Below are positions 1 to 64,000 of a DNA stretch of 64,000 nt, piece after piece. This stretch comes from Schmidtea nova. Its lineage: Eukaryota. The notes under the pieces are model-generated. The model saw only the letters and a program-made list of their open reading frames with translations, was not told the origin of the DNA and ran no database searches. The DNA lies in NCBI GenBank assembly GCA_044892505.1, contig CM097883.1, positions 106,206,001-106,270,000 of the forward strand, in the 5' to 3' direction. How positions within the stretch are numbered: position 1 is the first letter of the stretch; every line of letters begins with the position of its first letter. The translations under genes and the position numbers were made by a program.

Positions 1-1
1 A

Positions 2-554
2 AAATATCGTAACGACTTCAACTGCGAAATTAACATCGTTGCTGGGGATACTGATTCCTTGTTCTTGGAAATAAAACATCTTGACCTGAACACTCTTTTG
101 ACCGCCATGATTCGCGATAGGCTTTTAGACACCTCTAATTACGACACTCATCATGCATTGTATAGTAGGACCCTTGATTCAGTGATTGGTAAATTTAAGG
201 ATGAGAACAAGGGTCTACTGTATGATGAGTGGGTTTTCTTAAGACCTAAATGTTATAGCCTGATGGGAGACGAGTCCTGCATGAAAGCGAAGGGTATCTG
301 TTTAAAAGATGCAGGTCTCACACATCAATCTTATCTCGACTGTTACCTTAATGATAAGATATATAATGTCCCCCAGTTCCGAATTACGAGCAAAAACCAT
401 CAGCTCTTTAGTATAAAAAGTAATAAGAGGGCCTTATCTTGTAGGGATGATAAGAGGAACTGGGTGGATAAAAATAAAAGTTTGGCGTATGGCCATTATA
501 TGGGGGGTGACACCACTATATTTGTAGGTGATCGGGATGGCAATCAAGAGCTTC

Positions 555-604
<50 letters not shown>

Positions 605-664
605 GGTCCGGCAGATGACCCCTACGAGTTTTATGATCCTCCTGATCATGACTATTTTAGATGA
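2..664 (+). CDS. C-terminal part of a protein-primed family B DNA polymerase (Polinton/adintovirus type), copy 1; begins before the window
   Basis: Frame open from base 2: IVAGDTDSLF (motif C), FLRPKCY, KAKGI, DDKR. Aligns by eye with the C-terminus of the 1687-4674 polymerase. Ends in polyQ and an acidic tail. Confidence 0.88.
555..603 (+). repeat. (CAA)n microsatellite encoding polyQ in the pPolB copy 1 tail
   Basis: Direct CAA run in frame with the polymerase. Confidence 0.95.
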
Positions 665-1529
665 TGTTGATTATGACAATGATGACGATGACAATGAGGA
701 TAATGAAAAAAAATATATATATAAAAGATATAGAAAAAAATCAAAAAAAAAAGATTAAACCGAAAAATTCCAACAAAAAAAAGATATAAAGAAAACCAAA
801 AAGATATGTGAATGAACAATCGGCCCTCTTCAGGGCCACAATTTATGATTGTATAAAAATAATAAAAATTTTTTAGAACTTTTAGAATACAGAAAACAGA
901 AAAGAAATAACGAAACAAAAATTGAAAAGAAATAATCAGAATTAAATAACAGACACCGAAAAGCAAACAGAAAATAAAGCCGAATCAAATTGTGAACGAA
1001 ATAACGGTCCTCTTTAGGGCCTTCAAATTATGATTGTATAATAAATTGCGCAATCAATTAAAACTATGGAATTATTTTTAGTTTTTTGTTATGTGTTATT
1101 TATTTTTTTTTAATGGTTATTTTTTTATTTAAAGTTTATTATCTTTTTTTTAATAAGTTTTATAAGTTTAGTATTAGTTGTATTNNNNNNNNNNNNNNNN
1201 NNNNNNNNNNNNNNNNNNNNNNNNNNNNNNNNNNNNNNNNNNNNNNNNNNNNNNNNNNNNNNNNNNNNNNNNNNNNNNNNNNNNNNNNNNNNNNNNNNNN
1301 NNNNNNNNNNNNNNNNNNNNNNNNNNNNNNNNNNNNNNNNNNNNNNNNNNNNNNNNNNNNNNNNNNNNNNNNNNNNNNNNNNNNNNNNNNNNNNNNNNNN
1401 NNNNNNNNNNNNNNNNNNNNNNNNNNNNNNNNNNNNNNNNNNNNNNNNNNNNNNNNNNNNNNNNNNNNNNNNNNNNNNNNNNNNNNNNNNNNNNNNNNNN
1501 NNNNNNNNNNNNNNNNNNNNNNNNNATTA

Positions 1530-1569
1530 CGAGTTATTATTATTCTTATTATTATTCTTATTCTTATTC

Positions 1570-1627
<58 letters not shown>

Positions 1628-1645
1628 TACTTATTATTATCATTA
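1530..1645 (+). repeat. (TAT/ATT)n microsatellite next to an assembly gap
   Basis: Visible ttattatta run with ttc interruptions. Confidence 0.9.
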
Positions 1646-1686
1646 ATATTATAAATGTCATTAAAATATCATTAAAATATCATTAA

Positions 1687-4674
1687 TTAATTATAAATGT
1701 AGAAAACTCGGACGAGTTATGTTTTATATATAGTGTTTTGGCTATTTTGAAACATGAATCCATCACAAATAATCATTGTGTAACTTCAAGTTATATTCCT
1801 TTTTTAAACGATTTAGTTTTTGACCCTATAGAGGACTGCCCCATGCAACTATGTAACATCCCAAAATTTGAGCATAATAACCCAGGCTTAGCCATTAATG
1901 TGTTGTCATACAACCCTAAAGTAATTCATAATAATGATATTGATGTGGAAGATGATGACTATGTTCCTCATCATCCCCACTTGGAAATAATACATCGAAC
2001 AAAATTAAATAATTATAACCCCATTTATCTTTTATTATTAGAAAATGAGGGCATTTATCATTATACGGCAGTCATTAATCTACAAAGGTTAATGAACTGT
2101 CATAAAAATAATTTAATTAACAGTAGGATTCAATCTTTATGGTGTCCTAGATGTTTAAATGGTTTCCGTAGTCAGGAAACCTTTGACAAGCATTTTAATT
2201 TATGTAGGAAGAATCAAATAGGAACTACCCTTTATAGTTTACCTAAAAATAAAAATCTAGAATTTGGGGATTTTTCGAAAACTGTAACCCCACCATTTGT
2301 AATATATGGCGACTTCGAGTCAATTTTACCAATTGATGACCGTTATCACCAAAAACATTTGCCGGTATCAGCAGGATTATTACTTTTAAATAATTTAAAT
2401 AATACAAAATCATATTTCGAATTTATCGGTATTGAATGCGTAATTCAATTTTTAAAGAAAGTGGAGGAAATTGCTGTCACAATTGTCCTGCCTTATTATG
2501 ACATTCATGGAAATGCACCGTTGCAGACATTATCTTTTTCTGAGGAACAATCTTTTCGATCTTGCTTGAATTGTTTTCTTTGTAAGAAACCCATTAGGAA
2601 TCGAATTAGGGCTTTTGATCACTTTTGTGGTAGATATCTTGGGGCAGCATGTAAAATCTGCAATAATACTAGACGACTTCGTAAACATTTGCCTGTAATC
2701 TTTCATAATTTGAGAGGTTATGACCTACATCATATTTTGAAGTATGGTTTGTCTGATTTCCCCTTATGGGAATTAGATATTATTCCAACAACGACAGAGA
2801 AATTTATTTCTCTTATAGCTAATATTAATAAACTTGTTGTTAGGTTTATTGATAGTTATCAATTTGTAACAGCTTCCTTGGATAAAGCAGTAAAAACGCT
2901 GTCCGTTTTTCCTCTTACATCATCCGTTTTCACTGGCTCTATCATGAATTGTAAGGGCATTTTTCCATTTAATTTTGCTACCAGTCTTGAGATTTTAGAG
3001 AATACTTTTGAGTTGCCACCAATTTGGGAGGAAGTAACTGAGACTCAATATATAAAAGCTCAAGAAATCTGGCGCGAAAATAACTGTAGAAATTTACTTG
3101 ACTACATGATGGTCTACCTAAAATTAGACGTATTTCTCCTCGCAGATTTTTTCCAACAATTGCGAGCTAAGTCTATTGCACACAATGGCTTAGATCTTTT
3201 GAACTTTTATGGAATTCCCGGTATGTCATGGGCTTCAGCGCTCATGACATTAAAGGAACCTATAGAACTTCTTCAGGATATGGAAATGTATAATTTCTAC
3301 GAAGAAGGAATACGGGGTGGATTGACATTTGTCAATAAACATTACCTTAAAGCGTCAGATGATACTGAACTTTTATATATAGATATCAATAATCTATATG
3401 GTTGGGCTCTTAGCCAAAGTCTTCCTTTCGGTGATTTCAGGTGGGTGCATAACAATCTTGAAGATATTTTGACTGAGTGCATGTCGACGGATATTGATGA
3501 TCTTTCATATGGTTACACTATGGAAGTTGACATTAATATTCCTGAAAACTTGCATGTGTTTTTGGATGATTTTCCTCTTGCTCCGGAAAAGATGCACCCA
3601 CCATTCTCGAAAGTTGAGAAGTTAATGCTCACGCATTATCCGAAGTATAACTATGTTATACATTGGAGACTTCTCAAGATGTTTGTGTCTCTTGGGGCTA
3701 AAATTTCTAAAATTCATAGAGCAATTAGATTTAAACAATCTAAAATCTTTAAGGATTATATCGACGCTAATACTGAGTTTAGAGCAAACTCGAGTAATGA
3801 ACTTGACAAAAATTACTTTAAGCTTTTGAATAACAGCCTATATGGTAAATCCGTCGAAAATCTGAAAAAACGGATGAATTTGAGATTATGTAATTCATCT
3901 GAAAAGATGATTATATATTCTTCAAAGCCGTCTTTCAGAAAGTCCATCAAAATTGATGACGATCTGATTGCAGCACATCTGAATAAAAATTTAATATGTT
4001 TAGATAGACCTAGTTATATCGGTCAAACGGTACTAGATCTATTTAAACTGCGGATGTATCAGCTGCAATATATTGAATTGCAGAAATATAGGGATCTCTT
4101 TGATTGTACTATAGGCATTGTTGCTGGCGACACTGACTCGTTCTTTCTTGAGGTTAAAAACTGTAAACTTACCACACTTTTACCGGCTATGATTTCAGAT
4201 TGTCTTTTAGATACATCTAACTATGATCGCGACCATTCCTTATATTCACGACATCTTGACTCGGTTATCAGTAAATTTAAAGATGAAAGTAAGGGTAATG
4301 AATATAAGGAATGGGTTTTCTTACGCCCGAAATGTTATAGCCTTCTTGGTGATGTTGAATTAAATAAAGCCAAGGGGATTCAACTTAAAGGCACTAATAT
4401 CAATCATCAATCTTATATTGATTGTTATCTTAATGGCCGGATTTTCACTGTACCACAAACTCGTATAGGGACTAAGAATCACCAGCTCTTTACGATTAAA
4501 AATAATAAGATTGCTCTTACCAATAACGACGATAAACGCCATTGGGTTGGGAGGAATGAAAGTCTTGCATTTGGGCATTATTTAGGAGTCAATGCCTGGA
4601 CTGATGGTGATAATAATCCACCCGAAGAATTGCCAGATCCTCAATCAATACAGATGGAACAAGATTCATGGTGA
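1687..4674 (+). CDS. Protein-primed family B DNA polymerase (Polinton/adintovirus type), copy 2; probably 5'-truncated
   Basis: Frame is open from 1687 (LIINVENSDELCFIYSVLA, a typical N-terminal motif) with no ATG there. Contains a C2H2-like finger (CPRC..HFNLC), Exo motifs YGDFES, FHNLRGYD and RFIDSY, an inserted Cys/His finger (CFLC..DHFCG..GAACKICN), and pol motifs YIDINNLYG, KLLNNSLYGK, GDTDS, RPKCY. Confidence 0.9.
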   Translation, partial: LIINVENSDELCFIYSVLAILKHESITNNHCVTSSYIPFLNDLVFDPIEDCPMQLCNIPKFEHNNPGLAINVLSYNPKVIHNNDIDVEDDDYVPHHPHLEIIHRTKLNNYNPIYLLLLENEGIYHYTAVINLQRLMNCHKNNLINSRIQSLWCPRCLNGFRSQETFDKHFNLCRKNQIGTTLYSLPKNKNLEFGDFSKTVTPPFVIYGDFESILPIDDRYHQKHLPVSAGLLLLNNLNNTKSYFEFIGIECVIQFLKKVEEIAVTIVLPYYDIHGNAPLQTLSFSEEQSFRSCLNCFLCKKPIRNRIRAFDHFCGRYLGAACKICNNTRRLRKHLPVIFHNLRGYDLHHILKYGLSDFPLWELDIIPTTTEKFISLIANINKLVVRFIDSYQFVTASLDKAVKTLSVFPLTSSVFTGSIMNCKGIFPFNFATSLEILENTFELPPIWEEVTETQYIKAQEIWRENNCRNLLDYMMVYLKLDVFLLADFFQQLRAKSIAHNGLDLLNFYGIPGMSWASALMTLKEPIELLQDMEMYNFYEEGIRGGLTFVNKHYLKASDDTELLYIDINNLYGWALSQSLPFGDFRWVHNNLEDILTECMSTDIDDLSYGYTMEVDINIPENLHVFLDDFPLAPEKMHPPFSKVEKLMLTHYPKYNYVIHWRLLKMFVSLGAKISKIHRAIRFKQSKIFKDYIDANTEFRANSSNELDKNYFKLLNNSLYGKSVENLKKRMNLRLCNSSEKMIIYSSKPSFRKSIKIDDDLIAAHLNKNLICLDRPSYIGQTVLDLFKLRMYQLQYIELQKYRDLFDCTIGIVAGDTDSFFLEVKNCKLTTLLPAMISDCLLDTSNYDRDHSLYSRHLDSVISKFKDESKGNEYKEWVFLRPKCYSLLGDVELNKAKGIQLKGTNINHQSYIDCYLNGRIFTVPQTRIGTKNHQLFTIKNNKIALTNNDDKRHWVGRNESLAFGHYLGVNAWTDGDNNPPEELPDPQSIQMEQDSW

Positions 4675-5672
4675 CAATAGAGTTTTTCAAAAATAAAAGA
4701 TTTCTATTTTTAAATATTTGGTTATTTTTAAAGTTTTTTATTGTTTGTTTGTTTTATATAGGAACCTGTGTAAATATTAAATGTTTTTATATAGGGACTA
4801 GTATCATTTTTCAATTCATAATCGTTTGGTATTATNNNNNNNNNNNNNNNNNNNNNNNNNNNNNNNNNNNNNNNNNNNNNNNNNNNNNNNNNNNNNNNNN
4901 NNNNNNNNNNNNNNNNNNNNNNNNNNNNNNNNNNNNNNNNNNNNNNNNNNNNNNNNNNNNNNNNNNNNNNNNNNNNNNNNNNNNNNNNNNNNNNNNNNNN
5001 NNNNNNNNNNNNNNNNNNNNNNNNNNNNNNNNNNNNNNNNNNNNNNNNNNNNNNNNNNNNNNNNNNNNNNNNNNNNNNNNNNNNNNNNNNNNNNNNNNNN
5101 NNNNNNNNNNNNNNNNNNNNNNNNNNNNNNNNNNNNNNNNNNNNNNNNNNNNNNNNNNNNNNNNNNNNNNNNNNNNNNNNNNNNNNNNNNNNNNNNNNNN
5201 NNNNNNNNNNNNNNNNNNNNNNNNNNNNNNNNNNNNNNNNNNNNNNNNNNNNNNNNNNNNNNNNNNNNNNNNNNNNNNNNNNNNNNNNNNNNNNNNNNNN
5301 NNTAGATTGACAACGGAGATCCTTATGATTTTATACGTTAGGGTGATCTCGCCAACATAAAAACATTCCCCCGCTGACACCCATGATGCATCCCTAACTA
5401 CTCCTCATGTTGGTACTGTGTCAACGTTGTGAAATGACAAGGCAGGTGAGCAACCTTACGGCTACTATTCCCTTGTTTATTCACGGGTCCACCACTACCG
5501 ATAGAAGGTGTTTGTGGATTTCTTTCGGTCCCACTTATGCTCTTGTCTATTGTCCTAGGGTAATTTAATCTTAGCGCATCTGCTGTTCTTCATGAATCCG
5601 GGTTTTAGTTATATTCAATTCTCAGACATTCCACAAACAAACAAGACAAGTCAACTCATTCATTTTATACAT

Positions 5673-6254
5673 TTATTTATAGTTTAACAATACAGAGGGC
5701 CTAATTACATTTAGTAGTTCTTGCTCGGAGAGACCACTGAGCAAGTCTACCTCTATTCCTACGCGATCTGCATATGCGCGTCTCTCCCTGCGTTTTTTCG
5801 CTCCCAAGCGATTCCTTCGTTTGGTCCTCTGCGATCCTCGTGGTATAGTTGTGGTCATCTCGGTTGCCGTGGTTACGGTTATCTCTTTGTCGGTTTGCGT
5901 ACTCGTCGTCGCTGATGTCGAAGTTAACCATTTGTTGAAGGTACTCGTCCTAATCACTGGACGCAATTGCTCAACGATGAAATCTTGGGTCGACACCTTT
6001 TAATAATTGGCCAACTCTAACTTCAGGGCTGCGACCTCCCTTGCTTGTTCATCGATCGTTCGCTCCGCTCTGTATCGGGCCTGTAAGATGGCTTTAACCC
6101 TCTCAGGATTAAACCACGTTGCCTTAATCCGCTGGTGCTCCTCGTTCAGTTGTCTCAAGCGACTCTCGAGGACACGAGATCGTGCTCTATGTTCGCGTGC
6201 CTCTTGCTTGTAATTTCGAGTGGGATTTTCGTCCATATCTGAGTAATGTATCAT
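5673..6254 (-). pseudogene. LTR-encoded 193-aa coiled-coil/Arg-rich ORF, broken in this LTR by a TTA>TAA nonsense change at 6001
   Basis: The 84-aa and 107-aa ORFs here join into the intact 193-aa ORF at 31876-32457. Base 6001 is T here versus A at 32204. Confidence 0.9.
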
Positions 6255-6431
6255 TAACCAGGGTATTTATGCCTTGTTTGGTTTCTCAGTCCCTATTTTA
6301 TTGTTAAACAACTGCACCCTCATCCTTACTCATTCCACATACATCCAAAACCAAAACAAAACCCTTTTAAATGGATACATATATTTTTGATTTACAACAG
6401 ATGTTCGTACATTGGGGTGTCGTCCTCGTGA

Positions 6432-7067
6432 TCAATTGTATGGTCGTAACTCTTGATCGGCCGGGTTCTCGTCTCGGCGAATCCCTGTTTCATGGTATAG
6501 TTCGGGGGCCGGATTCCAACTCAGTTTGTTTTGATAAATGAACACCTCCCAGAGGCGAAGGTCTTTGGGCTCGGGGTGTTGATCCACGGAAATACTGCCT
6601 GGGGCGTTCGGGTAAACGAAGACTTCCCCAGTGTCACCACACCGAGGCCTGTCTAGCAGCAAATACCCGAGTTGACCGAATGCCTGCCCGGTCATCATTC
6701 CGGTGCTTAGTACCCAGCGGGGTTGTTGGGTTTCATCTACAAATTGATAGAACCATCTTTCGCATCCATCTTTGGTGGGGTTCGGAGAGGGCGTCCAATC
6801 GACATCGCCTTCCCACCTCAGCTGTAGTTGGAATGCACAGGCGGGAATACTTGCCGCTATGCTCATATGGGTCCTCGTCCATCGACGCAGGTGTCTACGT
6901 GCGGAGTTGAAAATTTGTCGTGGGGCCTCCTTCTCTCCTTGGATCTCAGTAGGTAATTTTTGTGTGATGACGGAGCGGATGCGCCGTTTCCTCCGTAGAA
7001 TGTACTCCTCTAATTTGACGGTTAGGGGTCCTACCGGCTCCTTCATGAGATATTCTGTTTTCCTCAT
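6432..7067 (-). CDS. LTR-encoded 211-aa protein of unknown function (3' LTR copy)
   Basis: ATG-started ORF, same protein as 32635-33270. Basic patch RRKRR; TTTCAG acceptor 6 nt before the ATG. Confidence 0.6.
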   Translation of the reverse strand: MRKTEYLMKEPVGPLTVKLEEYILRRKRRIRSVITQKLPTEIQGEKEAPRQIFNSARRHLRRWTRTHMSIAASIPACAFQLQLRWEGDVDWTPSPNPTKDGCERWFYQFVDETQQPRWVLSTGMMTGQAFGQLGYLLLDRPRCGDTGEVFVYPNAPGSISVDQHPEPKDLRLWEVFIYQNKLSWNPAPELYHETGIRRDENPADQELRPYN

Positions 7068-8732
7068 GTTGCTCTGAAACGGAATTTTAGGTTAACTGAC
7101 AGACTCTATCATCGACCATCGATTTTATGTCGATCAACCTACTTGGTTTATCGTCTATTAGCCGTAGGCCTTAGTAGCTCGCATATAATTTACTAGACCG
7201 TTGGTCGCGATGTTCATGTAGGTTGTGACTTTACCTAGGTGAGTTGATTCACTCCGCAATTTCAGACGGTTTTAGCTACGCTAATTTTGGCTTCTTATTT
7301 ACAATCAATTTATGTTACATTTAATTTTTCACCGATCATTTCCATTCACTCAACATAGTTCATTTACAGATCATCATCAGCAACTATCAAGGTTCTCGTC
7401 ACGGGGAAAATTTAGTCATCCCTTAGTCAACTGCTTTGTTGAGGGACCCACTAATTTTATCTACTATCGGGTCTGACTTTTCATGCCCTTAGTGGATTAT
7501 ATGTATATATCTGGCAGCTCATTCGATTCACGACTACCCCTTGGTGTTAATGTCTTTCGGCCGCGATGTTACGTTTTGCCTATCTCGATGCTCATCGACT
7601 TTTGATGTACCAGCACTCCTTGAAGGTATACCCCCTCATCAAGGTACTTCATGCATATATCTTCCCTTGCGAAATGAACTTTACCTTGAGTTGATTTATG
7701 GTCATTAACTGTCACCCGATACCCCGTCATCGTACTGTATAGCATTTATACTAGGCTATCGCTACCTTGATTTAGTTCATGATCATTAGGTCTTACTCGA
7801 TACCCTATGTGCATCCCCCTTTTCCCCTCATCAAGTATTTAGTAAACTTATGGTCCCGCCGCATCAGCACCTCACCACCGATAAGGTGTGTTGCGCTGAG
7901 AGGCCAAAGAATCCGTCAGGCTGCTAGGCCTCCGGAAAACCTTATTGATTTTATCATGATTATGATTATTATGAGGGTTTAAATAATTAACAATAAAACT
8001 CAACCATACTTGTATTTGGCTTCCAATCGATTTTACAATGTCTTCCGTAAGAGTGACTGTTGTACTGATTTACCTTCAGTAAAAATGACCTCCTATTTCT
8101 CTATTTTTACTGATTTTACTTCAGTATTTATACTCAACCGGTGTTGTTGGTCAGCCAATCAGCATCGAGTATGTGTGTATGTTTGCTTCATTATTTTGTG
8201 TTGCCGGCTTTTTGGTGCCTAACTCAACTCAATGATTTATTTGGTTAATCATGCGGTAAGTTTATTTTTGTATGATTTAATTTTTATTTGATTTTGTTTT
8301 AGCTCTTCGGTGACATCCGCCCACGCGCTGTCATATTCCGATTTTATTTGCTTCGCATGAGTGAGTTATGAAGATTTTTGTTGTTTTTATTAATACTCTA
8401 TTTCTTTTAGATGTTGCCGCCTATTTTATTACACTTTGGTGTTGGTAATTTATTTTGTTGTTATTCTGTTGTAAATTTATTTTATTGATTGTATATTATT
8501 TTTAGATGCTGCTCGATTTGGCTGGCCCAACATCACTCGGGGTCCCCTAAAATTGCGTCCCGCAATTACATGCATATACCTACATCAACATACATAAAAA
8601 GTTCGTGACAGAACTTACATGCCAAACCACATAAGGTGGTAGCTTTTATACACATTTTTACACATACACATTGTCATTGTCATGTTTATATTGTTACACA
8701 GTTCAATGTTTCTGGCTCATAGGGGTCGATTT

Positions 8733-9257
8733 TCAGGTCCTTTCACTGGATGACTGCATTTCGTATCGGGCTTGGATTTGTCGCAGATGACTTCTCATTC
8801 TTTGTTGGGTTTTGGCTTCTCTTTTGGCGCATCTACACATTATCGTTTGTTGTTGTTTGAGGCTTCTGATTCGGTACAGGGTATACGTGATCACTATGAT
8901 CAAGATGATTGTCAATATGGTCATTGTGACTATTCCCACGATGATCCATCTGTTTCGGATTTCGTATTCGATTTGGGTTTGACCTTTGATTGGCTTTAGG
9001 TGATCTTGAAATGTTCTATGGATTTCTCTGATCTTCTCGATTTGATTGAGTAGGGTTTGTAAGGGTTTGCGATGATCATGACTGATTCGCATTTGTCGGA
9101 TTAATTGTTTCAAGTCTTCTCTGACTTCGTTTAGTTGTTTTTCGATCTCCTGGGATATCTCATTTGACAGGGTTCTTTGGATTTCGGTTGTCGTACAGTT
9201 CGTGATTGCTGCTGTTAACATAATAGTTAGGATTGGTAGGGTTTTGAGCCAGTTCAT
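8733..9257 (-). CDS. Accessory 174-aa type I membrane protein (signal peptide, coiled-coil ectodomain, TM, basic tail)
   Basis: Hydrophobic N-terminus MNWLKTLPILTIMLTAAIT, heptad region, TM WIIVGIVTMTILTIILIIVITYTLY, then R/K-rich tail with CRC. Confidence 0.75.
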   Translation of the reverse strand: MNWLKTLPILTIMLTAAITNCTTTEIQRTLSNEISQEIEKQLNEVREDLKQLIRQMRISHDHRKPLQTLLNQIEKIREIHRTFQDHLKPIKGQTQIEYEIRNRWIIVGIVTMTILTIILIIVITYTLYRIRSLKQQQTIMCRCAKREAKTQQRMRSHLRQIQARYEMQSSSERT

Positions 9258-9330
9258 TTCTGATTATTCCACTGATTAATACAGGTTACATCGATTTGTA
9301 CATTTTTACACACGGATTTTTTGCCTCTTT

Positions 9331-10503
9331 TTACACATCCGTCTCCTCTGGTTCATGGAACCCTTCATCTTGGAGTTCCATTGGTGGTGGTGGTATAAAC
9401 GGTAACCACACCACTCTACTTCTCCACATTGCAATTTCGTCTTGATACGTTCGAGAGATTTGTATCTCTTCATCTAACAGATACTCCATATAGTCTGATT
9501 GTTCGCTCAGAGTTTCAATTTGTCTTTCCATTTCTTCCACTTTTCTCTTCAGGGCTTCTGTTTCTGTTGGTTCGGTTTCTATTTCTGGGGTTTCTTTCTC
9601 TGCTTTCAGGGTTATTATTTGTTGTTTCAGCTCCTCGTTTTCTTTCGTCAAATTCGTTATGTTTTCCTCGTAAGCTCGGTTTGATTCCGCATGTCTTTCT
9701 TTCACTGCTTTCAACTCCATTTTCTTTTGGGTCACTACTCCTTGATAGCCATTTACATCTCTTTCCAGGCTTTCTTTTTCCCTGATCAACTTTTGTCTTT
9801 CTGCTTCCTCTTTCTGTCTAATGCCTCGCATTTCTCCGTTTATTATCTGTATTTGCCATTGCGTTTTCTTTAGTTCCTTTGCTTGTTCTCGAATAAATCG
9901 CTGTCGTTTTCGACTCCATTCTTTGTTGGTCTGTTCTTGTCGCTTTCTCTGTTCCAATTCCTCTTTCAATTCGTCTATCTCTTGATACAATTTCCAATCT
10001 TCGCTGTGTGCTGTCCTTCTGATTATCTCTTTGGCTTCTTTATACACTCGTTTCGACTCCATCTTCCAATGTCTCGCTTGAGCCTTGATTGCTAGTATTT
10101 TTACCTCCATCTTTTCCTCTTGTTTCTCCCTCTCTTCTCTTCGCGTTTTCATCATATTTTTATAATGTTCTGCTTGTTTCCTCATCAACTGATAGGTCTC
10201 TTCTATCTTCTGTCGACTTCGTGAATTCGTTCCTTTTAGCTTCTCTATTTGTGTTGTCAGTTGTACTATCTCTTTATTTACTTCCTCGAGTTCTAGTTGA
10301 TATAACTCCATTCGTCTTTTGCATTTTAGTTTCTCGTAGAAATTGTTTGTCATCACTTCGTGTAATTCTCTGGTTCTTTGTTCTACTTCCACTTTACATC
10401 TCTTTTCGATTTCTCTTTCGATTTCTCTTTCTATTGCTTCTTGTTCGTTTGACATCTCGTTTCTCGTTTCATCTTCGATTACATGTTCATTTGCGTTTTC
10501 CAT
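9331..10503 (-). CDS. Accessory 390-aa long coiled-coil protein, unknown function
   Basis: E/K/R/Q-rich heptads almost throughout. C-terminus WLPFIPPPP...ETDV. Confidence 0.75.
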   Translation of the reverse strand: MENANEHVIEDETRNEMSNEQEAIEREIEREIEKRCKVEVEQRTRELHEVMTNNFYEKLKCKRRMELYQLELEEVNKEIVQLTTQIEKLKGTNSRSRQKIEETYQLMRKQAEHYKNMMKTRREEREKQEEKMEVKILAIKAQARHWKMESKRVYKEAKEIIRRTAHSEDWKLYQEIDELKEELEQRKRQEQTNKEWSRKRQRFIREQAKELKKTQWQIQIINGEMRGIRQKEEAERQKLIREKESLERDVNGYQGVVTQKKMELKAVKERHAESNRAYEENITNLTKENEELKQQIITLKAEKETPEIETEPTETEALKRKVEEMERQIETLSEQSDYMEYLLDEEIQISRTYQDEIAMWRSRVVWLPFIPPPPMELQDEGFHEPEETDV

Positions 10504-10592
10504 TCTGTAATTTACAAATTTACCCTTGTTATATTATACGTTTATTGTTGTCGTTGATTTTTACACTTTATTTACAGGGTCGTTCACTCTGA

Positions 10593-12005
10593 CTACTCCA
10601 ACCATCCTTTCGTCGACTTCGTGTTCATCGCTGCTGTACTTGTTTTCTTTTCGATTTCCAACTCTACGTATAGGTTGTCGTCGTACAACATTTCCCACAT
10701 TTTTTGGTGTGGTATGAATTTTGGTTCTCCTGTTGCTAGTGAACATTCTGTGGTTGGTCTTTTGTAAGCTTCATGCTTACCATCAATTTTGAATATCCTC
10801 ACGATCGTTTCTTTCGAGTTTTTGACCCTCATTACCGCCTTTGTCTCTAGCGGCCATTCTAATATGTCGTCGTAACCCCCTTTACACAACGCAAAGAATA
10901 ATGACACATGCGTTTCCTTTCCTGATCCATCTTCATTTGGATAAATTCTCATCCGGACTTTGTATCCGTTTTTCCACAGATAGAATGGTGGACTTGTTAC
11001 TGACACTTGACTTCCTGCTTTTGCTGCTGCGAACCTTTCGTTGAAGTTCTTGATTTTCCATACATATGGTGCAACAGGTAAACTCTCAATATCCTCTGCA
11101 TCTCGTATCCACATTTGATGTCGCACGTTTACTTCTTTTACCAATGTCTCTATGACTTTGATTTTCTCCATCATTTTCTCTCTGGTGAGCTCGAATTGCT
11201 CTCTCGTTTCCAGTAATAACTCCGTCATTATCCTCTGAGATTCAATTTCTTTCCTCAGTTTCTGTATGGTTTGTTCCATTCCGTTCAAATTTTCTGTTAA
11301 CATCTCTGCGTGTTGTACCGTCTCTGTTTCTAAATGCTCTTTCATTTCTTTGCTCGTTTTCTTTACTACACATCCTTGTTTGCTCCATACGCACTTTCTT
11401 GGCCTTGCTTCGCACTGCTCCCAATGTTCTTTCAACATCACCTCTTCTCTGGCTCCACAATTACTTGGACAAATTCCTCTGAATTTTCCGCACACTTTCT
11501 CTTCTGCTACGTTGAGATGCTCTGTTACAATTACTTCTCTCGTCTCTCTTTGTTCGCAGTATTGACACTCTATTATCTCTGCCTTGCACTCATCCTTGTG
11601 ATTTTTCGACTGCTTGATGGTTATCGTCTGTTGACACTTTTCACATATCGCTTTCTTGTTTTCGCATTTCTCCAGATGTTGTCTTAGCTCGATTATTTGT
11701 CCTTTCCATTCACATGGTTGGTTTATACATTCTGTTTTTATCTTCCAGATCTCCTTTTGTATTGCTTTGTCTGGTTTCGTCTCGTTGATTAGTAGTTTAT
11801 CGCCACACTCGGGACACTTTCTTGTCTCACTTTCACTGATTATTTGCAATATACACTTGGTGCACATCCTGCATCCACATTCCGTTTGCCTCGGTTTTAA
11901 CAGTAGATTTTTACACTTTACACACGTCACATTTACTCCCCATTGTCGATTCTCTCTTCTTAGAATCTCGATCGTTTGGTAATCTGCTTCGCTTTCTGCT
12001 CTCAT
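10593..12005 (-). CDS. Full-length intronless TRAF-family protein (RING, TRAF zinc fingers, coiled coil, MATH/TRAF-C), 470 aa
   Basis: RING CVKC..KPRQTECGCRMCTKC..CPEC; TRAF fingers C..PCEWKG..L..HLEKC, CPSNCG..EHWEQC, CVWSKQGC..EHL; MATH YVWKI.NF, SPPFY...GYKVRMRIYPN.DG.GK.THVSLFF..CKG.YDDILEWP, G.PKFI, DDNLYV. Confidence 0.92.
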   Translation of the reverse strand: MRAESEADYQTIEILRRENRQWGVNVTCVKCKNLLLKPRQTECGCRMCTKCILQIISESETRKCPECGDKLLINETKPDKAIQKEIWKIKTECINQPCEWKGQIIELRQHLEKCENKKAICEKCQQTITIKQSKNHKDECKAEIIECQYCEQRETREVIVTEHLNVAEEKVCGKFRGICPSNCGAREEVMLKEHWEQCEARPRKCVWSKQGCVVKKTSKEMKEHLETETVQHAEMLTENLNGMEQTIQKLRKEIESQRIMTELLLETREQFELTREKMMEKIKVIETLVKEVNVRHQMWIRDAEDIESLPVAPYVWKIKNFNERFAAAKAGSQVSVTSPPFYLWKNGYKVRMRIYPNEDGSGKETHVSLFFALCKGGYDDILEWPLETKAVMRVKNSKETIVRIFKIDGKHEAYKRPTTECSLATGEPKFIPHQKMWEMLYDDNLYVELEIEKKTSTAAMNTKSTKGWLE

Positions 12006-12095
12006 TCTACAACAATATTTACATCAATTTCCCCATATTTTTGATTTTTTCTGGTTCTTTATTTACACGTATTTACACAATTTTCCGCTTATTCA

Positions 12096-12446
12096 CTATA
12101 CATCCTCAGTTGAATCTGGCTCTGGATACACGTCTATCTCATTTACAATCCAGCTCGTCCAACTATCCGGTATCTCTTCCTCTTCATGTCTCGTTAATCG
12201 GTCAATTTCCTCTGCTTGCCAATTGTTCACTTCATTCAATGTTCGGTTCTCGTTCTGTAATTCGTTTATCTGTATTTGTTGGATCTCGATTTTGTTCATT
12301 GCTTCGAAATTACAGTTATAACTTTCGGTTAATAATTGCGTTTTGGCCGTCAACTGGCTCTGTAATTCGTTTATTGTTCTGGCTAGCAGGTCACATTGCA
12401 CTTTCCATCTTGTCATCATCGACATCTCTGTGGTTTCTTGATTCAT
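12096..12446 (-). CDS. Accessory 116-aa coiled-coil protein with acidic, Trp-containing tail
   Basis: ATG ORF with repeated INELQ heptads, placed co-directionally between other accessory genes. TAG acceptor 7 nt before the ATG. Confidence 0.65.
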   Translation of the reverse strand: MNQETTEMSMMTRWKVQCDLLARTINELQSQLTAKTQLLTESYNCNFEAMNKIEIQQIQINELQNENRTLNEVNNWQAEEIDRLTRHEEEEIPDSWTSWIVNEIDVYPEPDSTEDV

Positions 12447-12569
12447 CGTTTTTCTAGATTATATACATCATTCTCTTTTTTCTGTTTTTATGTTTTATAA
12501 TATTTATACCCATACGTATACGGTTATGCATTGGTTTTTACACTACTATTTACACTCATATTCCACCCT

Positions 12570-13832
12570 CTATACAATCACTACTGGTTTTTCTTCGTAC
12601 AGTTCCTCGTCCTCGATCTGTACCCACATCTCTTCATGTTTTGATCGTCTTTTCAGCTCTTCTCGTACTGCTTTTGGTAGTTTTATGTTGTAATTCGTGA
12701 CCTTAACTTCTGGCCATTTTACTGCTATGGTCTTATTTCTCATGCCATATCTCCAACATACTATCATGATCGTTATCAGCGGTATACACGCTATGAATAC
12801 TCCCATGCTGATTAATCCCATTATTGTTTTCCCGATGCTCATTTTCGGAGCTTCACTTTGGTTTATCATCACGCCATATTGACCTTTCCATTCCGCTTCC
12901 CATTGTTCATATTGTTGTTGTCTCTGTCTGACTTCTTCGATCACTTTCTCTGGTTCCCATTTTTCTTGTTGATTTGGTATTGTTTCTTCCTTCTCGTTTT
13001 GTTCTCTCTTCTGACTCAATTCTCGGAATTCTAACTTTCTGATTCTCCTCGTTATCGTCGTGTTCCTTGGCGTGTAATAGGTTTCGCACCTTTCTTGTTG
13101 ATTTCCTTGTGTATCCACTTCTTCAATTGCACACACTTCGTATTCTGCGTTTGTTTTCAACTTCCTCATTTCTACCTCGATTATTTCTCCTTTGTCATCT
13201 GCGGTCTTTTGACAACTTCGTGGAGACTTTCTCATACTGTTTGGCATTAATGTCCAACAGATTTCTAGGACCTTTTTATGGATCTTCCATATTATCAACG
13301 TTATTGATTCCGGTTCGTTTTCTATTGTCGTCCCTTCTGTTGTTACCTGTTGAACTCCTTGACTGTTGGTTGTCGTGGTTTTTCTTGACTTTCTTTTCCT
13401 CTGTCGACTTCCTTCCATTTCGATCGTTCTTGTTCCGTTAATTTGCTCTGGCGTCTTGTACAGTTTGCACTCCCGGCTTCTTTGTATTATTTCCTTTATT
13501 CTTCGGATTACGCAAATTTCATATGCTTGTCCGACTTCGAATCCATTTAGTTGAAACGGGATTCCCCGTTCTCTCGTTCTGCATTGCGGTATTACGTTGT
13601 TGGTCGATATTCCGATGTATTTTCTCCAACACATCCCAATTGTTCTCCGACCAATGTTTTTTATCTCCACTGTTACTACTTCATTCGCAATCGTTTCTTG
13701 ATCTTGTTTCTTTCTTTTTGGGAACTCAATTATCTCCTTTGCTTGGAACACTTTACACTCGCTTGTTCCTGGTCTGTTTCCGTTTGCTGCTTTTTCCATG
13801 AGGCATAGTTCACATGTTTTCTCTGTTTCCAT
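12570..13832 (-). CDS. FN3-like repeat membrane protein (420 aa as annotated); in frame with the polyprotein beyond one TGA
   Basis: Repeats with pattern (I/C)W...L...YE(I/V)C...C..Y.T, TM IMGLISMGVFIACIPLITIMIVCW, cytoplasmic tail ..LYEEKPVVIV. No stop between 13937 and 13833 in the polyprotein frame. Confidence 0.72.
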   Translation of the reverse strand: METEKTCELCLMEKAANGNRPGTSECKVFQAKEIIEFPKRKKQDQETIANEVVTVEIKNIGRRTIGMCWRKYIGISTNNVIPQCRTRERGIPFQLNGFEVGQAYEICVIRRIKEIIQRSRECKLYKTPEQINGTRTIEMEGSRQRKRKSRKTTTTNSQGVQQVTTEGTTIENEPESITLIIWKIHKKVLEICWTLMPNSMRKSPRSCQKTADDKGEIIEVEMRKLKTNAEYEVCAIEEVDTQGNQQERCETYYTPRNTTITRRIRKLEFRELSQKREQNEKEETIPNQQEKWEPEKVIEEVRQRQQQYEQWEAEWKGQYGVMINQSEAPKMSIGKTIMGLISMGVFIACIPLITIMIVCWRYGMRNKTIAVKWPEVKVTNYNIKLPKAVREELKRRSKHEEMWVQIEDEELYEEKPVVIV

Positions 13833-13937
13833 TTCAGTTATCTCGATTTCCTCATTTGTCTCTGCCTCTTGACTTTCTCTTGTTTCGCTGATTCCAATTA
13901 CCTCATTGTTTCGTCCCCAACATCTTCCATTCGTTGT

Positions 13938-16900
13938 TCATTGGTCTTGGATGTTTACTAACGTCATCACGCTGATATCTATGTCCTCCATGATTCTCTT
14001 AATGAGAATTAATATTAATGCTACACATATCAATTCTGGTTGGAATGTTAATTTGCCCGCTGAATTTTTGGTTATTCTTTCTTTCTCCGTTCGGTTTCCG
14101 ATTCCTTCTTCTGCTTCAGATTGATTCTTCCCTTTCTCCGATTCCACTTCTGTTCTTCTCGTTGTCTCTTCGCTTCTTTTCCCAATCCATTTCTGTATCT
14201 TCAGCGCTTCTGTTGCTTTATATAATTGACATGCAGTTACTTGAGGTGCTTTTGGTTCTCCTCTCTGCTTTATTGCGCATATTATGTATGACTTTTCTTT
14301 CTCCAATCCTTTGATTTGGATGACGTCTCGCTTCAGATCTGACAATATACACTTCAGCGTGTCGTTTTTCTTCAGGTTTTCTTTCCAGCATATTCTTTCG
14401 TATACTTCGTTTCCTCTGATTATTTCCAGCGTGACGTATTGTTTCTTGGCTTCTCCTTGTCCGATGATTGTTATCAATATCGCAATACACAACATTTCTG
14501 GTCTCAAAAGTAGACTTCCTGTTCGTTTTCCATAATTCGTACGTTCGTCTTTCGTTCCTCTGTTTTCTCGTTCTTCTGCTTCTCCTTTCTTGTCGTTTCT
14601 TGTTGGCTTTGGTTCTTCCTGTCTTTCTTTTTCATTATCCTCTGTTCTTTTGTTGTCATTGTCTTCGTTGTTCTTTTCGTTGTTACTTTTGTCGTCGAAA
14701 TCTCTGTAACCACCCCCTGGTCCTTTGAAAATGTCGTCCTCGACATTAATTTCTTTAATCAATCTTTCATACGCTTGAACCGCGAGTGTGCTAGACTCGA
14801 ATTCCCGTATTTCCATATCTTTGGATGGTTCTATGTCTTTTAGTCTACTTTGCTTTATCGTTTCTTTGGCATCTGTCCATTCATTCACATATTTTCTGAA
14901 CAAGTCTTTCCATCTTCCCGTTCGTTCGGGTTCCTTTGGATTGTTCGTGAATTTCAAATCTCTTCTCTTCAGGAATTCTTCAACTATCTCTGGCTTTTTG
15001 TGTCTTAATAACGCGCTTCTGATACACCAATTCTGATTCTGTTCCATATGGTCATTGATCTTGAATGCCGGTTCCTTGGTGATCGGATTCACCCATGTTA
15101 GTAATGCTCTTGTCTTCTCTATGTCGTGTATCATTACTGTTAGACTGAAGTTCTTTACGTTATTTGCCAGGTATTCGATATCCTCTTGTTTATTGATGGA
15201 CTTTATGAACTTGATCATCTCGAAGTTGTTCCACTGTATTGCGATATCTATGATGGAATTGTTCTTTCCATTTTTCCCTTCGATTTTGGCTCCTGCTTCG
15301 TATAACTCGTGTAGCACTTTCAATTTCGTCTTCTTTCTTGCTGCGATTATCATGATTGTGTCTCCGTTATCATCAACCATATTCATATCTGCTTCGCACT
15401 TTACCATTGCTTTTGTTATTTCTAGCGCTTCGTTTTCTTTCTTTCGACGTAATGCCCAGTGTATCGGCAATCTCCCATCCTTTGATAATAGGAATGTTAC
15501 TGGCATTTGATTTTTGATCGTTTCTATGTCACTCTCGTTATAATCTCCTTGTGCGTATCTGTGCACTTTCTCTGTAATTGCTCCTAGTATCTCCAACGAG
15601 TTTTTATTCTCCTTGAATTCTGATAGTCTTTCCTGCGCTTTTGCTACGATTGCGTCTAGTCTCTCTTGATTATCAGCTTTTGCATTGAACAACACTGCTT
15701 TGCTTCTTATTCGCGTTTGCATCTGTTTCATTCGTTGGTCTTGATACACTGCTTGTCTGAAGAACTGTCCATATTTCAATGCTTCTATCAGCTCTTTATA
15801 TCGCTTGCTTATTTCTTTGTGCTGCTTTTGGATGTCATAAAAATGTTCGAAGCTCATATCCGGATTCCATTGCTTATCACACCATTTCTTGATTAATCCG
15901 AATAGTTCTTTCTTCCTGTCTTCCAACTTGTATTCTCTTGGGTTTTCGCTAACCCGTAACGTATCTCTCGCTATTAACACTGCAAGTGTTTTTGGATCGT
16001 ATGTTACCTCTAGTAGATGTTTCAGTAACGCATTTTCTCCCCTTATGAACACTTCATTACAATCTATGACCCACGAATCTCCTTCTGGTCGTTTCCACTT
16101 TAGCAATATTCTCCAGGTTTTACTGTTTCTTACTCCGATTGCTTGTTTCATGATCGATCCTCTAGTTAGTTCATCGATTTCCCACGTGGCATTTTCCGTA
16201 ATATACTTTAGTATTCGGTGATTTGCTCTGTCAATTGCATGATTCAAGAATGTTCGTCCTTCTTTATCCTTTGCCATCCAATTCGATCTGGTGTTTCCGA
16301 ATAACTTGATTATTTCATCGTTTCTTCCATGAATTGCTATCATCATTAGTGGAGTGATTCCTTCCCAATTCACTTTGTCAATTTCTCCTCCACCTTCGAG
16401 TATCATCTCTACGATCTCTTTCACCTTCTCGTTTCCCCCGTGCTTGATTGCATTGTGCAACGCGGTATTACCGTCTTTGTCTTGTAGATTCAATGTTTGA
16501 GGGATTTCCTCTAGCAGCGTTCTTGTTATTGGATGTGCTGTTCTATCCTTCGCATACTCCATTACATTTTTTCGAACTTCTGACAGTATATTGAAATCGT
16601 GCCACCATTTCCATTCTGGTATAATTTCTCTGGTTTTCTTTGCCAGTTCTTTGATATCTATTATCTCCCTTCGGTTGTCTTCTAGACTTGTTTGCGGCTT
16701 TTGTTGTACTCGCAACATATTGATTCTCGCCGTCTGTGATCTTGTCATCACCCGTTTCTCTGGTGATAGAGTTGCTGTCTTTGGTATTTTCCTGCATCGA
16801 CATGCATTCACGTATATTGGTCTTACCAATGGATTGTTCACCAATCGTACTCGCACATTATTTTCATTTACTGTTGTGATTTCGTATGGCCCTTTGCCTG

Positions 16901-19900
16901 GTCGTTGGAGTTTCTTGACCGTACCGGGTATTATCTCTGGTGTCTCGACTATCACCCAATCTCCAACTTTTAAATCATGTGCTTTCACATTCTTTTTCTG
17001 ATCATGCAGATCTTTGTAACTCTCTTGATAGAACTTGATGTTTAGTTCCGCCGTTTTCCAGATTTCTTGCATTCTTTCTTTGAACTTTGTAACGTAATCG
17101 TCAACCTCCATGTACTGTGATAATGGTGGTTGGTATTCCAAATCGATCGGTAAGTTGCAATCTCTTCCGTACATTAGTTGGAATGGACTTAGCTTTGTTG
17201 CCGCATGTATTGACATTCTGTATGCCATTAAACACAAGTTGATATATTCGTCCCAGTCGGTTTGATGTTTACTGACGTAATTCGACAACATGCGTATCAA
17301 TGTTCCATTGAACCTTTCTGTTTGACCGTTCGTTTGTGGATGGTATGGGGATGTTCGTAATTTCGCAATTCGGAAGTAATTCGTGACTTCGTCTAATATT
17401 TCACTCATGAAGTTGGTTCCTTGGTCCGTTAGGATTTTCTTGGGTGTTCCGTATCTGCAGCATATCTCTTCTACCAATATTCTCGCGACTGTTTTTGCTT
17501 TTTGATCTGGTATTGCGAATGCTTCTGGGAACTTTGTTAGATAGTCCGTAACTACTAAGATATACTGATTCCCCTTTAAACTTTCTGGCAATGGTCCAAC
17601 TACGTCCATTGCTATCGTTGCCATCGGTTCTGCGGGTATTGGCATTGGTTTTAGTGGTGTTTTCCACTTCGTTCCGACGTTCTTTCTTGTCGCACAGGTT
17701 AAGCAGTTCTTTATCCATTCTTTCACATCATCTTCCATGGTTGGCCAAAAATACTTTTGTCTCAATCTCCCGATTGTCTTTTTCGCTGACATATGTCCGC
17801 CTAATTTTCCGTCATGATATTGAGTCATGATTTCCTTTCGCCTATTCGCAGGTAAGCACATTAATCTTCGTTCTCCATCTTGTATCAATAACCATCCTTT
17901 TTCCATCACATATCGGTGCTGATATTTCTGCATATGTTCGCGTAACGCTTGGTCCTTGCCGAATATTTCTATTTCCCTTTCTTTCAAATACTTGCTGATC
18001 AATCCCAACTCCTCATCTTCGATCTGCTCTTTCCTTAGTTCGCTGAAATCCAGATCTTCCGCTATTAATGCACATATTTTTAGAGTATTCAGGTTCACCA
18101 ATTCTGGGAATGTAAACCTTGACATGCAATCCGCGTTTGCATTTGCTTTTCCTGCTTTAAACTTTATGAATGGCGAGTATTCCTGCAACTGCATCGCCCA
18201 ACGCATCAATCTACTTGATGATTCTTTATGTTGACCTAACCATACTAATGGTTGATGATCCGTTGTGATATATATTTCATGACCCCACAATAGGTATTTG
18301 AAATGCTTGATTGCCAATATTATCGCATAGGCTTCTCTTTCCGTGACTGAGTAATTCCTTTCATGCTTCCTGAACGTTCGACTGTAATATCCAATTACTC
18401 TTTCCTTGCCTTCTTCGTCAAATTGGCCTAGTACTGCTCCTGCTGCATATCCACTTGCATCTGTTGCCAACAGAAATGGCTTCTTAAAATCTGGATGGAC
18501 CAGTATTGGTGCTGTAATCAGCTTATCTCGTAATGTTTCAAATGCTGCTTGCTGTTCTGCTCCCCATACAAACGACACATCTTGTCTTACCAATTCTTGC
18601 ATTGGTTTTGATATTCCTGCATAGTCTTTGATAAACTTTCGATAATATCCACACAATCCCAAAAATTCTTGTATTTGAGTCACTGTCTTTGGTGGTGGAC
18701 ATTCTTTGACCTTTTCGATATTCCTTGGATCTGGTTCTTTTCCTTTTGCTGATACGATGTGACCTAAGAATGTCACTTTCTCTTTTGCCCAATCGCACTT
18801 TGACGGCTTCAGTTTCAGTTTCCACTGTCTCAATTTCACGAACACATTTCTGATGTCTTGTAAGTGATCTTCAAATGTTGCGGAGTAGATCAATAGATCG
18901 TCGATATACACCATGCATTGTTTTATGCCATGTGTTACGAAATTCATGCATCTCTGGAATGATGCTGGCGCGTTTGTTAACCCAAACGGCATTTTCTTGA
19001 ATTGGTACAGATCTCGTCCGATTGTAAATGCTGTCTTCTCTTTATCCTCGTCTTTCATTTTGATCTGCCAATATCCGCTTTTTAAATCCAGTGACGTGAA
19101 ATAAGCTGCTCCTTGTAACGTCAATAACATTTCATTTATGTCTGGCAGTGGGTACGTATCTCTTTTCGTAACTGCGTTCAATCGTCTGTAATCGATACAG
19201 AATCTCTGAGTTCCATCCTTCTTTTTCACCATCACCACTGGGAATTGCCAGGGTGAGCAACTAGGTTCGATGACCTCTGCATCTAACATCTTTTGTACCT
19301 CTTCTTCTGCCACTGCTTTTTGAGCTTCTGCCAGTTTATATGGTCTTAATGCTATTGGCGTTTCGTCCGTCAACGGTATCGTGTGTAAGGTTACGTCACA
19401 TGTTCCTAAATCCAGATCTGATGCTGCGAATATATCTTTATATTCCATCAACAGTTTCTGTAACTGTTCTTTTTGTCGTTCGTCTAACAACACACTGTCG
19501 ATTTTCCATGGTAATTCGTCTTTGCTTTTCTCGTTCTTGTCTGGTATTTCGATTTCGGACATGGGTGTCAATTTACCCAATCTCTCATTCTCGTATATTA
19601 TCTTGTCCTCTTCGTCGAAGTTTACCAGATTAATCGGTATTTCTCCTTCTTGGTTTATCGTGACCAATTCTCTTGCCATTGGTAATTCTTTCTTTGCTTC
19701 GAACTTCTTACTGGGTTCGAATATCATGTCTCCTTTTATTGTTGAATCGATCTTGACATAACACATCATTTCATGTCTCGCTGGCACTACTATTTGTTCC
19801 GCACTTGCTACTTTAACTTTCATTCTGCAGATTTTTCCTGTTCTGTCTTTTAGCTTCATTGCTCCTAGATCAATTACGATTTCCTTGAACAGGTCTGGCA

Positions 19901-22900
19901 TCAGGTCAGTTCCAATAATACATGGTACACTCAGCGATGGTATTACAGCGATGTACGTGTTGATTTCTGCCCCTCGATGCTTAATTTTTACAAACCATCT
20001 TCCGGCTACTTCTACTGTCTCTTGACTGCACGCGATTACATGTACATTCGTCTTCTCAATTTCTCCTTGGTTTTTCTCTGGTATATAGTTGATGTCGATC
20101 GCCGAAATATTCGCGCCTGTATCGATCATAGCTTCGATTTCTCTCCCGTTTATTTCTACGGTTGTTGTTAAGATCGGTCCCATATTTGTGGACATAACTG
20201 CTATCGTGTGCGTGTCTTCCAACGGGTCTACACTTCTGCATCGTTTTACTTTGCATCCTTCTGGAATTATCGGGTATATGCTTGTCATCGGCATCATCTG
20301 CATCATATTCGGCTTCGCTTTGTATATCGGTTCGTTATACATTGACTGAGGTGGAGCGCTGTATCTCCAATTCTCAACTGCACTCTTTTCGGTATACTGT
20401 GGGATCTGGTTTATATTCGCTTGTCCTCCTTGATCGTCATCGTCATCATCATTGCTTGAGTCGTCTTGTGTTCGATATCCCTTCACTCTTTCCCATAATC
20501 CTTTCCTTTCTTTCTTTAATTGTCGCCTTGCTTGCTCGTCTTGCATTATCTTTTTGAATTTCCTTCCGACATCTTCGTTTGTTCCTTTCATTTTTGCAAG
20601 TATCTTCAATAACCTCTTTATTCGATGTATGTCTTTTGAGTGTCCGTGCAACACCATCGTTTTCGCAAGGAATGGTAAAAACCCTACTACCATTTTCCAA
20701 TTCACTTTCTTTTCTCTCTTGTAGATATCGAAGCACGCTAACATTTGCGTTATTATTACTCTGACGATTTGTATTATCAATATAACACCCAGTATTCCAG
20801 CCATCATTTGTCCAAATATCAGGAATCTTCCCCACATTGCCTTCATCATGTTTTCTGTGGCTTTCTTGAAATGTGCCGGTGACAACAACAATTCGTAATT
20901 CGGTCCTTCTCTGTAATTCGTTCCTCCCGTTATCGTTACGATGTTTGACAGTAATGCTTCTCTTCTTGCCGGGAATAATATATTCTGCCTTGCTGCTTCT
21001 AAGTCCTTTGGACTATAGATTCCGTTGTTTGAGACATCTACGTCGCTGAACTGTCTATCCTTTGACAACTGCATTAGTTCGAATTCTCTTGGTGCTAATA
21101 CTTCGGTTCTTCCTGGGAACATAACCCATTTGCCATCTGGCTTCTGATAAAGCGGTCCGTACGCGTTACTACAGTTGAATGGATTTGGTTCAAATCCTGG
21201 TGGATTGATGATTCTCGTCACCGGTTGAACATATCGTACTTTTCCTTTATAATCGATTTCTAATTCATTTGTACATTGTCCAGGTTTCAACTGCGTTGTT
21301 GCTGCTAGCGATGCGTGTGTCTTTTCGCAAATATATACATACATTGCCTCTCCAACCACTCTTCCGAAATGTCCTTCTCTCAGTGGTAATAATGGCATCG
21401 CGCTATCTGGATTCGTAATCGCTACGGCCAACTTTGTCTTCAATATTTCCCGATTCAGTATACAATCGTTATTTATCAGATCATAGTACACTTTTTGCAA
21501 TGAGGCTTGTCCTCTATGGAATAAGAAATCCATTTTATTATTCACATACAAGTGTAGCTTGATATCCATTGTGTCGATCTTGGGTTTCGCATTCGGCACT
21601 TCTTGTTTCGACACGTATATTCCTGGATAATTTGTTTCGTATACTGTTGTACTGCACTTAAGGGTTGCTTTCCCTTTTATGAATCTCATTCCCACATCCT
21701 GATTTGTGGTTATCAACACTGTTGGTGTGGCTCTCATCTCTATTCGTTTTTCTCTATGATCTGGTCTCAATTGTCTTTTGTTCTCTAAAGCTTCTTTGAG
21801 ATGTTTTGCTCTAGCTTTGTCATCATCGTCCTCTTCCTGGAACGTTTTTCCTTGGATTTCGTCGAACTTTGCTCCTTGTAGCAGTTGTAATTGACATTCG
21901 TTCACTTTCGGTTTGTATACCAATGTTGACATTCCCGTTTGACACATACTCCTGTCGATTTTACACATGGATAACGTTTTCATTTCTCCGGTTGTCGGTT
22001 CGAAGAATGCTTCGTAGCTTTTCAGTTCGACTATGTACGTATCCATCACCACTAGGTTGGTTGCAGGTGCTCCGAATATTGGGTAGGTTTCTCCTTGACA
22101 GTACCCTTCTCCTCCCGTAATTCGTCCTGCTACATAATACGTCTGCTGTAACATCATTCCTGGTTTTCCTTTTATCTTGATTTTATCTCTCGTTGTTACT
22201 TCTCCATGTTTAAATAATGCTTCGCAGTCTTCCCCTTGCAACACGATTGGTTCTCTTTCTGTTCCTGGCATGACAATTGCTGAATAATGTCCTCTCCCAC
22301 AATAGAATGCGAATCTCGTCTTCTGTACCTTGCATTCATTCACCATTGTCTTTATTAGTTCTGCCTCTTGATACACGTGATACCATTGTTCTTTTTTAAT
22401 CTCTTTCAATTCTACTGGAGTTGCGTCTTTGCATTGCTCCGTACCTCTCAATGAGTACTTTTCTCCCAATTTCATTTGATCACAATCAAATACTTCGAAC
22501 GTTGTTACACCTTCTGTGCTTAACAACCATACTAGCATCATCATGATTATCGAGTTTAGATTCAACGTCGATCTTCCGTTTCCTTGCATCGTTTGTCTAT
22601 TCTCCATTTCTCTCAATACTCCCTCGAGTTTCTTTCTCATCACGTTAGAACCTTCTTTTGTCTGATTCTCTTTTATGAACTTTTCCCATCCTCCTTTTCT
22701 GAGGATATATGGTTCAATTTCTTTCTCGATAATCATCGCCGTATTCTTGATATGTCTTCCCATCGGACTTGACTTCGGACTTCCTCGGCTTAGCGTTAGC
22801 AAATTGTATATCGTATACGAGATTGCTACTAGATATTTGCTGTCCGTTTCTGCTCCGTTCAGTAACCTTTTTATCAACATCGTGGTTCCTTGCCAATCTA

Positions 22901-25900
22901 GATGATTCGATTTTGTTTTTGCCTTTATCAATTCCGGCATAATCGGTGCTATTGCATTGTGTAGCATTTTTGCCTTTGTACTGGGTTCGTTTATCCGCCA
23001 CAAATTCTTTAATTCTGGGTCAATTATCGCTAACACATCCATTATCGTTTTGGTGAGCCATTCTTCTCCTTGACAAACTTGATTCTCCTCTTTTCCTCTG
23101 ATTTCTGCGATTTTGTCTAGTTTCTTCAAGCAAATCTCCCATTGCTCTTGTCTCCTTTCTTCTCTTGTCTTTGGAATTGTTGTTGCTGGATCTATCTTTG
23201 GTCTCCCTCTTGGTCGTTTTTCCATTCCAGTTCCGGTTTCTACAAATCTCGCTGCTCTTCCGGTTTCTTCTGTAACATCTCTTCCTTCGTTCGCTCGCTG
23301 TTCTAACCATCTTTCCATTTCTTGAGTAAACTGTGGTTGTTCTTGTTCGTCTTCCGAATCGTTTACCATTTCTATGACTACCTCCTGTTCCACTCCTTGA
23401 TCGTCGATTTCTGCTGGTGACGTTATTGGCATCTCTATTATTCTGTCGAAGATATTTGCCGTTGGTTTTTGAGTTAACTTCGTTAGTTCTTCTATCGCCT
23501 CATCACTATCTGTTAGTATCTCATCGACGTCATACGCTTCTGGCGGTGTTCTCTCTCTCGTTTTTATTGGTGTTGTCCTTGCTTGTCCTGAACTTGTTCC
23601 TGGGGTCATTGTTGACTTCATCGGACTTGGTGTACTCATGCTTCCTTTCGCTTTCTTTTCCTCTTTAAACTTCAGTGGTTGACCCACTATTTGTGCCACT
23701 GTTAGCGTATTCATTAGATCCAATTGCACTGGTGTCAGCCAGATTTCCAAATTATTATCCAACGATCGTCCTTGATGTTGCAGGTGGAATGGTAGTTCAT
23801 ACATCAGTTTCTCTTTAACACTCTTCACTTTTTCGGTTAGCATCACCCAAAATTCTTCTTTTCTCTGATTCGGATACATTATCCTCAAATGTATTTTCTG
23901 TGGCGTTTCCTCCGCGAATTCTCGGTTTCTCCACTTTTTTATTACATCGTCTAGTTGCTCTGGACACCACTCGTTAACTCTCTTGTATTCTGCTATCGCT
24001 TTAGCTACTTTTCTCAAGTTCGTTATGTCTTCTCCATTTGAGATTATGAATTGTGCTAAGCCTTTTATTGTTTGTCTTTTTCCCCGAGTGTTTCCTCTCA
24101 ACAGCTCGATCAATTCACTTGTTTTCTGTTTCTCCAATTCTGCCCATATTACTGCAGTTTCTGGTCCGTCTAAGTCCGTTGGTAGTAACCTCCTTGTTAC
24201 CATACATATCCGTTTCGTATTCAGTTCATATCTGTCTTCTCCTTCCGGATCTTCTTCATATACGCCTCTTTTCACTTTCCAACATTTCTCTTTGTTATCC
24301 CATTGCTTCTCTACTGGCGTCAATCGTCGTCTGTTAAGATCCAATTCTCCTAATATTGTCTCCCATTCTGGCTTCATCTGCCAGTTCCGATAGATTTCTA
24401 CTATCTGCCTCAGCTTACGCATAACGTCCTCTTGTCGTTTCTTTTTCCTTTCCTCATCTCTTGGTGTTGCTCTTGGCACGTCATCCATTCTGATGACATG
24501 TATTGTCTGATAATTATCCCATATGCCGATTTTGTACGCTCGTCTCTCATCACGTTCGTTCAGTAGATGTTCTTTGTATTTTATCGCTATGTCATCCTCA
24601 AATTCGTCTTCCCGTTCTCGTTGCAATATCGTCTCATTGATGACCTCTACTATTTCTCCCACTTTACTATCTGGTATTACTTCAATTTGTCTTGTCTCTT
24701 CGTTCGGTAATCTCACAGTAATCATTAGATCTGATACCTCTCCTCTTTTAAACATTTCTTTTCCCATCTTTGCAATTAGCTTGTCGGTTTTGAAATTTGA
24801 ATGTCTCGTTTGACTTGTATCTCGTATGTTTTCGATACACTGTTTCAAATTCTCATACTCGCTTTTCGTCAATTCCTTTCGATGTTTCTTGATTTGTTGA
24901 ATGATCTGTTCTATCATCGTATTCAAATTCTCTGCCAAGATTCTTTCCTTTGCCTTCATCCACTGAGGTTTTATTCTCATCTCATAACACGTATTTGCTT
25001 CTCTGACGATTCCTTGTAGGTTCTCTTTCTTTTTGGTGTTGCATATAGCTAGCGTTGTTATTTCTCCTGGCCATATGCCTGTGTCTATCATATGCGTTCC
25101 TTTTCTCACCAATCCGTTTTCCGAATATATGAATTTGTCTTTGTACGAGCTTCCCAATCTGTCCTCAACCCATCTGTAAATTCCATCTGTCATTGGGTTC
25201 CTTATCCAGATTCTTGGTGAACACTCGTTTATCCATATTTGTATTACGTATTCGTTCAGTGGTTCTTTCAATAACTTCTCTATGAATTCTTGTATTACCC
25301 TCACTTCTCTTTCTTGTAACCACTCTTTATACTTCATCTGCCATACTGCTCGTATAAACTTTCTATATCGTTTCCCGTCGATAAACTCCTCGTTATGGAT
25401 TACTTCCAACGCGTTATCCATCAGCTTCTGAATTTCCTCTTCCTTTACTGACATCGTTTCTATCGTCTCGACTACTTCCATCTTTTTATCCTCGTTTTCC
25501 GGTTCCTTTAGCATGTCTCCTGCCAGACTGCTGACTTCGCTGTCGTCTTCTTCATCCGACAACTCTTGTCTTGGGTGTCTCAGCATCCCAATATGCGCGG
25601 TTGGTCTCGCTTCGTTTTTGGTAACTTCTTGTATTAGTTCATTCTCGGTTCCCGTTATTTCAGCTTTTCCCATTCTCTTTTCCAACTCGTCTATTTCTTC
25701 CAGCCGTCTTCGTCTTATTTTTCCTTTAAATATTCGACTGATCCGAGTTTGATGTTTCACTGGTGGGGGAATTTTCTCCGGTTCCACCTCTCTAATGATC
25801 ATCACGTTTATTTTCGTCTCCGTTACTCCCATATCTTCCCATATATCCGTCGTCTTCAACTTTACTTCTGGCAAATCCTCTGTTTGTAGGAATGCTTCTC

Positions 25901-27476
25901 TGGGTAGTTTCGTTACTCCCGGAATCATCTCATTTACTTTATTGAACAATCTTCCCACTTCTTCTTTTACATCATATTTGAATCGCCACACGTGATCATT
26001 CGGCATGATCACCAACATTCCTCTTTGTTTGATTCTCACTTCCTCTTCTTGATTCGTTTCTTTTTCTACTTCTTTTTCCGTTTCTGTTTCTTTTTCTACT
26101 TCTTCATCCTTTTGATTCTGCTCCGCGACTTCTACTTCCTGATTCACTTCTTCTTGTTTCTGCCCTTCGTTTCTTTTCTCTTTAACTTCTGACTCGTCTG
26201 ACTCATCCTGCTGCTTCTCTTCCATCATTGCTCGCATCATGTTGATCCTTGGATTTCCCTTTTTTAACTGTTGTAATCGTTGTTGCCTGACTTGTTCTTC
26301 TTCTCGTCGTACTCTAGCCCATTCTTGATTATGTTTCTGTTGGCTTTCTCTATTCTCTCTTTCGGCCTCAGCTTCTATTAACTGGATCATGTTTATCTTT
26401 GGTTGAGCAGCTTGCTGGCTTCCTTTTGCCATGCTTTCGATTATCTCGTGTAATCTGGATACCTCCTGTCTCAACTTAGCTTCTTTCATACTGGCTTCAT
26501 TTGCACTGCTGTTTGGGTTATTCCGTTGTTGACCCTGATTCCCATAGCTGGGTCGATTCCCGTAATTCGGTCTATTTCCACTGTTTGACCAACTTCTCTG
26601 TTGATTACAGTCTCTTGACATGTGTCCGGTTTTTCCACATGTGTAACACGTTTTCCCATAACATCGATTTTCTGAGTGACCTTTTTGTCCACACAGTTTG
26701 CAGGCTACATTCTGAAAACACTCTTGTTGCCAGTGTCCGTTTTTCCCACACGTCTGACATTGCTTATTCTGCCTGTCATTGTAACTATTTCCTCCACTCG
26801 TGTTCACCGTGATATATCCGTTATTCTTCCTCGCTGGCGGTTCTTTGAATAGTCTCTGCGAATGGGGAATACTCTGGTTCATATTTCTTTTTCCTTGTTC
26901 TTCGTCTTCTGTCGTTTTTCCCATTACCGCCGTAATTCTCATGTCATTCATTGCCATATGCAATTCGAATAGGTTGGCTGCTTCCAAGGCTTCGTCTACT
27001 GTTTTACATCCTTTGCATCCCACTTGTGCTCTGATGTCAGGTCTCCTGAGACCTCGTACGAATAACGCTGTCATTAATTCCTCATCTACTGGACTTCCTC
27101 TGTTAAATGCCAGTTTCGCCAACTTTCTTAATTCGCTTGCGTACACCGCATTTGACTCGTTTCTCCTTTGTTTTCTTGCTGAAAACTCATCGAATGCTTC
27201 ATTCAGCACTTTATTTATCCCAAACGTCTGTTGGAAGAACTCTTTGATTGCTTCCCACGTTCTGGGTGGACTACTTCCCGATCTCTTTTCAATATACAGA
27301 TCCAATGCGCTATCTTTCAAGTATAGCGGGATTCGATTTGCCAACGTTTCTGCACTCCATCCGCATATATCCACGAATATGCCAAATTCCTTTAGAAACG
27401 TGTCCAATCTACTGGCGTCTCCATTGAATGGTTCGCCCTTGAATTTTTCTCTCAGATCCTCTCTGTGATCACTCAT
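13938..27476 (-). CDS. 4512-aa Gag-accessory-Env-Pol-ankyrin polyprotein
   Basis: Single uninterrupted ORF; domains listed separately below. Confidence 0.95.
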   Translation of the reverse strand: MSDHREDLREKFKGEPFNGDASRLDTFLKEFGIFVDICGWSAETLANRIPLYLKDSALDLYIEKRSGSSPPRTWEAIKEFFQQTFGINKVLNEAFDEFSARKQRRNESNAVYASELRKLAKLAFNRGSPVDEELMTALFVRGLRRPDIRAQVGCKGCKTVDEALEAANLFELHMAMNDMRITAVMGKTTEDEEQGKRNMNQSIPHSQRLFKEPPARKNNGYITVNTSGGNSYNDRQNKQCQTCGKNGHWQQECFQNVACKLCGQKGHSENRCYGKTCYTCGKTGHMSRDCNQQRSWSNSGNRPNYGNRPSYGNQGQQRNNPNSSANEASMKEAKLRQEVSRLHEIIESMAKGSQQAAQPKINMIQLIEAEAERENRESQQKHNQEWARVRREEEQVRQQRLQQLKKGNPRINMMRAMMEEKQQDESDESEVKEKRNEGQKQEEVNQEVEVAEQNQKDEEVEKETETEKEVEKETNQEEEVRIKQRGMLVIMPNDHVWRFKYDVKEEVGRLFNKVNEMIPGVTKLPREAFLQTEDLPEVKLKTTDIWEDMGVTETKINVMIIREVEPEKIPPPVKHQTRISRIFKGKIRRRRLEEIDELEKRMGKAEITGTENELIQEVTKNEARPTAHIGMLRHPRQELSDEEDDSEVSSLAGDMLKEPENEDKKMEVVETIETMSVKEEEIQKLMDNALEVIHNEEFIDGKRYRKFIRAVWQMKYKEWLQEREVRVIQEFIEKLLKEPLNEYVIQIWINECSPRIWIRNPMTDGIYRWVEDRLGSSYKDKFIYSENGLVRKGTHMIDTGIWPGEITTLAICNTKKKENLQGIVREANTCYEMRIKPQWMKAKERILAENLNTMIEQIIQQIKKHRKELTKSEYENLKQCIENIRDTSQTRHSNFKTDKLIAKMGKEMFKRGEVSDLMITVRLPNEETRQIEVIPDSKVGEIVEVINETILQREREDEFEDDIAIKYKEHLLNERDERRAYKIGIWDNYQTIHVIRMDDVPRATPRDEERKKKRQEDVMRKLRQIVEIYRNWQMKPEWETILGELDLNRRRLTPVEKQWDNKEKCWKVKRGVYEEDPEGEDRYELNTKRICMVTRRLLPTDLDGPETAVIWAELEKQKTSELIELLRGNTRGKRQTIKGLAQFIISNGEDITNLRKVAKAIAEYKRVNEWCPEQLDDVIKKWRNREFAEETPQKIHLRIMYPNQRKEEFWVMLTEKVKSVKEKLMYELPFHLQHQGRSLDNNLEIWLTPVQLDLMNTLTVAQIVGQPLKFKEEKKAKGSMSTPSPMKSTMTPGTSSGQARTTPIKTRERTPPEAYDVDEILTDSDEAIEELTKLTQKPTANIFDRIIEMPITSPAEIDDQGVEQEVVIEMVNDSEDEQEQPQFTQEMERWLEQRANEGRDVTEETGRAARFVETGTGMEKRPRGRPKIDPATTIPKTREERRQEQWEICLKKLDKIAEIRGKEENQVCQGEEWLTKTIMDVLAIIDPELKNLWRINEPSTKAKMLHNAIAPIMPELIKAKTKSNHLDWQGTTMLIKRLLNGAETDSKYLVAISYTIYNLLTLSRGSPKSSPMGRHIKNTAMIIEKEIEPYILRKGGWEKFIKENQTKEGSNVMRKKLEGVLREMENRQTMQGNGRSTLNLNSIIMMMLVWLLSTEGVTTFEVFDCDQMKLGEKYSLRGTEQCKDATPVELKEIKKEQWYHVYQEAELIKTMVNECKVQKTRFAFYCGRGHYSAIVMPGTEREPIVLQGEDCEALFKHGEVTTRDKIKIKGKPGMMLQQTYYVAGRITGGEGYCQGETYPIFGAPATNLVVMDTYIVELKSYEAFFEPTTGEMKTLSMCKIDRSMCQTGMSTLVYKPKVNECQLQLLQGAKFDEIQGKTFQEEDDDDKARAKHLKEALENKRQLRPDHREKRIEMRATPTVLITTNQDVGMRFIKGKATLKCSTTVYETNYPGIYVSKQEVPNAKPKIDTMDIKLHLYVNNKMDFLFHRGQASLQKVYYDLINNDCILNREILKTKLAVAITNPDSAMPLLPLREGHFGRVVGEAMYVYICEKTHASLAATTQLKPGQCTNELEIDYKGKVRYVQPVTRIINPPGFEPNPFNCSNAYGPLYQKPDGKWVMFPGRTEVLAPREFELMQLSKDRQFSDVDVSNNGIYSPKDLEAARQNILFPARREALLSNIVTITGGTNYREGPNYELLLSPAHFKKATENMMKAMWGRFLIFGQMMAGILGVILIIQIVRVIITQMLACFDIYKREKKVNWKMVVGFLPFLAKTMVLHGHSKDIHRIKRLLKILAKMKGTNEDVGRKFKKIMQDEQARRQLKKERKGLWERVKGYRTQDDSSNDDDDDDQGGQANINQIPQYTEKSAVENWRYSAPPQSMYNEPIYKAKPNMMQMMPMTSIYPIIPEGCKVKRCRSVDPLEDTHTIAVMSTNMGPILTTTVEINGREIEAMIDTGANISAIDINYIPEKNQGEIEKTNVHVIACSQETVEVAGRWFVKIKHRGAEINTYIAVIPSLSVPCIIGTDLMPDLFKEIVIDLGAMKLKDRTGKICRMKVKVASAEQIVVPARHEMMCYVKIDSTIKGDMIFEPSKKFEAKKELPMARELVTINQEGEIPINLVNFDEEDKIIYENERLGKLTPMSEIEIPDKNEKSKDELPWKIDSVLLDERQKEQLQKLLMEYKDIFAASDLDLGTCDVTLHTIPLTDETPIALRPYKLAEAQKAVAEEEVQKMLDAEVIEPSCSPWQFPVVMVKKKDGTQRFCIDYRRLNAVTKRDTYPLPDINEMLLTLQGAAYFTSLDLKSGYWQIKMKDEDKEKTAFTIGRDLYQFKKMPFGLTNAPASFQRCMNFVTHGIKQCMVYIDDLLIYSATFEDHLQDIRNVFVKLRQWKLKLKPSKCDWAKEKVTFLGHIVSAKGKEPDPRNIEKVKECPPPKTVTQIQEFLGLCGYYRKFIKDYAGISKPMQELVRQDVSFVWGAEQQAAFETLRDKLITAPILVHPDFKKPFLLATDASGYAAGAVLGQFDEEGKERVIGYYSRTFRKHERNYSVTEREAYAIILAIKHFKYLLWGHEIYITTDHQPLVWLGQHKESSSRLMRWAMQLQEYSPFIKFKAGKANANADCMSRFTFPELVNLNTLKICALIAEDLDFSELRKEQIEDEELGLISKYLKEREIEIFGKDQALREHMQKYQHRYVMEKGWLLIQDGERRLMCLPANRRKEIMTQYHDGKLGGHMSAKKTIGRLRQKYFWPTMEDDVKEWIKNCLTCATRKNVGTKWKTPLKPMPIPAEPMATIAMDVVGPLPESLKGNQYILVVTDYLTKFPEAFAIPDQKAKTVARILVEEICCRYGTPKKILTDQGTNFMSEILDEVTNYFRIAKLRTSPYHPQTNGQTERFNGTLIRMLSNYVSKHQTDWDEYINLCLMAYRMSIHAATKLSPFQLMYGRDCNLPIDLEYQPPLSQYMEVDDYVTKFKERMQEIWKTAELNIKFYQESYKDLHDQKKNVKAHDLKVGDWVIVETPEIIPGTVKKLQRPGKGPYEITTVNENNVRVRLVNNPLVRPIYVNACRCRKIPKTATLSPEKRVMTRSQTARINMLRVQQKPQTSLEDNRREIIDIKELAKKTREIIPEWKWWHDFNILSEVRKNVMEYAKDRTAHPITRTLLEEIPQTLNLQDKDGNTALHNAIKHGGNEKVKEIVEMILEGGGEIDKVNWEGITPLMMIAIHGRNDEIIKLFGNTRSNWMAKDKEGRTFLNHAIDRANHRILKYITENATWEIDELTRGSIMKQAIGVRNSKTWRILLKWKRPEGDSWVIDCNEVFIRGENALLKHLLEVTYDPKTLAVLIARDTLRVSENPREYKLEDRKKELFGLIKKWCDKQWNPDMSFEHFYDIQKQHKEISKRYKELIEALKYGQFFRQAVYQDQRMKQMQTRIRSKAVLFNAKADNQERLDAIVAKAQERLSEFKENKNSLEILGAITEKVHRYAQGDYNESDIETIKNQMPVTFLLSKDGRLPIHWALRRKKENEALEITKAMVKCEADMNMVDDNGDTIMIIAARKKTKLKVLHELYEAGAKIEGKNGKNNSIIDIAIQWNNFEMIKFIKSINKQEDIEYLANNVKNFSLTVMIHDIEKTRALLTWVNPITKEPAFKINDHMEQNQNWCIRSALLRHKKPEIVEEFLKRRDLKFTNNPKEPERTGRWKDLFRKYVNEWTDAKETIKQSRLKDIEPSKDMEIREFESSTLAVQAYERLIKEINVEDDIFKGPGGGYRDFDDKSNNEKNNEDNDNKRTEDNEKERQEEPKPTRNDKKGEAEERENRGTKDERTNYGKRTGSLLLRPEMLCIAILITIIGQGEAKKQYVTLEIIRGNEVYERICWKENLKKNDTLKCILSDLKRDVIQIKGLEKEKSYIICAIKQRGEPKAPQVTACQLYKATEALKIQKWIGKRSEETTRRTEVESEKGKNQSEAEEGIGNRTEKERITKNSAGKLTFQPELICVALILILIKRIMEDIDISVMTLVNIQDQ
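15200..16500 (-). other. Two ankyrin-repeat clusters downstream of integrase (about 16200-16500 and 15200-15480)
   Basis: QDKDGNTALHNAIKHG, NWEGITPLMMIA, KDKEGRTFLNHAI, DGRLPIHWAL, VDDNGDTIMIIAA, LYEAGAKIE. Confidence 0.88.
16830..17830 (-). other. Integrase (HHCC finger, DDE core, GPY/F-like C-terminus)
   Basis: HDGKLGGH...CLTC; IAMDVVGPLP, TDQGTNF, QTNGQTERFN; KVGDWV...GKGPYEI. Confidence 0.96.
18110..18490 (-). other. RNase H domain (gypsy type)
   Basis: LATDASGYAAGAVL, NYSVTEREAYAI, TDHQPL, RLMRW, NANADCMSR. Confidence 0.96.
18740..19450 (-). other. Reverse transcriptase domain
   Basis: SPWQFPVVMVKKKDG, RFCIDYRRLN, LDLKSGYWQI, MPFGLTNAPASFQ, YIDD (18897-18908), FLGH. Confidence 0.98.
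19900..20180 (-). other. Aspartic protease (retropepsin), followed toward RT by a degenerate dUTPase-like spacer
   Basis: AMIDTGANISAI (DTG at 20115-20123) and CIIGTDL. Confidence 0.93.
20640..22560 (-). other. Envelope glycoprotein resembling chuvirus (Jingchuvirales) fusion proteins, located between Gag and protease
   Basis: Internal signal IIMMMLVWLLSTEG then FEVFDC. Cys-rich ectodomain (YCGRGHYS, GYCQG, VYETNYPGIYV, GRVVGEAMY..C, C.NEL.I.Y.G..Y..P.TRI, GIY..DL...I.FP.R). Membrane end WGRFLIFGQMMAGILGVILIIQIV. Family assignment from remembered motif similarity only. Confidence 0.78.
22670..23160 (-). other. Bcl-2-like domain within the polyprotein
   Basis: Strong BH2-like IEKEIEPYILRKGGWEKFI (GGW at 22686-22694), degenerate BH1-like GAETDSKYLVAISY, helical spacing, then a hydrophobic segment ~40 aa later. 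Confidence 0.65.
23196..23219 (-). other. AT-hook motif
   Basis: KRPRGRPK, containing the RGRP core. Confidence 0.7.
23685..24730 (-). other. Two ubiquitin-like domains (about 24485-24730 and 23685-23897) flanking a helical segment
   Basis: MITVRLPNEETRQIEVIPDSKVGEI...IKYKEHLL...QTIHVI and IHLRIMYPNQRKEEFWVMLTEKVKSVKEKL...LQHQGRSLDNN...NTLTV follow the beta-grasp pattern of ubiquitin. No diglycine end. Confidence 0.6.
26607..27476 (-). other. Gag: capsid-like domain plus three CCHC zinc knuckles (26607-26759)
   Basis: PFNGD...FL..F, LYLKDSALDLY, W..IK..F, RKQ..NES...YA.EL, FVRGL; CQTCGKNGHWQQEC, CKLCGQKGHSENRC, CYTCGKTGHMSRDC. Confidence 0.93.
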
Positions 27477-28354
27477 CCCGATTCCACTATCTTGGAATAC
27501 TGTACTAGTTTTCTTTGCTTCTAGTTCACCACTTGTTTCTGAATTCGACTCTTCTTCTTTACTACTCTCTGTTTCGTTATCTCTTGATTTGCTTCTTGTT
27601 CTGTTTTCCCTGACTAGTTCACTGTCTATCGTCTCTACTTCGTTTTGAACTTCTAGATCTTCTGGGGTTTCTTCTTGGTTCTCTTTATTACTCGAATTAT
27701 CGCTGATCTCTACTTGTTTGTTCTTTTGTTGCTTAGGCTTGTTACCTGTTCTTGTTCTTTTTGCTGCTTTTCTTTCGGCTTCCGTTAAGATTGGTATTAT
27801 ACCTGATCTTGTTTCTCGTCCCTCAATTTTGTCTATTCCTCAATTTCTTATATTCTCCACTGATTTTCTACTCTGCTTTTGCTTTGCTTCTTCTTTGATT
27901 TGTTTCCTTTGATTGCTCTGACTGCTAGATTGCCTTGAATTGTTTGATTGATTTGTTTCCTTAAAACAAATAATCACTTACACGATACGTCCCCGTTATC
28001 GTGTTTCTCGTCCCTCTCACGGGTGTAGTCATAATTCATGAAGATCCCCATTTTTCCCATTTCCCTTGATTTTAAGTCTATTTAAATTATCTATGCAGTC
28101 GTATCAATTATCTATTCTTTATCAAATACACCAATTACTTTTCCCCAGTTTCCCAATTACTTTGTCGCTCAGCGCTCTTATTATTCCCTTTACTTTTCTC
28201 AGGCTTCTCTGGCTCTGAGTTCAAATTTTCCCCTTATCTGTCGACTACTCTGTTTCTCAACTATTCGCTTTATTTCCTATTCACACTACGTTTACTACTT
28301 CATTTCAATTCTCATCTCTACTCACCTTTAATTCAAGCGACATCTCTCGTTGGC

Positions 28355-28816
28355 CTGCTGGGTTTTCTAGTCAGCGCTTTTAATCTCACCTTTTATCTCG
28401 AACTCTGTTTCTCTCAACTTCACTCATTATCTCATTAGCCTGCTGGGTTTTCCAGTCAGCGCTTTTAATCTCACCTTTTTCTTCTGCTTCATTATTCTCG
28501 ACCTCAATTGTCGTTTCATTAGCCTGCTGGGTTTTTCCAGTCAGCGCTCTTATTATCCACCCTTTATCTCTTCACTGTCGACTTTTACCTGCTCTTTACT
28601 CCGATGATCATCACTTTTGACCTGCTGGGTCTTCCAGTCAGCGTCCTCAATTTTACCACTTTATTATTACTCACTTTTATTCTCTCGATCTTTCCTGATC
28701 GTTGCCATTGACCTGCTGGGTTTTCCAGCTAGCGTCTTTACCACTTCTCCCGTCTTAACAAACCGGTTTCATTTTATTCTCATCGAATCTCATGGTCTGC
28801 TGGGTTTTCCAGTCAG
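28355..28816 (-). repeat. Six spaced copies of a 20-nt hairpin motif in the leader upstream of gag
   Basis: CTGCTGGGTTTTCCAGTCAG variants at 28355, 28440, 28524, 28622, 28713 and 28797. Confidence 0.9.
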
Positions 28817-29144
28817 CACCCTTCACTTACTCACTTTACTTTACTACTCCTCTGTATGCATACTTTCACCTCATTAGGCCACATAATCAGCTTTACTCGC
28901 ATTTATCAATACCTAGGTGCGCACCTTCAACTCTCTCGTTATTAATTCGGTTTCTTTCAACCCTTATTCCTCATTATTCGCTATTCATTTTCACTATTCA
29001 TCATTTATCCTCATTATCACTTATTCATTTCCATTATCGCTTGTTGATCTTCACTATCCGGATAGTTTTATACGTAATTTAGTCCTCATCTGCCTCACTT
29101 CGTCGTCTTTCTCGTGGGCTTTTACTCAATATTTTATTTCGAAC

Positions 29145-29780
29145 GAGAACTATGCTCACCGTTGAGAACTATGCTCACTGACGAGAACTATGCTCACTGA
29201 CGAGAACTATGCTCACTGACGAGAACTATGCTCACTGACGAGAACTATGCTCACCGACGAGAACTCTGCTCGCTGACGAGAACTATGCTCACTGACGAGA
29301 ACTATGCTCACTGACGAGAACTATGCTCACTGACGAGAACTATGCTCACTGACGAGAACTATGCTCACTGACGAGAACTATGCTCACTGACGAGAACTAT
29401 GCTCACTGACGAGAACTATGCTCACTGGCAAAACATGGTTGTTATGAGGATTCTGCTTACTGATGGAAACTCTTTGCTCCGGGGACTATGTTCCCCGATG
29501 AGAACTATGCTCACTGATGGTGACTACAGGAATTATGTTTCCTGATGAGAACTATGCTCACTACGATGACTATGTTTATTGATGAGAACTACGCTCACTG
29601 ATGAGGACTATGTTCGCTGGTCTTGTATTTATTAATGAGAACTCTGCTCACTACGGGATTTATATTTACGGACGAGAACTATGCTCACTATGATGTTGTG
29701 TTTTATGACGAGACCTACGCTCACTAGGATGTTATTTTTATGACGAGACCTATGCTCACTATGAGACCTATGCTCACGAA
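29145..29780. repeat. 19-bp tandem repeat (GAGAACTATGCTCACTGAC): 15 contiguous units (29145-29429), then degenerate spaced units
   Basis: Counted directly; unit starts at 29145+19n through 29411. Confidence 0.97.
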
Positions 29781-30478
29781 CGAAAACTCGAAATATCATC
29801 TCTCAGTGGTTGCATGTGTTGCTTCGGGATGTTCCTCCCAGTGGTCACTTATGCTTCTTCGGAGAATCTATTGTCGCGTTTCGTTAAGTTCTATCTTTCA
29901 AGAACTATGGGCAAATCCTTTCTCTTTAGGACCCCTTTTATCATTTCCTTTCTTTCAAGGAATTCGTTTAATCCTCGAGTTTTCCCTTTCGCTCGGTTCA
30001 TCTATTACACCCCTTTATTCTGTTATCTATTCATCGACTTCTCTACTTGATTTTACTTTATGCGAGCTGATTACGTGCCTTTCATCATATACCACATTTC
30101 TCTACTCATCTTACTCATTTCATTGCTTTATCTCTCTCTTTACTGATCAGTTTTAACATCCTTTTTTTATAGTTTTTCTGCGCGCGCCTAAACCTCGTTG
30201 AGTTGTCCCTACCTTTCACCCCAACCAAAATATATAAAAAGATCGCATTGGTCCACTGATGCACGATGTGGTGATCAATCACATCACAAGAGCTTTCCAA
30301 TATCCGCGATTGGCCCCTTTCTACACATTTCGGGTAAGTTGATCAGTTGGTTCCCCCCAATGGGTGCTTATCGGACTACTCGTGAGTAGCTCATAATTAC
30401 TTAGGTCATTTTTACCAAATCATCTTTGAACCCTCATAATTTCAATAACAACTGCACTTGCTCAAAACTTTATTTCTA

Positions 30479-30937
30479 CTACAAGTACACTGTTATTTTC
30501 TCGGATACGGGAAGGTTGCACATAGGACATCGTTCATTTATTTTACATTCATTACAGAATCGGAAATGCCCACATGGCAACAACATTATCTGTATCTTAT
30601 TCATTTCACAGATATAACACATCAGATATTGTCTCGTATGTTCTGTTGTTATTCTTATCCACTCATCGTGTTTTGTTGTTAACTGTTGTTCTAGCCTGTG
30701 GCACTCGATGTTCATCTCAGGGTTGTTTAATCTTTCTCTATACCATTGATATCGTGTTGCTGTATCCACTGTGTTCTTATTCTCACTTAAGCTCATCATC
30801 CTTTCAGCTCTTTCTGTGTTGTTTGTCGGTTCGTGATATTCTCCTACCTCGAGTCTTTTTAACTTTCTCGTTATTGTCTCCACTGTCTCGTGGTTTGTTT
30901 CGAAAAACGTTTGCATTTCTTTTATTTTGTTCTCCAT
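30479..30937 (-). CDS. Accessory 152-aa coiled-coil protein with C-terminal IAP/XIAP-type RING finger (no BIR)
   Basis: CYICEMNKIQIMLLPCGHFRFCNEC..NERCPMCNLPVSEKITVYL-stop matches the terminal C3HC4 RING of IAP/MDM2-like ligases. Confidence 0.85.
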   Translation of the reverse strand: MENKIKEMQTFFETNHETVETITRKLKRLEVGEYHEPTNNTERAERMMSLSENKNTVDTATRYQWYRERLNNPEMNIECHRLEQQLTTKHDEWIRITTEHTRQYLMCYICEMNKIQIMLLPCGHFRFCNECKINERCPMCNLPVSEKITVYL

Positions 30938-31466
30938 CCCCTGAATGAATTCTCATTAATTTTGTTATCGATTTTTATTTATTGTTTATCATTCCTATTC
31001 TATGGTAGCCCTACTGTTCGCTTTCTGTTGTTCTGTTTTACGTCGTTACTTGCGTATCCCCCCGTGTTCTTGAATGTCGCCCCGACATGATCATTGTTAG
31101 TTGCTCACACTCATACCATTTTCATGCACACTTTTCAGCATACTTTTACCTTACGTCATGCATACTTTTCATCACTTTTCATACTGTTACTCCACATACT
31201 ATTCATCATACTTCATTCGTCCTCATACTTCCATTCCATTATCATTCATACTTTCATTCTCATGCATACTTTCATCATGTTCATCAATCTCATTATTTTA
31301 CACTCATACTTTTATTTATTATTTTTCAACCCGATTCATTCTTGCTTCAGGACCCACAGTTATTATTTACTTTACTTTTCCTCGCTAAATTTAATTTCAT
31401 CCCGGTTCAGGCGCTCTAAACTGTCCGCAGATATCGAATTCACTTTTTCCCACAAAGATCGATTTA

Positions 31467-31484
31467 ATCCCGGCTGAGCCCCCA
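31467..31484 (-). promoter_or_regulatory. Primer-binding site complementary to tRNA-Pro 3' end
   Basis: Minus strand TGGGGGCTCAGCCGGGAT versus the classical tRNA-Pro PBS TGGGGGCTCGTCCGGGAT (16/18); lies just inside the 5' LTR. Confidence 0.9.
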
Positions 31485-31875
31485 AATTTATGCTGGTGTG
31501 TTGGTTAGATTGACAACGGAGATCCTTATGATTTTATACGTTAGGGTGATCTCGCCAACATAAAAACATTCCCCCGCTGACACCCATGATGCATCCCTAA
31601 CTACTCCTCATGTTGGTACTGTGTCAACGTTGTGAAATGACAAGGCAGGTGAGCAACCTTACGGCTACTATTCCCTTGTTTATTCACGGGTCCACCACTA
31701 CCGATAGAAGGTGTTTGTGGATTTCTTTCGGTCCCACTTATGCTCTTGTCTATTGTCCTAGGGTAATTTAATCTTAGCGCATCTGCTGTTCTTCATGAAT
31801 CCGGGTTTTAGTTATATTCAATTCTCAGACATTCCACAAACAAACAAGACAAGTCAACTCATTCATTTTATACAT

Positions 31876-32457
31876 TTATTTATAGTTTAACAATACAGAG
31901 GGCCTAATTACATTTAGTAGTTCTTGCTCGGAGAGACCACTGAGCAAGTCTACCTCTATTCCTACGCGATCTGCATATGCGCGTCTCTCCCTGCGTTTTT
32001 TCGCTCCCAAGCGATTCCTTCGTTTGGTCCTCTGCGATCCTCGTGGTATAGTTGTGGTCATCTCGGTTGCCGTGGTTACGGTTATCTCTTTGTCGGTTTG
32101 CGTACTCGTCGTCGCTGATGTCGAAGTTAACCATTTGTTGAAGGTACTCGTCCTAATCACTGGACGCAATTGCTCAACGATGAAATCTTGGGTCGACACC
32201 TTTAAATAATTGGCCAACTCTAACTTCAGGGCTGCGACCTCCCTTGCTTGTTCATCGATCGTTCGCTCCGCTCTGTATCGGGCCTGTAAGATGGCTTTAA
32301 CCCTCTCAGGATTAAACCACGTTGCCTTAATCCGCTGGTGCTCCTCGTTCAGTTGTCTCAAGCGACTCTCGAGGACACGAGATCGTGCTCTATGTTCGCG
32401 TGCCTCTTGCTTGTAATTTCGAGTGGGATTTTCGTCCATATCTGAGTAATGTATCAT
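31876..32457 (-). CDS. LTR-encoded 193-aa protein: coiled coil, Thr-rich linker, Arg-rich motif, Leu-rich tail (likely start at second Met, 32439)
   Basis: Intact ORF with RGSQRTKRRNRLGAKKRRERR. CTCAG acceptor 2 nt before the second ATG; AATAAA overlaps the stop. Confidence 0.65.
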   Translation of the reverse strand: MIHYSDMDENPTRNYKQEAREHRARSRVLESRLRQLNEEHQRIKATWFNPERVKAILQARYRAERTIDEQAREVAALKLELANYLKVSTQDFIVEQLRPVIRTSTFNKWLTSTSATTSTQTDKEITVTTATEMTTTIPRGSQRTKRRNRLGAKKRRERRAYADRVGIEVDLLSGLSEQELLNVIRPSVLLNYK

Positions 32458-32634
32458 TAACCAGGGTATTTATGCCTTGTTTGGTTTCTCAGTCCCTATT
32501 TTATTGTTAAACAACTGCACCCTCATCCTTACTCATTCCACATACATCCAAAACCAAAACAAAACCCTTTTAAATGGATACATATATTTTTGATTTACAA
32601 CAGATGTTCGTACATTGGGGTGTCGTCCTCGTGA

Positions 32635-33270
32635 TCAATTGTATGGTCGTAACTCTTGATCGGCCGGGTTCTCGTCTCGGCGAATCCCTGTTTCATGGTA
32701 TAGTTCGGGGGCCGGATTCCAACTCAGTTTGTTTTGATAAATGAACACCTCCCAGAGGCGAAGGTCTTTGGGCTCGGGGTGTTGATCCACGGAAATACTG
32801 CCTGGGGCGTTCGGGTAAACGAAGACTTCCCCAGTGTCACCACACCGAGGCCTGTCTAGCAGCAAATACCCGAGTTGACCGAATGCCTGCCCGGTCATCA
32901 TTCCGGTGCTTAGTACCCAGCGGGGTTGTTGGGTTTCATCTACAAATTGATAGAACCATCTTTCGCATCCATCTTTGGTGGGGTTTGGAGAGGGCGTCCA
33001 ATCGACATCGCCTTCCCACCTCAGCTGTAGTTGGAATGCACAGGCGGGAATACTTGCCGCTATGCTCATATGGGTCCTCGTCCATCGACGCAGGTGTCTA
33101 CGTGCGGAGTTGAAAATTTGTCGTGGGGCCTCCTTCTCTCCTTGGATCTCAGTAGGTAATTTTTGTGTGATGACGGAGCGGATGCGCCGTTTCCTCCGTA
33201 GAATGTACTCCTCTAATTTGACGGTTAGGGGTCCTACCGGCTCCTTCATGAGATATTCTGTTTTCCTCAT
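32635..33270 (-). CDS. LTR-encoded 211-aa protein of unknown function (5' LTR copy)
   Basis: Same protein as 6432-7067; the one difference seen inside it (6783/32986 area) is synonymous. Confidence 0.6.
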   Translation of the reverse strand: MRKTEYLMKEPVGPLTVKLEEYILRRKRRIRSVITQKLPTEIQGEKEAPRQIFNSARRHLRRWTRTHMSIAASIPACAFQLQLRWEGDVDWTPSPNPTKDGCERWFYQFVDETQQPRWVLSTGMMTGQAFGQLGYLLLDRPRCGDTGEVFVYPNAPGSISVDQHPEPKDLRLWEVFIYQNKLSWNPAPELYHETGIRRDENPADQELRPYN

Positions 33271-35558
33271 GTTGCTCTGAAACGGAATTTTAGGTTAACT
33301 GACAGACTCTATCATCGACCATCGATTTTATGTCGATCAACCTACTTGGTTTATCGTCTATTAGCCGTAGGCCTTAGTAGCTCGCATATAATTTACTAGA
33401 CCGTTGGTCGCGATGTTCATGTAGGTGGTGACTTTACCTAGGTGAGTTGATTCACTCCGCAATTTCAGACGGTTTTAGCTACGCTAATTTTGGCTTGTTA
33501 TTTACAATCAATTTATGTTACATTTAATTTTTCACCGATCATTTCCATTCACTCAACATAGTTCATTTACAGATCATCATCAGCAACTATCAAGGTTCTC
33601 GTCACGGGGAAAATTTAGTCATCCCTTAGTCAACTGCTTTGTTGAGGGACCCACTAATTTTATCTACTATCGGGTCTGACTTTTCATGCCCTTAGTGGAT
33701 TATATGTATATATCTGGCAGCTCATTCGATTCACGACTACCCCTTGGTGTTAATGTCTTTCGGCCGCGATGTTACGTTTTGCCTATCTCGATGCTCATCG
33801 ACTTTTGATGTACCAGCACTCCTTGAAGGTATACCCCCTCATCAAGGTACCTCATGCATATATCTTCCCTTGCGAAATGAACTTTACCTTGAGTTGATTT
33901 ATGGTCATTAACTGTCACCCGATACCCCGTCATCGTACTGTATAGCATTTATACTAGGCTATCGCTACCTTGATTTAGTTCATGATCATTAGGTCTTACT
34001 CGATACCCTATGTGCATCCCCCTTTTCCCCTCATCAAGTATTTAGTAAACTTATGGTCCCGCCGCATCAGCACCTCACCACCGATAAGGTGTGTTGCGCT
34101 GAGAGGCCAAAGAATCCGTCAGGCTGCTAGGCCTCCGGAAAACCTTATTGATTTTATCATGATTATGATTATTATGAGGGTTTAAATAATTAACAATAAA
34201 ACTCAACCATACTTGTATTTGGCTTCCAATCGATTTTACAATGTCTTCCGTAAGAGTGACTGTTGTACTGATTTACCTTCAGTAAAAATGACCTCCTATT
34301 TCTCTATTTTTACTGATTTTACTTCAGTATTTATACTCAACCGGTGTTGTTGGTCAGCCAATAAGCATCGAGTATGTGTGTATGTTTGCTTCATTATTTT
34401 GTGTTGCCGGCTTTTTGGTGCCTAACTCAACTCAATGATTTATTTGGTTAATCATGCGGTAAGTTTATTTTTGTATGATTTAATTTTTATTTGATTTTGT
34501 TTTAGCTCTTCGGTGACATCCGCCCACGCGCTGTCATATTCCGATTTTATTTGCTTCGCATGAGTGAGTTATGAAGATTTTTGTTGTTTTTATTAATATT
34601 CTATTTCTTTTAGATGTTGCCGCCTATTTTATTACACTTTGGTGTTGGTAATTTATTTTGTTGTTATTCTGTTGTAAATTTATTTTATTGATTGTATATT
34701 ATTTTTAGATGCTGCTCNNNNNNNNNNNNNNNNNNNNNNNNNNNNNNNNNNNNNNNNNNNNNNNNNNNNNNNNNNNNNNNNNNNNNNNNNNNNNNNNNNN
34801 NNNNNNNNNNNNNNNNNNNNNNNNNNNNNNNNNNNNNNNNNNNNNNNNNNNNNNNNNNNNNNNNNNNNNNNNNNNNNNNNNNNNNNNNNNNNNNNNNNNN
34901 NNNNNNNNNNNNNNNNNNNNNNNNNNNNNNNNNNNNNNNNNNNNNNNNNNNNNNNNNNNNNNNNNNNNNNNNNNNNNNNNNNNNNNNNNNNNNNNNNNNN
35001 NNNNNNNNNNNNNNNNNNNNNNNNNNNNNNNNNNNNNNNNNNNNNNNNNNNNNNNNNNNNNNNNNNNNNNNNNNNNNNNNNNNNNNNNNNNNNNNNNNNN
35101 NNNNNNNNNNNNNNNNNNNNNNNNNNNNNNNNNNNNNNNNNNNNNNNNNNNNNNNNNNNNNNNNNNNNNNNNNNNNNNNNNNNNNNNNNNNNNNNNNNNN
35201 NNNNNNNNNNNNNNNNNNNNNNNNNNNNNNNNNNNNNNNNNNNNNNNNNNNNNNNNNNNNNNNNNNNNNNNNNNNNNNNNNNNNNNNNNNNNNNNNNNNN
35301 NNNNNNNNNNNNNNNNNNNNNNNNNNNNNNNNNNNNNNNNNNNNNNNNNNNNNNNNNNNNNNNNNNNNNNNNNNNNNNNNNNNNNNNNNNNNNNNNNNNN
35401 NNNNNNNNNNNNNNNNNNNNNNNNNNNNNNNNNNNNNNNNNNNNNNNNNNNNNNNNNNNNNNNNNNNNNNNNNNNNNNNNNNNNNNNNNNNNNNNNNNNN
35501 NNNNNNNNNNNNNNNNNNNNNNNNNNNNNNNNNNNNNNNNNNNNNNNNNNNNNNNNNN

Positions 35559-36460
35559 CCTACTTATTTCTGACACAGAAAAATTGTTCGTGACCTACTT
35601 TTTTCTGACAGAAAAAATATATTTTACCTACTTTGTTGACCTTATAGTATCCTTAATGTACCCTTAATTCTGACTTTGAAAAATTTCGAAATTTATTATT
35701 AACCTACTTAATTTTTACATAGAAGAAATTTTAGAAATTATTATTATTGACCTACTTAATTTGTCCTCATCTTGACCTTAAATTGACCTACTTAATTTGT
35801 CCTCACCTTGACCTTAAATTGACCAACTTAATTCGTCCTCACATTGACCTTAAATTGACCTACTTAATTCCGACATAGAAAATATTTTAAATATATTATA
35901 ACTTTGAATAATTTTATATTTGACCTACTTAATTCTGACATAGGAAAATTTTTATAAAAATAAAGTTGACCTACTTATTTCTGACATAGAAATATTTTTG
36001 AGAAAATTAAAGTTGACCCACTTTTTTCTGAAATAGAAAATTTTTCGTGACCTACTTTTTTCTGACATAGAAAAATTTTAAGAAAAATAAAGTTGACCTA
36101 CTTTTTTCTGACAGAAAAATTTTTGAAAAAATAAAGTTGACCTACTTATTTTTGACATAGAAAAATTTTCAAGTTTTTTAAATTTGACCTACTTAATTCT
36201 GACATAGAAATTTTTTTTTAATTATTATTGACCTACTTAATTCGTTGTCATAGCAACTATCAAATTTTGAAAAATTATGTTGACCTACTTATTCATTGTC
36301 ATAGCAACTTAAAAATATTTGACCTACTTTTTTCTGACATAGAAAAAATTTAAAAATTATATTTGACCTACTTATTTTAACCTTAATTTCACCTTAAAAA
36401 TATTTGACCTACTTATTTTGTCCTTATTGTGACCTTAAATTGGCATTCTTTTTGACCTTA
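35559..36460. repeat. Degenerate satellite/minisatellite with core TTGACCTACTT(A/T)..TCTGACATAGAAA
   Basis: Many GACCTACTT cores at roughly 30-60 bp spacing. Confidence 0.88.
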
Positions 36461-37304
36461 TAGTGTCCTTGTTTTGATGTTAATAAATTTGTATTGATTA
36501 CTTATTTGAATGTCCGATAATAATCCTAAGGATTACTTTTAAATAAATCGTTTAATATGGGACAAAATGGGCATCAAACCTTCTATCGGTAGATCTTGAA
36601 CCCAGGAGATGTTCGGTCAATCATAGTTTCAAATTTTTCGACGCTCACTGATTGCGAATATCCACCCATTTGTTGCATTACGAACGTTATATTGTGACGG
36701 GCAACAAGATGGTTAAACTAATGTTTTGTATGTTGAGTTGTTAATGTGAGCTATAACAACGTCATGGTTATATTGACGATCAACAACCCACCACTATATG
36801 TTTTTGTGCTATTTTCATGCTTACTGCTCTTATTTATTATCATGAGCTTTTAATTCGTTTCTTTATGTGTGTATTTAATTTCCGATGCATTAAAAAATGT
36901 TATTTCACTTCTAGCAGCTATCAGTAATTAAATTATACTATATTTAATTAAATTTAATATTGTTAAAATAAAAAATCTTTATATCTAAAAGCTTTACTTG
37001 AAAATTACATTAAATAATAAATATTGACAAATTTTTTAATTATTATCAATTACATATAATTTGCTTTGTGACTTTTTACTAATTTGATTTATTTTTTAAA
37101 AGTTTTATGATTTTAAAACTAAATGTTGGACATTTTATATTTGTTTTTCAAAAATTTATTTAATAGAAAATGAAAATTAAACTGATTCAATGAATATGCT
37201 ATTATTTACTAGTTGTTAAATATATTCTAATTGAATTTCTTTTATTTTAATCTTTTGAATATATTTTGTTTAAATATTCACAATTTTTAACATTAAATAT
37301 CGAT

Positions 37305-38711
37305 ATGGATTGTGGCGATGATTTTCAAATAATAACAACCCCGCTGGATTTTGATGAATTTAAAGTTGACAAAAAATTAAAACATATAAAAAAATCAAAG
37401 AAAAAAGATTTAAATAATGTTTCTAAAAAATCCAAAAAAAATACAGAAATATTCAACTTAAAACCAAAATGGATTGATAGCACAGAACACAGGTAAATAC
37501 CAATTCTAATTATTTTATTTTATATTAAATGATTTCAGAGAATCGGAAAAGCAATACGTGTGTCTGAATATTGAAAATATTTTAGCAAATGAAAACGAAT
37601 CTGCACTGAAAATTGAAAAAACTTCATTTCAGTCCAAAGAAATTTCTTTGAAATCGGGGTTATTGGAATTTTACCGTTGCAATGACGGAAATCGTGAATA
37701 CCCTAACTCAAAATTTATTTCATTTTCTATTTTACACCCAAACAAAAAATGTATGATTACCGGCAGCAATGAAGGGACCTTGTGTGTTTTTAAGGTAAGA
37801 TTTTTAATTTATTAGTTCAATGAATGTATATCAATAAACCAGCGCTAAATCAATTTATTATTATTATATTTAAGATCGACGGAGAACATAATGACGCAGT
37901 GGATAAACCGATATATTTCTCTAAATTCCCCATAAACGGTGGGCAACTGCTACCCGATGGAAATAATGTCATAATTTTCAGTAAAAGAAGTTTTTTTAAA
38001 ATTTTCAATCTGACAACAAGCGAAACAAAACAAGGCCGAATTGAAAGTACATCGAATATCCGCCGATTAGAGGTGTCTCCAGCGGGCGATTGTATCGTAT
38101 TTTCCAATGAAAATACGACAATTTTCGTTGTGTGCACCGTGACACTCAATACTATCCACAAGCTTCACGTGTCGGGCACAATCAGATCTATGTCATTTTC
38201 ACACAACGGGAAATATCTATACGTTCTAGAAGATATCGGGAAAATATCTGTTTTTGAATTCAAAGAGAAAGGCTGCCCGGTTTTCTGTCGGAAATGGTTT
38301 GATGAGGGCTGCATTAACGGGGCGAAGTTGGCCATTAGTCCAGATGATCAATTTGTCGCTTGCGGCAGTCAGGGAATCGTCAATATTTACTTGTTGAATG
38401 ATACGTGGAGCACCGAGTACCCGAAACCGATCAAAATCGTTAATTGTCCGGATAGCCGAGCCAATCAGCTGTTATTCAACCATTCGAGCGAGTTACTCGC
38501 TATTGGATATTGTTTGACGAGTAACATGACAACCGGCTGTTTCAAATTGTTACATGTCGAATCGCAAACGATTTATCAGAATTTTCCAGCAAGTGTTGGC
38601 ACTGCTCGTCCGACGAGTTTCTCGTTCAGTCCGTCCGGTAAATATCTGGCGGTCGGCCGGTTCAATGGGAAAGTCACTCTGTTCACTTTGAATCATTACG
38701 AGAAATATTAA
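37305..38711 (+). CDS. UTP18: U3 snoRNA-associated protein 18 (WD40); exons 37305-37492, 37539-37794, 37875-38711, 426 aa
   Basis: GT-AG introns of 46 and 80 bp keep the frame. Motifs KPKWID, IDGEHN, WFDEGCING, FNHSSELLAI, FKLLHV..TIYQNFP, FSPSGKYLAVG..GKVTLFTLNHY. Confidence 0.88.
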
Positions 38712-41700
38712 TAATAAACTTTTCTTGATATTTTAATTCATTCAATGATTTATATATTATTGTTATGGGGGGGCTGAGTTGCGATTTCATACGTCCAAGA
38801 TAGAAGGCATAAATAATCACCTTATTACAACAGATATATTGTCCATCGTTATTTTCACGCCCCTTTCATATTGTCACAACAATTATCCAATTAACATTTA
38901 TTTTTAAAAAAGCAAACGAAAAGAAAATGTTGTAAATTATATTTATTATGTTTTTGTGTCACTTCACTTTCCTTTTACGTTTTTAGTATGTACATTTGTT
39001 ATGGAGCATACAAATGTTTCCGAGTAATTGGTTTACATAATTCGTGTATACCAAATTACAAACGTTTTAATAATCACGCCAGGAACTTGAGGTTCTATAG
39101 TCATCCTATCACGATGTCAGCGTAATTATCGACATCACCAAAGACCAACTGACCTTAGCGGTATTATCCACGTTGATAATTTTAATGGAAGTATTTGAAT
39201 TAATCGATTGCGGCATCTCCTCCCGATCAACCAATGGGATGATCGATAATTCTTTGTAGTGTGCGTTTGCAGAACTCACAATACTGTTCATTTTTTATTA
39301 TGAAATTATTTCACGTGTCATCTTTTCGGGTTATTTTAGAATTTAATTAATATTGTTGATGATACCTAAATAGTAAATTATATTATAAACAAATGGAAAA
39401 ACTTGAGGGAAAACCGATAGGGTGATTGAGAAAGCATTCCGGAACTTGGAGAAGAAAATAGAAAAGCAAAAAATTGAGAAATGAGGAAGGATTAACAAAA
39501 TAAAAGGAAGTAAACAATAAATCAGAGAAAGGTCACTTATAATTAATAAGTGCAAGAAAATAAAAATGAATTCCAAAATTGGAAAATAAAATTGGCATCT
39601 CGACAAAACGTGGGAACTAGGAAAATATTATGAAAATGCCAGAAGCAGAAATGAAAAAAACAAATTATCCTGAGCTGTCAGGGGTAACACGGAAGTTGAA
39701 AAGAGAAAATAGAACATGTCAGAGGCAAGAATGGAAAAAAGCGAATAATGAGTGCCGGAAAATGGCTACTGATTTTTTCATAAAATATGTGATCCTCATT
39801 TCCATTAAGATGTGATATGATTTCTGAAATAATTTTGTCTTCGTTTTGGTTCTGTTTTATAATTTTCATAATATTTGAACTTCCTTTTAGACTACTAATG
39901 TATCGAGTTCAATATTTTGCTTCTTCGGTATCCTTTTGTTTCATCTGACAATGAGTTCATATTGTATATATATCATATTATTTAAATGAGGCGTGCCATC
40001 TGCATTTCCATATTCTTCTCTCTTTCTATATTGTAACTCAAAATAGTCTTACTGGGGTTAACGGATTGTCACTGAGTAGTGATATCGAATCTAAGCGTAG
40101 ATTCTATAGTTTTAAAACGCCTAAAGCTCACTCATGCTCAAAATACTGGATGTCCATCAGTTTGATACCAAAGCTCTCATGTGTGAACGTGAGAAGCTTT
40201 GTAAATACAGCAATCAGGTGGAGCCCTAAACACACCTGATCTTTACACATGAGATGGGTTTCAATGACTTTCTATATTTCCTATTATTATATTTATTAGA
40301 ATATATCCTGTTAGTCTCCATACTTTCTTGGAAAAATTTTTCAAATGCTTCATTTCTGAAGTTACATTACAAACTTTTTGAAATCCTTCGGTGAAACTAC
40401 AAATATTTCTTCTCTTTCTTTATCTGATTGACCGTTAACAACTTTCCCCCAAACTGTACCATTTGCAGATTTTATTTGGTCATCTCCTGCTCCACTAACA
40501 TCAGATTATTCTTCACAAGACTCATCAAAATTACTTACAACAAATTTAATTATAAAGAAAAAAAGATGAAAAAAAATATTTTGATGATTTAGAATTTTCC
40601 TGTCTGTTCCAAACATTTGTTGAAGTTTGAAAATGATGATAAAGCTACAACACGCCCTTAATCTGACGATATTTTCCATTCTTGTACATAATTATAAATT
40701 ATTCTCACAGTGCATTTTAAACATTTTTCCAAGTGAGATTCATAAATATGACAAAGAGACTATTTTAGTTAAAGCTTTTTTAATAATACAACTGGGTCCT
40801 GTCAAAAATGATAGTATAAAAGTAATGAATGAAGAAAGAACTTTTTCATTCACAATAAAGGACTATTGTACATCCCACTTAAAAAATCATACATGATTTA
40901 CTGCAGGACAAAATAAAAATTTTCAATTAATTTCTATAACATTTTACATTAACCTTTACATTGTTATATTTAAATTATCAAAAATTAAGATAATTAATTA
41001 TAAAATTCTTTGAATTTTTATATATACCTAATTCACTAAATATATTTTGTTAATTTGATATGTTTATGTTTTTCGTGGTTACTTCTTGCTCTTGTTCAAT
41101 TTAAATTTAACTTTTGTTTTAATTAATTTTTTCCAAAGCGTTTCTAATTACTTTTGTATATTTGATGTTCGATCGGATATTTAAGTATAGTTCTTGCGTA
41201 ATCTCTACATGTATTCAAGGAGTGATTGAGCTGGCTCGCGCTAGCCGGTTGTTAAAATTTTGGAAAATCGCCGAGCCGGTTGTTAAATTAATTCGCAAAA
41301 ATTGGTTTTACGGATTTTTGTCCCGTCCCTTCCCGATATGTATCTGATAAATGTTAATGAAATTAATACCAAATTCAGTTTTATTGCAATGTTAAAATTA
41401 ATGCACACTTGATTGTTGACTTTATTTTTCGTTAGATATATAAAATTTTATTGTCATATACTGAAAAATAATAAATTTATTTTAAAATAAAGTGTGAATA
41501 ATATAAAATTTTTAGTTCTTAGCTGCACTTTCGTTTGTTTAGATGTTAGATCATTTTATGAAATACAATGGAATAAAACGTGTTATAGTTAATAATAAAA
41601 CTGATTAATACTCGAACAATAGTTTGTGAGTTGGTGCTGTGACTCTGTTTTATGAAAATTTTACAGAATAGGTAAGTGGCAAATAACAATATTGCATGTA

Positions 41701-41759
41701 AAGCTCGTCTATTATTCTTATAACCTACACTATTTTTCGGGTGTCATTAGTGATGTGAC

Positions 41760-42200
41760 TAGCTCTAACGCCAAATTAAGCCTAGGGTTTTTTGGCTGAA
41801 AGGGGAAGAAAAAGTTACTAAATTAGGCGAAATTCTAAAATTTAACATTGATATCAACGAATTTCGTGATTTTGTTGATGCTAACATACGGTTACAAAAT
41901 ATTCAGTTGCCTAAAACAATTTTAAAGGCAAAGAAAATTTCCAACACCATAGCAGTTAGCAGTGCAGAAGCCAAACGAGGATTTAGTTTGATGAATACAA
42001 TTGTAACCAAATTAAGAGCTAGCTTAACAATAGATCACATTGCAGATCTAATGTCCATAAATTTATTGGGAAAGCCACTCAATGATTTCGATGCAACACC
42101 GATGGTAAAGTCGTAGATAAATGAAAATCATAGACTGGCAACGGAGACGAGAGTGAAAAAAAGAGTTGAGAACAAGTTTTTGGAAAATGAATTAGGTATA
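41760..42200 (+). mobile_element. hAT transposase C-terminal (dimerisation) remnant
   Basis: VSSAEAKRGFSLMNTIVTKLRASLTI..IADLM resembles the hATC S.A..ER.FS motif; stops nearby. Confidence 0.65.
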
Positions 42201-44591
42201 TGGAGCTTATATTAATGCATTAATATTCAGCTGTTATACAGTTTATATAAATGTATGCTTAGTGCATTATATGTATAATCTTATTTCAATATAATTAAAA
42301 TATAAAATTGTTTGTTTTTTATTAGCGTGCCGGTTATTAGATCTTTGGCAACACACCCCTGTATATATTCCATCGCTCACTTTCATATCAATTGGATTTA
42401 GTTTTTGCCAACAAATTATGATGTGTTGAGGATACCTAAAACACAAAATAATATAAAAATAATAAAATTACCTGGGGGAAAAATAGTTATGACGAAGGAG
42501 ACGGTCAATGGGAACACAGAAAAGAAAACGGAAATAAAAAGAAATGAGAAATAAGAATCAAACAAAAGAAACTAAACAGAAAATCAAAACGAAGGTCAGC
42601 ACTAATTAATTAGTGCAAAAGGAAAAGAAATTCCAAATGGAAAAAAACAAAATAACAACAATAATCTTATCTCGACAACTTTTCAGAGATAACGGGAAGA
42701 AAAATATAACAAACAGCAGTGACAAAAAGGAAAAAGCAAAAATTATCTTGACAGCTGTCAATGATAACTCTGCTTGCGAGAAAAACCAAGGAATTATGTG
42801 GAGGAAAAATGGAAAATTAAAGATAAACTTAAGTGCCACAAATTGACGAGGTATAAAAAGAGGAAGCATAGCAGAAGCAGTCAGAAGATTTTAGACAGAA
42901 TATTTGGCGGGAGAAAATCACGGGAGTCAATTAAACAGAACATTTCCGACAGACGGTTGAAGAAAATTACAGAGGAAATTATTGGAGAAATTGAAAGATT
43001 GTGTGAAGCCAGAGGAAATTGGAAAAGAAGTTTAGAAAATAATTTGAAGAAAATCCGACGAAATATTAAATCAGAAATAAAGGACGTAACAGAAAATTGA
43101 GTGAAACCCGTTATCATCGATTAATAATCGAGTAAAACTCAACCAGTAAATCCAAGTAAAACCCAGAAGACAACCAGCTAAATTACCAATTGTTATACCC
43201 CTCAGTGGTGAGTGATCGTTCGAACCAAGATTATACAAAGTGTTGTTCTTCACCATCGTCTCGGAATAAGCACCGTATAATCAGTTGTTGGTCTGTTGAT
43301 TTTGGTCAATTCAGTGTTAAAGAAAATATTTGTGAAATTCAATAAAGTTTCCAGTGTAAATTGTTATTGTTGTCAATTAAAAGGCACGCTTTGGAGTCAG
43401 ATATTTGATTGGTAACTTTTACCATTTCACCAACACCCCAGAACCCAACAGATGAGACATATCCTACAAGTGACAGTCTGAGAAGTCCAACTGAATAGTC
43501 CAACTCATTTCCAAAAACCAAGATATTGTTTATAAAACATTTGCATTTCTGTCTCATCAAAATAGTAGTACTTAAGTTTATTTGGCATATCTTCAAATGC
43601 TATATGGTATCAGACAGACAGATCTTAATTTAAAGATTTTCTAAAGCTCAGGAAAGTAAATTTATCCACTGGTATTTCGCTTTGTGAATGCTGATATGTC
43701 TTCTTTTAAACCAATTCAACCATTTCATAACTTCTTCCGCTATAAATTTGAAAAAATAGTTAATTTCTTCATCCTCCAGTAACGTTGCCATTTATTCAGG
43801 ACTTCCAGTTATTTGGAAACTTTCTATTTTACAGTTGATAAATTCCGAGTAAAAGTTCACATACGTTGCATGGTAGAAGACTGCCTGAAATCGGCTTCCC
43901 CAATTCGAATGTACTTACAATATTCTATTTAATGTTTAACTACTTATAGAATAGCGTCCTGCAGTTTTTACGTCTAATTTCTTTATATCATTATCAATGA
44001 AAATATTATTTACAGGATCAGCGCGATTCGGTAAATAAACTTGTTTGATTACCCCGACATTGGATTACAATTTGAACTTAATTAGCTTCATTTTCCTTTA
44101 TGCTAATCTTAATTTTTCCAAAAGAAAATATGGAAGTTCTATTTGCATAACATAATAATTCTAAAAAGTTATTTTAATTATTCGACGGGAGGGTAATAAA
44201 TAGTAATTGCTAAATTTATGTTAATTTCGAGAAGTACAGTATAAAAAACGTTTGTTAAATGCCGTTTTATTGACTTGGCTGCAAGCAATACTCGCTTAAG
44301 TTACTCACAGAGACTGCATTTAAGGGGGCCCTAATTCATTTCATTTTGAGTTTTAAGGAAATCAGAGGATATCTAAAATTTAAAGTCATAATATCGAGAA
44401 AATAAATTTCCCAAGATTTTAACTGTTAAAAAATGATCTGTGCCGTTTATTTGTCCTCAGCATTTATTTATAGAGCGCAATGTCCAATTTCGCAATAAAG
44501 AATATTTCTGAACTCACCATCTCATTGTACATAGATCAAAAATACATAAACAAATCACAGGTTTCAAATAAATACACAGCTAAAATCACAC

Positions 44592-44890
44592 AAATGAAGA
44601 AATTTGATCTTTGGTCATGAGACTGTGATTACAATGAATTTCTGCGTTTTCTATTCCGGTTATGCGCTCATAAATCCGTTTATCATCAATTGTATCTGAC
44701 CATTTTACAGTGTTATTAAGTTTGATGTCTCCTTGAAAAGGAGTTGGTGACTCAAAATTAGGATTAATTTGTGATATACCTGAGCCAGTGAGCATTGGTG
44801 TGGTGGCAGTTGGGGTGGGCACGGTATTTGAATGCTGAAAATAATGCGCATTCATATTTTCTGGAGTTAAAGGTGGAACTGGGATGAAAT
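44592..44890 (-). CDS. Probable internal exon of an unidentified host gene
   Basis: Higher-GC open frame (P/T/S-rich) bounded by TTTTAAG acceptor and GTGTGA donor. Confidence 0.35.
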
Positions 44891-46672
44891 CTTAAAAAAA
44901 AATAGTATAAATATTTTTTAAGAGAAAAATTTTATTTTATTATAATTGTAATGTATTTTTCAGTTTAAAATAAATTCAAATAGTAAAAAATTAAATTGTT
45001 AAAATCATAAGTTTTTAATATTAATTAATTGTAAAATATTAAAATTTTAAAGTTTTTTTAAATTTAAATATGTAATTTTATAATACAAAGTAGTAAATAA
45101 TCATTTATATTTTATAATTTTAAATTGGAAAATCAAATGGCAATTAATAATTACTAAATTCTTTTGAAATTTTAATTTAAAAAAATTTTTAGTTCAAAGC
45201 TGAAAATTCGTTACAAATGTTTGTTTAAATATTGTGTAATTAATATATTTTTTAATTATGCCATTAATTATGCCATTCTATAAATCTAATATAGAAGATG
45301 TTCTATTAACATCTAGCAATAATATAGTATGTTCCAGAAATTTGTGTTTAGAAAGAATTTACTAATCGGTTTACATCGGAAAACTTTATTATATTTTCAA
45401 TTTAACGATGTATTTAGGTAAGGGTACCTACTTAAGGACTTTGATGACTAGTACCGTAAATTATTGAAACTTAAAAATTATAATTCAATAATTTTCATAT
45501 TAATTTTTTTTTGATTGTTAGGTACACAATATTTTGATAAAGTCTTTATCAATTGGGAATTTTAAAATACATACATCATAAAGGCTGTGCCGAAATATGA
45601 CGTACCTCACAATAAAAAAGCTTGATCTACAGTCTTAGAAAAATTAATATGATAATTATTGAATTAAACAAAGATATCAAAGATGAAATCAAAACATAAT
45701 TATGATAAAAATTATAAATAAAGTTTTTTGAATATAACAAAAAAATATTAATTATCAAAACATTGCTGATGAATTTGCTAAAATAAAAGCAAGAAAAGTG
45801 AAGCCGAAAAAATATTTATCAATGTATATTATATTTTAAATTAGACAGTGCAGAAAATAATTCTTTTATAATTAAAATTTACTTATAATATAAAAATTTG
45901 ACGTTTTTTATTAGTTACTGAGCAAAACTTAAATTTTTTATAGCACACCTGAATATATTTACGGCACTTTCGATTAATGATTAACAAAATAAAATTTTTT
46001 ACTGGTAATAACTTAATAATAAATAAATTTTAAGTTTTTTCCATGCTTTATATAAGGTTGCTTTCTATATATATGTGTGTGCCACAAAATTACAAATCAA
46101 TTTTTTAGTGCTTTTCTCTCAACCGATTCACTTCAAATTTTGCACACTTGCTCACTTCCGGTGACAATACATGGAAATTGATAAATTTGACCAAAAAAAG
46201 TTAATTAAGTTAACTAAATAACAATTTGAATTTCCCCATACATTTAACAATGGACGAGAGGTAAATGTGTTGCTGTCTTCAGAGAAATTTTGCGTGTAAA
46301 TGTAATATAAATTGCAAAAAAAATTTCTCAGCCAAGTGGAGTTCTGCTCGCATAAAGCATGGATTTGAAAAAAGAATTTTTTTTTGATTTACTAGTTTAA
46401 AGATAATTAAAACAATAATTAATTTAATGATAATTGGATATAGAGTAATTTCAAGGAATTTAAAGAAAAACCTTATGTCAAATTCCAGTAATTGCATTTA
46501 TTAACGAAAAATAATAAAATAAATCATATTACTTATATAAAACACAATGACATACATTTGGACACCATTGTATTTTTGGTCTATGCCACATTAGAATTCA
46601 ATTGAATGCTTTTATCACGATAAGGCTTCAATTACTACAAATAAATATAAACTTACTCCACAAATATAAAAC

Positions 46673-49085
46673 TAAGGTGTCCAACTGTACTCATTTACTG
46701 AGTTTTGTACTCTTTTTTCGCAAACCGTACTCTTTTCAAATCCTGTATTCTGAAAGTACTCATTTGTATTTCTAAAACATTTTTTTTAGACTATTTTATT
46801 TCAATTTTATTAATTAAATATTTAAATTCTATCTCTCCAATATTTGTGTACGCTATCCCAAGGCTGATCTTTGATGTGCAATATGTACGGAATGCTTGAC
46901 CGTCTTGACGCATTGTGTAATATGTACCCTTTCTGTTTAATTAATTTGAGGTTAGAGAAAACCAACAATTTCGTACTTTTTGTTTAAGTTAACAAAATTT
47001 GATGTGCACAAAATAAAATAAAATTTATTTATCTAGTGAAGGTTAAGTTGCATGTAAGTATTAATATTATAGTTTCATTTTCATTTTACTTAAATAATAT
47101 CAGATTATAATATTTATTTGAAATCAAAATAAAAAGTATATTACTAATATAATTTTTAGATTATTAATTCAAATATGAGGGATAACAAAAGAAGGAAAAA
47201 TCGGTTAAACGAAAATTTAAAAAAGGAGTTTCCGTTCATTGTAGTTACAAATCGAAATGATGACTCCTTTGTTAAATGCACAATCTGCAATAAGGAATTT
47301 TCAATTGCAATTCATGGGCGTAGTGCAGTAACGGCACACATCGAAACTAATGTACATAAAACGTCTCATGACACAGCATCGTCAACATCCAAATTGACAA
47401 CATTTTTAAAGGGAATACTTTTGGAACTAATGAAAAAAAATTGACAGTCATGGAGGGTACTTTCGCTTATCAAACAATAATCCATAATCAAAGTTTTCGC
47501 AGTATGGACTGCACTACTAAATTACTAAAAAAATTCTGTGACGAAAAATTTTCTTGTGCGCGAACAAAATGTGAGTCTATCGTAACCAGCGTGTTTAATG
47601 AATACTGCAAGAAAATGCTATCAGAAAATCTGGATTCTGTATCATATATATCTATTCTATCAGACGCATCGAATCACAATGAAATAAAACTTTATCCAAT
47701 TTTAGTAAGGTATTTCGATATTAAGAACGGTATTCAAATTAAGATTTTAAATTTTGAATCAATCGAAGGGGAAACATCAGACATTTTGTTTGATCACTTA
47801 TTTCGAATTATAACAGACAACAATTCGAATAAGAAAATTTTGGCCCTCTCGGCTGATTACACAAATACTAATTTTGGAGGACGTAACCGTAAAGGTGTCA
47901 ATAATGTGTACACAAAATTACAAGATTTTCTGAAACGAAACATTTTGGGGATTGGTTGTAATGCTCACGTTATATCAAATGCCATCAATACAGCATCAAG
48001 TTCAATGTCGATAGATGTGGAAGTAATTATTACAAATATATATTTATATTTCAATCGGTTTAAAGTACGGGTAGCAAGTTTAAAAGAATTTTGTGAAGAG
48101 GCTGGTGTCCAATACAAAAAACTTCTTGGTTATACCAAAGTTAGATGGCTTGCTTTAACTCCAGCACTGGAACGCGTTTTGCAGTTATATGATCCACTAC
48201 GCTCATATTTTTTAACCCCTGACAAATGTCCTACAATTCTGAAGAAATTCTTTCAAAACGATATGTCAGAACCTATGCTTTATTTTATTCACAGTCAGGC
48301 GTCGTTGTTTCATAAAATTACTCTACAAATTGAAGGAGATAAAATCTCAGCAGCAGAAGTTTGTACTATATTAAACGATTTCATACTGCAATGTAAATCA
48401 AGATTTAATGGTGAATTTTTACCACTAATTCTAAAGAATAAGCTGGCCGTTTTGGAAGATTCCAATCCCGGAATAAAAAAAGAACTTTTAAAAGAATTTA
48501 AGAATTTTTAATTAAATTTGCTATGAATATATCGAAGAATGGATAGTGAACTTTAGAGCATTAAATTGTTTCAAATGGACCCTTCTGAATAGTAAAATTA
48601 AATGGGAAGAAGTTTCTTCAGCGTTTAAATTTATATTTAAATGAAGAAAAATTGAAGCAATGGAACGATGAGAAAATTGAACTTGACAAAAGGTGGGTAG
48701 AAATCTTTCAGGATTTTAGACTAGAACATCTATCACATAAAAATTTGAAAGTTTTAATAGAAATTTCTTTATGTTGTCCAGGCACTAATGCTGCAGTTGA
48801 AAGAGTATTTTCATTGGGGAATGATTATTAGAGCAGTGAGAAGTCGCAACCTTCAGTAAAAACATTATCTGCCGTCTTAACAGTCAAATTTAATATGCAA
48901 AATGAAAGTTGTTTTGATGTGGCTACTTTATTAGACGAACATCCTCATTTAGCAAAAAAAATCCACTCCGAAGAAAAATATGTTTTTAAAAGAAAATAAA
49001 GTTTTTGTCGTTTTTTCTTCTTTTTTTTCACCTATGAAGTACTTGCAAAGTGTACTCTTTGAACAAAAAATAGTTGGTCACCTTA
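46673..49085 (+). mobile_element. Decayed hAT DNA transposon with both TIRs
   Basis: TIRs TAAGGTGTCCAACT / AGTTGGTCACCTTA (13/14), ATAAAAC on both flanks. Transposase pieces: CTIC..H finger, SILSDAS, NTNFGG, CNAH, RWL, PGTNAAVERVFS, with frameshift and stops. Confidence 0.85.
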
Positions 49086-50559
49086 ATAAAACCCATATTA
49101 GTGTCATCGCACTTCGTTTTTTGAGGTTTACAAATACTTCCGCCTATTTTTATATCTCTAGAGTAACTATATCTTTAGATAATTTTTTTTCTGTAAATGC
49201 AATTTTAAGATCTTGAAAAATTTACTTTTTCTTGCTTCATTTTTATTTCAAATCTATTAAGTTAAAAAAGGGAAAACAGTTTTTGAAAAAAAGAAAAAAA
49301 ATGTTTTTTCTACTTAATTTTAAAAATATTCTCTTCAGCCCCAACTCGGGTTCATATTTTTCCAACTTGAATTTATCAATATTATTATACTTTTACTCAT
49401 GCACTTAAGGGTACTTGAAAAGTTTGGAGATAAATTAGCACATTTAAAGTTTTTTAAATTTGTTTTGTATACCTAAATGTACAGTATAATTATTAATAAG
49501 TAGTAGAAATTGTTTCTCCTCTCGTAATTCGCAATTCAAATCAAGCAACACATTTCCCCATATGTTACTTGTTTCATAGTAGAAACTCCAACTTAAAATT
49601 GCAGCGAAATATTGGTATGATATAAATAAAATCACTTAAGCAAATAAAATATTGTATAAAAATATAGGCAAACCTCGAAAAAACTCGGTTTATTGGTTCT
49701 GTGTTATATGAAACTGTGAATTATTGAAGAAATTACATGAGTAAATTACACAGAAAATCCCGAAATATCGAAAAACACTTTCTAAATAAAAGTCGAAATA
49801 AAAATATTTACAAATTCTATGCAGAATTATTTTACCATTATTATTAAAATTTTAAAGCCATCCAATTGAGCTGTTGTTTAGTTTGAGGCATGCATTCTCA
49901 AGGTGTGTCGTATGACACATTAGTGTGTCGCGGAAATTGTTTGGTGTGTCGCGAAATATTTTGAAATTTTATTGATATTTGATGTTGGATGGAAAAAGTT
50001 ATTTTTTGATAAACAGTAAATAGACGAATAGATAATTACAATGAATAGATCAAAACTTAAAGATCTAGAAGCAGAAATGCAAGCTAGTCTTTTTAAAATA
50101 AGACCATGTTTTGAAAGCTTGTGCTCAAAAAATATCAACAATTAATCTCTTTGATTTAAAATTTTATTAATTTTTAAAATATAATTAATTAAATTTTACA
50201 TTATTTTTTAACGTCGAAGATGTTAAAAAAAGCTTTTAAGTGTGTCGCAAGAAAATTTGTATTGAATAAGTTTGTCGCAAGAAATGAAGTCTTGAGAATT
50301 ACTGGTCTGAGGGGTGCTTGGGGATAAACTGGTAAGTGGTTAATATGGGATTGATTAAAGGAAATAAAATGTTTGCTCCAAGCGATTAAAATTGACAAAA
50401 GTTATGTTTTAATTATAAATTTTCAAATGGATCCTAATTATTGGGAAAAGATTTAATTGAAATCCCTTCGATTAAGAGAGTAATATTGAAATTACTAGAC
50501 ATATGAAAACTAATTGGAATTTCTTTCGTATTTCTAAACTACTTTTTTATTTATTAAAA

Positions 50560-50940
50560 GTTAAAAAAGCTCAACTTTTTCCTCCCAGTTTATAGCCGAG
50601 CTTTGTCCAACTGAAGTAATAGTTGATTTCTATACACAAACATCACAGCACTGACCGCTTCCTTTGAAGTCTTCATTACTTTGCTAATTTACTAATGAAA
50701 TGGCTTTGAATTTTATTGAAGTTGTGAAAACACTTCCACTATCCCGTCTTAACTCTAAAATCCAAGCCTCTAATTCAGCTTCCAAAACTGGACAATGTGC
50801 ACTTCTCCACTTGTGATAAGTTTATTACGCTTCATTGTTTCCAAGACAGTTTATTCTATAACTGAGACGTCTCCTTTCTACATGTTGAACTAGTTGAAGC
50901 TTTTTTACTGATAAATGTGAGATTTTTATTTTCTTCGATA
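50560..50940 (-). mobile_element. pogo/Tigger (CENP-B-type HTH) transposase remnant
   Basis: Minus-strand translation LEAELEAWILELRRDSGSV.TTSIKFKA...FKGS, with stops. Confidence 0.5.
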
Positions 50941-50953
50941 TCTTTTTTATGAA

Positions 50954-51365
50954 TTAAAATAATAAATCAATTTGTAGGAATTCTAAAAACAAATAAGATT
51001 TTATTAATAGAAATTGATCTCCAATTGACAAGTTGGTCTTTGGCAACCGGAAATCCTGACCGATGATAACAAGAGTTGAAATGAGCAAGCTCCATGACAG
51101 TCCGTATTGATTGATTTCTGGTGATAGCGAATAATCGTTTAATCGAGATTGATTGTGATCCAATGTATTGATTTGTAGATTTTTTGAGTTATACATTTCA
51201 GATTTGTCTGGATAGTATATTAATATTGATTCAGTTGATGACAAGCATCTTCCAGTTTGTACGGCTTCTTTACGCATTCCAGCAGCGAAACATTTCTGCA
51301 ATCTACGGAACTGGCAATTGTTTCTTCTTTGAATATCGACTACGCAATCTCCACTAGAGTAGAAC
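50954..51365 (-). pseudogene. Nuclear receptor fragment (second DBD zinc finger to start of LBD)
   Basis: DCVVDIQRRNNCQFRRLQKCFAAGMRKEAVQ (Cys>Arg in CxxC) and LBD signature LSIGDQFLLIKS. First finger not found. Confidence 0.6.
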
Positions 51366-53679
51366 TGATAATTGTTGTAATTTGATGAAAACGAGTCGCT
51401 GTGAATGTCTTGAGTGAATTGGCATATCGAATCATTGTTAACAGCTTGCATTTTTTTTGATCATCGTGAAAAAAGTGAAATTATGTAAATATTAAAACAA
51501 CATCTAATTTAATCCATTTAATAATTAATTAATTTATAAAATTGAAAATTTAATCTAAGGCACTACACAATTATTTTATTAGTTTTGCCTAAATTTAAAA
51601 CTCAGAAATTAAAATTTTTAAACATATTTATTGAAGATCGTGTTATACAAGAAAAATGTTGACTTTTTAAAAATTACGGGTGGGCGCTATACATAGAATT
51701 TTAGTGTAATAGCAAGAGTTATAAGCAGGCTTGGATTTACCTTTAGGCTGAAGCCTAGTGTCCCAACTGGCGGGGCCACCAAATTTTGTATAATTATCAT
51801 AAAAACTTATTACATCTTTTAATTACTTGCAAATTATTATATTTATGTAATATAAGTAAAGAAATATTTAATTATATTACATATTATATTCAATATAATA
51901 CTTTTCTAAAGTAAAAATTTCACGAAAGTGCAATATTTTTTCAAATTTTTTATTTAAAAAAAACAATGTTGGATTTGATTTTCTTCAACCATTTACAAAT
52001 AAAACTTTAAAATCAAATTATTGCTTCAGATTACTGAATGTGCTTTTAAAATCAGACAAAACCTTTTCGTTTAAAAAACTTAATAAAGGGCCCAATAAGA
52101 TTTTTAGCCTTAGGCTCTCTCAAGAGTGAATCCGGATTTGGTTATAATCTCCAATAAACAAAAATTTATTATTAGGTAGTATCACTGTGATATTAAAAAT
52201 GAGCGGCCGTTACTGGGAAAATGTATTTTACGGATGCAAATTAACATTTCCATTGTTTTTTCTATGAATATCTAATATTAATCGCCATACAAGTGTAACA
52301 ATAATAATAAAAAATTTATTAAGAAATTAGCTGGTGAACAGGGAGCTCTGAAAAATATTGTTCCTGTTAATAAAATATAGCAGCGAAAAAAATATTTTTA
52401 AAAGTTGAACATTTTTTCATTAATTTGTCTTTGGTCTACCACATGTCAACAGCTAGTTTGAAAATTTTGTAAATATTTTGTTGAAAAATAACATTTTTTG
52501 TGCATTCTGAATATTTCTAATAATTTCAATGAGAAATTTAATTTGGAATTATAAAAGTTTAAATTACAGAATACAAAAAAATTTACATGATCGAATTAAA
52601 AACACTTTGTTATTGCTTTTTTCTATTTGTTAATGCTTTAATATTGCCGAAGGAACTCGCCAATAATGATTGAATGTTATAAAAAACTACAATGCAATCT
52701 AATATATAAAGGGCAATGTTTGTGTGTTATCTATAGAAAACCAAACGTCTGGACCGATTTCGATAAAATTTAGCATGGGATAGTACTTGAGGGGAGAAGG
52801 TTCTTAGCGGGATTTTGATCTGTACCCCAACCAGTGGAGTCAAGAGTGCCAAAAATAGGGTTCAGGGTGACTCTGCAGCATCAACCGTGCGATTTGGTGA
52901 AAACTATGTAAAACAAAAATTATAGAGCACCCTGTTTTAGGGGGGCCGGATTATGTTTTCAGACCCGTAATCCGGATCCAGAAGGAACGGAGCTCATGTA
53001 CTTCTAAGCCTTTTTCAACTTAAAAGAAAACAATAATAATCGAATGTGAAGAAATTACCCATGATTTAACTTTTCGTAACATGTTCAAGTTTTCTTTTTT
53101 CAGTGCACTAGAATAATTTCATTGAAAAGTTTGAGTAAATGTTTTTTTTGAAAATTGATTATTTGTTGTTTTTAAGTGGAAAATAAACAAAACTTATTAT
53201 TGCCTTAATGTTTTGCAGTTATTTCATAGCATTAACCAACAGGAGCACATTTTGTGGGATCATTGTTTAACACTAAAAACTATTGATGTACCTTACTGTG
53301 CATTGCCAAAAATTGGTAAAACAAAGTTCGAGTTGCGCATCAAGCCTTGAGTGATATGCTTTGCTTACTTTTAAATATTGGCCCAGGCAAAGCTGGGTAA
53401 CCCCAGCTAGTAATAAATATTACACAATGAAAAATAATAATAAGGCTGGGTGTGGTTTAAACAGAAATAAGAAGATATTTAATTTATGCAGCGCATGAGT
53501 AATTTTGGTCTTTGATGACAAAATATAAATTAAATAAAATAAAAAACCAGGAATTAAAATATAAATGTATAAATTCTAAAAAAGATAAAATATGGAGTTG
53601 TTTCATAAATTCATAGCATTTTTTAAATTTCTTTTGATTATTACAATAATAATAATAAATCAAACATTTATGTTATTCT

Positions 53680-54130
53680 CCATCGTTGTTTACAACCTTC
53701 TCATACCTCTCGATCAATTCAATGATCTAGTTTCACCTTACGTCACTAGGCCTGAATGCGAAGAAGTTGCCGAGCCAGTATTTGATGTTCACATCGTTAT
53801 CGAAGGTTACGCCGTGCATATGATTCGTCAATGAGCGGAAAAGTTGGTAATTTGTTGGCACAAGGTCAAAAGAATATAGTGAATACTTAAGAACCTCCAA
53901 ATTGAGCTCTTAGGAGGCAGTTATGATGAAGTTTGCCGTGTGAGGTTGTGCATCGTCGTGCAAAAGAATGACTTAGCCTTGTCAGTTGGGTATTTTCATT
54001 TGAATAGCCTTGTTTATTCGGTACAGCTAGCCTACATAGAAGCTTTTCTCGACCATTTTGTTTTCTCCAGTATTTTCTAGTGTACCAGACTCTCCAAATC
54101 TCACCAAAAGCAGATTGTGAATGTCGTATT
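53680..54130 (-). mobile_element. mariner transposase C-terminal remnant
   Basis: LVPTNYQLFRSLTNHMHGVTFDND..IK.WL..FFA...IERYEKVVNNDGE matches the mariner C-terminus; disrupted. Confidence 0.7.
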
Positions 54131-56394
54131 TGATTGTTTAGTTTATTTTTATGACTGTTTGTTACTGTTTTGATTATTGTATTACTATATGATTGTGGTA
54201 ACAACATTGTACCCCCTTTTTGTGTTTGCTAATTTTTTATGATTATTATTATTTATAATTATAAAAATTCAAATTTTTAATTTAAATCAAATAGCTTACT
54301 ATAGTAATAGACTATAGTAAGCTAATGACACAAATAAAAAAATCGATTTTATACTTTAATATTTTAATTTGGCTTAAAAACTAATTAAACAAGCTATTGA
54401 ATAGAAAAGCAATTCCTACATTCAAATCCAAGATTGAATTGAAGAAATTAAAAGTTAATTTTTTTTAACTGATAAGTTGGAAAGATCCATTAAATAGAAA
54501 AACAATTCCTACTTTTAAACCCAAGATTGAATTGAAGAAATTAAAAGTCAATTTTTTTGTCAACTAATAAGTTTGAAAAATCTATTAAATAGAAAAGCAA
54601 CTCCTCCTTTTAACACCTAAGAAGAGTTCTCGTCAAAAGTATTTATTTTAAATATAATTTGTATAATATTTATTTCGTTTTGTTATTTATATTTTATACT
54701 CAGTCATTGTAAAATTTTCCACCGCAATCATTTACATAGCATACACCCTGAGTGTCTCCACAATAATCGGGCTGACTCTCTCGGGCACTTCAATATTTCC
54801 ATACAACCGCATTCATTACATATAGAAAAACATAAATATTTTACATAAAAATTATAATATAACAATTATCACTACATAAATATATTAAAATTACACAGAT
54901 CATAATCTTAGGATAAAGATCTAGTACTACTAGCTTTCAGCCCCCCTATTAACGTTTCAGCCCCCCCAATTAAAAATTAATTAATTTTTTAAATATTCTT
55001 ATTATTATCGTAAATAATAACCTTAACTCTCGAGGCTACTCACTACTTCCTCTGCCTCATGTTGATGTAGAGACACCTTTTTCATCTTCCACGATGATTC
55101 TATATAGGAAATATTTCTTGTAGCCATGTGTCGCTGAATGGAATGCAAGATTTTGAGCGTTCTTTGTTCTTGTGGTGAGGTTTTGTGGCATCCAAGCTAT
55201 AAGTCTTTGAAAATACTTCATTGATTGAAGGTGACAAGTAATTCGTTCCATATTTCTGTCCTACTTCAAAGATAATTATCTGCACTTTTGACGGCCACAT
55301 TCCTTCAAAAGAGCTTTGAGACAATCCAGAAAAGGGAGTGTTGTTGAGTTCGAAATTGCCATTTTTACACTTGAAAAAACATTTTCGAGTAATATATTTA
55401 TCTATGACCTTCTTTCCGTGCTTCGGCAGCCTTCTGGCTTTGATGAAAAGCGAAGAAGAGTATATGCTGAAAATACTGATTTTTTGCTTTCAGGAAATTA
55501 CATTTTACGAGTTTGAAATTTGAGATAAATAAAGTTGTTAAAGAAAATAATGACAGTAGCTTTGTAGGACAGGTAGATATAACCTGATGTACGCATTATG
55601 CTGAACAATAGATAAATTAATAAAAGGTAAAGCTCTGTGATATCCAGTGCAAAACCCCAATAGTAGACTAATTTAGAGCTTTTGGCTCTCATCAGTGCTA
55701 TGTAGAAGACGCGGAAATTGATCTTCGCACCAGGTAGGTATAAAACAAAGTTGGATAAACCTTATGAAATACTTTTCCTGGTACACTGGATATCATATCA
55801 CTTAAAAATGCTAATCTGTAACTTGCAAACATGGTGGATGAATATCATATTTGTCTCTGTACACTAAAGGTTTTCAACATAAACTGTTTGCAAGCGCACC
55901 CGACTGCCTTAGCCTTATTTATTATTTCAATCACGTGAAAGCGAAAATTGAAACGCTACTAATTTATAAAACAGCTTAATAGCGGCATATCCTAAATTTG
56001 TAAATTTTGAATTTCAACATTTTGTAGGGTTTAATTTATTAGGGACACTGAATATGAAATCAAGCTCATCTTACATTTGTATTATTAATATTTATTTAGA
56101 ATATGACTATTTGTGAAGTAATTCCTTTTCTATTATTGGCTTATTGGGTTGTTGGTGAAATTTAAGTGACCAATCAAATTTCTGACTCCAAATGCGTGCT
56201 TTATTAATCAATAGAATAACAATTACAACAAGAATCTTTATTGGTATCAAAACTAGTTCCACTATTAAACAGATGCAATCAATTAACAATATGAGACAAT
56301 TATACAGTGCTTATTAGGACACTTATGTGAAAAATAGCACTTGTGTATAATATCCGTCTAACAACCACTAGTAACTGATTTAGACTCAACAAAC

Positions 56395-56550
56395 TTTTCT
56401 CAATAAATTTCTCAATAATCAATTTCTCAATAATCAATTTCTCAATCAGTTTCTCTCAATTAATTTCGCAATAAATTTCTCTCGATACGTTTCTCAATAA
56501 GTTTATCTCGATAAGTTTCTTACTAAATTTCTCAATAAGTTTCTCTCACA
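56395..56550. repeat. Short degenerate tandem repeat (TTTCTCAATAA core)
   Basis: About a dozen visible variant units. Confidence 0.75.
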
Positions 56551-58483
56551 AATTCTTGCCACAAAACTTCTGTCATAAAATTGTGGTCTTTCCTTTTTAT
56601 TGTTCGCCATTCTCCGGCAATCATGATAATTCGTTTTTTCCCATTTAAGCCACTAGCATTTCCCGTTTTTTTAGATCCCATGTTTCTCATAACAGCTCGT
56701 CACTTGGGATAATTTGTTTTTTTCCATATCTGCCTCTGACATTTCCCAAAAGCTATTTTCAGTTCCCGTGTTAAAACTGACAGCTGTTGAGATAAAGATT
56801 TTATTTTCTAATTTTGAAATTCCTTTTTGTTTCCTTACACTGATTAATTATAAGTGACCTTTCTCTACATTATTGTTTAATTTCTTTTATGTTGTTACTC
56901 CTTCGTCATTTCTCCGTTTTCTGCTTTTTCTTTTTCTTCTCTAAGTTCCAGAATGCTATCTCAATCACCTTATCGGTTTTTCCCCAAAGTTATTCCATTT
57001 ATTAATAATATTATTTATTATTTAGGTATATTCAACAGTATCAAGAACAATTCTTTATAGATAAGTTCCTGATGACCTGGCATAATCTTGTCTGAAGTTC
57101 TGCATAAGGACATATGTATATACTCAAATACTTTAGGAGAAAAATAATTTATTTCTGAAATTTAGAGAAAAAGTAAAATAAAAAAGTAACACTGTCTATG
57201 AAAACATTCTATTCTAAAAATGTAATTCTCTTTTCATAATTATGAAGTAAATTATTATTTACTACTCGTGGAGAATTGTCTAAATATTTCACATTCATTG
57301 ACTAAGCCAATTACCGTGATCAATGACATAAATCTTTCTTTTATTCCTTTATTCAGTTGATCGCATTCTAATATAACAATCCACTGAAGTTACACGCATA
57401 ATTTCACCAAAGATTAAATGCTAAATTAGGTTGTTAAGTTCAACTTCCTAAAAGTTAAAATTGAAATCAAATTACAAATTAAGTAATTTCCTATATGAGA
57501 GATGAAAGGGGTATATGGTGATCAATTTCGCGACTCAGTGAGAAAAATAATATTTAGTTTAGATGTTGACTAATTTAACGAAATAAATTTGCTAATTTAT
57601 TTGTTTTGCTATTGTTCACGAACGCTTGCTTATACATATCATACGAATAATATTTACAATGGACTCCTAATTATTCAGGATGGTAAATATTAATTTCTAT
57701 CAAATTTCAATTTTCTGCATCCATTAAAACTAAATCGATAAAAATGCTATTTCAAAACAATCCAAAAAATACTGAGTTTTTAATTTAGTATTATTAAAAT
57801 AAACATTCAATCTTTATGAGACGTTTTTTAATTTAGCCAATAAATCTTTAAATCACACAAATTTAAAAATCCAATCCAATTCAATAATGCGATAATTCCA
57901 CATTTATCATTTTTAAAATTATATCAATAATTTTCATAATTGCATGACTAAATTAAATTTTTTTTGTTTTGGGTTTTTGGTTGTTATGTCCATGATATTT
58001 CGGTACAGCCTTTATCAGGTATGTGTAAAAGATGTGCCGAAATATCTTTTACTTAAGAACCAAAAAACCCATAACAAAATATTTTGATCTATAGTTATAA
58101 AATTATGAAAATTATTGATATAAATATAAAGAGATCAAAGGTGAAACCAAAAGATAATTATGATATTTTTAAAATTATTCTTTAATATTTAAATAAATCT
58201 GCTATTATTTTCTTCAATGATTTTCTCTTCATAATTTTTATAAATATTCTACTTGAAACTTTATACATGTCCAATTATATTCTATTTTAATTTTTAAAAT
58301 TATATATCCTCACAGTAGGGAAAAACGAAAAAAGATTTACAAGAAAATATCGACAAAACACATAAACTATTATTAAAATTTTCCATTTTTCCACAATTTG
58401 AAGTACGGCACCAAAGAACCTTGAACATTAGGTTACAAATTAACTCTTTTAATAAATTAAATTGCAATTAATATTTTACATAC

Positions 58484-58774
58484 TTTGGGCTAAAGTATAG
58501 TGCCGCTGTTGAATGTCATAAATATTTGAAAATGGAGCCTTCACATAATTTCCTGAAATTTCCCCCATTCCATCCGACAGTGATCTTTTGGGTTTCAAAG
58601 TATAATAAAGAGGTAAATTATCTGGTTTCCGAATCGTCTGAAAACTCATGACACCAGATGGAGCTTCATAAATAAGTCTATTTGGATGATAAAGTTGATT
58701 GTGATATAATGGCACATCTGGAGATAATTTTACTGCTGAGCTAAACATGTCTGATGCTGTTGGTGAAGATTGAC
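58484..58774 (-). CDS. Probable internal exon of an unidentified host gene
   Basis: Open 291-nt frame bounded by TTCTAG acceptor (after the TA repeat) and GTATGT donor. Confidence 0.4.
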
Positions 58775-58777
58775 CTA

Positions 58778-58779
<2 letters not shown>

Positions 58780-58854
<75 letters not shown>
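58780..58854. repeat. (TA)n microsatellite
   Basis: Direct. Confidence 0.97.
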
Positions 58855-58860
<6 letters not shown>

Positions 58861-60329
58861 ACAATGAACAAAATAAAATTGTTAATTAATAAATATTTTA
58901 CACACATGATTTTATTCTCATCCTTTCCTTTCGAAGTTATAATGCTGCCTTATCAAATTATCAGAAAATGAATTGCGAGTTTTAAATAAAATTAAAAAAA
59001 TATTTTCGTAAAGCCTCTAAAGACTAGTTAAAAATTACAATAGAATGACTCTTAACTGGTTGCGTTAGCACTCATTAGGGATGCTAAGACAAAGTGTTTG
59101 ACTTCCATCCTTTAATTTAGTGTTATATTTTATGCCTAAGGTTTGATGTTTAAAAATTTCCCTCTTTTCTTTTATGACAAAATTATATGGATCGTCAAGC
59201 TTTTTAATTAATAGCATGATGCAAAACAGAATATTTATTTTCATATTTTTTCAAAATATTTTTCACTGTCACTTAATTTAATTTTCATAGTTTAATAAAA
59301 AATATTTTCTACTTTTGCAGACCATTTTAAGTAATAAAGCATTTTGCAGAATCCGGTTTCATAAACCTTTTGTCATTACCTATGACTGTTTAGTACCATT
59401 TACCGAAATTTAATTACTGCGTCCCAAAGGATTTTCTGAAAAGAAAAGATTTTAGAGTCTTTTTATTTCACCAAAGAAACAAATGCCTAATTATGAATTA
59501 TAAATATTTGAAAGAGGCCTATGCCATTATTCCTTCAAAATATCAAATGTATTTTAATTAGCGGATAGTGCCATTTTAAAATATTTTTCTAAACTTCTCT
59601 CTTTTCTTTTAGTATTTTACTTATGCATGTCGTCTTTAATTGGATGGATCACCTAAAAAAGAGATTCTAGTAACTATGATTAAAGACTCGTTTATTAAAA
59701 ATTTGATAGATGCATTTCTAATAAAAATTGAAGAATATAAAGACAAGAGACTGTTGTAAAATTTAGTTAAAGTTTTGTTAAAAATACAATTTTAAAAGTT
59801 TTTCCTTTGTAAAACTAAACATATGAAATATGTGATTGTGTAATATACTACCACTGTCAAAAAGAACCCGGTCACACCCATTTTAAATTGACACAAAACA
59901 TATATGAATAATTTTTGTTTTAGAAGGTTGACACACATCTTATTGAAATTCTATCCAAATTTCAGATTGATTGCAACTCAATAGATTTTGTTTCAGTTGT
60001 TGTTTGAGCGTAATAGAAAACAGCGCTATAGAAGGCAAGAAACTGAAATTTAAGGGTTACGTTACTTCTGTGTTAAATAAATACCATTTTTTATTATTTT
60101 TAATTCATTTTTAATCAATAAATTGAAGGTACATACATTTAATTCAGTTCAATATATACTTAAAAATAAAAATACTCGATACTTCTTCAATAAATAAGTT
60201 TTTATTATGTAAATTAAATATGTATGTATCAAAAACATAAAATAATAACATGATGAAATTCAAAACAGAAAAACTAAATAAAATACACAGAAATCAATTT
60301 TACTATATATGTATATGTATTATTTTTAA

Positions 60330-61430
60330 TGATTTTTTCTTATCAAATTTTTTTTGTTTTGAGCGTTATAACGAAACAGCGTTGTAAGAGGGAGCGTTGT
60401 ACGAGGTATTACTGTAAATGAAATTATGGAACTAAGAATTTGCGTTAAATTTGGTTTAAAAAAAATTAAACTTTCATACACAGAAAATTTTAAAACTTTT
60501 TCTGCTGAACGATCTCTGTTGAAACAACAACAAATGATTTGCACTTTGAAAGCGGTCGTGAATAAAAAAGTAAAAGATGATTCAATATAAGGAAGTACAT
60601 CGACATCGAAGACTGATAAGAACATTGACAAAATCAAATCAATGATCATCGAAAACAAGAAGATGACTATTAATGTGATAGTAGAAGAGATTTCAATATC
60701 ATTTGGATACATTCAAAGCATTTCACATGATGATTTAGGTTTAAAACGTGTTGCTGCTAGGCTTGTTCCAACTAAGCTGAATTTGTTATAAAACATTCAA
60801 CGTGTTGAATTTACTAAGGAAACGTTTTCAACCGTGATTTAGATGAAAAATTCATTCAAAGCATAATTACTGGTGACGAGACATGGGTTTATGAATATGA
60901 CGCACAAATAATATATCAATCAAGTTAACGGAAGTCTTCAGATGAGCCCAAAATCAAGAATAAACCTCAATTTCAGTCCAAAAATAAGGTAATGTTAACT
61001 CTTTTCGTTGATTACAATGATGTTGTTCATCATGAATTTATTCGAAAGACAATGCGATCCAGAGTATTACCTTGGAGTTATGAAACGTTTGCATAAAAAG
61101 TTGCTTTTGAAAAGACCAAACTTGTGGTGAAAAGATTCGTGATAACGCACAATCACATAATGCAGTGATTATTCGACAATTTTTGGCTAAAAACATTACG
61201 AATTCAATTTGATACTAACCGAAGTCACCCGATATATTTCCCTGTTATTGGTTCAGTAGACTCAAAATGCCACCTTGAGGAACGCGTTTTGATAGCACAA
61301 AGGCAATAAAATAAAATTCGAATGAGACCCTCATGGCTATACCGATGATTGAGTATAAAAGCATTCGAGGACTGGATTAAATGTTTTCACAAGTGCATTG
61401 CATCAGGCGGGGATTGCTTTATAGGGGATA
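60330..61430 (+). mobile_element. Decayed mariner transposon
   Basis: ISHDDLGLKRVAARLVP, IITGDETWVYEYD and VHHEFI motifs with multiple stops and frameshifts. Confidence 0.8.
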
Positions 61431-64000
61431 ACATTCCAGTTGATAATTAGCATTGTAATTTATGTTGAAATGGAGGTGGCNNNNNNNNNNNNNNNNNNNN
61501 NNNNNNNNNNNNNNNNNNNNNNNNNNNNNNNNNNNNNNNNNNNNNNNNNNNNNNNNNNNNNNNNNNNNNNNNNNNNNNNNNNNNNNNNNNNNNNNNNNNN
61601 NNNNNNNNNNNNNNNNNNNNNNNNNNNNNNNNNNNNNNNNNTATGATTTTTATTTTTTTATTTATTTGTAAATTAAATATAATTGATTAGACCAATATAT
61701 AATAAATAAATAAAATATTAACAATAAAACAAGCTTAAAATTTTTAAAAATAAGTATAATTATCAAAAATTAATTAATTCTTTTGTTAAGGCATTTTTAG
61801 TAATCATTGAATTATTTATTTTTTACAATAATAATGCTTGTCTTTTACAGATCCACAGAAAAAACTCGAAGGATCACACGCGGCTCGCGAAATACATTTT
61901 AATCAGCTTTGGCATAACCCAATTATTTTTATTGTGCTAATCCGTCAGATGATCATAATTATACGATTTTCTTATATGTTTAATTTAATTAATTGCGCAA
62001 AAAATTAAGTGCAAATTTATTCTATATAATTATATTATTTATCAAGTTAATACATAAAATACAATTGATATAATTCTGTATTAAAATATTTAAGTTGTTG
62101 CGTATAAACTTACTAAAAATATTGGAAAACGTGAATAAATTCGTCTAACGCTTGTTGTTATAACAATGAAAAGAAGACATCCATTTTTATCTAAAAAATA
62201 CTCTAAACTCTTTTTTAAAGGGACTTGATCCCTTATAAAAACGGCGCTTATGTAAAAATTCCCTAATTGTAAACGCAACCGGAAGACATTTCTTATTTCA
62301 GTTTATTTCGCTTTTATCATTCATTTAAAATACTATTTAAAAATTTAAAAAAAAATTTCTTTTATGATTTCTTGTACGATATTATCATCGGAGATCACAA
62401 TATCAGTATTAATAAAAATTATCATTAAGTAAAATATAAGACACATTTTGTTTATTTGTTGCTAATTCATAATAAAAAAAATTATTATATTTTCAATTTT
62501 GTTTATCTTTAAATTTATTTTTAGCATGAAAAGAAATTTTAAACAAAAAAAGATCAATAACGGAAAGAACGAAAGATTTTACATTAAAAATGAACGCATT
62601 CACAATCATATTTTAATCATATATTCTAAAAATTAATTGTTTCATTAAAATTAAAATGTATTTCACACTTGAAAAAGGATGTGCCAAAAATTCGTGAGCT
62701 ATATATATATATATATATATATATAGGGGCGGCTCGTGACTTTAAAACCAGGTGGGGCATCAGGAGAAAAAATGGAGGGTGTCTATTTTTTAAAATACAA
62801 AACTTATTTTATTTTACTTGTGGGTTGTTGATAGTAAATATGACCTTGACTGTTAGTATGGCTCTAAAAATCAACAACTCAACACATAAAACATTAGATA
62901 AACATCTTGTTGCCCGCTACAGTGTAACGTTGGTACTGCAAAAAATGAGTGGACATTCGCAAAAAGTGATTGTCGAAAGAATCGAAACTATAATTGGCCG
63001 AATGTCGCGGGTCGATTCAAGGGTGACAGATAGAAGGTACATTCCCCATTTTAGTCCCATACTCAATCTGAATTCCCTTAACATTCACTAAGATTCTTAC
63101 AGAAGTTAAGACAAATCGAACTTGCTAATTTCTCATTAATCAATAAACATAATCAACAAACAAAATAACTACATAACGATTTGTTGAATGTCCCATACAA
63201 CTAAACGTCATTACAAATTACTAACGCACCGAATCCGATTCTCATAAACATACAAAAGAGTCAAAAGGACATTCGTATTACACAAGGATTATCTCTCTAT
63301 ACAAATAGCATACGCATAAACAGAACAAAAGTACTAAAATAATTGTCAACAAAGCGTCAAACCACTGTGGAATCCTTCGAGAAAATCTGCACCCTATTTT
63401 CGTTTCACGAGTTCTCAGTTGAATTTAGAGAATGTTCAACCAATCTGTGGCGTCTTAAAATAATTTATAAGAGTTTCAATCATTAAACATCCAATCCAAA
63501 CATCGTTTCCGAATAATCTGGACTCCGACTCAATTCTGGTACTAAGTCAACAACTGAATCATTCATTATTTTAGGGTAACTTCGCACTGAAATTCTTCTA
63601 ACGATTTTCCCGATGCTATCTTAGGACATACCATAAACAAAATTACCCCCGGAAAACGCTTGGATTTATATGTATTGCTAAAAAGAAAAATCTACTTTAA
63701 ATATAAGATATTGAATTTTCACATGGCCCTAAATAGGATAAGGAATTCTAATACCATTTATCAGTTATTTTGGAACATTCTACTTTAGTTTTATTTTTTA
63801 CGAATTAACTGACGGTGCCTAAACGGGTTTAAATGACCTCATCTTTGAGTTTTACCGGAGCTTCCCTGATAAGATGCAATGGGATAGTAGTTTTGGTTCA
63901 ACAATAATCCTTCATCTCTTTCGTAAATTTTATTAGATATAAGTAATTTTATAAGAGAGGTTGCCCTGTTGATTCAGATTTTACTAAATAAACTCTTGTT

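What the first reader, a model, noticed from the sequence alone, without database searches (positions are those of the whole stretch)
5303..34717. Giant, young, enveloped gypsy element carrying a cell-death / TNF-NF-kB control kit
Seen: one ~29.4-kb element with ~3.2-kb LTRs differing at only ~7 positions by eye and an intact 13.5-kb ORF. It also carries a Bcl-2-like domain, a full TRAF, an IAP-type RING, ankyrin repeats, ubiquitin-like domains, FN3/TM modules and an envelope. Known: Bcl-2, IAP, TRAF and IkB-like ankyrin proteins are core regulators of apoptosis and TNFR/NF-kB signalling and are mimicked by large DNA viruses (pox, herpes, baculo). Typical gypsy elements are 5-10 kb with only gag-pol(-env). 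Giant >30-kb gypsy families (Burro) are described from the planarian Schmidtea mediterranea, so this may be a relative; I cannot tell how much of this cargo is already reported. Inference: a complex endogenous-retrovirus-like element that keeps host cells alive and dampens immune signalling while it spreads.
Basis: partly seen in the sequence, partly recalled or inferred. Interest (0 to 1): 0.95.

Follow-up and report, generated by a model that had tools for sequence, protein, structure and literature searches.

The report
Burro-type giant planarian gypsy retroelement
This is an intact, recently inserted copy of a giant gypsy-like retrovirus-like element of the Burro kind already described from planarian flatworms; its envelope, TRAF, IAP-type RING and ankyrin parts are real, but this cargo has been reported before.

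Summary
The core observation holds. On the minus strand, two 3,212-bp repeats differ at 7 positions with no indels. They enclose an open 4,512-codon gag-env-pol reading frame and at least five accessory ORFs. Tools confirm three CCHC knuckles and a class III viral fusion glycoprotein in frame between gag and protease (Pfam E 7e-71). They also confirm Ty3-type PR-RT-RNaseH-IN (PDB Ty3 Gag-Pol, E 6e-118), ankyrin repeats, a full TRAF (RING, TRAF zinc fingers, coiled coil, MATH) and a 152-aa ORF ending in an XIAP/cIAP-type RING.

The Bcl-2-like, ubiquitin-like and FN3 calls got no support from Pfam, PDB sequence or profile searches, a 1.84-billion-protein phmmer scan, or two low-confidence AlphaFold models. 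They remain untested, not refuted. No BIR domain is present.

Both outer LTR ends abut N runs, so termini, target-site duplication and exact length cannot be seen.

The architecture matches the published Burro/GYPSM1 family of Schmidtea mediterranea (PMC6431247). That paper already reports the in-frame env, MATH_TRAF, BIR, BCL2-like, SUMO-like and ankyrin motifs, and the same "meddles with apoptosis and ubiquitination" idea.

Verdict: a real but already known kind. The possible new detail is the gene arrangement, with TRAF as a separate 3' gene and a RING-only ORF upstream of gag.

The parts
31506..34717 (-). 5' LTR, visible part (outer end runs into N at 34718)
   Evidence: 3,212-bp direct repeat, 7 mismatches, 0 gaps
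5303..8514 (-). 3' LTR, visible part (outer end runs into N at 5302)
   Evidence: a short purine run and a TG start lie about 18-35 nt upstream in element orientation
31466..31484 (-). Primer-binding-site-like 19-mer just downstream of the 5' LTR
   Evidence: Read; it starts with the complement of CCA and has the layout of a tRNA 3' end. Inference only: no tRNA was available for comparison.
30479..30937 (-). Upstream accessory ORF, 152 aa, C-terminal IAP-type RING, no BIR
   Evidence: PF13920 E 2.5e-9; XIAP/cIAP/BIRC7 RING hits; no BIR zinc pattern in any frame
27477..30478 (-). About 3-kb leader without long sense ORFs, with tandem repeats (19 bp x15, 85 bp x2.7, 35-37 bp)
13938..27476 (-). 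Single intact 4,512-aa Gag-cargo-Env-PR-RT-RH-IN-Ank polyprotein ORF (0 internal stops)
26577..27476 (-). Gag-like N-terminus with three CCHC zinc knuckles (residues 1-300)
   Evidence: PF00098 E 8e-11; knuckles read
23979..25784 (-). Cargo block of unknown function (residues 565-1166), conserved with the one database relative, P0008
   Evidence: phmmer E 7e-54; BLASTP 31-36% identity. P0008 has a MATH domain inserted where this element has none.
22662..23159 (-). Candidate Bcl-2-like all-helical region (residues about 1440-1605), unverified
   Evidence: No Pfam, PDB or library hit; low-confidence helical model; Foldseek negative
20727..22556 (-). Env: signal-like stretch, class III fusion glycoprotein ectodomain, TM (residues 1641-2250)
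   Evidence: PF24664 E 7.4e-71; TM at 2216-2245
19893..20165 (-). Aspartic protease
   Evidence: PF00077 E 1e-8; active-site Asp-Thr-Gly read
18177..19229 (-). Reverse transcriptase and RNase H
   Evidence: PF00078 E 2e-36, PF17917 E 5e-38; Ty3 RT 4ol8 E 5e-88
17277..17852 (-). Integrase (zinc-binding and catalytic core)
   Evidence: PF17921 E 3e-21, PF00665 E 4e-11; Ty3 Gag-Pol 7q5b E 6e-118
15192..16502 (-). Two blocks of ankyrin repeats fused after integrase
   Evidence: PF12796 E 1e-18 and related families; generic ankyrin PDB hits
13941..14519 (-). Polyprotein C-terminus: hydrophobic segment, Cys/Trp module, hydrophobic segment
12570..13832 (-). Accessory ORF, 420 aa: two Cys/Trp modules, helix, TM, tail; fold unknown
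   Evidence: no Pfam or PDB hit
10593..12005 (-). Accessory ORF, 470 aa: full-length TRAF-like protein
9331..10503 (-). Accessory ORF, 390 aa: Glu/Lys-rich coiled-coil protein, no family hit
8733..9257 (-). Accessory ORF, 174 aa: small signal-helix-TM-tail membrane protein
4836..5302 (.). N run hiding the 3' LTR outer end and the host junction (not filled)
34718..35558 (.). N run hiding the 5' LTR outer end and the host junction (not filled)

Best explanation
The region is one full-length, recently inserted copy of a Burro-type giant Ty3/gypsy (Metaviridae-like) endogenous retrovirus-like element of a dugesiid planarian, lying on the minus strand.

Shown: an LTR pair; a Ty3-type PR-RT-RH-IN; a gag with three zinc knuckles; a mononegavirus-type class III fusion glycoprotein in the same frame between gag and protease; ankyrin repeats fused after integrase; and separate ORFs for an IAP-type RING protein, a complete TRAF, a coiled-coil protein and membrane proteins. 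All share one strand and one base composition.

Inferred: transcription starts in the 5' LTR and a tRNA primes at the PBS-like site. The single polyprotein is threaded through the ER membrane by the internal signal-like segment and the TM, so that the fusogen faces the lumen while Gag and Pol stay cytosolic, and the element's own protease cuts it. The long-resident host-derived modules (TRAF adaptor/E3, RING E3, ankyrin, possibly a Bcl-2-like fold) act on ubiquitin- and TRAF-dependent signalling and on cell death in the cells that express the element.
For: LTR pair 99.78% identical. Intact 4,512-codon ORF. Domain order and E-values. Ty3 Gag-Pol and Ty3 RT are the best solved relatives. Env PF24664 E 7e-71 with a signal-like stretch and a TM. 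TRAF and IAP-type RING. Uniform GC 0.37-0.43 and A-rich coding strand across pol and every accessory ORF, against flank GC 0.29. Tandem repeats in the leader. The only library relative of the cargo block (P0008) carries MATH inside the polyprotein, as described for Burro-1. Published Burro/GYPSM1 description: 25-kb internal region, 4,873-aa ORF1, three CCHC knuckles, env in frame between gag and pol, MATH_TRAF, BIR, BCL2-like, SUMO-like, ankyrin, accessory ORFs that in some relatives are subdomains of the polyprotein, tandem repeats (PMC6431247). Flanks are over 70% A/T, as reported for Schmidtea genomes (PMC11410931).
Against: No sequence of a published Burro element could be compared, so family membership rests on architecture, not identity. 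The host was not identified. BIR, dUTPase-like and SUMO-like motifs reported for Burro-1 were not detected here, and the Bcl-2-like call is unverified. P0008 is only 31-36% identical. LTR termini and the target-site duplication are hidden by N. All functional steps are inference.
Confidence: 0.85

Rival explanations
1. A separate giant env-carrying gypsy lineage, in a planarian or another AT-rich invertebrate, that gained TRAF, RING and ankyrin cargo independently of Burro.
For: Only 31-37% identity to the few database relatives. TRAF is a stand-alone 3' gene, not an in-frame MATH or an upstream ORF as in the two published layouts. No BIR, dUTPase-like or SUMO-like hit. GAG-ENV-POL elements with class III fusogens occur in several phyla and are not monophyletic (PMC13524379).
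Against: The cargo block is collinear with P0008 on both sides of P0008's MATH insert. The same rare combination is present: env in frame, three knuckles, TRAF/MATH, ankyrin after integrase, leader repeats. Independent assembly of all of these is unlikely.
Confidence: 0.09
2. The accessory ORFs are host genes, or passengers from a one-off capture, that happen to lie between two LTRs and are not part of a replicating element.
For: Only one copy is visible; no second copy or fragment is in the window. Sister copies could not be examined.
Against: All ORFs are intronless, tightly packed, on one strand, and compositionally indistinguishable from pol. The Cys/Trp module of the 420-aa ORF recurs inside the polyprotein. 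TRAF/MATH is also inside a relative's polyprotein. The literature reports the same cargo across Burro families.
Confidence: 0.04
3. Assembly artefact: a collapsed or misjoined repeat in which the N runs mark scaffold joins, so the 'element' is a chimera of different copies.
For: Both outer repeat ends stop exactly at N runs. Burro elements are a known assembly problem (PMC11410931, PMC13238120).
Against: There is no N inside the 29.4 kb. The internal sequence is one continuous open frame with intact catalytic motifs. A PBS-like site sits just inside the 5' LTR. The repeats differ at 7 sites, so they are not the same collapsed read pile.
Confidence: 0.02

Closest known systems
[quoted passage not shown] 2018; Arkhipova & Yushenova 2019, PMC6431247)
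   Same: Giant gypsy-like LTR element with one huge polyprotein. Typical gag with three CCHC knuckles. Env in frame between gag and protease, with hits to mononegavirus fusion glycoproteins. TRAF/MATH and ankyrin cargo, accessory ORFs, and tandem repeats.
   Different: The polyprotein here is 4,512 aa, not 4,873. MATH is not in the polyprotein but part of a complete TRAF gene 3' of pol. No BIR, only a RING-only ORF upstream of gag. dUTPase-like and SUMO-like motifs were not detected with Pfam. No sequence comparison was possible.
Burro-like element of Dugesia (Girardia) tigrina (PMC6431247)
   Same: TRAF/MATH is encoded by an accessory ORF, not inside the polyprotein.
   Different: There the accessory ORF is upstream, ORF1 is 5,140 aa with two knuckles and midasin-like similarity. 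Here it is downstream, with three knuckles.
GAG-ENV-POL 'errantiviruses' with class III (gB-type) fusogens in Platyhelminthes, Nematoda and Bryozoa (PMC13524379)
   Same: Ty3/gypsy pol with a class III fusogen placed between gag and pol.
   Different: Those are ordinary-sized elements described as separate ORFs and without signalling cargo. Here the fusogen matches the Monjiviricetes G-type Pfam family and is fused in frame.
Ogre/Tat plant gypsy elements and foamy-like fish ERVs with accessory ORFs
   Same: Oversized LTR elements with long LTRs and extra ORFs.
   Different: No env in frame and no TRAF, RING or ankyrin cargo. Different hosts and clades.
Host-mimic genes of large DNA viruses (IAP, Bcl-2, ankyrin, TRAF-binding proteins of baculo-, pox- and herpesviruses)
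   Same: Captured host regulators of cell death and ubiquitin signalling carried by a mobile or viral genome. This is a likeness of working principle only.
   Different: This is a retroelement, and no homology to the viral versions was found: the RING hits are to cellular IAPs and the TRAF hits to cellular TRAFs.

Membership tests
Ty3/gypsy (Metaviridae) LTR retroelement | Pol order PR-RT-RNaseH-IN, with RT and IN closest to Ty3 | tested here: met
   Ty3 Gag-Pol 7q5b E 6e-118 and Ty3 RT 4ol8 E 5e-88
Ty3/gypsy (Metaviridae) LTR retroelement | Flanking direct LTRs | tested here: met
   3,212 bp, 7 mismatches; outer ends masked
Ty3/gypsy (Metaviridae) LTR retroelement | PBS next to the 5' LTR, PPT next to the 3' LTR, TG..CA termini | tested here: inconclusive
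   PBS-like 19-mer at 31466-31484; only a 6-nt purine run near the 3' LTR; a candidate 6-nt terminal inverted repeat. No tRNA to compare.
Ty3/gypsy (Metaviridae) LTR retroelement | Target-site duplication | not testable with these tools
   Both junctions lie under N runs, which may not be filled
Burro giant gypsy family (planarians) | Giant size (internal region up to 25 kb, total about 30 kb) | tested here: met
   Visible span 29,415 bp; about 23 kb between the repeats
Burro giant gypsy family (planarians) | One giant polyprotein with env in frame between gag and protease | tested here: met
Burro giant gypsy family (planarians) | Cargo: TRAF/MATH and ankyrin | tested here: met
   TRAF as a separate ORF
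Burro giant gypsy family (planarians) | Cargo: BIR, BCL2-like, SUMO-like, dUTPase-like motifs | tested here: inconclusive
   No BIR. No Pfam hit for the other three at E<=10. The published calls used HHpred/CDD, which are not on hand.
Burro giant gypsy family (planarians) | Sequence kinship to published Burro-1 to -4 / GYPSM1 | not tested
The indirect link is through P0008.
Burro giant gypsy family (planarians) | Host is a dugesiid planarian | not testable with these tools
   Flank GC 0.25-0.30 fits; exact look-ups found nothing
TRAF | N-terminal RING, TRAF zinc fingers, coiled coil, C-terminal MATH | tested here: met
IAP (BIRC) | At least one BIR domain | tested here: not met
   No BIR in Pfam scans and no BIR zinc pattern in any frame. 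Only the RING is IAP-like, so this is not an IAP.
Bcl-2 family | Bcl-2 fold / BH motifs recognised by profile or structure | tested here: inconclusive
   Pfam, PDB and library searches negative. The model is all-helical but pLDDT 54, and Foldseek is negative.
Ubiquitin-like (SUMO/Rad60-SLD) | Beta-grasp domain recognised by profile | tested here: inconclusive
   No hit at E<=10 for three candidate segments, apart from an RA-like domain at E 0.13
Fibronectin type III | FN3 profile or fold match | tested here: inconclusive
   The three-copy module is real, but there is no FN3 hit and the model is unusable
Class III viral fusion glycoprotein (Monjiviricetes G type) | Profile match over the ectodomain, plus signal and TM anchor | tested here: met
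   PF24664 E 7.4e-71, profile positions 243-579 in the best stretch, two stretches; TM. No solved-structure or word-index hit.

The most novel reading that the evidence does not exclude
This copy may represent a Burro lineage whose gene plan has not been described. It would be a retroelement with six or more accessory genes around one gag-env-pol frame: a RING-only IAP-type E3 upstream of gag; a complete stand-alone TRAF; a coiled-coil protein; a small type-I membrane protein; and a thrice-repeated Cys/Trp module on membrane anchors, all 3' of pol. That would be a complexity comparable to complex retroviruses. It would also show that the TRAF module moved between in-polyprotein and free-gene states within the family.
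Probability: 0.25. Interest if true: 0.5.

Novelty: already known. Interest (0 to 1): 0.3.

Why it matters
Burro elements make up a visible share of planarian genomes, are expressed in differentiated tissues and are held down by the SMEDWI-2 piRNA pathway (PMC8532177). An apparently intact young copy with an open 13.5-kb frame, a viral fusogen and host-derived TRAF and RING genes is useful annotated material. It bears on how retroelements acquire envelope genes and signalling cargo. It is not a new kind of element: the cargo list and the 'tinkerer with apoptosis and ubiquitination' idea were published in 2007-2019. What this window adds is a clean layout in which TRAF is a complete separate gene, and a record of which domain calls do and do not survive HMM and structure tests.

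Tried and rejected
- Exact look-ups of five element proteins and of the neighbouring WD40 ORF found nothing, so the host was not identified.
- Word-index protein searches returned only distant TRAFs for the TRAF ORF. They returned nothing for the cargo region of the polyprotein or for env.
- The library-wide phmmer scan of residues 480-1640 gave a single hit. No alignment deep enough for AlphaFold could therefore be built.
- Both AlphaFold models were single-sequence and of low confidence. The one Foldseek run on the first was uninformative. I ran no further search on the second.
- A profile of the three Cys/Trp modules against PDB and Pfam gave nothing.
- Rfam and tRNA scans of the window were empty.
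- No second Burro-like fragment is in the window.
- Grohme et al. 2018 is not held by the paper library, and the eLife paper's supplements are not held.
- IkB-like ankyrin was rejected as a specific call: the hits are generic ankyrin repeats, with Bcl-3 only one of many.
- 'IAP' was rejected as a family call because no BIR is present.


Full report
**Observation.** The window holds one direct repeat pair, 5303-8514 and 31506-34717. Each copy is 3,212 bp, and they differ by 7 mismatches with no gaps, 99.78% identity. Between them, on the minus strand, lies an ORF of 4,512 codons (13938-27476). At 40% GC a frame that long would stay open by chance with probability about 1e-127.

The element has GC 0.38-0.46 and a strongly A-rich coding strand. 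The flanks have GC 0.18-0.33 and no skew.

The left repeat begins directly after an N run (4836-5302), and the right repeat ends directly at another (34718-35558). The repeat alignment is therefore cut by N at both ends, and 3,212 bp and 29,415 bp are minima. No LTR terminus, host junction or target-site duplication can be seen. I did not fill these runs.

Just inside the visible blocks there are three weak signals:
- a 19-nt primer-binding-site-like stretch (31466-31484, minus strand) that begins with the complement of CCA and has the layout of a tRNA 3' end;
- near the 3' LTR, a short purine run;
- a candidate 6-nt terminal inverted repeat.

They suggest that the true LTR is only some tens of bases longer than the aligned block, and that the N runs start just inside the outer LTR ends. 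This is inference.

**Anatomy (minus strand, 5' to 3').**
- 5' LTR.
- PBS-like site.
- A 152-aa ORF (30479-30937).
- A 3-kb leader without long sense ORFs but with tandem repeats, for example 19 bp x15.
- The polyprotein.
- ORFs of 420, 116, 470, 390 and 174 aa.
- 3' LTR.

**Polyprotein.**
- A gag-like N-terminus with three CCHC knuckles (residues 235-291).
- About 1,350 residues with no family hit.
- A signal-like hydrophobic stretch (about 1641-1663).
- A viral fusion glycoprotein ectodomain (PF24664 Monjiviricetes_fusion, E 7.4e-71) and a TM segment (2216-2245).
- Aspartic protease, RT, RNase H and integrase, with their catalytic motifs visible in the translation.
- Two blocks of ankyrin repeats.
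- A C-terminal piece with two similar hydrophobic segments around a Cys/Trp module.

The best solved relatives of pol are the Ty3 Gag-Pol polyprotein (7q5b, E 6e-118) and Ty3 RT (4ol8, E 5e-88). The element is therefore Ty3/gypsy. I found no stops or frameshifts in any called gene of the element (count 0). Without relatives I cannot say whether any accessory ORF is truncated.

**Cargo calls that hold.**
- The 470-aa ORF is a complete TRAF, with RING, TRAF zinc fingers, coiled coil and MATH. Its MATH domain hits TRAF1/5/2/3 at E about 1e-25, and its RING-zinc-finger part hits TRAF6 at E 8e-13.
- The 152-aa upstream ORF ends in a RING of family PF13920 (E 2.5e-9). Its best solved relatives are the RING domains of XIAP, cIAP1/2 and BIRC7. 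No BIR exists in any frame of the window, so it is an IAP-type RING protein, not an IAP.
- The ankyrin repeats are real but generic; Bcl-3 is only one hit among hundreds.

**Cargo calls that do not hold up, or stay open.**
- *Bcl-2-like region (residues about 1425-1640).* There is no Pfam hit at E<=10 and no PDB sequence hit. A phmmer scan of 1.84 billion representative proteins also found nothing there. A single-sequence AlphaFold model is all-helical (nine helices) but has pLDDT 54. Foldseek against the PDB gave only designed helical repeats at E>0.6 and no Bcl-2 protein.
- *Candidate ubiquitin-like segments.* No Pfam or PDB support, and they are not repeats of one another.
- *'FN3' module.* A roughly 90-aa unit with invariant Cys-Trp, Tyr and Cys positions is real. 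It occurs twice in the 420-aa ORF and once at the polyprotein's C-terminus. Neither its members nor its profile hit FN3, and the model of the 420-aa ORF has pLDDT 41.

These three calls are untested, not refuted. The failures trace to the lack of homologues for an alignment. The families I had in mind are Bcl-2, SUMO/Rad60-SLD and fibronectin type III. None came back as a named hit.

**Relatives.** The cargo region is nearly an orphan. Its one library relative is P0008 (882 aa, a UniParc/MetaClust entry without a name).
- P0008 residues 29-549 and 772-854 align with polyprotein residues 565-1069 and 1089-1166 at 31-36% identity.
- Between those two stretches P0008 carries a MATH domain. That domain is 31% identical to the MATH of the window's separate TRAF gene.

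So the TRAF/MATH module sits inside the polyprotein in one relative and is a free, complete gene here. Three other unnamed proteins share the RING-zinc-finger-coiled-coil part of the TRAF ORF at 36-37% identity. All element ORFs have the same base composition as pol. That composition argues for long residence in the element, not for recent capture.

**What is known.** Arkhipova and Yushenova (PMC6431247) summarise Burro (Grohme et al. 2018) and GYPSM1 (Jurka 2007) of Schmidtea mediterranea. Their description covers:
- thousands of copies, with an internal region of up to 25 kb;
- a 4,873-aa ORF1 with a typical gag and three CCHC knuckles;
- MATH_TRAF_C, BIR, ankyrin, BCL2-like, SUMO-like and dUTPase-like motifs;
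- env in frame between gag and pol, with hits to mononegavirus fusion glycoproteins;
- tandem repeats;
- accessory ORFs that in other members are subdomains of the polyprotein.

The authors already suggest that Burro meddles with host apoptosis and ubiquitination. BURRO1 is expressed in intestine and other differentiated cells and is repressed by SMEDWI-2 (PMC8532177). GAG-ENV-POL gypsy elements with class III fusogens are also reported from Platyhelminthes (PMC13524379). The finding is thus a member of a described family.

Against the two layouts I could read about, this copy differs in five ways:
- a 4,512-aa polyprotein;
- TRAF as a full gene 3' of pol;
- a RING-only ORF upstream of gag;
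- no BIR;
- no detectable dUTPase-like motif.

I could not read the description of Burro-2 to -4, because Grohme et al. is not held. This layout may already be in print.

**Mechanism.** Domain identities and order are shown. The following are inferred:
- tRNA-primed reverse transcription;
- flavivirus-like threading of the single polyprotein through the ER membrane, with the fusogen lumenal and Gag and Pol cytosolic;
- self-cleavage by the aspartic protease;
- modulation of TRAF- and ubiquitin-dependent signalling and of cell death by the accessory proteins.

The 0.22% LTR divergence and the open frames indicate a recent insertion. No planarian substitution rate is at hand, so I give no age.

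- I also ran no pattern scan of the viral collection.
- In my working thoughts I recalled a few short consensus motifs from memory as leads: Bcl-2 BH motifs, the tRNA T-loop and FN3 strand patterns. I also used generic zinc-ligand spacing patterns for RING and BIR in two scripts.
- None of the remembered letters was sent as a query or counted as evidence. The RING was then confirmed by Pfam and PDB. I flag this as a slip against the rule on sequences from memory.

**Verdict.** Interest is modest.

Noticed in passing
window 1738-4674 (+): A 978-aa ORF encodes a protein-primed family-B DNA polymerase (PF03175, E 1e-32). It is probably a Maverick/Polinton-like fragment next to the element, and it is bounded by N runs at 1185-1525 and 4836-5302.
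   Followed up: no
window 35559-36477: A satellite-like tandem array with 35-46-bp units lies directly after the right-hand N run.
   Followed up: no
window 37824-38711 (+): A 295-aa WD40 beta-propeller ORF, probably a host exon. Its exact product is not on record in the assembly index.
   Followed up: partly
window 6432-7067 and 32635-33270 (-): Each LTR carries an identical 211-aa sense-strand ORF with no Pfam hit. A second LTR ORF has 193 aa in the 5' copy and 107 aa in the 3' copy. Whether either is a gene is unknown.
   Followed up: partly
window 28341-29761 (-): The leader between the RING ORF and gag holds several tandem repeat arrays: 19 bp x15, 85 bp x2.7 and 35-37 bp units. This matches the 'TR' marks drawn for Burro in the literature.
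   Followed up: no
window 22490-22560 (-), polyprotein residues about 1640-1663: The hydrophobic stretch about 35 residues after the candidate Bcl-2-like region could serve both as that region's tail anchor and as the signal sequence of the fusion glycoprotein. This is inference only.
   Followed up: no
window 1185-1525 and 61481-61641: Two further N runs of irregular length (341 and 161 nt) lie away from the element. They were not filled.
   Followed up: no

Follow-up and report, generated by a model that had tools for sequence, protein, structure and literature searches.

Complex retroviruses such as HIV and the foamy viruses carry a major splice donor near the cap and several acceptors before their accessory genes. 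Their subgenomic RNAs lack replication signals, and foamy viruses make a separate spliced pol mRNA. The major late transcription unit of adenovirus, as outlined in PMC7851563, transcribes about 28 kb from one promoter and joins an AUG-free common leader to many mRNA bodies, with several poly(A) sites. Spliced leader (SL) operons of nematodes and flatworms, as presented in PMC12582326 and PMC8629364, consist of packed same-strand genes in which a poly(A) signal precedes an acceptor, a layout shared by the locus described here, whose host also has SL RNA. The C. elegans Gypsy element Cer1 produces a spliced subgenomic RNA to which SL1 is added, and skips consensus splice sites for its long RNA (PMC3315495). 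The Burro/GYPSM1 elements of dugesiid planarians encode a single polyprotein of 4,500 to 5,200 aa in which a fusion-glycoprotein domain sits in frame after gag and before pol, but the section of PMC6431247 devoted to them does not address expression of the accessory ORFs. No earlier description of an expression layout such as that proposed below was found in the literature searched.

Element identity and architecture

The window, a 64,000-nucleotide stretch of Schmidtea nova DNA, contains a Burro-like giant Gypsy LTR retrotransposon of about 29.4 kb, slightly below the >30 kb of S. mediterranea copies (PMC6431247). Its LTRs measure about 3.2 kb, and it has the Ty3/Gypsy hallmarks of two LTRs, a primer-binding site, gag and the order PR-RT-RH-IN.

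31491 to 34735, minus strand: 5' LTR, about 3,245 bp, outer end placed from the partner LTR
31467 to 31484, minus strand: primer-binding-site-like 18-mer, starting 6 nt past the LTR end
28345 to 29800: tandem arrays with units of about 85 nt and 19 nt, separating gag from the RING ORF
13938 to 27476, minus strand: 4,512-aa polyprotein with Gag CCHC knuckles, mononegavirus-type fusion glycoprotein, PR, RT, RNase H, IN and ankyrin repeats
12570 to 13832, minus strand: 420-aa ORF, the polyprotein tail, here cut off by a frame break; no acceptor
5288 to 8532, minus strand: 3' LTR, outer end likewise placed from its partner

The LTRs are 99.8% identical over 3,212 bp at an offset of 26,203, and the copy of the second LTR ORF inside the 3' LTR carries a premature stop. 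The 18-mer is presumably a match to tRNA-Pro. Within the polyprotein, PF24664 (E = 7e-71) lies between the CCHC knuckles and the protease. The 420-aa ORF was rejected as an accessory gene: its ATG reads ATA in 7 of 19 sister copies, and in five of the eight sisters whose stop was located the frame stays open for 938 codons or more.

The size of about 30 kb, accessory ORFs, tandem repeats, a huge single polyprotein that reads in one frame from gag through a mononegavirus-like fusion domain into pol, ankyrin repeats and MATH/TRAF cargo are common to this element and Burro/GYPSM1 as described in PMC6431247; unlike there, TRAF is here a separate 3' ORF and the LTR contains two ORFs. BIR and BCL2-like domains, which both vary among Burro families, gave no Pfam match in the element (a BCL2-like stretch was seen by eye), and an Rfam scan of the window returned 0 matches.

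Acceptor-like sites before the accessory ORFs

The accessory ORFs, each with its acceptor-like trinucleotide, are as follows.

32635 to 33279, minus strand: LTR ORF1, 211 aa; CAG 33279-33277, branch-like TTAAC at -19; no Pfam match
31876 to 32444, minus strand: LTR ORF2, 187 aa; CAG 32444-32442, ATG 32439; YAG, 2 nt and ATG retained in 15/15 aligned sisters
30479 to 30943, minus strand: RING-finger ORF, 152 aa (PF13920); CAG 30943-30941, retained in 19/19 aligned sisters
12096 to 12456, minus strand: 116-aa ORF; TAG 12456-12454, TAG in 19/19 sisters
10593 to 12009, minus strand: TRAF-like ORF, 470 aa, with RING, TRAF zinc fingers and MATH; TAG 12009-12007, TAG in 18/19 sisters
9331 to 10507, minus strand: 390-aa ORF, coiled-coil-like by eye, no Pfam match; CAG 10507-10505, CAG in 19/19 sisters
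8733 to 9262, minus strand: 174-aa ORF with N-terminal and internal hydrophobic segments (by eye); CAG 9262-9260, CAG in 19/19 sisters

The first-pass annotation had held that accessory ORFs start just after a splice acceptor. Its title counted six; the seven that it listed are all real, and each acceptor-ATG context lies on the minus strand where it was placed. As it also proposed, the LTR ORFs and the RING ORF obey the same rule as the four 3' ORFs, with 7/7 accessory ATGs 1 to 7 nt after a YAG, and the stop-to-start spacers of the 3' cluster are indeed 73, 89, 90 and 123 nt.

Several lines of evidence support the accessory YAGs as splice acceptors that would serve single-gene mRNAs. First, a YAG lies within 7 nt before 140 of the 637 other sense-strand ATGs of the element; the chance of 7/7 is P = 2.5e-5, or P(≥7/9) = 5.8e-4 with two misses added for the polyprotein ATG and the 420-aa ORF. 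Second, at least five T residues among the 12 nt that precede the YAG occur at 6/7 accessory sites versus 57/798 in the background, and T occupies position -5 in 5/7 (P = 0.0013). A YTRAY branch-like motif with its A at -16 to -19 was present at 5/7 versus 36/798 (P = 4e-6, in a window picked post hoc), and at -15 to -22 in only 2/7 acceptors of a diverged family; an unsupervised search upstream of 2,472 TTNYAG sites in flanking DNA gave no host branch-point peak. Third, conservation of the YAG in sister copies, which had been suggested as a check, holds across 19 sisters, among which the spacers are 94 to 99% identical versus 89 to 92% at third codon positions.

The diverged family, in the same genome, was reached via its LTR ORF2 homologue; a PF24664 search for diverged Burro copies had led to smaller env-bearing Gypsy elements in 5/5 picked. 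Its proteins are 28 to 53% identical to those of the element where a match was found (ORF1 was paired by position only), and the YAG rule again holds in 7/7 (background, 48/228; P = 1.8e-5). The rule is also obeyed by LTR ORF1 variants at 63 to 65% identity and by further LTR families.

Some spacers are 70 to 78% identical between the two families, so shared descent contributes to this agreement. That identity, together with the lack of any junction past ORF1, favors a reading that limits genuine splicing to the LTR, has ribosomes reach the 3' cluster on longer RNAs through reinitiation or internal entry, and attributes YAG conservation to some other cause. We consider this very unlikely, as the YAG keeps within 1 to 3 nt of the ATG even in spacers with an identity of only 53 to 61%, and the acceptor features are statistically significant.

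Alternatively, small promoters could drive the downstream ORFs one by one, whether or not a short local intron is present, and the YAG would then be a local acceptor or an initiator-like motif. In both families, TATA-like hexamers do precede the 116-aa ORF by about 55 nt, and by eye two smaller env-bearing Gypsy families of this genome have a TATA box, donor and acceptor in a 400-nt spacer before their sole accessory ORF. Such promoters are nevertheless improbable here: spacers of 73 to 123 nt leave little space for promoter, donor and intron, no LTR-like module of CCAAT plus TATA was seen in them by eye, TATAAA is common on this A-rich strand, and the T-rich and branch-like features suit splicing better than initiation.

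The LTR donor and the source of the leader

A predicted LTR promoter and leader and a conserved donor, absent from the earlier annotation, were found upstream of ORF1, and a candidate eighth acceptor before gag.

34328 to 34362, minus strand: predicted LTR promoter, CCAAT box (reversed, 34362-34358) and TATA box (34335-34328)
34213 to 34305, minus strand: predicted non-coding leader exon, start placed about 30 nt past the TATA box
33277 to 34212, minus strand: intron 1, 936 nt, donor CAA/GTATGG to acceptor TTTCAG
27477 to 27962, minus strand: candidate acceptor TTTTAAG, its final G at 27960, then 483 nt free of ATG up to the Gag start codon

The CCAAT box is present in 20/20 and the TATA box in 19/20 sister LTRs, and both align in six diverged LTRs. 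The leader, about 100 nt long and 75% identical among sisters, has no ATG past TATA+36 in 18/19; across the window and the six diverged LTRs, 1 leader ATG was observed versus 17 expected. The major donor at 34212 has GT in 19/19 intron-bearing sisters. A further donor-like site, at 34276, is retained in just 4/20 and was discounted as the major donor.

Intron 1 is exactly absent from three LTRs (C2:31021075, C2:30997636 and C3:55206076) of two other genomic copies whose leaders differ, while the other resolved LTR deletions lie at microhomologies, away from splice sites. As read from these genomic copies, the exact loss is a DNA fossil of cis-splicing from the LTR donor to the first acceptor, the only acceptor for which a fossil junction is known. 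A pure SL operon, with all acceptors trans-spliced and the element donor unused, could draw on the existing host SL system but is extremely unlikely; the donor-to-acceptor loss in two independent copies contradicts it for the first acceptor unless the losses are chance DNA deletions. Of the two mechanisms originally put forward, SL trans-splicing or multi-acceptor cis-splicing, the second thus gains from the conserved LTR donor and the exact junction in two copies, whereas the headline of an SL operon gained no support, with no SL junction found and a donor present in cis; SL use at the downstream acceptors keeps some probability.

The host does possess an SL system: three SL-RNA-like genes have a donor, an Sm-like site and three hairpins, with a leader ending in ATG. 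SL-bearing cDNA fossils gave at least 1,107 matches, and the 91 that were read yielded 51 distinct SL-mRNA 5' ends, none of them an SL-element joint (a weak null). SL-exon junction probes for the element ORFs likewise found no true match, again a weak null; six matches of one probe belong to an unrelated captured mRNA. Probes for the leader joined to ORF2, RING, gag or the four 3' ORFs, covering only AAAG-type leader ends, found no junction, their 11 and 7 matches being unrelated sequences. Absence of leader fossils beyond the primer-binding site is as expected, because spliced RNA loses that site, although it is not expected for ORF2. Read runs X1 to X4, of unrecorded kind, behave like genomic DNA and had no joint at the acceptors among the rows listed; they were counted neither for nor against splicing, and their differing depth along the LTR was set aside.

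These results bear on a hybrid operon, in which the LTR ORFs are cis-spliced to the leader and the genes further along, especially the four 3' ORFs, are freed by cleavage at the preceding poly(A) site and capped with the host SL, or in which the acceptors take both leaders. We regard it as possible, though well short of probable. Flatworm acceptors are often common to cis- and trans-splicing according to PMC12582326, where on average 66% of S. mansoni SL acceptors are also cis-spliced, so one cis junction leaves room for SL use; Cer1 sets a precedent with its SL1-spliced RNA (PMC3315495), and the host has SL RNA genes and many SL-bearing cDNA fossils. An out-of-frame SL AUG was dropped as an objection because host SL mRNAs show the same, 19/51 having their own ATG within 7 nt of the junction, often out of frame. 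The two weak nulls weigh against the hybrid, as does the ATG offset: host SL mRNAs avoid 1 mod 3 (6/39) and the element does not (6/14; Fisher P = 0.06, with orthologues not independent). Further, an acceptor is held to be mainly trans-spliced if it lacks an upstream cis donor (cited in PMC8629364), and by that rule the donor of the element counts for cis-splicing, although the rule could apply to cleaved downstream RNA.

Proposed internal 3' ends and transcription unit

The AATAAA signals reported earlier (10541, 10567, 12058, 30469, 31875 and 32500) are all correctly located, and the poly(A) signals are conserved. AATAAA occurs within about 130 nt of 4/8 stops versus a background of 18% (P = 0.04), a marginal enrichment; the signal at 32500 would be a fifth, just beyond that range, and AATAAA is missing from two of the four spacers in the 3' cluster. 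The stop codon of LTR ORF2 overlaps an AATAAA, with a GU-rich tract following it. UGUA(A/C/U)A(A/U)A motifs number 14 in 1.2 kb of post-stop sequence versus 7 in 25 kb elsewhere, consistent with 3' untranslated regions.

It seems doubtful that the element combines features of a complex virus and an operon, with the LTR leader cis-spliced to the first genes and the 3' cargo (TRAF-like, coiled-coil and membrane proteins) cut at these sites and recapped with the host SL, host trans-splicing thereby resolving a polycistronic retroelement RNA. The spacers of 73 to 123 nt do resemble the median intercistronic distance of 99 bp given for S. mansoni operons (PMC12582326), but the predicted cleavage-to-acceptor distance is shorter than that median: with cleavage 10 to 30 nt past AATAAA (PMC5068929), about 6 to 52 nt would remain before the AG, and part of the branch region would be lost.

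For the polyprotein, we infer a spliced mRNA of its own; from the promoter to the Gag start codon there are 159 ATGs. The segment before Gag is ATG-free and 483 nt long in 23/23 sisters, and two diverged copies have TTTTAG followed by 579 to 580 ATG-free nt. The candidate gag acceptor is an AAG, a rarer type. GTAAGT at 27981 was rejected as a donor, as it is not in the diverged family, and initiation of Gag at the AUG of the SL was rejected on account of an in-frame stop 39 codons past the gag acceptor in 23/23 sisters.

The reading that we favor, at a probability of about 0.6, combines a single promoter and a single leader with alternative acceptors and internal 3' ends; the element likely works like the adenovirus major late transcription unit. 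We propose the following steps. (i) Transcription would begin at the promoter-like CCAAT/TATA module of the LTR. (ii) The same short leader would be cis-spliced from the LTR donor to a different downstream acceptor in each mRNA, including the six later accessory acceptors, and a separate spliced mRNA would encode the polyprotein. (iii) Each mRNA would probably end at a nearby internal poly(A) site. (iv) Unspliced read-through RNA would serve as the genome; splicing past the LTR removes the primer-binding site, and such mRNAs would therefore not be copied back into DNA. The 3' acceptors lie 22 to 25 kb from the donor, and reaching them entails skipping several acceptors and poly(A) signals, which tells against a common leader.

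The proposed unit differs from each of the known systems. Adenovirus is an unrelated DNA virus and need not, as a retroelement must, also retain fully unspliced, unpolyadenylated read-through RNA as its genome. In contrast to complex retroviruses, the element has its donor upstream of the primer-binding site and ORFs inside the LTR, most of its ORFs seem to have individual 3' ends, and no Rev-like regulator was identified. Cer1 has one spliced product in the account of PMC3315495, compared with seven or eight acceptor-led genes here, and the SL operons of PMC12582326 and PMC8629364 differ in that the element has, and uses, a donor in cis.

Planarian genomes are rich in Burro elements, whose cargo is of the ubiquitin and apoptosis type. 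Knock-down of PIWI raises BURRO1 RNA levels (PMC8532177). If the proposed scheme is true, a Gypsy retrotransposon would have RNA processing at the level of the adenovirus late unit, with one leader, eight acceptors, several 3' ends and an unspliced genome that is exported. This would imply a regulator of splicing and polyadenylation, and cargo genes could be added as modules of acceptor, ORF and poly(A) signal.

Identity and gene content of the element

The minus strand carries a single LTR retrotransposon whose LTRs are 99.8% identical across 3212 bp. A PBS-like 18-mer begins 6 nt past the 5′ LTR, and the 4512-amino-acid polyprotein comprises Gag knuckles, a mononegavirus-type fusion glycoprotein, protease, RT, RNase H, integrase, and ankyrin repeats. 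In these respects it agrees with the planarian Burro/GYPSM1 elements (PMC6431247). The family is large and young; the 3′ cluster has at least 27 further copies in the genome, at 94 to 95% identity.

Features of the element, its flanks, and the host (window coordinates unless a contig is named)
5288-34735 (-): LTR retrotransposon, with two LTRs, PBS-like 18-mer, and polyprotein
34212 (-): predicted major donor, from sister comparison
27960 (-): candidate eighth acceptor, a T-rich AAG (TAG in the diverged family)
8533-12575 and 31870-31880 (-): UGUA(A/C/U)A(A/U)A clusters after stops, from motif count
1-4674 (+): protein-primed DNA polymerase B ORF (943 aa, PF03175) plus partial second copy, a Polinton-like fragment adjoining the element's 3′ end
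35559-36460: degenerate tandem repeat, core TTGACCTACTT, adjoining the element's 5′ end
37824-38711 (+): intronless WD40 ORF, flank
47175-48511 (+): transposase-like ORF pair, by eye; the 353-aa ORF has no Pfam match
50954-51451 (-): nuclear-receptor zinc-finger fragment, flank
C2 near 409.01 Mb (L119-L121): three SL-RNA-like genes, two mutually inverted, with donor, Sm-like site, and hairpins

A 420-aa ORF at 13832 is the tail of the polyprotein, detached by a frame break in the window copy, and the accessory ORFs therefore number seven: two within the LTR, a RING ORF past the PBS, and a 3′ group of four that includes a TRAF-like one. Sister copies L123-L142 have near-identical internal regions, yet their LTRs are 82 to 96% identical, their ORF1 variants are merely 63 to 65% identical, and both LTR ORFs are gone from five copies. 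Separate from element copies, MATH-domain genes are densely clustered at 405 to 455 Mb of contig C2 of the genome (G000); this cluster is probably a host TRAF expansion and possibly the source of the TRAF-like ORF. Two smaller env-bearing Gypsy families (L023, L027, L031, L035, and L039; LTRs of ∼870 bp) have one accessory ORF of 470 to 480 aa after the polyprotein; ahead of it are an apparent TATA box, internal to the element, and apparent splice sites, the donor being GTAATT and the acceptor TTTTAG.

Predicted promoter and leader, and acceptor-like sites

About 400 nt inside the LTR, a CCAAT box in reverse orientation and a TATA box are conserved in 20/20 and 19/20 sister LTRs, respectively, and can be aligned across six diverged LTRs. 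The segment between TATA and donor is just 75% identical among sisters. The donor, chosen as the first donor-like site >40 nt past TATA, has its GT in all 19 sisters that retain the intron (13 AAG/GTAATT, 3 CAA/GTATGG, 2 AAG/GTATGG, and 1 AAG/GTATGT), and the six diverged LTRs have a donor-like site 139 to 226 nt past TATA. The leader is AUG poor: 18 of 19 sisters lack an ATG past TATA+36, and a set made up of the window copy plus six diverged LTRs, whose members are only partly independent, contains 1 against 17 expected. An ATG at TATA+32 in 14 sisters is at or beside the presumed cap. In diverged LTRs (L048:7850-7970, L055, L059, and L027), a second acceptor-like site precedes the ORF1 acceptor by ∼110 nt and is followed in L048 by a donor-like site, which suggests an additional mini-exon.

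The first-pass annotation held that accessory ORFs start just after splice acceptors, and CAG or TAG (YAG) does precede the ATG by 1 to 7 nt in 7/7, compared with 140/637 other sense-strand ATGs (P = 2.5e-5). The acceptor-like sites are T rich in 6/7 (57/798 in the background), on a strand that is itself A rich, and a branch-like YTRAY lies at −16 to −19 in 5/7 (36/798), a window picked after looking. The proposed check in sister copies also bore out: the four 3′ YAGs are conserved in 19, 18, 19, and 19 of 19, and the 3′ spacers are 94 to 99% identical versus 89 to 92% for third codon positions. In a diverged family whose genes follow the same order (L047-L049), accessory proteins are 28 to 53% identical where matched (ORF1 being assigned by position alone), and YAG occurs 1 to 5 nt before the ATG in 7/7 (background, 48/228; P = 1.8e-5); the RING context was read at L049, as L047 has lost that ATG. 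Counting against a splicing signal, the branch-like motif recurs at the matching position in just 2/7 diverged-family acceptors.

The polyprotein probably obeys the same rule. The promoter-to-Gag-ATG interval spans 6.8 kb and contains 159 ATGs, and the candidate acceptor at 27960 is followed by 483 nt without ATG in the window and 23/23 sisters, and the corresponding site by 579 to 580 nt in two diverged copies. The 27960 site lies within the element's longest ATG-free stretch (556 nt), for which composition predicts 3 to 7 ATGs. An in-frame, ATG-free extension of 121 codons upstream of the Gag ATG (27477-27839, minus strand) is open in 23/23 sisters, and visual comparison shows a similar one in the diverged family; translation could begin at a non-AUG codon.

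Splicing of intron 1 and the host spliced leader

In a twentieth sister, L130, whose LTRs are 99.95% identical, the leader end runs straight into the base that follows the ORF1 acceptor, and the 853- to 940-nt GT…AG intron of its relatives is absent exactly. Probing the genome with the leader-ORF1 junction gave three matches: two in L130, one per LTR, and a third in the 3′ LTR of another copy, on contig C3. The leaders of the two intron-less copies differ (88 and 110 nt), and two separate losses are therefore likely. Other deletions (four of five in LTRs and one internal could be resolved) all lie at microhomologies away from splice sites. The simplest reading is that the intron-less LTRs derive from RNA reverse transcribed after cis-splicing of intron 1. 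The signals, their conservation, and this one splice are documented. Probing for junctions between the leader and acceptors other than that of ORF1 found none; past the PBS this is expected, because RNAs so spliced presumably could not be primed, and the missing leader-ORF2 junction is a real yet weak miss.

Cis-splicing, in multi-acceptor form one of two routes originally proposed, gains exact intron loss in two copies for the first acceptor; for the other route, SL trans-splicing, genome probes for SL-element exon junctions were empty. The host does trans-splice: its three clustered SL-RNA-like genes have a leader ending ATG/GT, an Sm-like site, and three predicted hairpins. Of 1107 exact genomic matches to part of the leader, 91 (8%) were examined and comprised no SL genes, 85 with a common upstream head sequence, and 51 distinct mRNA-like 5′ ends, none element derived. 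Both nulls are weak, because just 8% of matches were covered and element RNAs are perhaps rare. The first ATG is ≤7 nt away in 19/51 host SL ends (median, 14), so ATG proximity is not diagnostic of SL; an ATG offset of 1 mod 3 is shunned more by host ends (6/39) than by the element (6/14; P = 0.06). The host SL may still be used at the 3′ cluster, since flatworm acceptors frequently serve both cis- and trans-splicing and Schistosoma mansoni operon spacers have a median of 99 bp (PMC12582326), and since the RNA of a Gypsy element, Cer1, can receive an SL (PMC3315495).

Among the 1107 places, those examined point to a dispersed family (including L058, L091-L110, and L170-L240) with a conserved ∼150-bp head, often after an AAT microsatellite, then the full SL and varied host mRNA-like 5′ ends. 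This looks like a mobile element capturing SL-capped cDNAs and forming a fossil SL library; partial leaders near mobile elements are described in parasitic flatworms (PMC12582326).

Predicted transcript ends and proposed expression

AATAAA, said earlier to follow several ORFs, was found after 4/8 stops, but its enrichment is marginal (P = 0.04). The strongest signal after stops is UGUA(A/C/U)A(A/U)A, with 14 in 1.2 kb versus 7 in 25 kb elsewhere (∼40-fold), a motif similar to the Pumilio element. It may be an RNA-binding-protein site instead of a cleavage signal, as planarian poly(A) sites are reported without UGUA enrichment (PMC5068929). The 3′ spacers place the predicted zone of cleavage partly over, or directly against, the branch region of the next gene, suggesting that termination there competes with splicing to the following gene.

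The element class is already known; among the papers searched, which did not include Grohme 2018, Jurka 2007, and their supplements, all of which may bear on the question, none described Burro accessory ORFs as being expressed through splicing. In the proposed mechanism, one LTR promoter would drive transcription of the whole element, a ∼100-nt leader with a single donor would join one of eight acceptors, each spliced RNA would terminate at the poly(A) signal after its ORF, and the unspliced read-through RNA would be the genome. We infer the use of the other seven acceptors and of the 3′ ends. This one-leader scheme would function like the adenovirus major late unit, which spans ∼28 kb and has a leader without AUG and five poly(A) sites (PMC7851563).

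Follow-up and report, generated by a model that had tools for sequence, protein, structure and literature searches.

A complete TRAF gene within a Burro-type retrotransposon

On the minus strand of the window, the whole 64,000-nucleotide stretch of Schmidtea nova DNA that we analysed, a 470-codon frame runs from ATG to stop without interruption (10593..12005). The ORF list, Pfam, PDB sequence matches, an AlphaFold model and a fold search identify it as a full-length TRAF accessory ORF of 470 aa. Its parts follow one another on that strand as a RING with eight Cys ligands (residues 28-67; 11805..11924), TRAF-type zinc fingers (about residues 93-225; 11331..11729), a predicted coiled-coil helix (residues 229-307; 11085..11321) and a MATH, or TRAF-C, domain (residues 314-451; 10653..11066), the helix being taken from the AlphaFold model and the other three from Pfam and alignment. 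The Pfam matches to MATH_2 (E 2.8e-26, residues 314-451) and TRAF-mep_MATH (E 6.6e-25) lie above the cut-off, and those to zf-TRAF (E 7.7e-5) and TRAF3_RING (E 2.2e-4, residues 28-67) lie below it. A PDB sequence search matched the ORF to the solved TRAF1, 5, 2 and 3 domains at E 1e-25 to 5e-24 and to the RING-finger structures of TRAF6, 5 and 2 at E 8e-13 to 4e-8, TRAF6 being the best. The AlphaFold model, built on 33 sequences and with a mean pLDDT of 86.5, places a single long helix (229-307) ahead of the MATH sandwich, and its top fold matches in the PDB are the TRAF domains of TRAF1, 3, 5 and 2. A word-based homolog search with the ORF returned only four distant TRAFs; the best named full-length relatives come from Dendrocoelum lacteum and Dugesia japonica.

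The ORF sits inside an LTR element of 29.4 kb whose gag, BCL-2-like part, env, pol and ankyrin repeats mark it as one of the Burro type known from planarians, so that ORF, Pfam, model and flanking LTRs agree with the preliminary description of a complete TRAF, with RING, zinc fingers, coiled coil and MATH in order, inside a retrotransposon. The 5′ LTR, about 3245 nt long, spans 31491..34735 (minus strand; seen to 34717) and contains ORFs of 193 and 211 aa, and the 3′ LTR spans 5288..8532 (minus strand; seen from 5303); the outer end of each falls in an N stretch and its position is inferred. TG...CA ends and 4-bp target duplications are present in five of five sibling copies. With 26,203 bases between them, the two LTRs of the window copy differ at 7 of 3212 compared positions, indicating that the insertion is young. 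A primer-binding-site-like stretch (31467..31484, minus strand) starts with TGG 6 nt inward of the 5′ LTR, and we take this candidate site to be of the tRNA-Pro type. Between copies, the LTRs are far more variable: those of the siblings L131-L138 are only 76-84% like the window LTRs, with an unalignable middle, at about 94% likeness of the interiors, and each sibling’s own LTR pair is 99.8-100% identical. This combination of near identity within copies and divergence between them suggests many young, independently active lineages. A further copy (L139/L140) has a 1462-nt LTR, deleted in both ends.

Most of the interior is taken up by a 4512-aa polyprotein (13938..27476, minus strand; ORF list and Pfam) in the order gag, CCHC knuckles, env-like fusion domain, protease, RT, RNase H, integrase and ankyrin repeats. 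The env-like part, between gag and protease, is a fusion domain of the Monjiviricetes type (residues 1913-2253). A structure model predicts a BCL-2-like fold within the polyprotein (22650..23159, minus strand): the top 27 VIA rows all belong to the BCL-2 family (best Z 12.3, rmsd 2.8, 137 aligned), the best Foldseek E is only 0.006, and the Pfam search of the polyprotein gave no match to this stretch. Directly downstream lies a 420-aa ORF (12570..13832, minus strand), which in the sibling copies L071 and L072 is the C-terminal part of the polyprotein. Since the sibling frames continue through it, the window polyprotein is broken just ahead of this ORF.

The remaining minus-strand ORFs form an accessory set around the TRAF. 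Ahead of it lies a 116-aa ORF (12096..12446; dN/dS 0.055), and behind it a 390-aa coiled-coil-like ORF (9331..10503), which is next after the TRAF in all five families described below and gave no match in Pfam and only generic coiled-coil matches in an atlas search. A 174-aa ORF (8733..9257) has a hydrophobic N terminus and a likely membrane helix. Upstream of the polyprotein, a 152-aa ORF (30479..30937) ends in a RING (Pfam zf-C3HC4_3), presumably IAP-like, for which the atlas search returned generic RING matches. No BIR was matched by Pfam in the polyprotein or the upstream RING ORFs of three families, although a divergent BIR could escape Pfam; with no BIR found in the upstream RING ORF, the parallel to a TRAF-cIAP pair is incomplete. 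The leader also contains a 19-nt tandem repeat (29086..29484).

The assignment to Burro rests on element anatomy as described in PMC6431247 (section 7), of which the length of about 30 kb with multi-kb LTRs, the single polyprotein layout, the BCL-2-like stretch and the MATH_TRAF_C cargo are all present. With the giant Ty3/gypsy elements Burro and GYPSM1, the window element shares the gag with CCHC knuckles, the env between gag and pol, the ankyrin repeats, the tandem repeat and the accessory ORFs, and differs in that Pfam found no BIR in it (PMC6431247). Schmidtea mediterranea Burro1 has its MATH inside the polyprotein, whereas the window family has a whole TRAF as an ORF of its own behind pol (PMC6431247). 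In a Burro-like element of Dugesia tigrina, mentioned there as “not shown”, the polyprotein lacks MATH and MATH_TRAF_C is on a separate accessory ORF; that ORF is placed upstream and only its MATH is named, while the window TRAF is downstream and full length. MATH/TRAF cargo in Burro, including as an accessory ORF, is thus already published (PMC6431247). Our literature search, which had subscription papers and supplements outside its scope, found no report of a full-length, RING-bearing Burro TRAF or of its selection; the figures or supplements of Grohme 2018 and of Lee et al. 2026 (Dev Cell) may already show the full-length TRAF. To the known Burro cargo, the present analysis adds a whole RING-bearing TRAF, measured purifying selection, a putative single capture and a candidate expression route.

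Copies, families and selection

We scored 90 TRAF candidates, drawn from 3427 first-pass candidates, and all 90 are full length at 94-100% identity (85 stop-free, 5 with a stop); the family to which the window copy belongs (family A) therefore has at least 90 full-length copies. All 30 fetched copies are colinear with the element across 4.4 kb, and by hand comparison an integrase match lies at the expected distance in 78 of the 90, one of them about 2 kb off. The remaining 12 and five further copies also lie within element DNA (17 of 17); 12 of these 17 have large internal deletions and have lost part of pol yet retain the TRAF, and two are fragments. Among the 47 family A loci whose flanks were read (5 of them twice), none has a TRAF outside an element, and no TRAF-specific insertion hallmarks were seen at the family A loci examined. 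Among 40 of 117 copies chosen by integrase rank, the TRAF is intact in 26 and broken or partial in 8, and 6 gave no match across the 2.8 kb where it would be expected.

Four further families (B, D, E and F) carry a TRAF in the same place, behind pol and ahead of the 390-aa ORF. These proteins share 46-52% identity with the window protein and 43-77% with one another. Family B accounts for 86 matches at ≥92%, and families D, E and F for about 72, 12 and 8 of 93 rows when sorted by match length; for these three, flanks were read at 11 loci, plus further stretches. In total, about 270 matches to element-borne TRAFs were counted, which is a lower bound. Family C is different, with a MATH domain alone, inside the polyprotein and without RING, fingers or coiled coil, a MATH in that place being also the layout of published Burro1.

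Several copies are rearranged. L201, L202 and L206 share an internal deletion (window 14886/19530) that removed the stretch from RT to integrase and kept env and TRAF; they are likely a non-autonomous lineage moved in trans, and similar deletions occur in families E and F (L164, L160). L073, L207 and L208 break within window positions 11102-11116, directly ahead of MATH, and in L073 the polyprotein is fused in frame to MATH; because a MATH search was used to select these three, selection bias may account for part of the clustering of their breakpoints. The family B polyprotein has a stop-to-stop frame of 5140 codons, which is also the figure given for D. tigrina ORF1 (PMC6431247), possibly by chance, since the TRAF ORF of that element is placed upstream.

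The element TRAF is under purifying selection. Because a first set of copies had been picked on TRAF similarity (dN/dS 0.084), a second was drawn by integrase rank; its 33 copies with ≥300 codons (528 pairs) gave dS 0.22, dN 0.023 and dN/dS 0.103, with 0.10 for shared variants and 0.23 for singletons. The TRAF is thus neither confined to the window copy nor neutral. Across 20 of these copies, dN/dS was 0.018 for RT, 0.031 for RNase H, 0.013 for integrase (biased low, since the copies were picked by integrase) and 0.096 for the TRAF, within which the RING stood at 0.047 and MATH at 0.085. The RING is the best-conserved part of the TRAF (0.047-0.057 overall), with eight of eight ligands fixed in 33 of 33 copies. 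The neighbouring accessory ORFs are conserved too (dN/dS 0.055-0.20), suggesting that the TRAF is one of a maintained accessory set.

Host origin and the two motif deviations

To place the element TRAFs, we built a 35-row full-length tree under a mixture model, from which duplicates of families A and B, the partial or long host rows L066, L069, L076 and L077 and most database hits were left out. The element TRAFs of the five families group together as a single clade (100/99), whose sister is the database protein P0036 (100/97), and both lie within a 23-row clade (99/97) with host single-exon, Dendrocoelum, Dugesia and other TRAFs; these placements are to be read with the element rows failing the composition test and having long stems, and with P0036 being a long branch. 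A 44-row LG tree, in which two of the families are represented, gives the same picture (96/96). Family C groups with the element clade in a careful 39-row MATH tree (97/85), having been left unplaced by a quick 73-row one. The two-exon host TRAFs form a clade of their own (100/100). P0036 itself is a 452-aa TRAF on a 2753-base contig, with a best match of 37% among 93 scored places of the window’s genome; it could belong to a Burro element in a different flatworm or be a host gene of the donor lineage.

Planarian host TRAFs (Dugesia japonica TRAF2-like A, Dendrocoelum TRAF-2/-4/-5 and Smed-TRAF-2A/B) share with the element TRAF the domain order, the Cys-for-His RING, YPxGDG in MATH and a supported clade, at 29-35% identity. 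They differ in setting: the DNA around host TRAF genes is low in GC and has no Burro flanks, whereas the element TRAF has the element’s base composition and a remodelled peptide loop. Its coding strand, with A 0.41 and T 0.18, matches that of pol, and T in three host TRAFs is 0.27-0.29. Transposons are unmentioned in the planarian host TRAF paper. Many copies, a dN/dS of 0.10 and nesting within the planarian TRAF clade thus uphold the earlier proposal of a host-derived TRAF kept by the element, and the simplest reading of the trees is that a single old capture, from a planarian host TRAF into the element, likely took place. The missing introns, from which a captured mRNA had been deduced, had to be dropped as proof: eight host TRAFs have RING and MATH in one frame, and since such single-frame genes are common, intronlessness says little about the route. 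LTR elements usually acquire genes by way of RNA.

The preliminary description had further pointed to two motif deviations, CGCRMC in the RING and YPNEDG in MATH, and had argued from them for a decoy or dominant-negative adaptor. Both motifs are indeed present; neither, however, carries that argument, which the comparison of copies and a survey of host RINGs led us to reject. All eight zinc ligands of the RING align, with Cys at a site that is His in most animal TRAFs, and this fourth position is Cys throughout, in 33 of 33 copies of family A as well as across the five families. CGCRxC also occurs in 12 of the 13 host TRAF RINGs that were read, all but that of a TRAF4-like gene (labelled by eye), and the Cys state occurs in 18 of 97 pattern-matching database proteins, including three Dendrocoelum TRAFs and one crinoid TRAF. 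The Cys is therefore inherited and no change made by the element; being the normal state in the host, it deviates only when set beside TRAFs of the vertebrate type. A RING with Cys for His could presumably still bind zinc, and the RING dN/dS is as low as 0.047. As for YPNEDG, its Glu (residue 358) is one of two residues private to the window copy, with Gly there in 29 of 29 and 33 of 33 other copies (overlapping sets), and two public runs of one study, their type unspecified and perhaps themselves the source, have the other letter at position 10933 in essentially all of their depth. Since LTR divergence predicts about 1.5 private changes per 1.4 kb, this Glu is likely a neutral change that arose after insertion.

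Candidate expression route and role

Lying behind a frame of 5000 codons, the TRAF would need an RNA of its own. A splice-acceptor-like TTGTAG (12007..12012, minus strand), recognised by sequence comparison and putatively used, ends 1 nt ahead of the TRAF ATG. TTGTAG stands 1-3 nt ahead of the TRAF ATG in all five families, which share ancestry and so do not amount to five independent observations, and the 14 bases upstream of the TRAF are identical in 30 of 33 family A copies. As a background, any YAG is equally close at 136 of the element’s 576 ATGs (24%). We infer from this conservation that the TRAF may be expressed by cis- or trans-splicing onto the conserved acceptor. A spliced TRAF RNA copied back into the genome was sought among the 17 odd copies and L170, and none turned up: by alignment coordinates, their junctions do not lie at the acceptor. 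A look-up of public runs that contain the TRAF listed no RNA run. The two public runs cover the TRAF ORF as contigs and have no acceptor joint among the best loose ends listed, which is uninformative either way. A YAG also stands 1-7 nt ahead of the ATG in six of seven accessory ORFs (8733-12446, 30479-30937 and 32635-33270), the exception being the 193-aa LTR ORF.

Which role such a protein might play is suggested by its conserved parts, by its fellow cargo and by related systems. We favour, at a probability of roughly 55% and arguing from sequence comparison, that the whole TRAF is a fixed Burro accessory gene, captured once from a planarian host, that acts as an active pro-survival adaptor or ubiquitin-ligase scaffold and so helps cells expressing the element to survive. 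The protein would be made from a subgenomic RNA, spliced at the conserved AG right before the ATG, and would trimerise via coiled coil and MATH as TRAFs do, keeping a zinc-bound RING. Since its peptide-binding loop has drifted, its partners are probably different from, or fewer than, those of host TRAFs. Together with the BCL-2-like domain and the upstream RING protein, it could damp stress-induced cell death, to the benefit of any copy whose inheritance depends on a stem or germ cell staying alive.

An active pro-survival scaffold is favoured because of the conserved RING, the BCL-2-like and RING co-cargo, the effect of host TRAF knockdown and that of B-IAP. Loss of host TRAFs raises cell death in S. 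mediterranea (PMC7586133). Burro elements carry apoptosis and ubiquitin domains, and one cargo, the Burro1 B-IAP of Lee et al. 2026, is reported to aid regeneration and, at second hand, to shield stem cells against apoptosis (excerpt of PMC13465017). B-IAP is likewise a host-derived cell-death regulator in a Burro element, and the window element also has a RING ORF upstream of gag; what sets B-IAP apart is a BIR alongside its RING and a function backed by experiment (same excerpt), the element TRAF being a different cargo with a predicted role. Other observations count against the pro-survival reading. The one viral counterpart considered, ORF111L of the iridovirus ISKNV, is also a TRAF-like gene of a selfish replicon, there a large fish DNA virus, but it binds TRADD, promotes caspase-8 apoptosis and is thus pro-apoptotic (PMC3352826). 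Sequence does not tell in which direction the effect would go, towards survival, immune damping or death. Against an active ligase count the RING Pfam matches, both below the cut-off, the non-basic residue that follows the last Cys of the RING and the general weakness of TRAF2/3-type RINGs as ligases on their own.

The peptide pocket bears on both the favoured reading and its nearest competitor. The serine-rich loop of TRAF2/3 forms part of the receptor-peptide pocket. The window TRAF has KHEAY where TRAF1/3-like rows have SSSF or SASF, and the Ser-Ser-Ser-Phe loop of TRAF2/3-like proteins is absent in all five element families, between which the loop varies; in host planarian TRAFs, too, it is only partly kept. 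A loop remodelled in this way fits loss of receptor binding as well as a change of partners. It is therefore possible, if at present doubtful, that the folded protein is a competitive inhibitor that joins host TRAF trimers or takes up E2 or other partners and thereby blocks an innate or stress signal. Such an inhibitor would be equally compatible with purifying selection, and planarian TRAFs have been tied to immune responses (PMC7958881). Family C, which keeps MATH alone in its polyprotein, has a RING-less layout. Classic dominant-negative TRAFs lack the RING, and in mammals it is this layout that acts dominant-negatively. In the window family, by contrast, the RING is neither missing nor degenerate but the most conserved part, and the two motifs put forward earlier give an inhibitor no support.

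Less probable still is that the TRAF serves the element directly, by scaffolding or ubiquitinating element proteins during processing, assembly or budding or by degrading a host restriction factor, with survival signalling unaffected. Selection among copies is most easily explained by such direct service, the TRAF travels with the 390-aa ORF in all five families, MATH is built into the family C polyprotein, and the TRAF outlasts the loss of part of pol in the 12 deleted copies. Yet family C manages without RING, fingers and coiled coil, and the other cargo, BCL-2-like and RING, points to cell-death control.

That the flow ran the other way, with elements seeding the host TRAF expansion as had been suggested, is very improbable: element-borne TRAFs are numerous (at least about 270 matches), several host TRAFs are single-exon and a sister relation of the element clade with the two-exon host cluster was not rejected (p-AU 0.18), but none of 17 host rows, a sample of the best-scoring host genes only, nests within the element clade of the 39-row MATH tree, the host single-exon genes have close Dendrocoelum and Dugesia relatives, the large host cluster sits for the most part at C2:405-455 Mb, in tandem arrays with RING and MATH in separate frames, and 47 of 47 family A loci with flanks read sit in element DNA. 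This dense host TRAF/MATH cluster has many of its members in 4-5 kb tandem arrays.

Returning to the pro-survival adaptor, it is tempting to speculate that Burro carries its own multi-part survival pathway (TRAF, RING ligase and BCL-2-like domain), spliced from hundreds of copies and relied upon by the host under stress or in regeneration. The TRAF would then join B-IAP as a second cargo of mutualistic effect, and some of the planarian TRAF expansion published from transcriptomes would be carried by elements; we regard this wider picture as tentative and rather unlikely in full. The element TRAF is in any case a second Burro cargo that lends itself to a direct test by RNAi in a group of model animals, and counts of planarian TRAF/MATH transcripts (121 domains in an excerpt of PMC6109357) may mix host genes and element copies.

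Beyond the outer end of the 3′ LTR, a Polinton-like, protein-primed DNA polymerase B ORF (Pfam DNA_pol_B_2; 107-664 and 1843-4674, one of them a related fragment) adjoins the element. Similar polB DNA lies beside the copies L131 and L207, and Polinton-like ORFs, recognised by eye, lie beside the family B copy L127; this repeated adjacency could reflect a target preference or mere abundance. Elsewhere in the window are a WD40 ORF (37824-38711; Pfam), a 353-aa ORF that is transposase-like by eye and has no Pfam match (47450-48511), and a degenerate fragment labelled by eye as a nuclear-receptor-like zinc finger (50954-51451).

Follow-up and report, generated by a model that had tools for sequence, protein, structure and literature searches.

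An in-frame TGA within an FN3-like repeat of the membrane module that ends a giant Ty3/gypsy polyprotein in Schmidtea nova

A giant LTR retroelement and its genes

The DNA analyzed here (the window: 64,000 nucleotides of Schmidtea nova contig CM097883.1) carries a young 29.4-kb Ty3/gypsy LTR element with a Burro-type architecture. The two LTRs are of equal length and 99.78% identical, differing by substitutions only (7 differences over 3212 bp), and together with a primer-binding site, gag and a pol ordered PR-RT-RH-IN they place the element in Ty3/gypsy (Metaviridae). The internal region spans 23.0 kb and the whole element ~29.4 kb, not counting a few bases clipped from it, the sequence running out within ~20 nt of each element end into N gaps (34718-35558 and 4836-5302), two of the four in the window. 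An earlier reading of this DNA made from the letters alone (the sequence-only reading) had omitted this setting, as well as the hydrophobic leaders ahead of both repeat 1 and repeat 2 of the C-terminal module. The element comprises the following features:

31506..34717, minus strand: 5' LTR, 3212 bp, outer end clipped by an N gap
31467..31484, minus strand: primer-binding-site-like sequence just inside the 5' LTR, which we take to be tRNA-Pro-like
30479..30937, minus strand: upstream accessory ORF, 152 aa, with a C-terminal RING finger (Pfam zf-C3HC4_3, E 2.5e-9)
13938..27476, minus strand: ORF1, 4512 aa, with Gag, fusion glycoprotein, PR, RT, RNase H, IN, ankyrins and the start of a membrane-protein module
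20718..22553, minus strand: Env-like fusion glycoprotein (signal-like segment 22553-22494, TM 20807-20724)
17337..20165, minus strand: intact PR-RT-RH-IN core (Pfam)
15201..16502, minus strand: ankyrin repeats (Pfam Ank_2, E 2e-19)
12096..12446, minus strand: accessory ORF, ~116 aa, coiled-coil-like
10593..12005, minus strand: accessory TRAF-like gene with RING, zf-TRAF, coiled coil and MATH (Pfam MATH_2, E 3e-26; TRAF-mep_MATH, zf-TRAF, TRAF3_RING)
9331..10503, minus strand: accessory ORF, ~390 aa, coiled-coil-like (no significant Pfam family)
8733..9257, minus strand: accessory ORF, ~174 aa, signal-like N-terminus and TM (no significant Pfam family)
5303..8514, minus strand: 3' LTR, outer end clipped by an N gap

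Pfam matches in ORF1 were zf-CCHC, Monjiviricetes_fusion, RVP, RVT_1, RT_RNaseH, rve and Ank. Gag has three CCHC knuckles, and the fusion glycoprotein (PF24664, E 7e-71) lies in frame between zf-CCHC and RVP. Pfam and PDB-sequence searches for BIR, BCL2, SUMO-like and dUTPase motifs found none; a BH-like stretch near 22700-22800 was seen by eye only, and the same searches did not confirm a BCL2-like domain.

An RT tree was built from the window and 23 of 71 matches, most near-identical Cordylochernes gene models being omitted and one chosen row failing the length filter. The window grouped with P0035, P0036 and P0037 (support 99/98), which are distant from it at 54-57% RT identity; no named Burro sequence was among the 71 RT matches. 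All three relatives (4057, 3865 and 2871 aa, respectively) resemble the window in carrying the fusion glycoprotein inside ORF1 and in ending a single stop-free ORF with a signal-like segment, an ectodomain, a TM and a tail. They differ from it in having one signal segment rather than two and shorter ectodomains with at most two units bearing the FN3-like L.P.T.Y motif; ankyrins precede PR in P0035 and were not detected in P0036 or P0037. Because these ectodomains gave no significant alignment with the window's repeats (prob 0.7%; 1/100 shuffles as good), layout alone is shared, and an FN3 test of the same ectodomains (12 columns, prob 12%) was discounted as circular since its units had been chosen by the very motif that then aligned. 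Searches further afield were negative: exact look-up found 0/4 window proteins, word searches with the repeat-TM region returned 0/2169 candidates among proteins of 2732-8694 aa and 0/7999 among those of 356-1136 aa, and phmmer with that region against 1.84 billion representatives gave 0 matches at E 0.001.

The C-terminal FN3-like membrane module

The last part of the polyprotein frame consists of two hydrophobic leaders, four repeats, a stalk, a transmembrane helix and a short tail:

14445..14507, minus strand: SP1, internal signal-peptide-like segment ahead of repeat 1 (hydrophobic, 14-residue uncharged run, then small residues)
14202..14444, minus strand: FN3-like repeat 1 (repeat alignment)
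13998..14045, minus strand: H2, second hydrophobic leader, a duplicate of SP1 with which it aligns, short for a TM
13734..13976, minus strand: FN3-like repeat 2, interrupted by TGA (repeat alignment)
13938..13940, minus strand: in-frame TGA, falling within repeat 2 in the loop that joins predicted strands A and B (alignment and repeat-3 model)
13443..13685, minus strand: FN3-like repeat 3, the one modelled (AF2 pLDDT 68.9, five strands)
13071..13313, minus strand: FN3-like repeat 4 (repeat alignment)
12825..13070, minus strand: charged stalk
12750..12824, minus strand: transmembrane helix with basic residues C-terminal to it (25-residue uncharged run, most favourable insertion score)
12570..12749, minus strand: 59-aa tail with an acidic Tyr motif, a hydrophobic C-terminus and a TAG stop

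The four C-W-anchored repeats lie where the sequence-only reading had put them, and the TM and Tyr-containing tail that it placed after them are both present. Five of the six pairwise repeat alignments beat shuffles (z 5.1-7.2; 0-1/2000 as good), the pair of repeats 2 and 4 being weak (z 2.2; 70/2000 shuffles as good). The proposal that the module across the TGA aligns with the preceding module was likewise borne out (z 10.4; 0/5000 shuffles), the parts on either side of the stop each matching separately. SP1 would act as a signal sequence, judging from its position and from the relatives; in H2, which has no counterpart in P0035-P0037, the uncharged run is only 11 residues and the insertion score is the least favourable of five segments. 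The Tyr motif and C-terminus of the tail may be SH2- and PDZ-type motifs.

An FN3 fold for the repeats, which the sequence-only reading had suggested, is moderately supported by the predicted structure, whereas sequence searches found no FN3. The best match of the repeat-3 model was an sDscam FN3 domain (Z 6.9, 76/86 aligned, rmsd 3.1), and 48 of its top 50 structural entries were FN3 domains or FN3-built receptors, the other 2 being phage tail proteins. No structural match reached Z 8, the best Foldseek E was 0.1, and strands C and C' were not resolved in the model. Pfam FN3 matched 0/4 repeats, the PDB sequence search found none, and an HMM of 27 FN3 units found no FN3 in the repeats; in profile-profile comparison with FN3 the repeats scored 18.2 (prob 7%; 0/200 shuffles as high). 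Against the viral structure library only weak rows of FN3 and Ig type came up (best E 0.05), and folding the four repeats together from single sequence gave no usable model (pLDDT 34). The module was also said to resemble a cell-surface receptor of the LRR-FN3 type. A type-I membrane protein agrees with its layout, but the LRR-FN3 architecture does not, there being no Pfam LRR in ORF1 or ORF2 and no LRR-FN3 receptor among the top fold matches of the repeat-3 model.

The in-frame TGA and its origin

As had been noted from the letters, the TGA (13940-13938; context CAA TGA ACA ACG) ends the 4512-aa ORF with an open frame beyond it. The two stop-to-stop ORFs, 27839-13938 (4633 aa; 4512 from ATG 27476) and 13937-12570 (455 aa; 420 from ATG 13832), share one frame, and at off-frame stop rates the open run of 455 codons after the TGA has P no higher than 3e-9. 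From the TGA to the first ATG there are 35 codons, an open run unremarkable by itself (P 0.03-0.22), and their codon usage is ORF1-like (-3.65 per codon vs -4.08 and -4.22 in the other frames). With the TGA read as X the product is 4968 aa, in keeping with the ~4970 aa proposed earlier, and the relatives' layout backs a single coding unit; since the three closest relatives, which form one clade with the window, are all stop-free with the same C-terminal layout, one continuous frame is the ancestral state. ATG 13832, the first in-frame ATG past the TGA, falls in the second half of repeat 2, so that a protein begun there would lack half of this repeat and a signal sequence, and a product ending at the TGA would lack a TM-length anchor. 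N-glycosylation sequons are enriched before the TGA (3 vs 0.8 expected) and not after it (3 vs 2.9 expected), a point against a fresh nonsense lesion.

The explanation that we favor, with a probability of about 0.6, is that the TGA is a recent nonsense lesion in this copy and that the two ORFs are one gene. At the LTR divergence (7/3212), 1.24 premature stops would be expected in 7 ORFs totalling 18,810 nt (95% range 0.5-2.6), and 1 was seen. The sequence-only reading had offered readthrough and fresh nonsense as alternatives; the decay estimate and the local context lean to nonsense. Under programmed readthrough, which we consider unlikely, the element family would carry a fixed and leaky TGA. 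An abundant short form with a single FN3 domain, either secreted or held weakly in the membrane, would then be accompanied by a scarcer complete form, membrane-bound and with four domains. CAA, which favours leakiness when 5' of a stop codon, immediately precedes the TGA, and pol is complete ahead of it. The analogy is with the pol/env-like junction of SIRE1, where a single in-frame stop parts pol from a membrane-protein ORF (PMC2194720, PMC2829016), but of the signals listed in PMC2194720 the site has neither the 3' hexamer CARYYA nor a +4 C nor a purine spacer with a pseudoknot, and no stable 3' RNA structure follows it (z -0.12; 84/200 shuffles as stable), although signals up to 750 nt away, or bypass with no local signal, are possible according to passages of the same source. 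The stop lies inside a domain and not between domains, it occurs in the C-terminal module of 0/3 relatives, and drift predicts about one such stop. The gap-bounded contig, ending at both element ends, may be a merged repeat, in which case the TGA would be the majority state and the LTR-based decay estimate inapplicable. Selenocysteine recoding was rejected: the Rfam search gave no match, so no SECIS lies above cut-off, and the TGA is not aligned with a conserved Cys.

It is improbable that the family carries a fixed TGA without readthrough, with the downstream part either decaying or expressed on its own, like the accessory genes, through splicing, reinitiation or an internal promoter. Burro-type elements are reported to shift domains between polyprotein and accessory ORFs (PMC6431247), and repeat 2, inspected by eye, differs from its three counterparts at a few core positions; yet in a leave-one-out comparison it was no more degenerate than repeat 1 (5/26 vs 7/28 columns), and special degeneracy of repeat 2 was not borne out. 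Against separate expression stand the missing signal sequence of ORF2, its mid-repeat first ATG and the missing spacer features of the accessory genes. TGTAAA occurs within 75 nt of 5/6 other ORF ends (three of these having it at 18, 21 and 19 nt) and in 4/4 AT-rich spacers (9 matches in 375 nt), but not in the 105 nt after the TGA, where composition stays coding-type. This absence is not decisive because the upstream RING ORF end likewise lacks the motif. YAG lies 1-7 nt upstream of 4/4 downstream accessory ATGs and is missing at ATG 13832. As for splicing, the region is T-poor (13% T) and the acceptors of candidate in-frame splice pairs are weak (3-8 pyrimidines/20 nt vs 7-9 before accessory ATGs), an observation that says little for or against. 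That the TGA is an error of base calling or consensus building, made where a repeat was assembled with gaps, would suit an element lying between two N gaps, but it is very unlikely: the sequence appears accurate, given no frameshift in ~18.8 kb of coding sequence, 0/74 broken among the PR-RT-RH-IN columns that do not vary in 22 relatives, and LTRs of the same length.

If the TGA is a recent nonsense lesion, the polyprotein of the replicating lineage would have begun with Gag, continued with the fusion glycoprotein, pol and the ankyrins, and closed with the last module. SP1 would direct the four FN3-like domains and stalk into the ER lumen, the TM would anchor them with the short Tyr-bearing tail left in the cytosol, and cleavage by signal peptidase would release the module as a type-I surface glycoprotein. 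This glycoprotein would most likely serve in adhesion or attachment alongside the fusion protein, or else mimic a host receptor. A recent nonsense substitution, probably specific to this genomic copy, would then have placed the TGA in repeat 2, so that pol would still be made in full and the surface protein would be cut to one repeat without a good anchor. H2, the extra hydrophobic segment, could anchor such a short product, which counts against this explanation.

Comparison with known systems and implications

The planarian gypsy-like elements Burro/GYPSM1 have an ORF1 near 5000 aa (4873, 5140), an internal region of up to 25 kb and a total above 30 kb (PMC6431247). Compared with their published description, the present element comes close in size (internal region ~23 kb; ORF1 4512 aa, or 4968 with X), differing in its total of ~29.4 kb. 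It shares with them a Gag with three CCHC knuckles, an env-like fusion glycoprotein that follows gag and precedes PR in the same frame, PR-RT-RH-IN, ankyrin repeats, functions of MATH/TRAF and RING type, and accessory ORFs. Here TRAF is encoded by an accessory ORF downstream, and in described Burro elements it lies in the polyprotein or upstream; of the BCL2-like, BIR, SUMO-like and dUTPase-like motifs, several are reported from Burro by HHpred, whereas the Pfam and PDB-sequence searches used here gave no match. SIRE1, a soybean Sirevirus, likewise has one in-frame stop separating pol from a frame that codes for a membrane protein, but it belongs to the copia superfamily, and here the stop is inside a domain; none of the listed signals of the SIRE1, MuLV, TMV and Sindbis readthrough contexts is present at this TGA. 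With Dscam, LAR/PTP-delta, DCC and cytokine receptors the module shares tandem FN3-type beta-sandwiches, a stalk, one TM and a short Tyr tail. Its repeats are shorter and Cys-rich, with 6-15% identity in structural alignments, and it has no LRR, Ig, kinase or phosphatase domain and is encoded within a retroelement polyprotein.

The stop probably reflects no more than the usual decay of a young element copy. A fixed and leaky TGA would instead represent a readthrough site that lacks every listed signal and switches a surface protein between two forms. A wider proposal, which we likewise regard as unlikely, is that the lineage encodes a second surface glycoprotein, an FN3 adhesion protein or receptor mimic at the polyprotein's end, in which a fixed, signal-less leaky UGA in a duplicated signal-plus-FN3 module yields a short decoy and a long membrane-bound attachment form. 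We found no description of an FN3 type-I membrane protein ending a polyprotein in the literature searched, and the account of Burro elements in PMC6431247 makes no mention of a C-terminal FN3 membrane protein. All four elements examined in the clade end the polyprotein with a signal-ectodomain-TM-tail module, which here has four FN3-like domains. To the fusion glycoprotein and the TRAF, RING and ankyrin genes of Burro-type elements this adds a candidate for attachment or host signalling, and the C-terminal module makes it possible to test whether such elements are, as proposed, infectious proviruses that interfere with host signalling (PMC6431247).

The element and its interrupted frame

The 4512-aa polyprotein frame (ORF1) belongs to a 29.4-kb LTR element that carries a PBS-like sequence and is met by N gaps at both outer ends. 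Pfam matches in ORF1 comprised CCHC knuckles, a Monjiviricetes-type fusion glycoprotein (E 7e-71), PR, RT, RNase H, IN and ankyrins; upstream of ORF1 is a RING ORF, and of the four accessory ORFs downstream one is a complete TRAF-like gene.

Features of the element and its surroundings
34717-31506 and 8514-5303, minus strand: LTRs, 3212 bp, 7 differences
12447-12569, 12006-12095, 10504-10592 and 9258-9330, minus strand: spacers between accessory genes, TGTAAA(T) one to three times each
10593-12005, minus strand: TRAF-like gene, captured accessory ORF (RING, zinc fingers, coiled coil, MATH)
8733-9257, minus strand: 174-aa ORF, signal-like N-terminus, helical ectodomain, TM; no family match
2-664 and 1687-4674, plus strand: two related type-B DNA polymerase ORFs (DNA_pol_B_2, E 1.5e-32)
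37824-38711, plus strand: WD40 beta-propeller ORF (host gene exon)
47372-48511, plus strand: 379-aa ORF, by eye DNA-transposase fragment-like; no significant Pfam match

The element type is already known: PMC6431247 describes the giant Burro/GYPSM1 elements, and the window element fits that description down to the unusual placement of env, in frame between gag and pol. Burro elements are reported to have a BCL2-like motif at the place corresponding to a BH1/BH2-like stretch seen by eye at ~22600-22900 (minus strand), just before the env signal; this stretch gave no match in Pfam or among PDB sequences, and these searches detected no BCL2, BIR or dUTPase motif in the element. Tandem repeat arrays (28345-29790) lie inside the 4-kb leader separating the 5' LTR and ORF1. 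A P/A-x-I-N/G-M motif, possibly a cleavage site for the element's protease, recurs at domain borders (ORF1 residues ~355, 405, 623 and 3579, counting from its first ATG) and has a similar form in relatives. The 174-aa ORF appears to be the element's third membrane protein, and the DNA polymerase ORFs, which lie beside the element, look Polinton- or virus-like.

The minus-strand frame spans 4633 codons (4512 aa from ATG 27476) and closes at TGA 13940-13938, beyond which the same frame (ORF2) stays open for 455 codons until TAG 12572-12570, with the nearest ATG 35 codons past the stop. Past each of the six other ORF ends of the element, the frame shut within 0-14 codons. Taken alone, ORF2 would start mid-domain and lack a signal sequence, and ORF1 would terminate after a hydrophobic stretch that has just 11 uncharged residues.

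Repeats around the stop and their fold

These ORF coordinates and the repeat alignments confirmed the sequence-only reading that an in-frame TGA splits a repeat. The four repeats were found where that reading had placed them: five of the six pairs scored above shuffled controls (z 5.1-7.2; repeats 2 and 4, only 2.2), and the stop-spanning module aligned with the preceding one both 5' and 3' of the stop (z 10.4). An impression that repeat 2, which holds the TGA, is specially decayed did not hold up when counted.

None of the four repeats matched FN3 in Pfam or among PDB sequences, and an HMM of 27 FN3 units cut from another protein (P0072) did not match them; profile-profile comparison with FN3 was weakly positive (probability 7%, 61 columns, 0/200 column shuffles as high). 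Repeat 3, modelled with AF2 from the alignment of all four repeats, had five strands (pLDDT 68.9) and, among 48,161 chains, best matched FN3 domains (Z 6.9, rmsd 3.1, 76/86 residues), with no match reaching Z 8. Of the top 50 entries for this model, 48 are FN3 domains or FN3-built receptors, and Foldseek matches (best E 0.1) were again mostly FN3. An FN3-like fold is thus moderately supported, since the model matches FN3 best, yet sequence methods were negative or weak and Z stayed below 8. The repeat alignment and this model would place the TGA within repeat 2, in the loop joining strands A and B. Pfam found no LRR in ORF1 or ORF2, so the proposed LRR-FN3 receptor type does not hold as a domain architecture.

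One gene or two

Exact look-up, word searches and phmmer returned no sequence homolog of the repeat region and no sister copy. A pol-core search among proteins of 2481-7896 aa gave 71 matches, no named Burro sequence among them, and three of these (P0035, P0036 and P0037; 4057, 3865 and 2871 aa) also carry the fusion glycoprotein. A tree built from 23 of the 71 plus the window places these three and the window in one group (99/98). In all three, the single ORF ends, stop-free, in a signal-like segment, ectodomain, TM and tail, a layout found in the window solely when ORF1 and ORF2 are joined. Homology between their ectodomains and the window repeats was not detectable; what they share is therefore the layout. 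In P0036 and P0037, IN is followed by an additional aspartyl-protease-like domain ahead of the C-terminal membrane module (three in all in P0036).

Gene-boundary marks were also compared. TGTAAA occurs in all four AT-rich accessory spacers (9 matches in 375 nt) and within 75 nt of five of six other stops, and YAG stands just before the accessory ATG in 4/4, 1-7 nt upstream. The 105 nt 3' of the TGA are coding-like and have neither mark, which speaks for one gene, suggestively only because the upstream RING ORF also lacks TGTAAA. The spacer motifs could serve as acceptors for splicing or trans-splicing, or as internal promoters (TGTAAA(T) resembles a forkhead site).

Origin of the TGA and the proposed glycoprotein

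The TGA is most likely (probability about 0.6) a nonsense mutation that arose recently in one copy, interrupting a continuous polyprotein. Were the 7 LTR differences neutral and acquired after insertion, ~20 substitutions would be expected in the 18,810 coding nt, and premature stops would number 1.24 (range 0.5-2.6; observed, 1), with a 0.71 chance of at least one. Pol is otherwise intact (0/74 invariant columns broken), as expected of a young copy. Against a recent nonsense change stand H2, a second hydrophobic leader before repeat 2 not seen in relatives, and sequons enriched only 5' of the stop (3 vs 0.8; 3' of it, 3 vs 2.9). The contig also coincides with the element and may therefore merge copies. 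A base-call error interrupting the continuous polyprotein is improbable.

A fixed, leaky TGA is an unlikely alternative with a precedent, SIRE1, for pol-to-membrane-protein readthrough (PMC2194720, PMC2829016). None of the signals listed in PMC2194720 (CARYYA hexamer, +4 C, or purine spacer plus pseudoknot) is present at the TGA, the RNA 3' of it is no more stably folded than shuffled sequence (z -0.12), and the element has no Rfam match; distant signals may exist, and the stop is probably ordinary. Slightly less likely still is a fixed TGA with ORF2 separately made or dying.

The last part of the polyprotein would be a type-I surface glycoprotein made up of an internal signal, four FN3-like domains, a stalk, a TM and a tail bearing Tyr; hydrophobicity, the charge of flanking residues and the relatives suggest this topology and release by signal peptidase. 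The literature searched, including a section of PMC6431247 and passages of PMC11410931, does not describe an FN3 membrane protein in Burro-type polyproteins, and Grohme et al. 2018 may annotate the region. The spacer motifs suggest an expression route for the four downstream genes of one element. The glycoprotein may partner the fusion protein in attachment or adhesion, or it may mimic a receptor and act with the TRAF and RING genes.

Follow-up and report, generated by a model that had tools for sequence, protein, structure and literature searches.

The window, a stretch of 64,000 nucleotides from Schmidtea nova, carries a giant LTR retroelement in which an envelope-like segment (Env) is read in one frame with Gag and Pol. 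The locus raises the question of what this Env is, whether selection maintains it, and how a chain of this kind would be processed and used. PMC6431247 and PMC13524379 have already asked whether such elements form infectious particles and how a fusogen is processed when it is embedded in Gag-Pol. The present locus sharpens these questions, since the constraint on its Env is close to that on the reverse transcriptase (RT) and this Env most likely moved in frame into a lineage that then spread. It also lets cut sites, the membrane topology and a second surface protein be predicted in specific terms.

Element structure and lineage

The element lies on the minus strand and spans at least 29.4 kb, with an internal part of about 23 kb and long terminal repeats (LTRs) of about 3.25 kb, delimited as follows.

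31491-34717, minus strand: 5' LTR, about 3.25 kb, from repeat identity; inner end set by eye before the primer-binding site, outer end in masked N
31466-31483, minus strand: primer-binding site, read by eye, place approximate
5303-8535, minus strand: 3' LTR with the preceding polypurine-rich tract, from repeat identity and by eye; outer end in masked N

The repeats at 5303-8514 and 31506-34717 were 99.78% identical over 3,212 nt. As the LTR pair, with inner ends set by eye, differed at 7 places only, the insertion was judged to be young; a target-site duplication was unreadable because both LTR outer ends enter masked N. The 18-mer of the primer-binding site, which we take to be of the tRNA-Pro type, occurred 2,940 times genome-wide. 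Paired LTRs with a primer-binding site and polypurine tract, and the Pfam order of protease, RT, RNase H and integrase, are those of Ty3/gypsy (Metaviridae) elements. The gypsy lineage proposed in an earlier sequence-only reading of this DNA was borne out by PDB searches with the RT-RNase H region, in which Ty3 RT was the best match (E 6e-89), followed by caulimovirus-type (2e-59) and retroviral (1e-35) enzymes. The Pfam and PDB matches of Pol were of the Ty3/gypsy type, not of the BEL/Pao type.

A single frame through Gag, Env and Pol

A stop-free frame of 4,633 aa was found at 13938-27839 on the minus strand, with its first Met at aa 122. It begins with Gag, followed by an accessory part of about 1,350 aa, a Bcl-2-like region, a signal, Env and a transmembrane segment (TM); protease, RT, RNase H, integrase and ankyrin repeats come after these, in that order.

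13938-27476, minus strand: polyprotein, 4,512 aa from the first Met, ending in the window copy at a stop at 13938-13940
26607-27476, minus strand: Gag, with three CCHC knuckles (aa 361-411, by Pfam) and a capsid-like region (by comparison with a second family)
23073-26606, minus strand: accessory region, about 1,180 aa, no meaningful Pfam match, pN/pS 0.11-0.28
22635-23072, minus strand: putative Bcl-2-like domain (BH1/BH2 region, GGW motif), by profile search
22500-22553, minus strand: Env internal signal peptide, likely also the Bcl-2-like tail anchor, by hydropathy and conserved in relatives
20808-22499, minus strand: Env ectodomain, predicted class III (gB / chuvirus-G type), by Pfam, profile, model and structural matches
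20751-20807, minus strand: Env TM helix
20190-20750, minus strand: cytoplasmic tail or linker to protease, about 190 aa, by hydropathy
19875-20177, minus strand: aspartic protease (DTG, aa 2573), Pfam RVP E 1.2e-8
18177-19229, minus strand: RT (YIDD) and RNase H, by Pfam and PDB matches
16770-17852, minus strand: integrase, Pfam Integrase_H2C2 and rve
15201-16502, minus strand: two ankyrin-repeat blocks, by Pfam

The stop at 13938-13940 was a place left open in all 10 copies picked for long frames, whose frames extended to about 5,085 aa. The claim that Env sits between Gag and Pol in one frame, with neither stop nor frameshift, agreed with this frame and its Pfam order, and hydropathy, motifs and Pfam all placed a signal, a Cys-bearing ectodomain and a TM after the knuckles and before the DTG protease. 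The gag-env-pol order thus stood, but Env does not follow Gag directly, as about 1,350 aa intervene between knuckles and signal. The segment first proposed at aa ~1640-2280 is aa 1760-2400 of the frame, because the first Met is at aa 122.

In a second family of such elements (family B) the ORF was shorter, at about 3,400 aa, and identity to the window element was 37% in Env and 48% in RT. It showed the same one-frame order in 7/7 loci examined, unbroken through integrase in six of the seven, and the Gag capsid of the window element matched at 24-26% a family-B region that itself matches Retrotrans_gag. Among 71 scored genomic copies, which were picked on Env score, 70 had no stop inside Env. 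Because these copies are stop-free and family B keeps the order, the Env frame is neither chance nor an assembly error.

Env is a predicted class III fusion glycoprotein

The signal-like segment (aa 1763-1781) had a Kyte-Doolittle (KD) value of 1.52 against a threshold of 1.5, and a like hydrophobic segment preceded the motif A-[YFW]-D-C in 15/15 relatives printed. The ectodomain (aa 1781-2344) contained 14 Cys and one N-glycosylation sequon, and 10 Env Cys were nearly invariant among relatives. The TM helix (aa 2345-2363) reached KD 2.55; a second, weakly hydrophobic stretch after it (20643-20699) stayed under the 1.5 threshold. Hydropathy and conservation together predict a signal, an ectodomain and a single TM. 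A candidate furin site, REKR, was present at 21744-21755; it was not seen in family B.

Searched alone, the Env stretch matched the Pfam family Monjiviricetes_fusion (PF24664, E 6e-74), which was matched in 0/14 control genomes. With Env as the query, phmmer gave 946 matches at E <=0.001 among 1.84 billion representative sequences. The best of these were long proteins with 30-46% identity; among 18 such long relatives that were scanned, 11 had a protease or RT after Env and four had a Gag or knuckle match before it. After them came stand-alone proteins of about 650 aa. Of 10 looked up, two were glycoproteins of named chuviruses, Wufeng shrew chuvirus 2 and Tacheng tick virus 4, matched at E 5e-33.

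Of the 39 PDB rows matched by a 115-row Env profile, 38 were herpesvirus gB, the best at E 0.0012. The AlphaFold2 model of Env, with a mean pLDDT of 89.7, contained a 48-residue central helix, and all 50 structural matches listed for it were class III fusogens. The best was gB (Z 10.7 over 414 aligned residues), but at 11% identity and with an rmsd of about 8 (7.7); Dhori virus GP (Z 6.5) and rabies G (Z 6.3) were also matched. Unlike gB and the other class III fusogens, the window Env is encoded within a retroelement polyprotein. Sequence family and fold both assign it to class III, and it is a predicted class III fusion glycoprotein. Similarity to viral fusion proteins, on which the sequence-only reading had staked its proposal beforehand, was thus found at the level of both PF24664 and gB.

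That reading had also described Env as chuvirus-derived. The chuvirus type was upheld by the match to chuvirus G; derivation from chuviruses was not, the closest Envs being those of retroelements. A recent capture directly from a chuvirus, as has been proposed for mosquito BEL/Pao elements, would account for named chuvirus glycoproteins being among the best non-retroelement matches and for a Pfam family shared with Monjiviricetes. We consider such a capture very unlikely, since identity to named chuvirus G was 26-27% and confined to the C-terminal half. In an unrooted tree of that half, moreover, a branch with SH-aLRT 97 separated 17 retroelement-type Envs from the two named chuvirus rows, so that the former were not nested among the latter; the tree covers 63 of the 115 rows, six having been removed as gappy and 46 stand-alone rows left out. 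An ancient origin is argued in the text of PMC13524379.

Selection on Env and its persistence among copies

Persistence of Env was assessed in copies picked on RT, a sample of 40 of the 146 RT-found copies that was enriched for short frames and consisted of close relatives (RT >=95%). More than 90% of Env was present in 35/40 and 88% in one; in four, Gag was also missing. Gag joined to protease without Env was found in 0/40 of these copies. Across 23 RT-picked copies of the same subfamily, pN/pS against the window was 0.048 and 0.025 for the two halves of Env and 0.021 for RT, and across 17 copies of the sister subfamily it was 0.20 and 0.10 for the Env halves and 0.034 for RT. These are pooled values, all measured against the single window sequence; they share one branch and are non-independent; one pN/pS copy set, which includes the accessory region, was picked on Env score. 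Env is under purifying selection. As a separate observation, one sister-subfamily copy had lost some 470 nt from the last part of Env and the tail, with Gag and protease still in place.

One frame in the DNA could nonetheless be expressed unequally. In retroviruses and in Drosophila gypsy, env is as a rule expressed from a spliced message, and if splicing or frameshifting were to yield unequal amounts of Gag, Env and Pol here, a 1:1:1 threaded polyprotein would be a minor product. The ORFs downstream of the polyprotein (10593-12023 and 9331-10533) need some such route, and weak slippery-like heptamers occur near the end of Gag, although they were counted without a chance control. A packaged message that skips Env would, however, leave Env-less Gag-protease copies, of which the RT-picked sample held none, and the frame is open across families at 37% Env identity and in long relatives. 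We therefore regard unequal expression of this kind as unlikely. Four contig sets, uninformative on expression or splicing, contained no Env-skipping joint in more than one set, the joints seen being single low-depth contigs.

Exchange of Env between subfamilies

The depth of the four contig sets was about twofold over Env, and exact 22-mer markers gave 231 matches in the genome for Env as compared with 119 for RT and 127 for capsid. Env-only or Pol-less copies were considered as the source of the extra Env depth and were ruled out: 20/20 copies fetched belonged to a recombinant subfamily (A3) with downstream Pol domains, RT being found in 19 of them. This sample was chosen by eye among the 100 Env matches listed, taking from contig C1 the first 20 that had no RT or capsid marker nearby, and marker counts put the size of A3 at about 100 copies.

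In all 20 A3 copies the Env DNA was 92-94% identical to the window, as against 72-75% for protease.

20580-22480, minus strand: tract common to the window and A3, 92-94% DNA identity with flanks at 71-80%, by sequence comparison

The tract begins just past the signal (about 22480) and ends just past the TM region (about 20580). In a three-way comparison with the sister subfamily, A2, A3 was nearer to A2 in 5/5 flanking regions (83-98% aa), whereas in Env it was nearer to the window subfamily (99% aa; pS 0.31 vs 0.69-0.87). Low pS is not inherent to Env, because the Envs of the window and A2 differed at pS 0.75. Since the flanks of A3 are A2-like and its Env is window-like, A3 most likely gained its Env in frame by template switching and then spread.

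The exchange also bears on whether Env acts as a fusogen. It could instead be a membrane scaffold for assembly at the ER or delivery of Pol, with fusion unused or limited to cell contact and no infectious particle leaving the cell. Because Env lies in cis between Gag and Pol, its stops and frameshifts kill Pol, and the frame would stay open by that alone. The literature text covered holds no assays of fusion, particles, topology or cleavage for such elements, and the lack of particle data fits a scaffold. An open frame leaves unexplained, however, the ectodomain pN/pS of 0.03-0.05, the 10 nearly invariant Cys, the full class III fold and a swap that spans ectodomain and TM and was followed by spread. 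A scaffold role thus appears quite unlikely.

Bcl-2-like region and second membrane module

The region ahead of the Env signal was examined with a profile of seven homologues, which matched Bcl-xL at E 0.003 and the Bcl-2 family in 60/60 rows shown. The family-B counterpart matched PF00452 at E 0.003, below the cut-off, and a GGW motif stood 34-63 aa ahead of the Env start in five of 15 relatives and in family B too. A phmmer search of the region against PDB gave no match, a direct BLASTP comparison of the two Bcl-2-like regions fell short of significance (E 0.064), and a single-sequence model was poor (pLDDT 48). These data weakly suggest a Bcl-2 assignment. A membrane anchor is the usual C-terminus of Bcl-2 proteins, and the Env signal peptide therefore likely doubles as the tail anchor of the Bcl-2-like domain.

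A second membrane module was recognized downstream of the ankyrin repeats.

12570-14519, minus strand: second module with signal, candidate FN3-like repeats and TM, by hydropathy and relatives; interrupted in the window copy by the stop at 13938-13940

Downstream of integrase and ankyrins, the window family, A2, family B and 4/4 relatives that extend well past integrase had a further signal, followed by a beta-rich region and a TM; the A3 module had the TM and the motif, with no clear signal in the fetched end. Numbers of repeats and hydrophobic segments varied among subfamilies. In the Atlas, FN3 was named in the 10 best named matches (10/10), with scores of <=0.85, under the 0.9 mark; the module had no Pfam match and no PDB match by phmmer. 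FN3-likeness is accordingly treated as a lead only, and the module may possibly be an attachment protein.

Proposed topology and processing

To the established domain order, fold class, Env selection and Env swap we add a mechanism that we hold to be probable, in which a young Burro-type Ty3/gypsy copy encodes an ER-threaded polyprotein with an in-frame class III fusogen, which is cut up and likely builds an enveloped particle. The hydrophobic segment after the Bcl-2-like domain would act as an internal signal, and signal peptidase would cut ahead of Env, at about aa 1781, leaving Gag, accessory region and Bcl-2-like domain tethered on the cytosolic side. The Env ectodomain would be luminal and its TM would stop transfer, so that protease, RT, RNase H, integrase and ankyrins form the cytosolic tail of Env. 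With Gag and Pol parted by the signal-peptidase cut, no Gag-Pol fusion would be packaged; Pol would instead be brought to the particle by the membrane, as the tail of Env, which is what the sequence-only reading had guessed. The second signal, with its cut predicted at about aa 4462, would export the FN3-like protein as a type I membrane protein, and the purpose is likely to be transfer between the cells of one animal, into stem or germ cells. The threading of the chain through the membrane that the sequence-only reading put forward is consistent with the hydropathy, as judged by Kyte-Doolittle only.

The element protease would likely free the cytosolic domains at sites of the form (K/R/H)-I-(N/C/G)-(M/A/V)-hydrophobic. 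This motif occurred seven times in the polyprotein compared with 0.94 in shuffles, a test that is biased because the motif was defined by eye from the same sites, and it was absent from the ectodomain (0). It was present at the RNase H/integrase border and at the integrase end, and three homologous sites were kept in the sister subfamily.

Unlikely, in our view, is the reading of Burro-type elements as live enveloped planarian viruses, in which entry would use two glycoproteins, a gB-like fusogen and an FN3-like attachment protein, made from one multi-pass polyprotein, Pol would be packaged as the tail of Env, the Bcl-2-like domain would be anchored by the Env signal, and Env cassettes would be exchanged under selection on entry.

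Relation to described elements

The gag-env-pol order is not new. An in-frame Env was described in 2019 for planarian Burro elements (PMC6431247), and GAG-ENV-POL Ty3/gypsy elements with a gB-type ENV are reported from Platyhelminthes, Nematoda and Bryozoa in the text of PMC13524379, which credits the nematode case to Sacco 2022; as the layout is in print, it will not surprise a specialist.

As in Burro1 / GYPSM1 and the Burro-like element of Dugesia tigrina, the present element is a giant gypsy-like LTR element with one ORF of about 5,000 aa, and it shares with Burro1 the three CCHC knuckles (PMC6431247). In the Burro text of that paper, as here, Env lies in frame between a BCL2-like domain (E 0.003 here) and the protease and matches mononegavirus glycoproteins, and ankyrins, MATH/TRAF and thousands of copies are common to both. 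The size of about 30 kb and multi-kb LTRs are likewise those of Burro. MATH/TRAF is placed inside ORF1 in Burro1 and upstream in D. tigrina (PMC6431247), whereas here it forms a separate ORF downstream of pol. The Burro Env was linked by HHpred to gypsy/F-type Env in PMC6431247, as opposed to class III by the fold test used here, and the Burro text makes no mention of a second C-terminal membrane module or of Env swaps. Assignment of the window element as Burro-like is well supported, and was made by architecture against published descriptions.

The "ancient errantiviruses" of PMC13524379 resemble the window element in their GAG-ENV-POL order, a gB-type ENV between signal and TM, a Ty3/gypsy Pol and many near-identical copies. 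By eye, the window Env looks most like those of Smed_errantivirus_5 and _6, whereas family B is similar to Smed_errantivirus_1. The flatworm loci given there span 12-18 kb of coordinates, in contrast to the >=29.4 kb of the window element, and the passages covered hold no discussion of one-frame processing or accessory cargo and do not use the word Burro. It describes env recombination as infrequent but likely within a host; one clean swap was mapped here. The mosquito BEL/Pao elements for which the same text cites Dezordi 2020 (PMC7642597) carry a chuvirus-like glycoprotein of the same family, but Pol here is Ty3/gypsy, with an RT closest to Ty3. The present analysis adds the Env swap and the lack of an Env-less copy among 40. 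It also adds the selection data on Env, the reading of the signal as a Bcl-2 anchor and the second membrane module, and these three were not found in the running text of the papers covered.

Separate ORFs and neighbouring sequences

Four further ORFs belong to the element.

30479-30952, minus strand: upstream ORF ending in an IAP-type RING finger, Pfam zf-C3HC4_3 E 2.7e-9
10593-12023, minus strand: downstream ORF with RING, TRAF zinc finger and MATH (whole TRAF-like protein), MATH_2 E 2.9e-26
9331-10533, minus strand: coiled-coil-like ORF, no Pfam match, present in 10/10 copies
8733-9263, minus strand: small ORF with signal-like N-terminus and hydrophobic segment, by hydropathy; no Pfam match over cut-off

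Burro elements carry BIR, ubiquitin/SUMO-like and dUTPase-like domains (PMC6431247), and a study cited in PMC13465017 found that Burro1 IAP protects planarian stem cells. By Pfam alone, none of these three domain types was detected in the ORFs scanned here; the IAP-type RING was present. Polyprotein aa ~605-690, 1040-1115 and 1315-1390 appeared ubiquitin-like by eye, as reported for Burro, with no Pfam match. Family B had no ankyrin or TRAF match, and its polyprotein is followed by an ORF of 470-480 aa that is DEDDh exonuclease-like by eye, again with no Pfam match.

Several Env relatives carried two or three protease-like domains after Env. One Env-Pol polyprotein relative is labelled Flavobacteriaceae in NCBI, a label that likely reflects a mis-binned animal contig. 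Inside the LTRs, ORFs of 197-219 aa were observed at 6432-7091, 32635-33294 and 31876-32469 (all minus strand; no Pfam match over cut-off), and the 5' leader contained tandem arrays at 29086-29790 and 28345-28836, with units of 19 nt and 85-97 nt, respectively. Beside the element, on the plus strand, a DNA polymerase B of organellar/viral type (E 1.5e-32) was found at 1687-4674, with a second partial copy at 2-664, and this neighbour is possibly a Polinton-like element.

Follow-up and report, generated by a model that had tools for sequence, protein, structure and literature searches.

The window analysed here, a 64,000-nucleotide stretch of the Schmidtea nova genome, carries a giant Ty3/gypsy LTR retroelement whose polyprotein includes a strongly diverged domain with a predicted Bcl-2 fold, upstream of an internal Env signal peptide. 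Its features are the following:

5303..34717, minus strand: giant Ty3/gypsy LTR retroelement of Burro type (direct repeats and Pfam domains)
30479..30937, minus strand: accessory ORF with a terminal RING finger (zf-C3HC4_3, Pfam E 2.7e-09)
13938..27839, minus strand: polyprotein frame of 4,633 aa (stop-to-stop frame 27839-13941)
23094..23165, minus strand: additional helix N-terminal to the Bcl-2 fold, aa 1559-1582 (model helix H2-25)
22659..23084, minus strand: predicted Bcl-2-fold domain, aa 1586-1727 (VIA, Foldseek and sister-lineage profile)
22836..22847, minus strand: degenerate BH1 signature with TDSK at the NWGR position, aa 1665-1668 (alignments A2 and A5, bridged to Bcl-xL)
22674..22730, minus strand: end of alpha6 and BH2 (…PYILRKGGW…), IEKEIEPYILRKGGWEKFI at 22730-22674
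22572..22673, minus strand: charged, poorly conserved linker from BH2 to the signal (44% amino acid identity, pN 0.32-0.35)
22500..22571, minus strand: internal signal peptide of Env (signal peptidase predicted to cut between …EGVTT and FEVFDC)
20751..22499, minus strand: fusion glycoprotein ectodomain (PF24664, Pfam E 6.9e-71) and transmembrane helix (20825-20751, by hydropathy)
10593..12023, minus strand: accessory TRAF-like ORF with RING, TRAF zinc finger and MATH domains (Pfam MATH_2 E 2.9e-26)

The element and its relatives

The element is at least 29.4 kb long, its true ends being hidden by flanking N, and it is young; its direct repeats (5303-8514 and 31506-34717) have 7 differences in 3,212 bases. 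The polyprotein, whose first methionine is residue 122 of the stop-to-stop frame, is ordered as Gag with CCHC knuckles, spacer, Bcl-2-like domain, signal, Env, transmembrane helix, protease, reverse transcriptase, RNase H, integrase and ankyrin repeats. Other copies of the element have frames of about 5,080-5,090 aa, compared with 4,633 aa in the window.

Grohme et al. 2018 and Jurka 2007 are reportedly the works cited for the planarian retrotransposons Burro and GYPSM1. The window element shares with these (PMC6431247) a length of about 30 kb with LTRs, a single ORF of about 5,000 aa containing Gag with CCHC knuckles, a BCL2-like motif, an env in frame between BCL2 and protease, the pol order PR-RT-RH-IN and ankyrin repeats; layout and domains are the basis of its assignment to the Burro type. 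MATH/TRAF cargo, also characteristic of Burro-type elements, is carried on an accessory ORF in the window as in an element of D. tigrina (PMC6431247), in which that ORF lies upstream of the polyprotein, whereas ORF 10593-12023 lies downstream. For BIR (IAP) cargo, another trait of Burro-type elements, the 10 ORFs scanned gave no Pfam match, the one related find being the RING ORF; three of the accessory frames or pieces could not be assigned with confidence. Gene order and an HSV/gB-type env are shared with platyhelminth GAG-ENV-POL errantiviruses such as Smed_errantivirus_1-6, as presented in PMC13524379, by comparison with which the Env fusion glycoprotein appears to be gB-type; its start is most like that of Smed_errantivirus_5 in an unaligned comparison by eye.

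The initial annotation placed a Bcl-2-like domain in the polyprotein just before the Env signal, which profile, predicted fold and position support. A BCL2-like motif followed by an in-frame env is already published for planarian Burro elements (PMC6431247, section 7), and the domain and its position therefore add little as a discovery. That review contains nothing on fold, BH1 or anchoring, and in the main text of PMC13524379, where "bcl" and "burro" occur 0 times, the domain is not treated. What is new here is structural support from a predicted model, conservation across eight lineages and an altered BH1.

Predicted fold, motifs and ancestry of the Bcl-2-like domain

By itself the window domain matches no Bcl-2 profile or solved sequence, and it gives no match to Pfam PF00452 (cut-off 31.4 bits). 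Close lineages match PF00452 at E of about 0.1 or not at all; sister lineages in the same genome score 20.4-30.6 bits, with some copies above the cut-off, and have Pfam-recognisable Bcl-2 domains at the equivalent polyprotein position. Sixteen of the 30 above-cut-off PF00452 matches inspected in the genome are element copies with the same layout. The window lineage aligns with the sister lineages by hhalign (probability 93.9, E 1.5e-7), profiles of the element domains match Bcl-xL at E of about 1e-8, and the sister-lineage profile scores 23.0 bits on the window domain, a value reached by none of 2000 shuffles (maximum 10.7). On the whole polyprotein this profile scores -0.8 bits overall and 14.1 bits for the domain itself; a six-frame scan, in which the polyprotein was scored as one biased sequence, missed the domain, and tiling recovered it. 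Word-indexed protein searches with the domain (against longer proteins), with alignment A2 and with the domain plus Env gave no match, a search of 1.84 billion representatives returned only two repeat-rich, unrelated proteins judged to be chance matches, Atlas gave one unusable match of 0.76 for the domain, and no Bcl-2 came up among PDB sequences searched with a three-row alignment of the window lineage. In a tree, the eight element domains, 15-23% identical between lineages, group together to one side of a branch with support 96/98, and a single origin is allowed.

The initial annotation proposed AlphaFold followed by Foldseek as a check, and both point to a Bcl-2 fold. The model built from 14 element-only rows (pLDDT 77, pTM 0.70) is a helical bundle around a central hydrophobic helix. 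Its best VIA match is Bfl-1 (6rjp_A, Z 13.8, rmsd 2.8, 139 aligned), and the first 36 rows are Bcl-2-fold proteins, the first other fold appearing at Z 5.7. Among the Foldseek matches listed from PDB, all belong to the Bcl-2 family (best E 1.3e-3, probability 1.00), and of the best seven viral rows six are named vBcl-2 proteins and the seventh carries no name; no Foldseek row has E of 0.001 or better. A single-sequence AlphaFold model (pLDDT 49.8, without a Foldseek match) was uninformative. In predicted fold the domain resembles both pro-survival proteins (Bfl-1/A1, Z 13.8; Bcl-xL, 12.7; Hydra Bcl-2-4, 12.7) and viral mimics (ASFV A179L, 12.4; KSHV Bcl-2, 11.6; BHRF1, 11.2), with which it also shares BH2, but it is just 8-16% identical to cellular and viral Bcl-2 proteins and differs from them in its BH1, in an extra N-terminal helix, and in lying within a polyprotein where a cleavable signal comes next instead of a terminal tail anchor.

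The Bcl-2-like region is the one first assigned to 22670..23160 (aa ~1440-1655 when counted from the first methionine), but the predicted fold proper extends from about 23084 to 22659 and the first helix is extra. Bcl-2 structures do not align with this helix (23165-23094), at least a fifth of the VIA rows are confined to model residues 29-172, and six of the eight lineages have an LxxIA pattern in it. A 27-column gap relative to Bcl-xL precedes alpha4 in the profile alignment. A description of the window domain as missing alpha3 was dropped, as the model fuses alpha2 and alpha3 into one 21-residue helix.

BH2 is intact: the match reported initially was found at its position in the 4,633-aa frame, PYILRKGGW aligns with PWIQENGGW of Bcl-xL via the profile, GGW is invariant in all 14 alignment rows, and a custom-made BH2-like pattern has a single match in the polyprotein and turns up in 5 of 2000 shuffled sequences. 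BH1 is not. The sequence DSKYLVAI, said to replace it, is present at 22844-22821 (minus strand), but the equivalent of NWGR is TDSK, one residue earlier than DSKY. The glycine is lost in all eight lineages (S, N, D or E instead) and the tryptophan in 13 of 14 rows; a basic residue is retained at the arginine position in six of eight lineages, lysine in the window when it is aligned to sister lineages and to Bcl-xL. Mutagenesis of Bcl-2 and Bcl-xL indicates that the BH1 glycine matters for BH3 binding, and its loss throughout the lineages makes classical BH3 binding by the element domain doubtful. The altered BH1 likewise argues for caution about anti-apoptotic activity. BH motifs may be absent from viral Bcl-2 members, according to passages of PMC7022251. 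An NWDR at BH1 in locus L037 was set aside, since this copy is disrupted and L070, an intact relative of it, has NRDR. Complex prediction for the domain and L090, a Bak-like BH3 segment of the host, scored 0.00 with the alignment not used and speaks neither for nor against binding.

The domain is under purifying selection (pN 0.147 and pS 0.806 over 163 codons, quoted because dS is saturated), and at 72% amino acid identity (pN about 0.15) it is better conserved than the linker. Selection is no stronger on the domain than on its flanks (pN 0.15-0.19) and thus does not single it out.

The Env signal as a possible membrane tether

Signal-peptidase cleavage follows a rule of small residues at positions -3 and -1. 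In all eight lineages such residues follow the hydrophobic core and net positive charge precedes it, a pattern with the n-, h- and c-regions of a cleavable ER signal peptide, which passages of PMC4457021 define as a positive n-region, an h-region of 6-15 residues and a polar c-region with small residues. The segment, which follows after 39 residues and continues into Env, had been called the Env signal, and it does lie (22571-22500) where the Pfam viral fusion-glycoprotein model begins, position 4 of PF24664 starting within its core. No methionine separates BH2 from the core in two of the eight lineages, which favours an internal signal. Three Bcl-2-like loci of host type (L038, L052 and L055) have tails that finish with RK-stop some 20 residues past BH2, unlike the element with its linker of 30-46 residues and short core. 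From these patterns the segment looks like the cleavable signal peptide of Env itself, not a Bcl-2 tail.

The initial proposal that one segment serves two proteins is nevertheless reasonable topologically and consistent with the cleavage pattern conserved in eight of eight lineages, and it is plausible that the signal also anchors the Bcl-2-like domain. The internal signal would thread Env into the ER lumen during translation, and the later transmembrane helix would return protease, reverse transcriptase and integrase to the cytosol. Signal peptidase, cutting before FEVFDC, would leave a Gag…Bcl-2–linker–signal product tethered to the ER, at least briefly, and directed there rather than to mitochondria. 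A transient tether of this kind is very probable. A lasting one is somewhat doubtful: the signal segment may be removed afterwards, and the element protease or signal peptide peptidase may release the product. The principle would be that of a virus whose internal glycoprotein signal peptide is the C-terminal membrane tether of an upstream cytosolic protein; that protein is a capsid matured by signal peptide peptidase, whereas here it would be a Gag precursor ending in a predicted Bcl-2 fold. Among titles and beginnings of abstracts, no paper was found on signal-peptide anchoring or on the domain's structure; Grohme et al. 2018, Lee et al. 2026 or their supplements may treat the BCL2-like domain more deeply.

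Possible actions on the host cell

The reading that we moderately favour is that the diverged, predicted Bcl-2-fold domain of this Burro-type polyprotein is held at the cytosolic face of the ER by the Env signal and promotes host-cell survival during element expression. A gene of the Bcl-2 family would have been taken up a single time by an ancestral element and placed before env, and the domain would now act on host death or stress signalling, as it quite likely does, probably without an intact classical BH1 groove. The TRAF and RING cargo of the element is a fitting context for this reading. A more specific form, in which a groove rebuilt after loss of the BH1 glycine, with the extra N-terminal helix being BH3-like, makes the domain a working regulator of death or signalling and the cleaved Env signal stays as its anchor, giving one ER-anchored Bcl-2 mimic per envelope protein, is unlikely.

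About as improbable is a domain that has lost BH3 binding and, like poxviral A52, B14 and A46, uses a different surface to influence innate or NF-kB-type signalling, in concert with the TRAF and ankyrin cargo. The lost BH1 glycine and tryptophan, the gap before alpha4, the TRAF and ankyrin domains in the same element and the existence of Bcl-2-fold NF-kB inhibitors (passages of PMC7022251) are consistent with such a role, but the VIA scores are nearer to pro-survival Bfl-1 and Bcl-xL than to A52 (8.0), B14 (6.3) and A46 (5.7), a basic residue persists at the BH1 arginine position in most lineages, and the same passages state that this activity is not found outside poxviruses.

We give equally low credence to a classical anti-apoptotic mimic that sequesters host Bak/Bax in its groove and keeps the cleaved Env signal as its true tail anchor. 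The order of domain, linker and hydrophobic segment is maintained in eight of eight lineages, and in a single event, the apparent recombinant L021, the signal goes with the Bcl-2 side, which is 59% identical to the window, rather than with the Env ectodomain, which is 98% identical; membrane attachment is also important for many vBcl-2 proteins (PMC7022251). Yet the segment aligns with the start of a stand-alone viral glycoprotein model, so that the signal likely came with env, its core is short and lacks a basic C-terminal flank in the window lineage, BH1 is degenerate, and signal peptide peptidase commonly makes further cuts in cleaved signals (passages of PMC4457021). Least probable is a role within the Gag precursor as a structural spacer or as a matrix-like scaffold near the membrane that couples Gag to Env at the ER and leaves host pathways unaffected. 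Such a role would suit the position beside the tether, the divergence among lineages and the constraint equal to that of the flanks, but sits poorly with the other death- or signalling-related cargo and with the invariant GGW, although the latter may be a folding constraint.

Whichever action applies, a motif annotation becomes a testable target supported by predicted structure, in a domain-linker-signal-Env layout shared by eight lineages of one genome. If the favoured survival role is correct, viral Bcl-2 mimicry, so far reported chiefly in large DNA viruses (PMC7022251), would extend to retroelements. An IAP-like cargo of Burro1 reportedly protects planarian stem cells against apoptosis (passages of PMC13465017, citing Lee et al. 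2026), and a further survival factor, of Bcl-2 type and with its production tied to that of the envelope, would therefore bear on the persistence of such elements in stem cells.

Bcl-2 homology through sister lineages

The Bcl-2-like feature lies in the polyprotein of a Burro-type giant Ty3/gypsy element, a 4,633-aa stop-to-stop frame (27839-13941, minus strand), and belongs to an already published kind, a BCL2-like motif followed by an in-frame env having been reported for Burro (PMC6431247). This likeness to the planarian Burro elements suggests a planarian host. The motifs that the initial annotation quoted are present in the window where it had placed them, and a BH2-like pattern, by our own definition, has a single match in the polyprotein and turns up in 5 of 2000 shuffles. 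Taken alone, the window domain matches neither Pfam Bcl-2 (PF00452) nor sequences of solved structures, so that the Bcl-2 reading needed a bridge through relatives; a single-sequence structure model of the domain was unusable.

Sister lineages were found in genome G000, where a PF00452 search scored 150 of 1,679 candidates. The best 30, every one above cut-off, were inspected, and 14 resemble host genes or relics. The remaining 16 come from copies of other LTR elements; after the match, each of these has a linker, then a hydrophobic segment and then the Env start that the window has. Additional searches brought the element lineages to eight: W1 (that of the window), W2, W3, S1-S3, T1 and T2. 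In S1-S3 the frame was followed from Gag across Env as far as RT, and in T1 and T2 just around the Env start. Of 14 aligned rows, twelve reach E <=1 against PF00452 (best 2.1e-8), the exceptions being those of the window and of locus L021. Searches with profiles made from the element domains recover Bcl-xL (E ~1e-8), and hhalign of the window lineage against its sisters gives a probability of 93.9. A sister profile built without the window lineage gives the window domain 23.0 bits, compared with 10.7 for the best shuffle (2000 made, 1,968 scored) and -0.1 for the reversed sequence. When the polyprotein is scanned in tiles, the best ten of 206 scored rows are tiles over the domain region. Run on the whole polyprotein, the profile scores -0.8 overall, which counts against homology, with 14.1 bits for the domain (aa 1586-1729).

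The domain is 72% identical to those of loci L021 and L024, with pN ~0.15 and pS 0.77-0.81 over 163 codons. Its flanks are similarly constrained, and the linker between BH2 and the signal alone is relaxed (44% identity, pN 0.32-0.35 against the same loci). In a tree of 67 columns with ten host-type sequences, in which long branches were flagged, the eight element domains fall on one side of a branch (96/98), a topology that allows, without proving, a single capture by an element ancestor. Over aa 1250-2100, L024 is ~70% identical to the window throughout; L021 is ~70% identical upstream and 98% in Env, which points to recombination between lineages close to where mature Env begins.

Two exons of one Bak-like host gene with a clear BH3 motif and compatible splice phases were seen at L090:896-1078 and L087:2-220 (both minus strand).

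Predicted fold and the BH1 region

The Bcl-2 fold proposed for the domain is well supported as a prediction. From an alignment limited to 14 element-derived rows, without any cellular Bcl-2, AlphaFold returned a model with pLDDT 77 and pTM 0.70. All PDB chains that Foldseek listed belong to the Bcl-2 family (best E 1.3e-3), and vBcl-2 proteins came first in a viral library (best E 0.014). A VIA comparison with 48,161 chains placed Bfl-1 at the top (Z 13.8, rmsd 2.8, 139 aligned), although helical models may reach Z ~13 through arrangement alone. Bcl-2-fold proteins fill the initial 36 rows, and the best other fold reaches Z 5.7; because this gap agrees with the sequence bridge, a Bcl-2 fold is favoured despite that caveat. 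The fold does not include the first helix (aa 1559-1582), which carries, in six of eight lineages, an LxxIA pattern that we take to be loosely BH3-like.

The initial annotation had BH1 NWGR replaced by DSKYLVAI. BH1 is indeed degenerate in the window, but alignment through the sisters and Bcl-xL places NWGR opposite TDSK rather than DSKY. The Arg position retains Lys or Arg in six of eight lineages, and all eight have S, N, D or E in place of the Gly. Since mutagenesis has shown that BH3 binding by Bcl-2 and Bcl-xL depends on this Gly, classical in-groove BH3 activity is uncertain. Viral Bcl-2 members may be without BH motifs, and there are poxviral Bcl-2 folds that act on NF-kB without use of the groove (PMC7022251).

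The Env signal as a possible anchor

It had also been proposed that the cleaved Env signal anchors the Bcl-2 mimic, one segment serving two proteins. The Pfam viral fusion glycoprotein model (PF24664) begins inside the hydrophobic segment, with position 4 at aa 1764 in the window and position 5 in lineage T, and the segment thus likely came with env. In all eight lineages, basic residues precede it and small residues occupy -3 and -1 of an aligned site just before the first Env cysteine (VTT/F in the window, ATA/F in W2 and W3, and GNA/M, STG/M, CTG/M and TTS/L in others, the slash marking the site). The distance from the BH2 Trp to the start of the uncharged stretch is 30-46 residues. Tails of three host-type loci begin ~20 residues past BH2 and end in RK-stop. 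The window has a short core of marginal hydrophobicity (Kyte-Doolittle mean over the best 19 residues, 1.52). Two lineages lack any Met from BH2 to the core, so that an internal signal is favoured over a separate start; in the window, three Mets lie in this interval.

With this signal and one further TM helix (aa 2339-2363), Gag and Bcl-2 would be cytosolic, Env luminal and Pol cytosolic. Almost automatically, the upstream product would thereby be tethered to the ER transiently, in a way comparable to hepatitis C core-E1. Signal peptide peptidase often makes a further cut in cleaved signals (PMC4457021), and the element has its own protease, so that the tether need not be a lasting one. The dual-use anchor, not described in the literature searched, is plausible in its transient form and putative in its strong, lasting form.

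Element structure and other cargo

Direct repeats at 5303-8514 and 31506-34717 have outer ends that reach N, so that the element measures at least 29.4 kb, and differ at only 7 of 3,212 bases, which indicates a young element. The Pfam order in the polyprotein is CCHC knuckles, viral fusion glycoprotein (PF24664, E 6.9e-71), protease, RT, RNase H, integrase and ankyrin repeats; a TRAF-like ORF and a RING ORF occur in the same element. The domain is multicopy: of the 150 scored among 1,174 candidates, 138 have an identity of 78-100% and the other 12 one of 65-67%. Further features are:

13938-13940, minus strand: TGA stop of the polyprotein frame
12570-13937, minus strand: 455-aa frame after the polyprotein, in the same register
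14519-14463, 14057-14001 and 12570-13937, minus strand: two more hydrophobic segments near the polyprotein end, with Cys-containing repeats and a TM helix after them
32635-33270 and 31876-32457, also 6432-7091, minus strand: ORFs (211 and 193 aa) within the LTR that lack a confident Pfam match
29143-29690: tandem array, period ~19 bases, between 5' LTR and gag
1687-4674, plus strand: protein-primed-type DNA polymerase B, 995 aa, Polinton/Maverick-like (PF03175, E 1.5e-32), adjoining the element

Since many other copies have open frames of ~5,080-5,090 aa, the window copy is likely interrupted at the TGA. The internal-signal strategy may be reused for receptor-like cargo at the polyprotein end. 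As a lead only, Atlas returned fibronectin type III membrane proteins for this region (score 0.88).

An AT-hook-like RPRGRP/RGRGRP motif lies just before the domain (~23225-23195, minus strand) and is present in the W lineages and S1. PMC13524379 lists six S. mediterranea errantiviruses and describes a GAG-ENV-POL order in flatworms, its main text making no mention of Bcl. Functional work on Burro1 IAP-like cargo is cited in PMC13465017, and BURRO1 transcripts are under PIWI control according to PMC8532177. Upstream of the domain, a ubiquitin/SUMO-like stretch was seen by eye (~23900-23700, minus strand; no Pfam match in the window), a feature noted for Burro (PMC6431247); it is also seen in L069-L071, L076 and L077, and apparently in two copies in lineage T.
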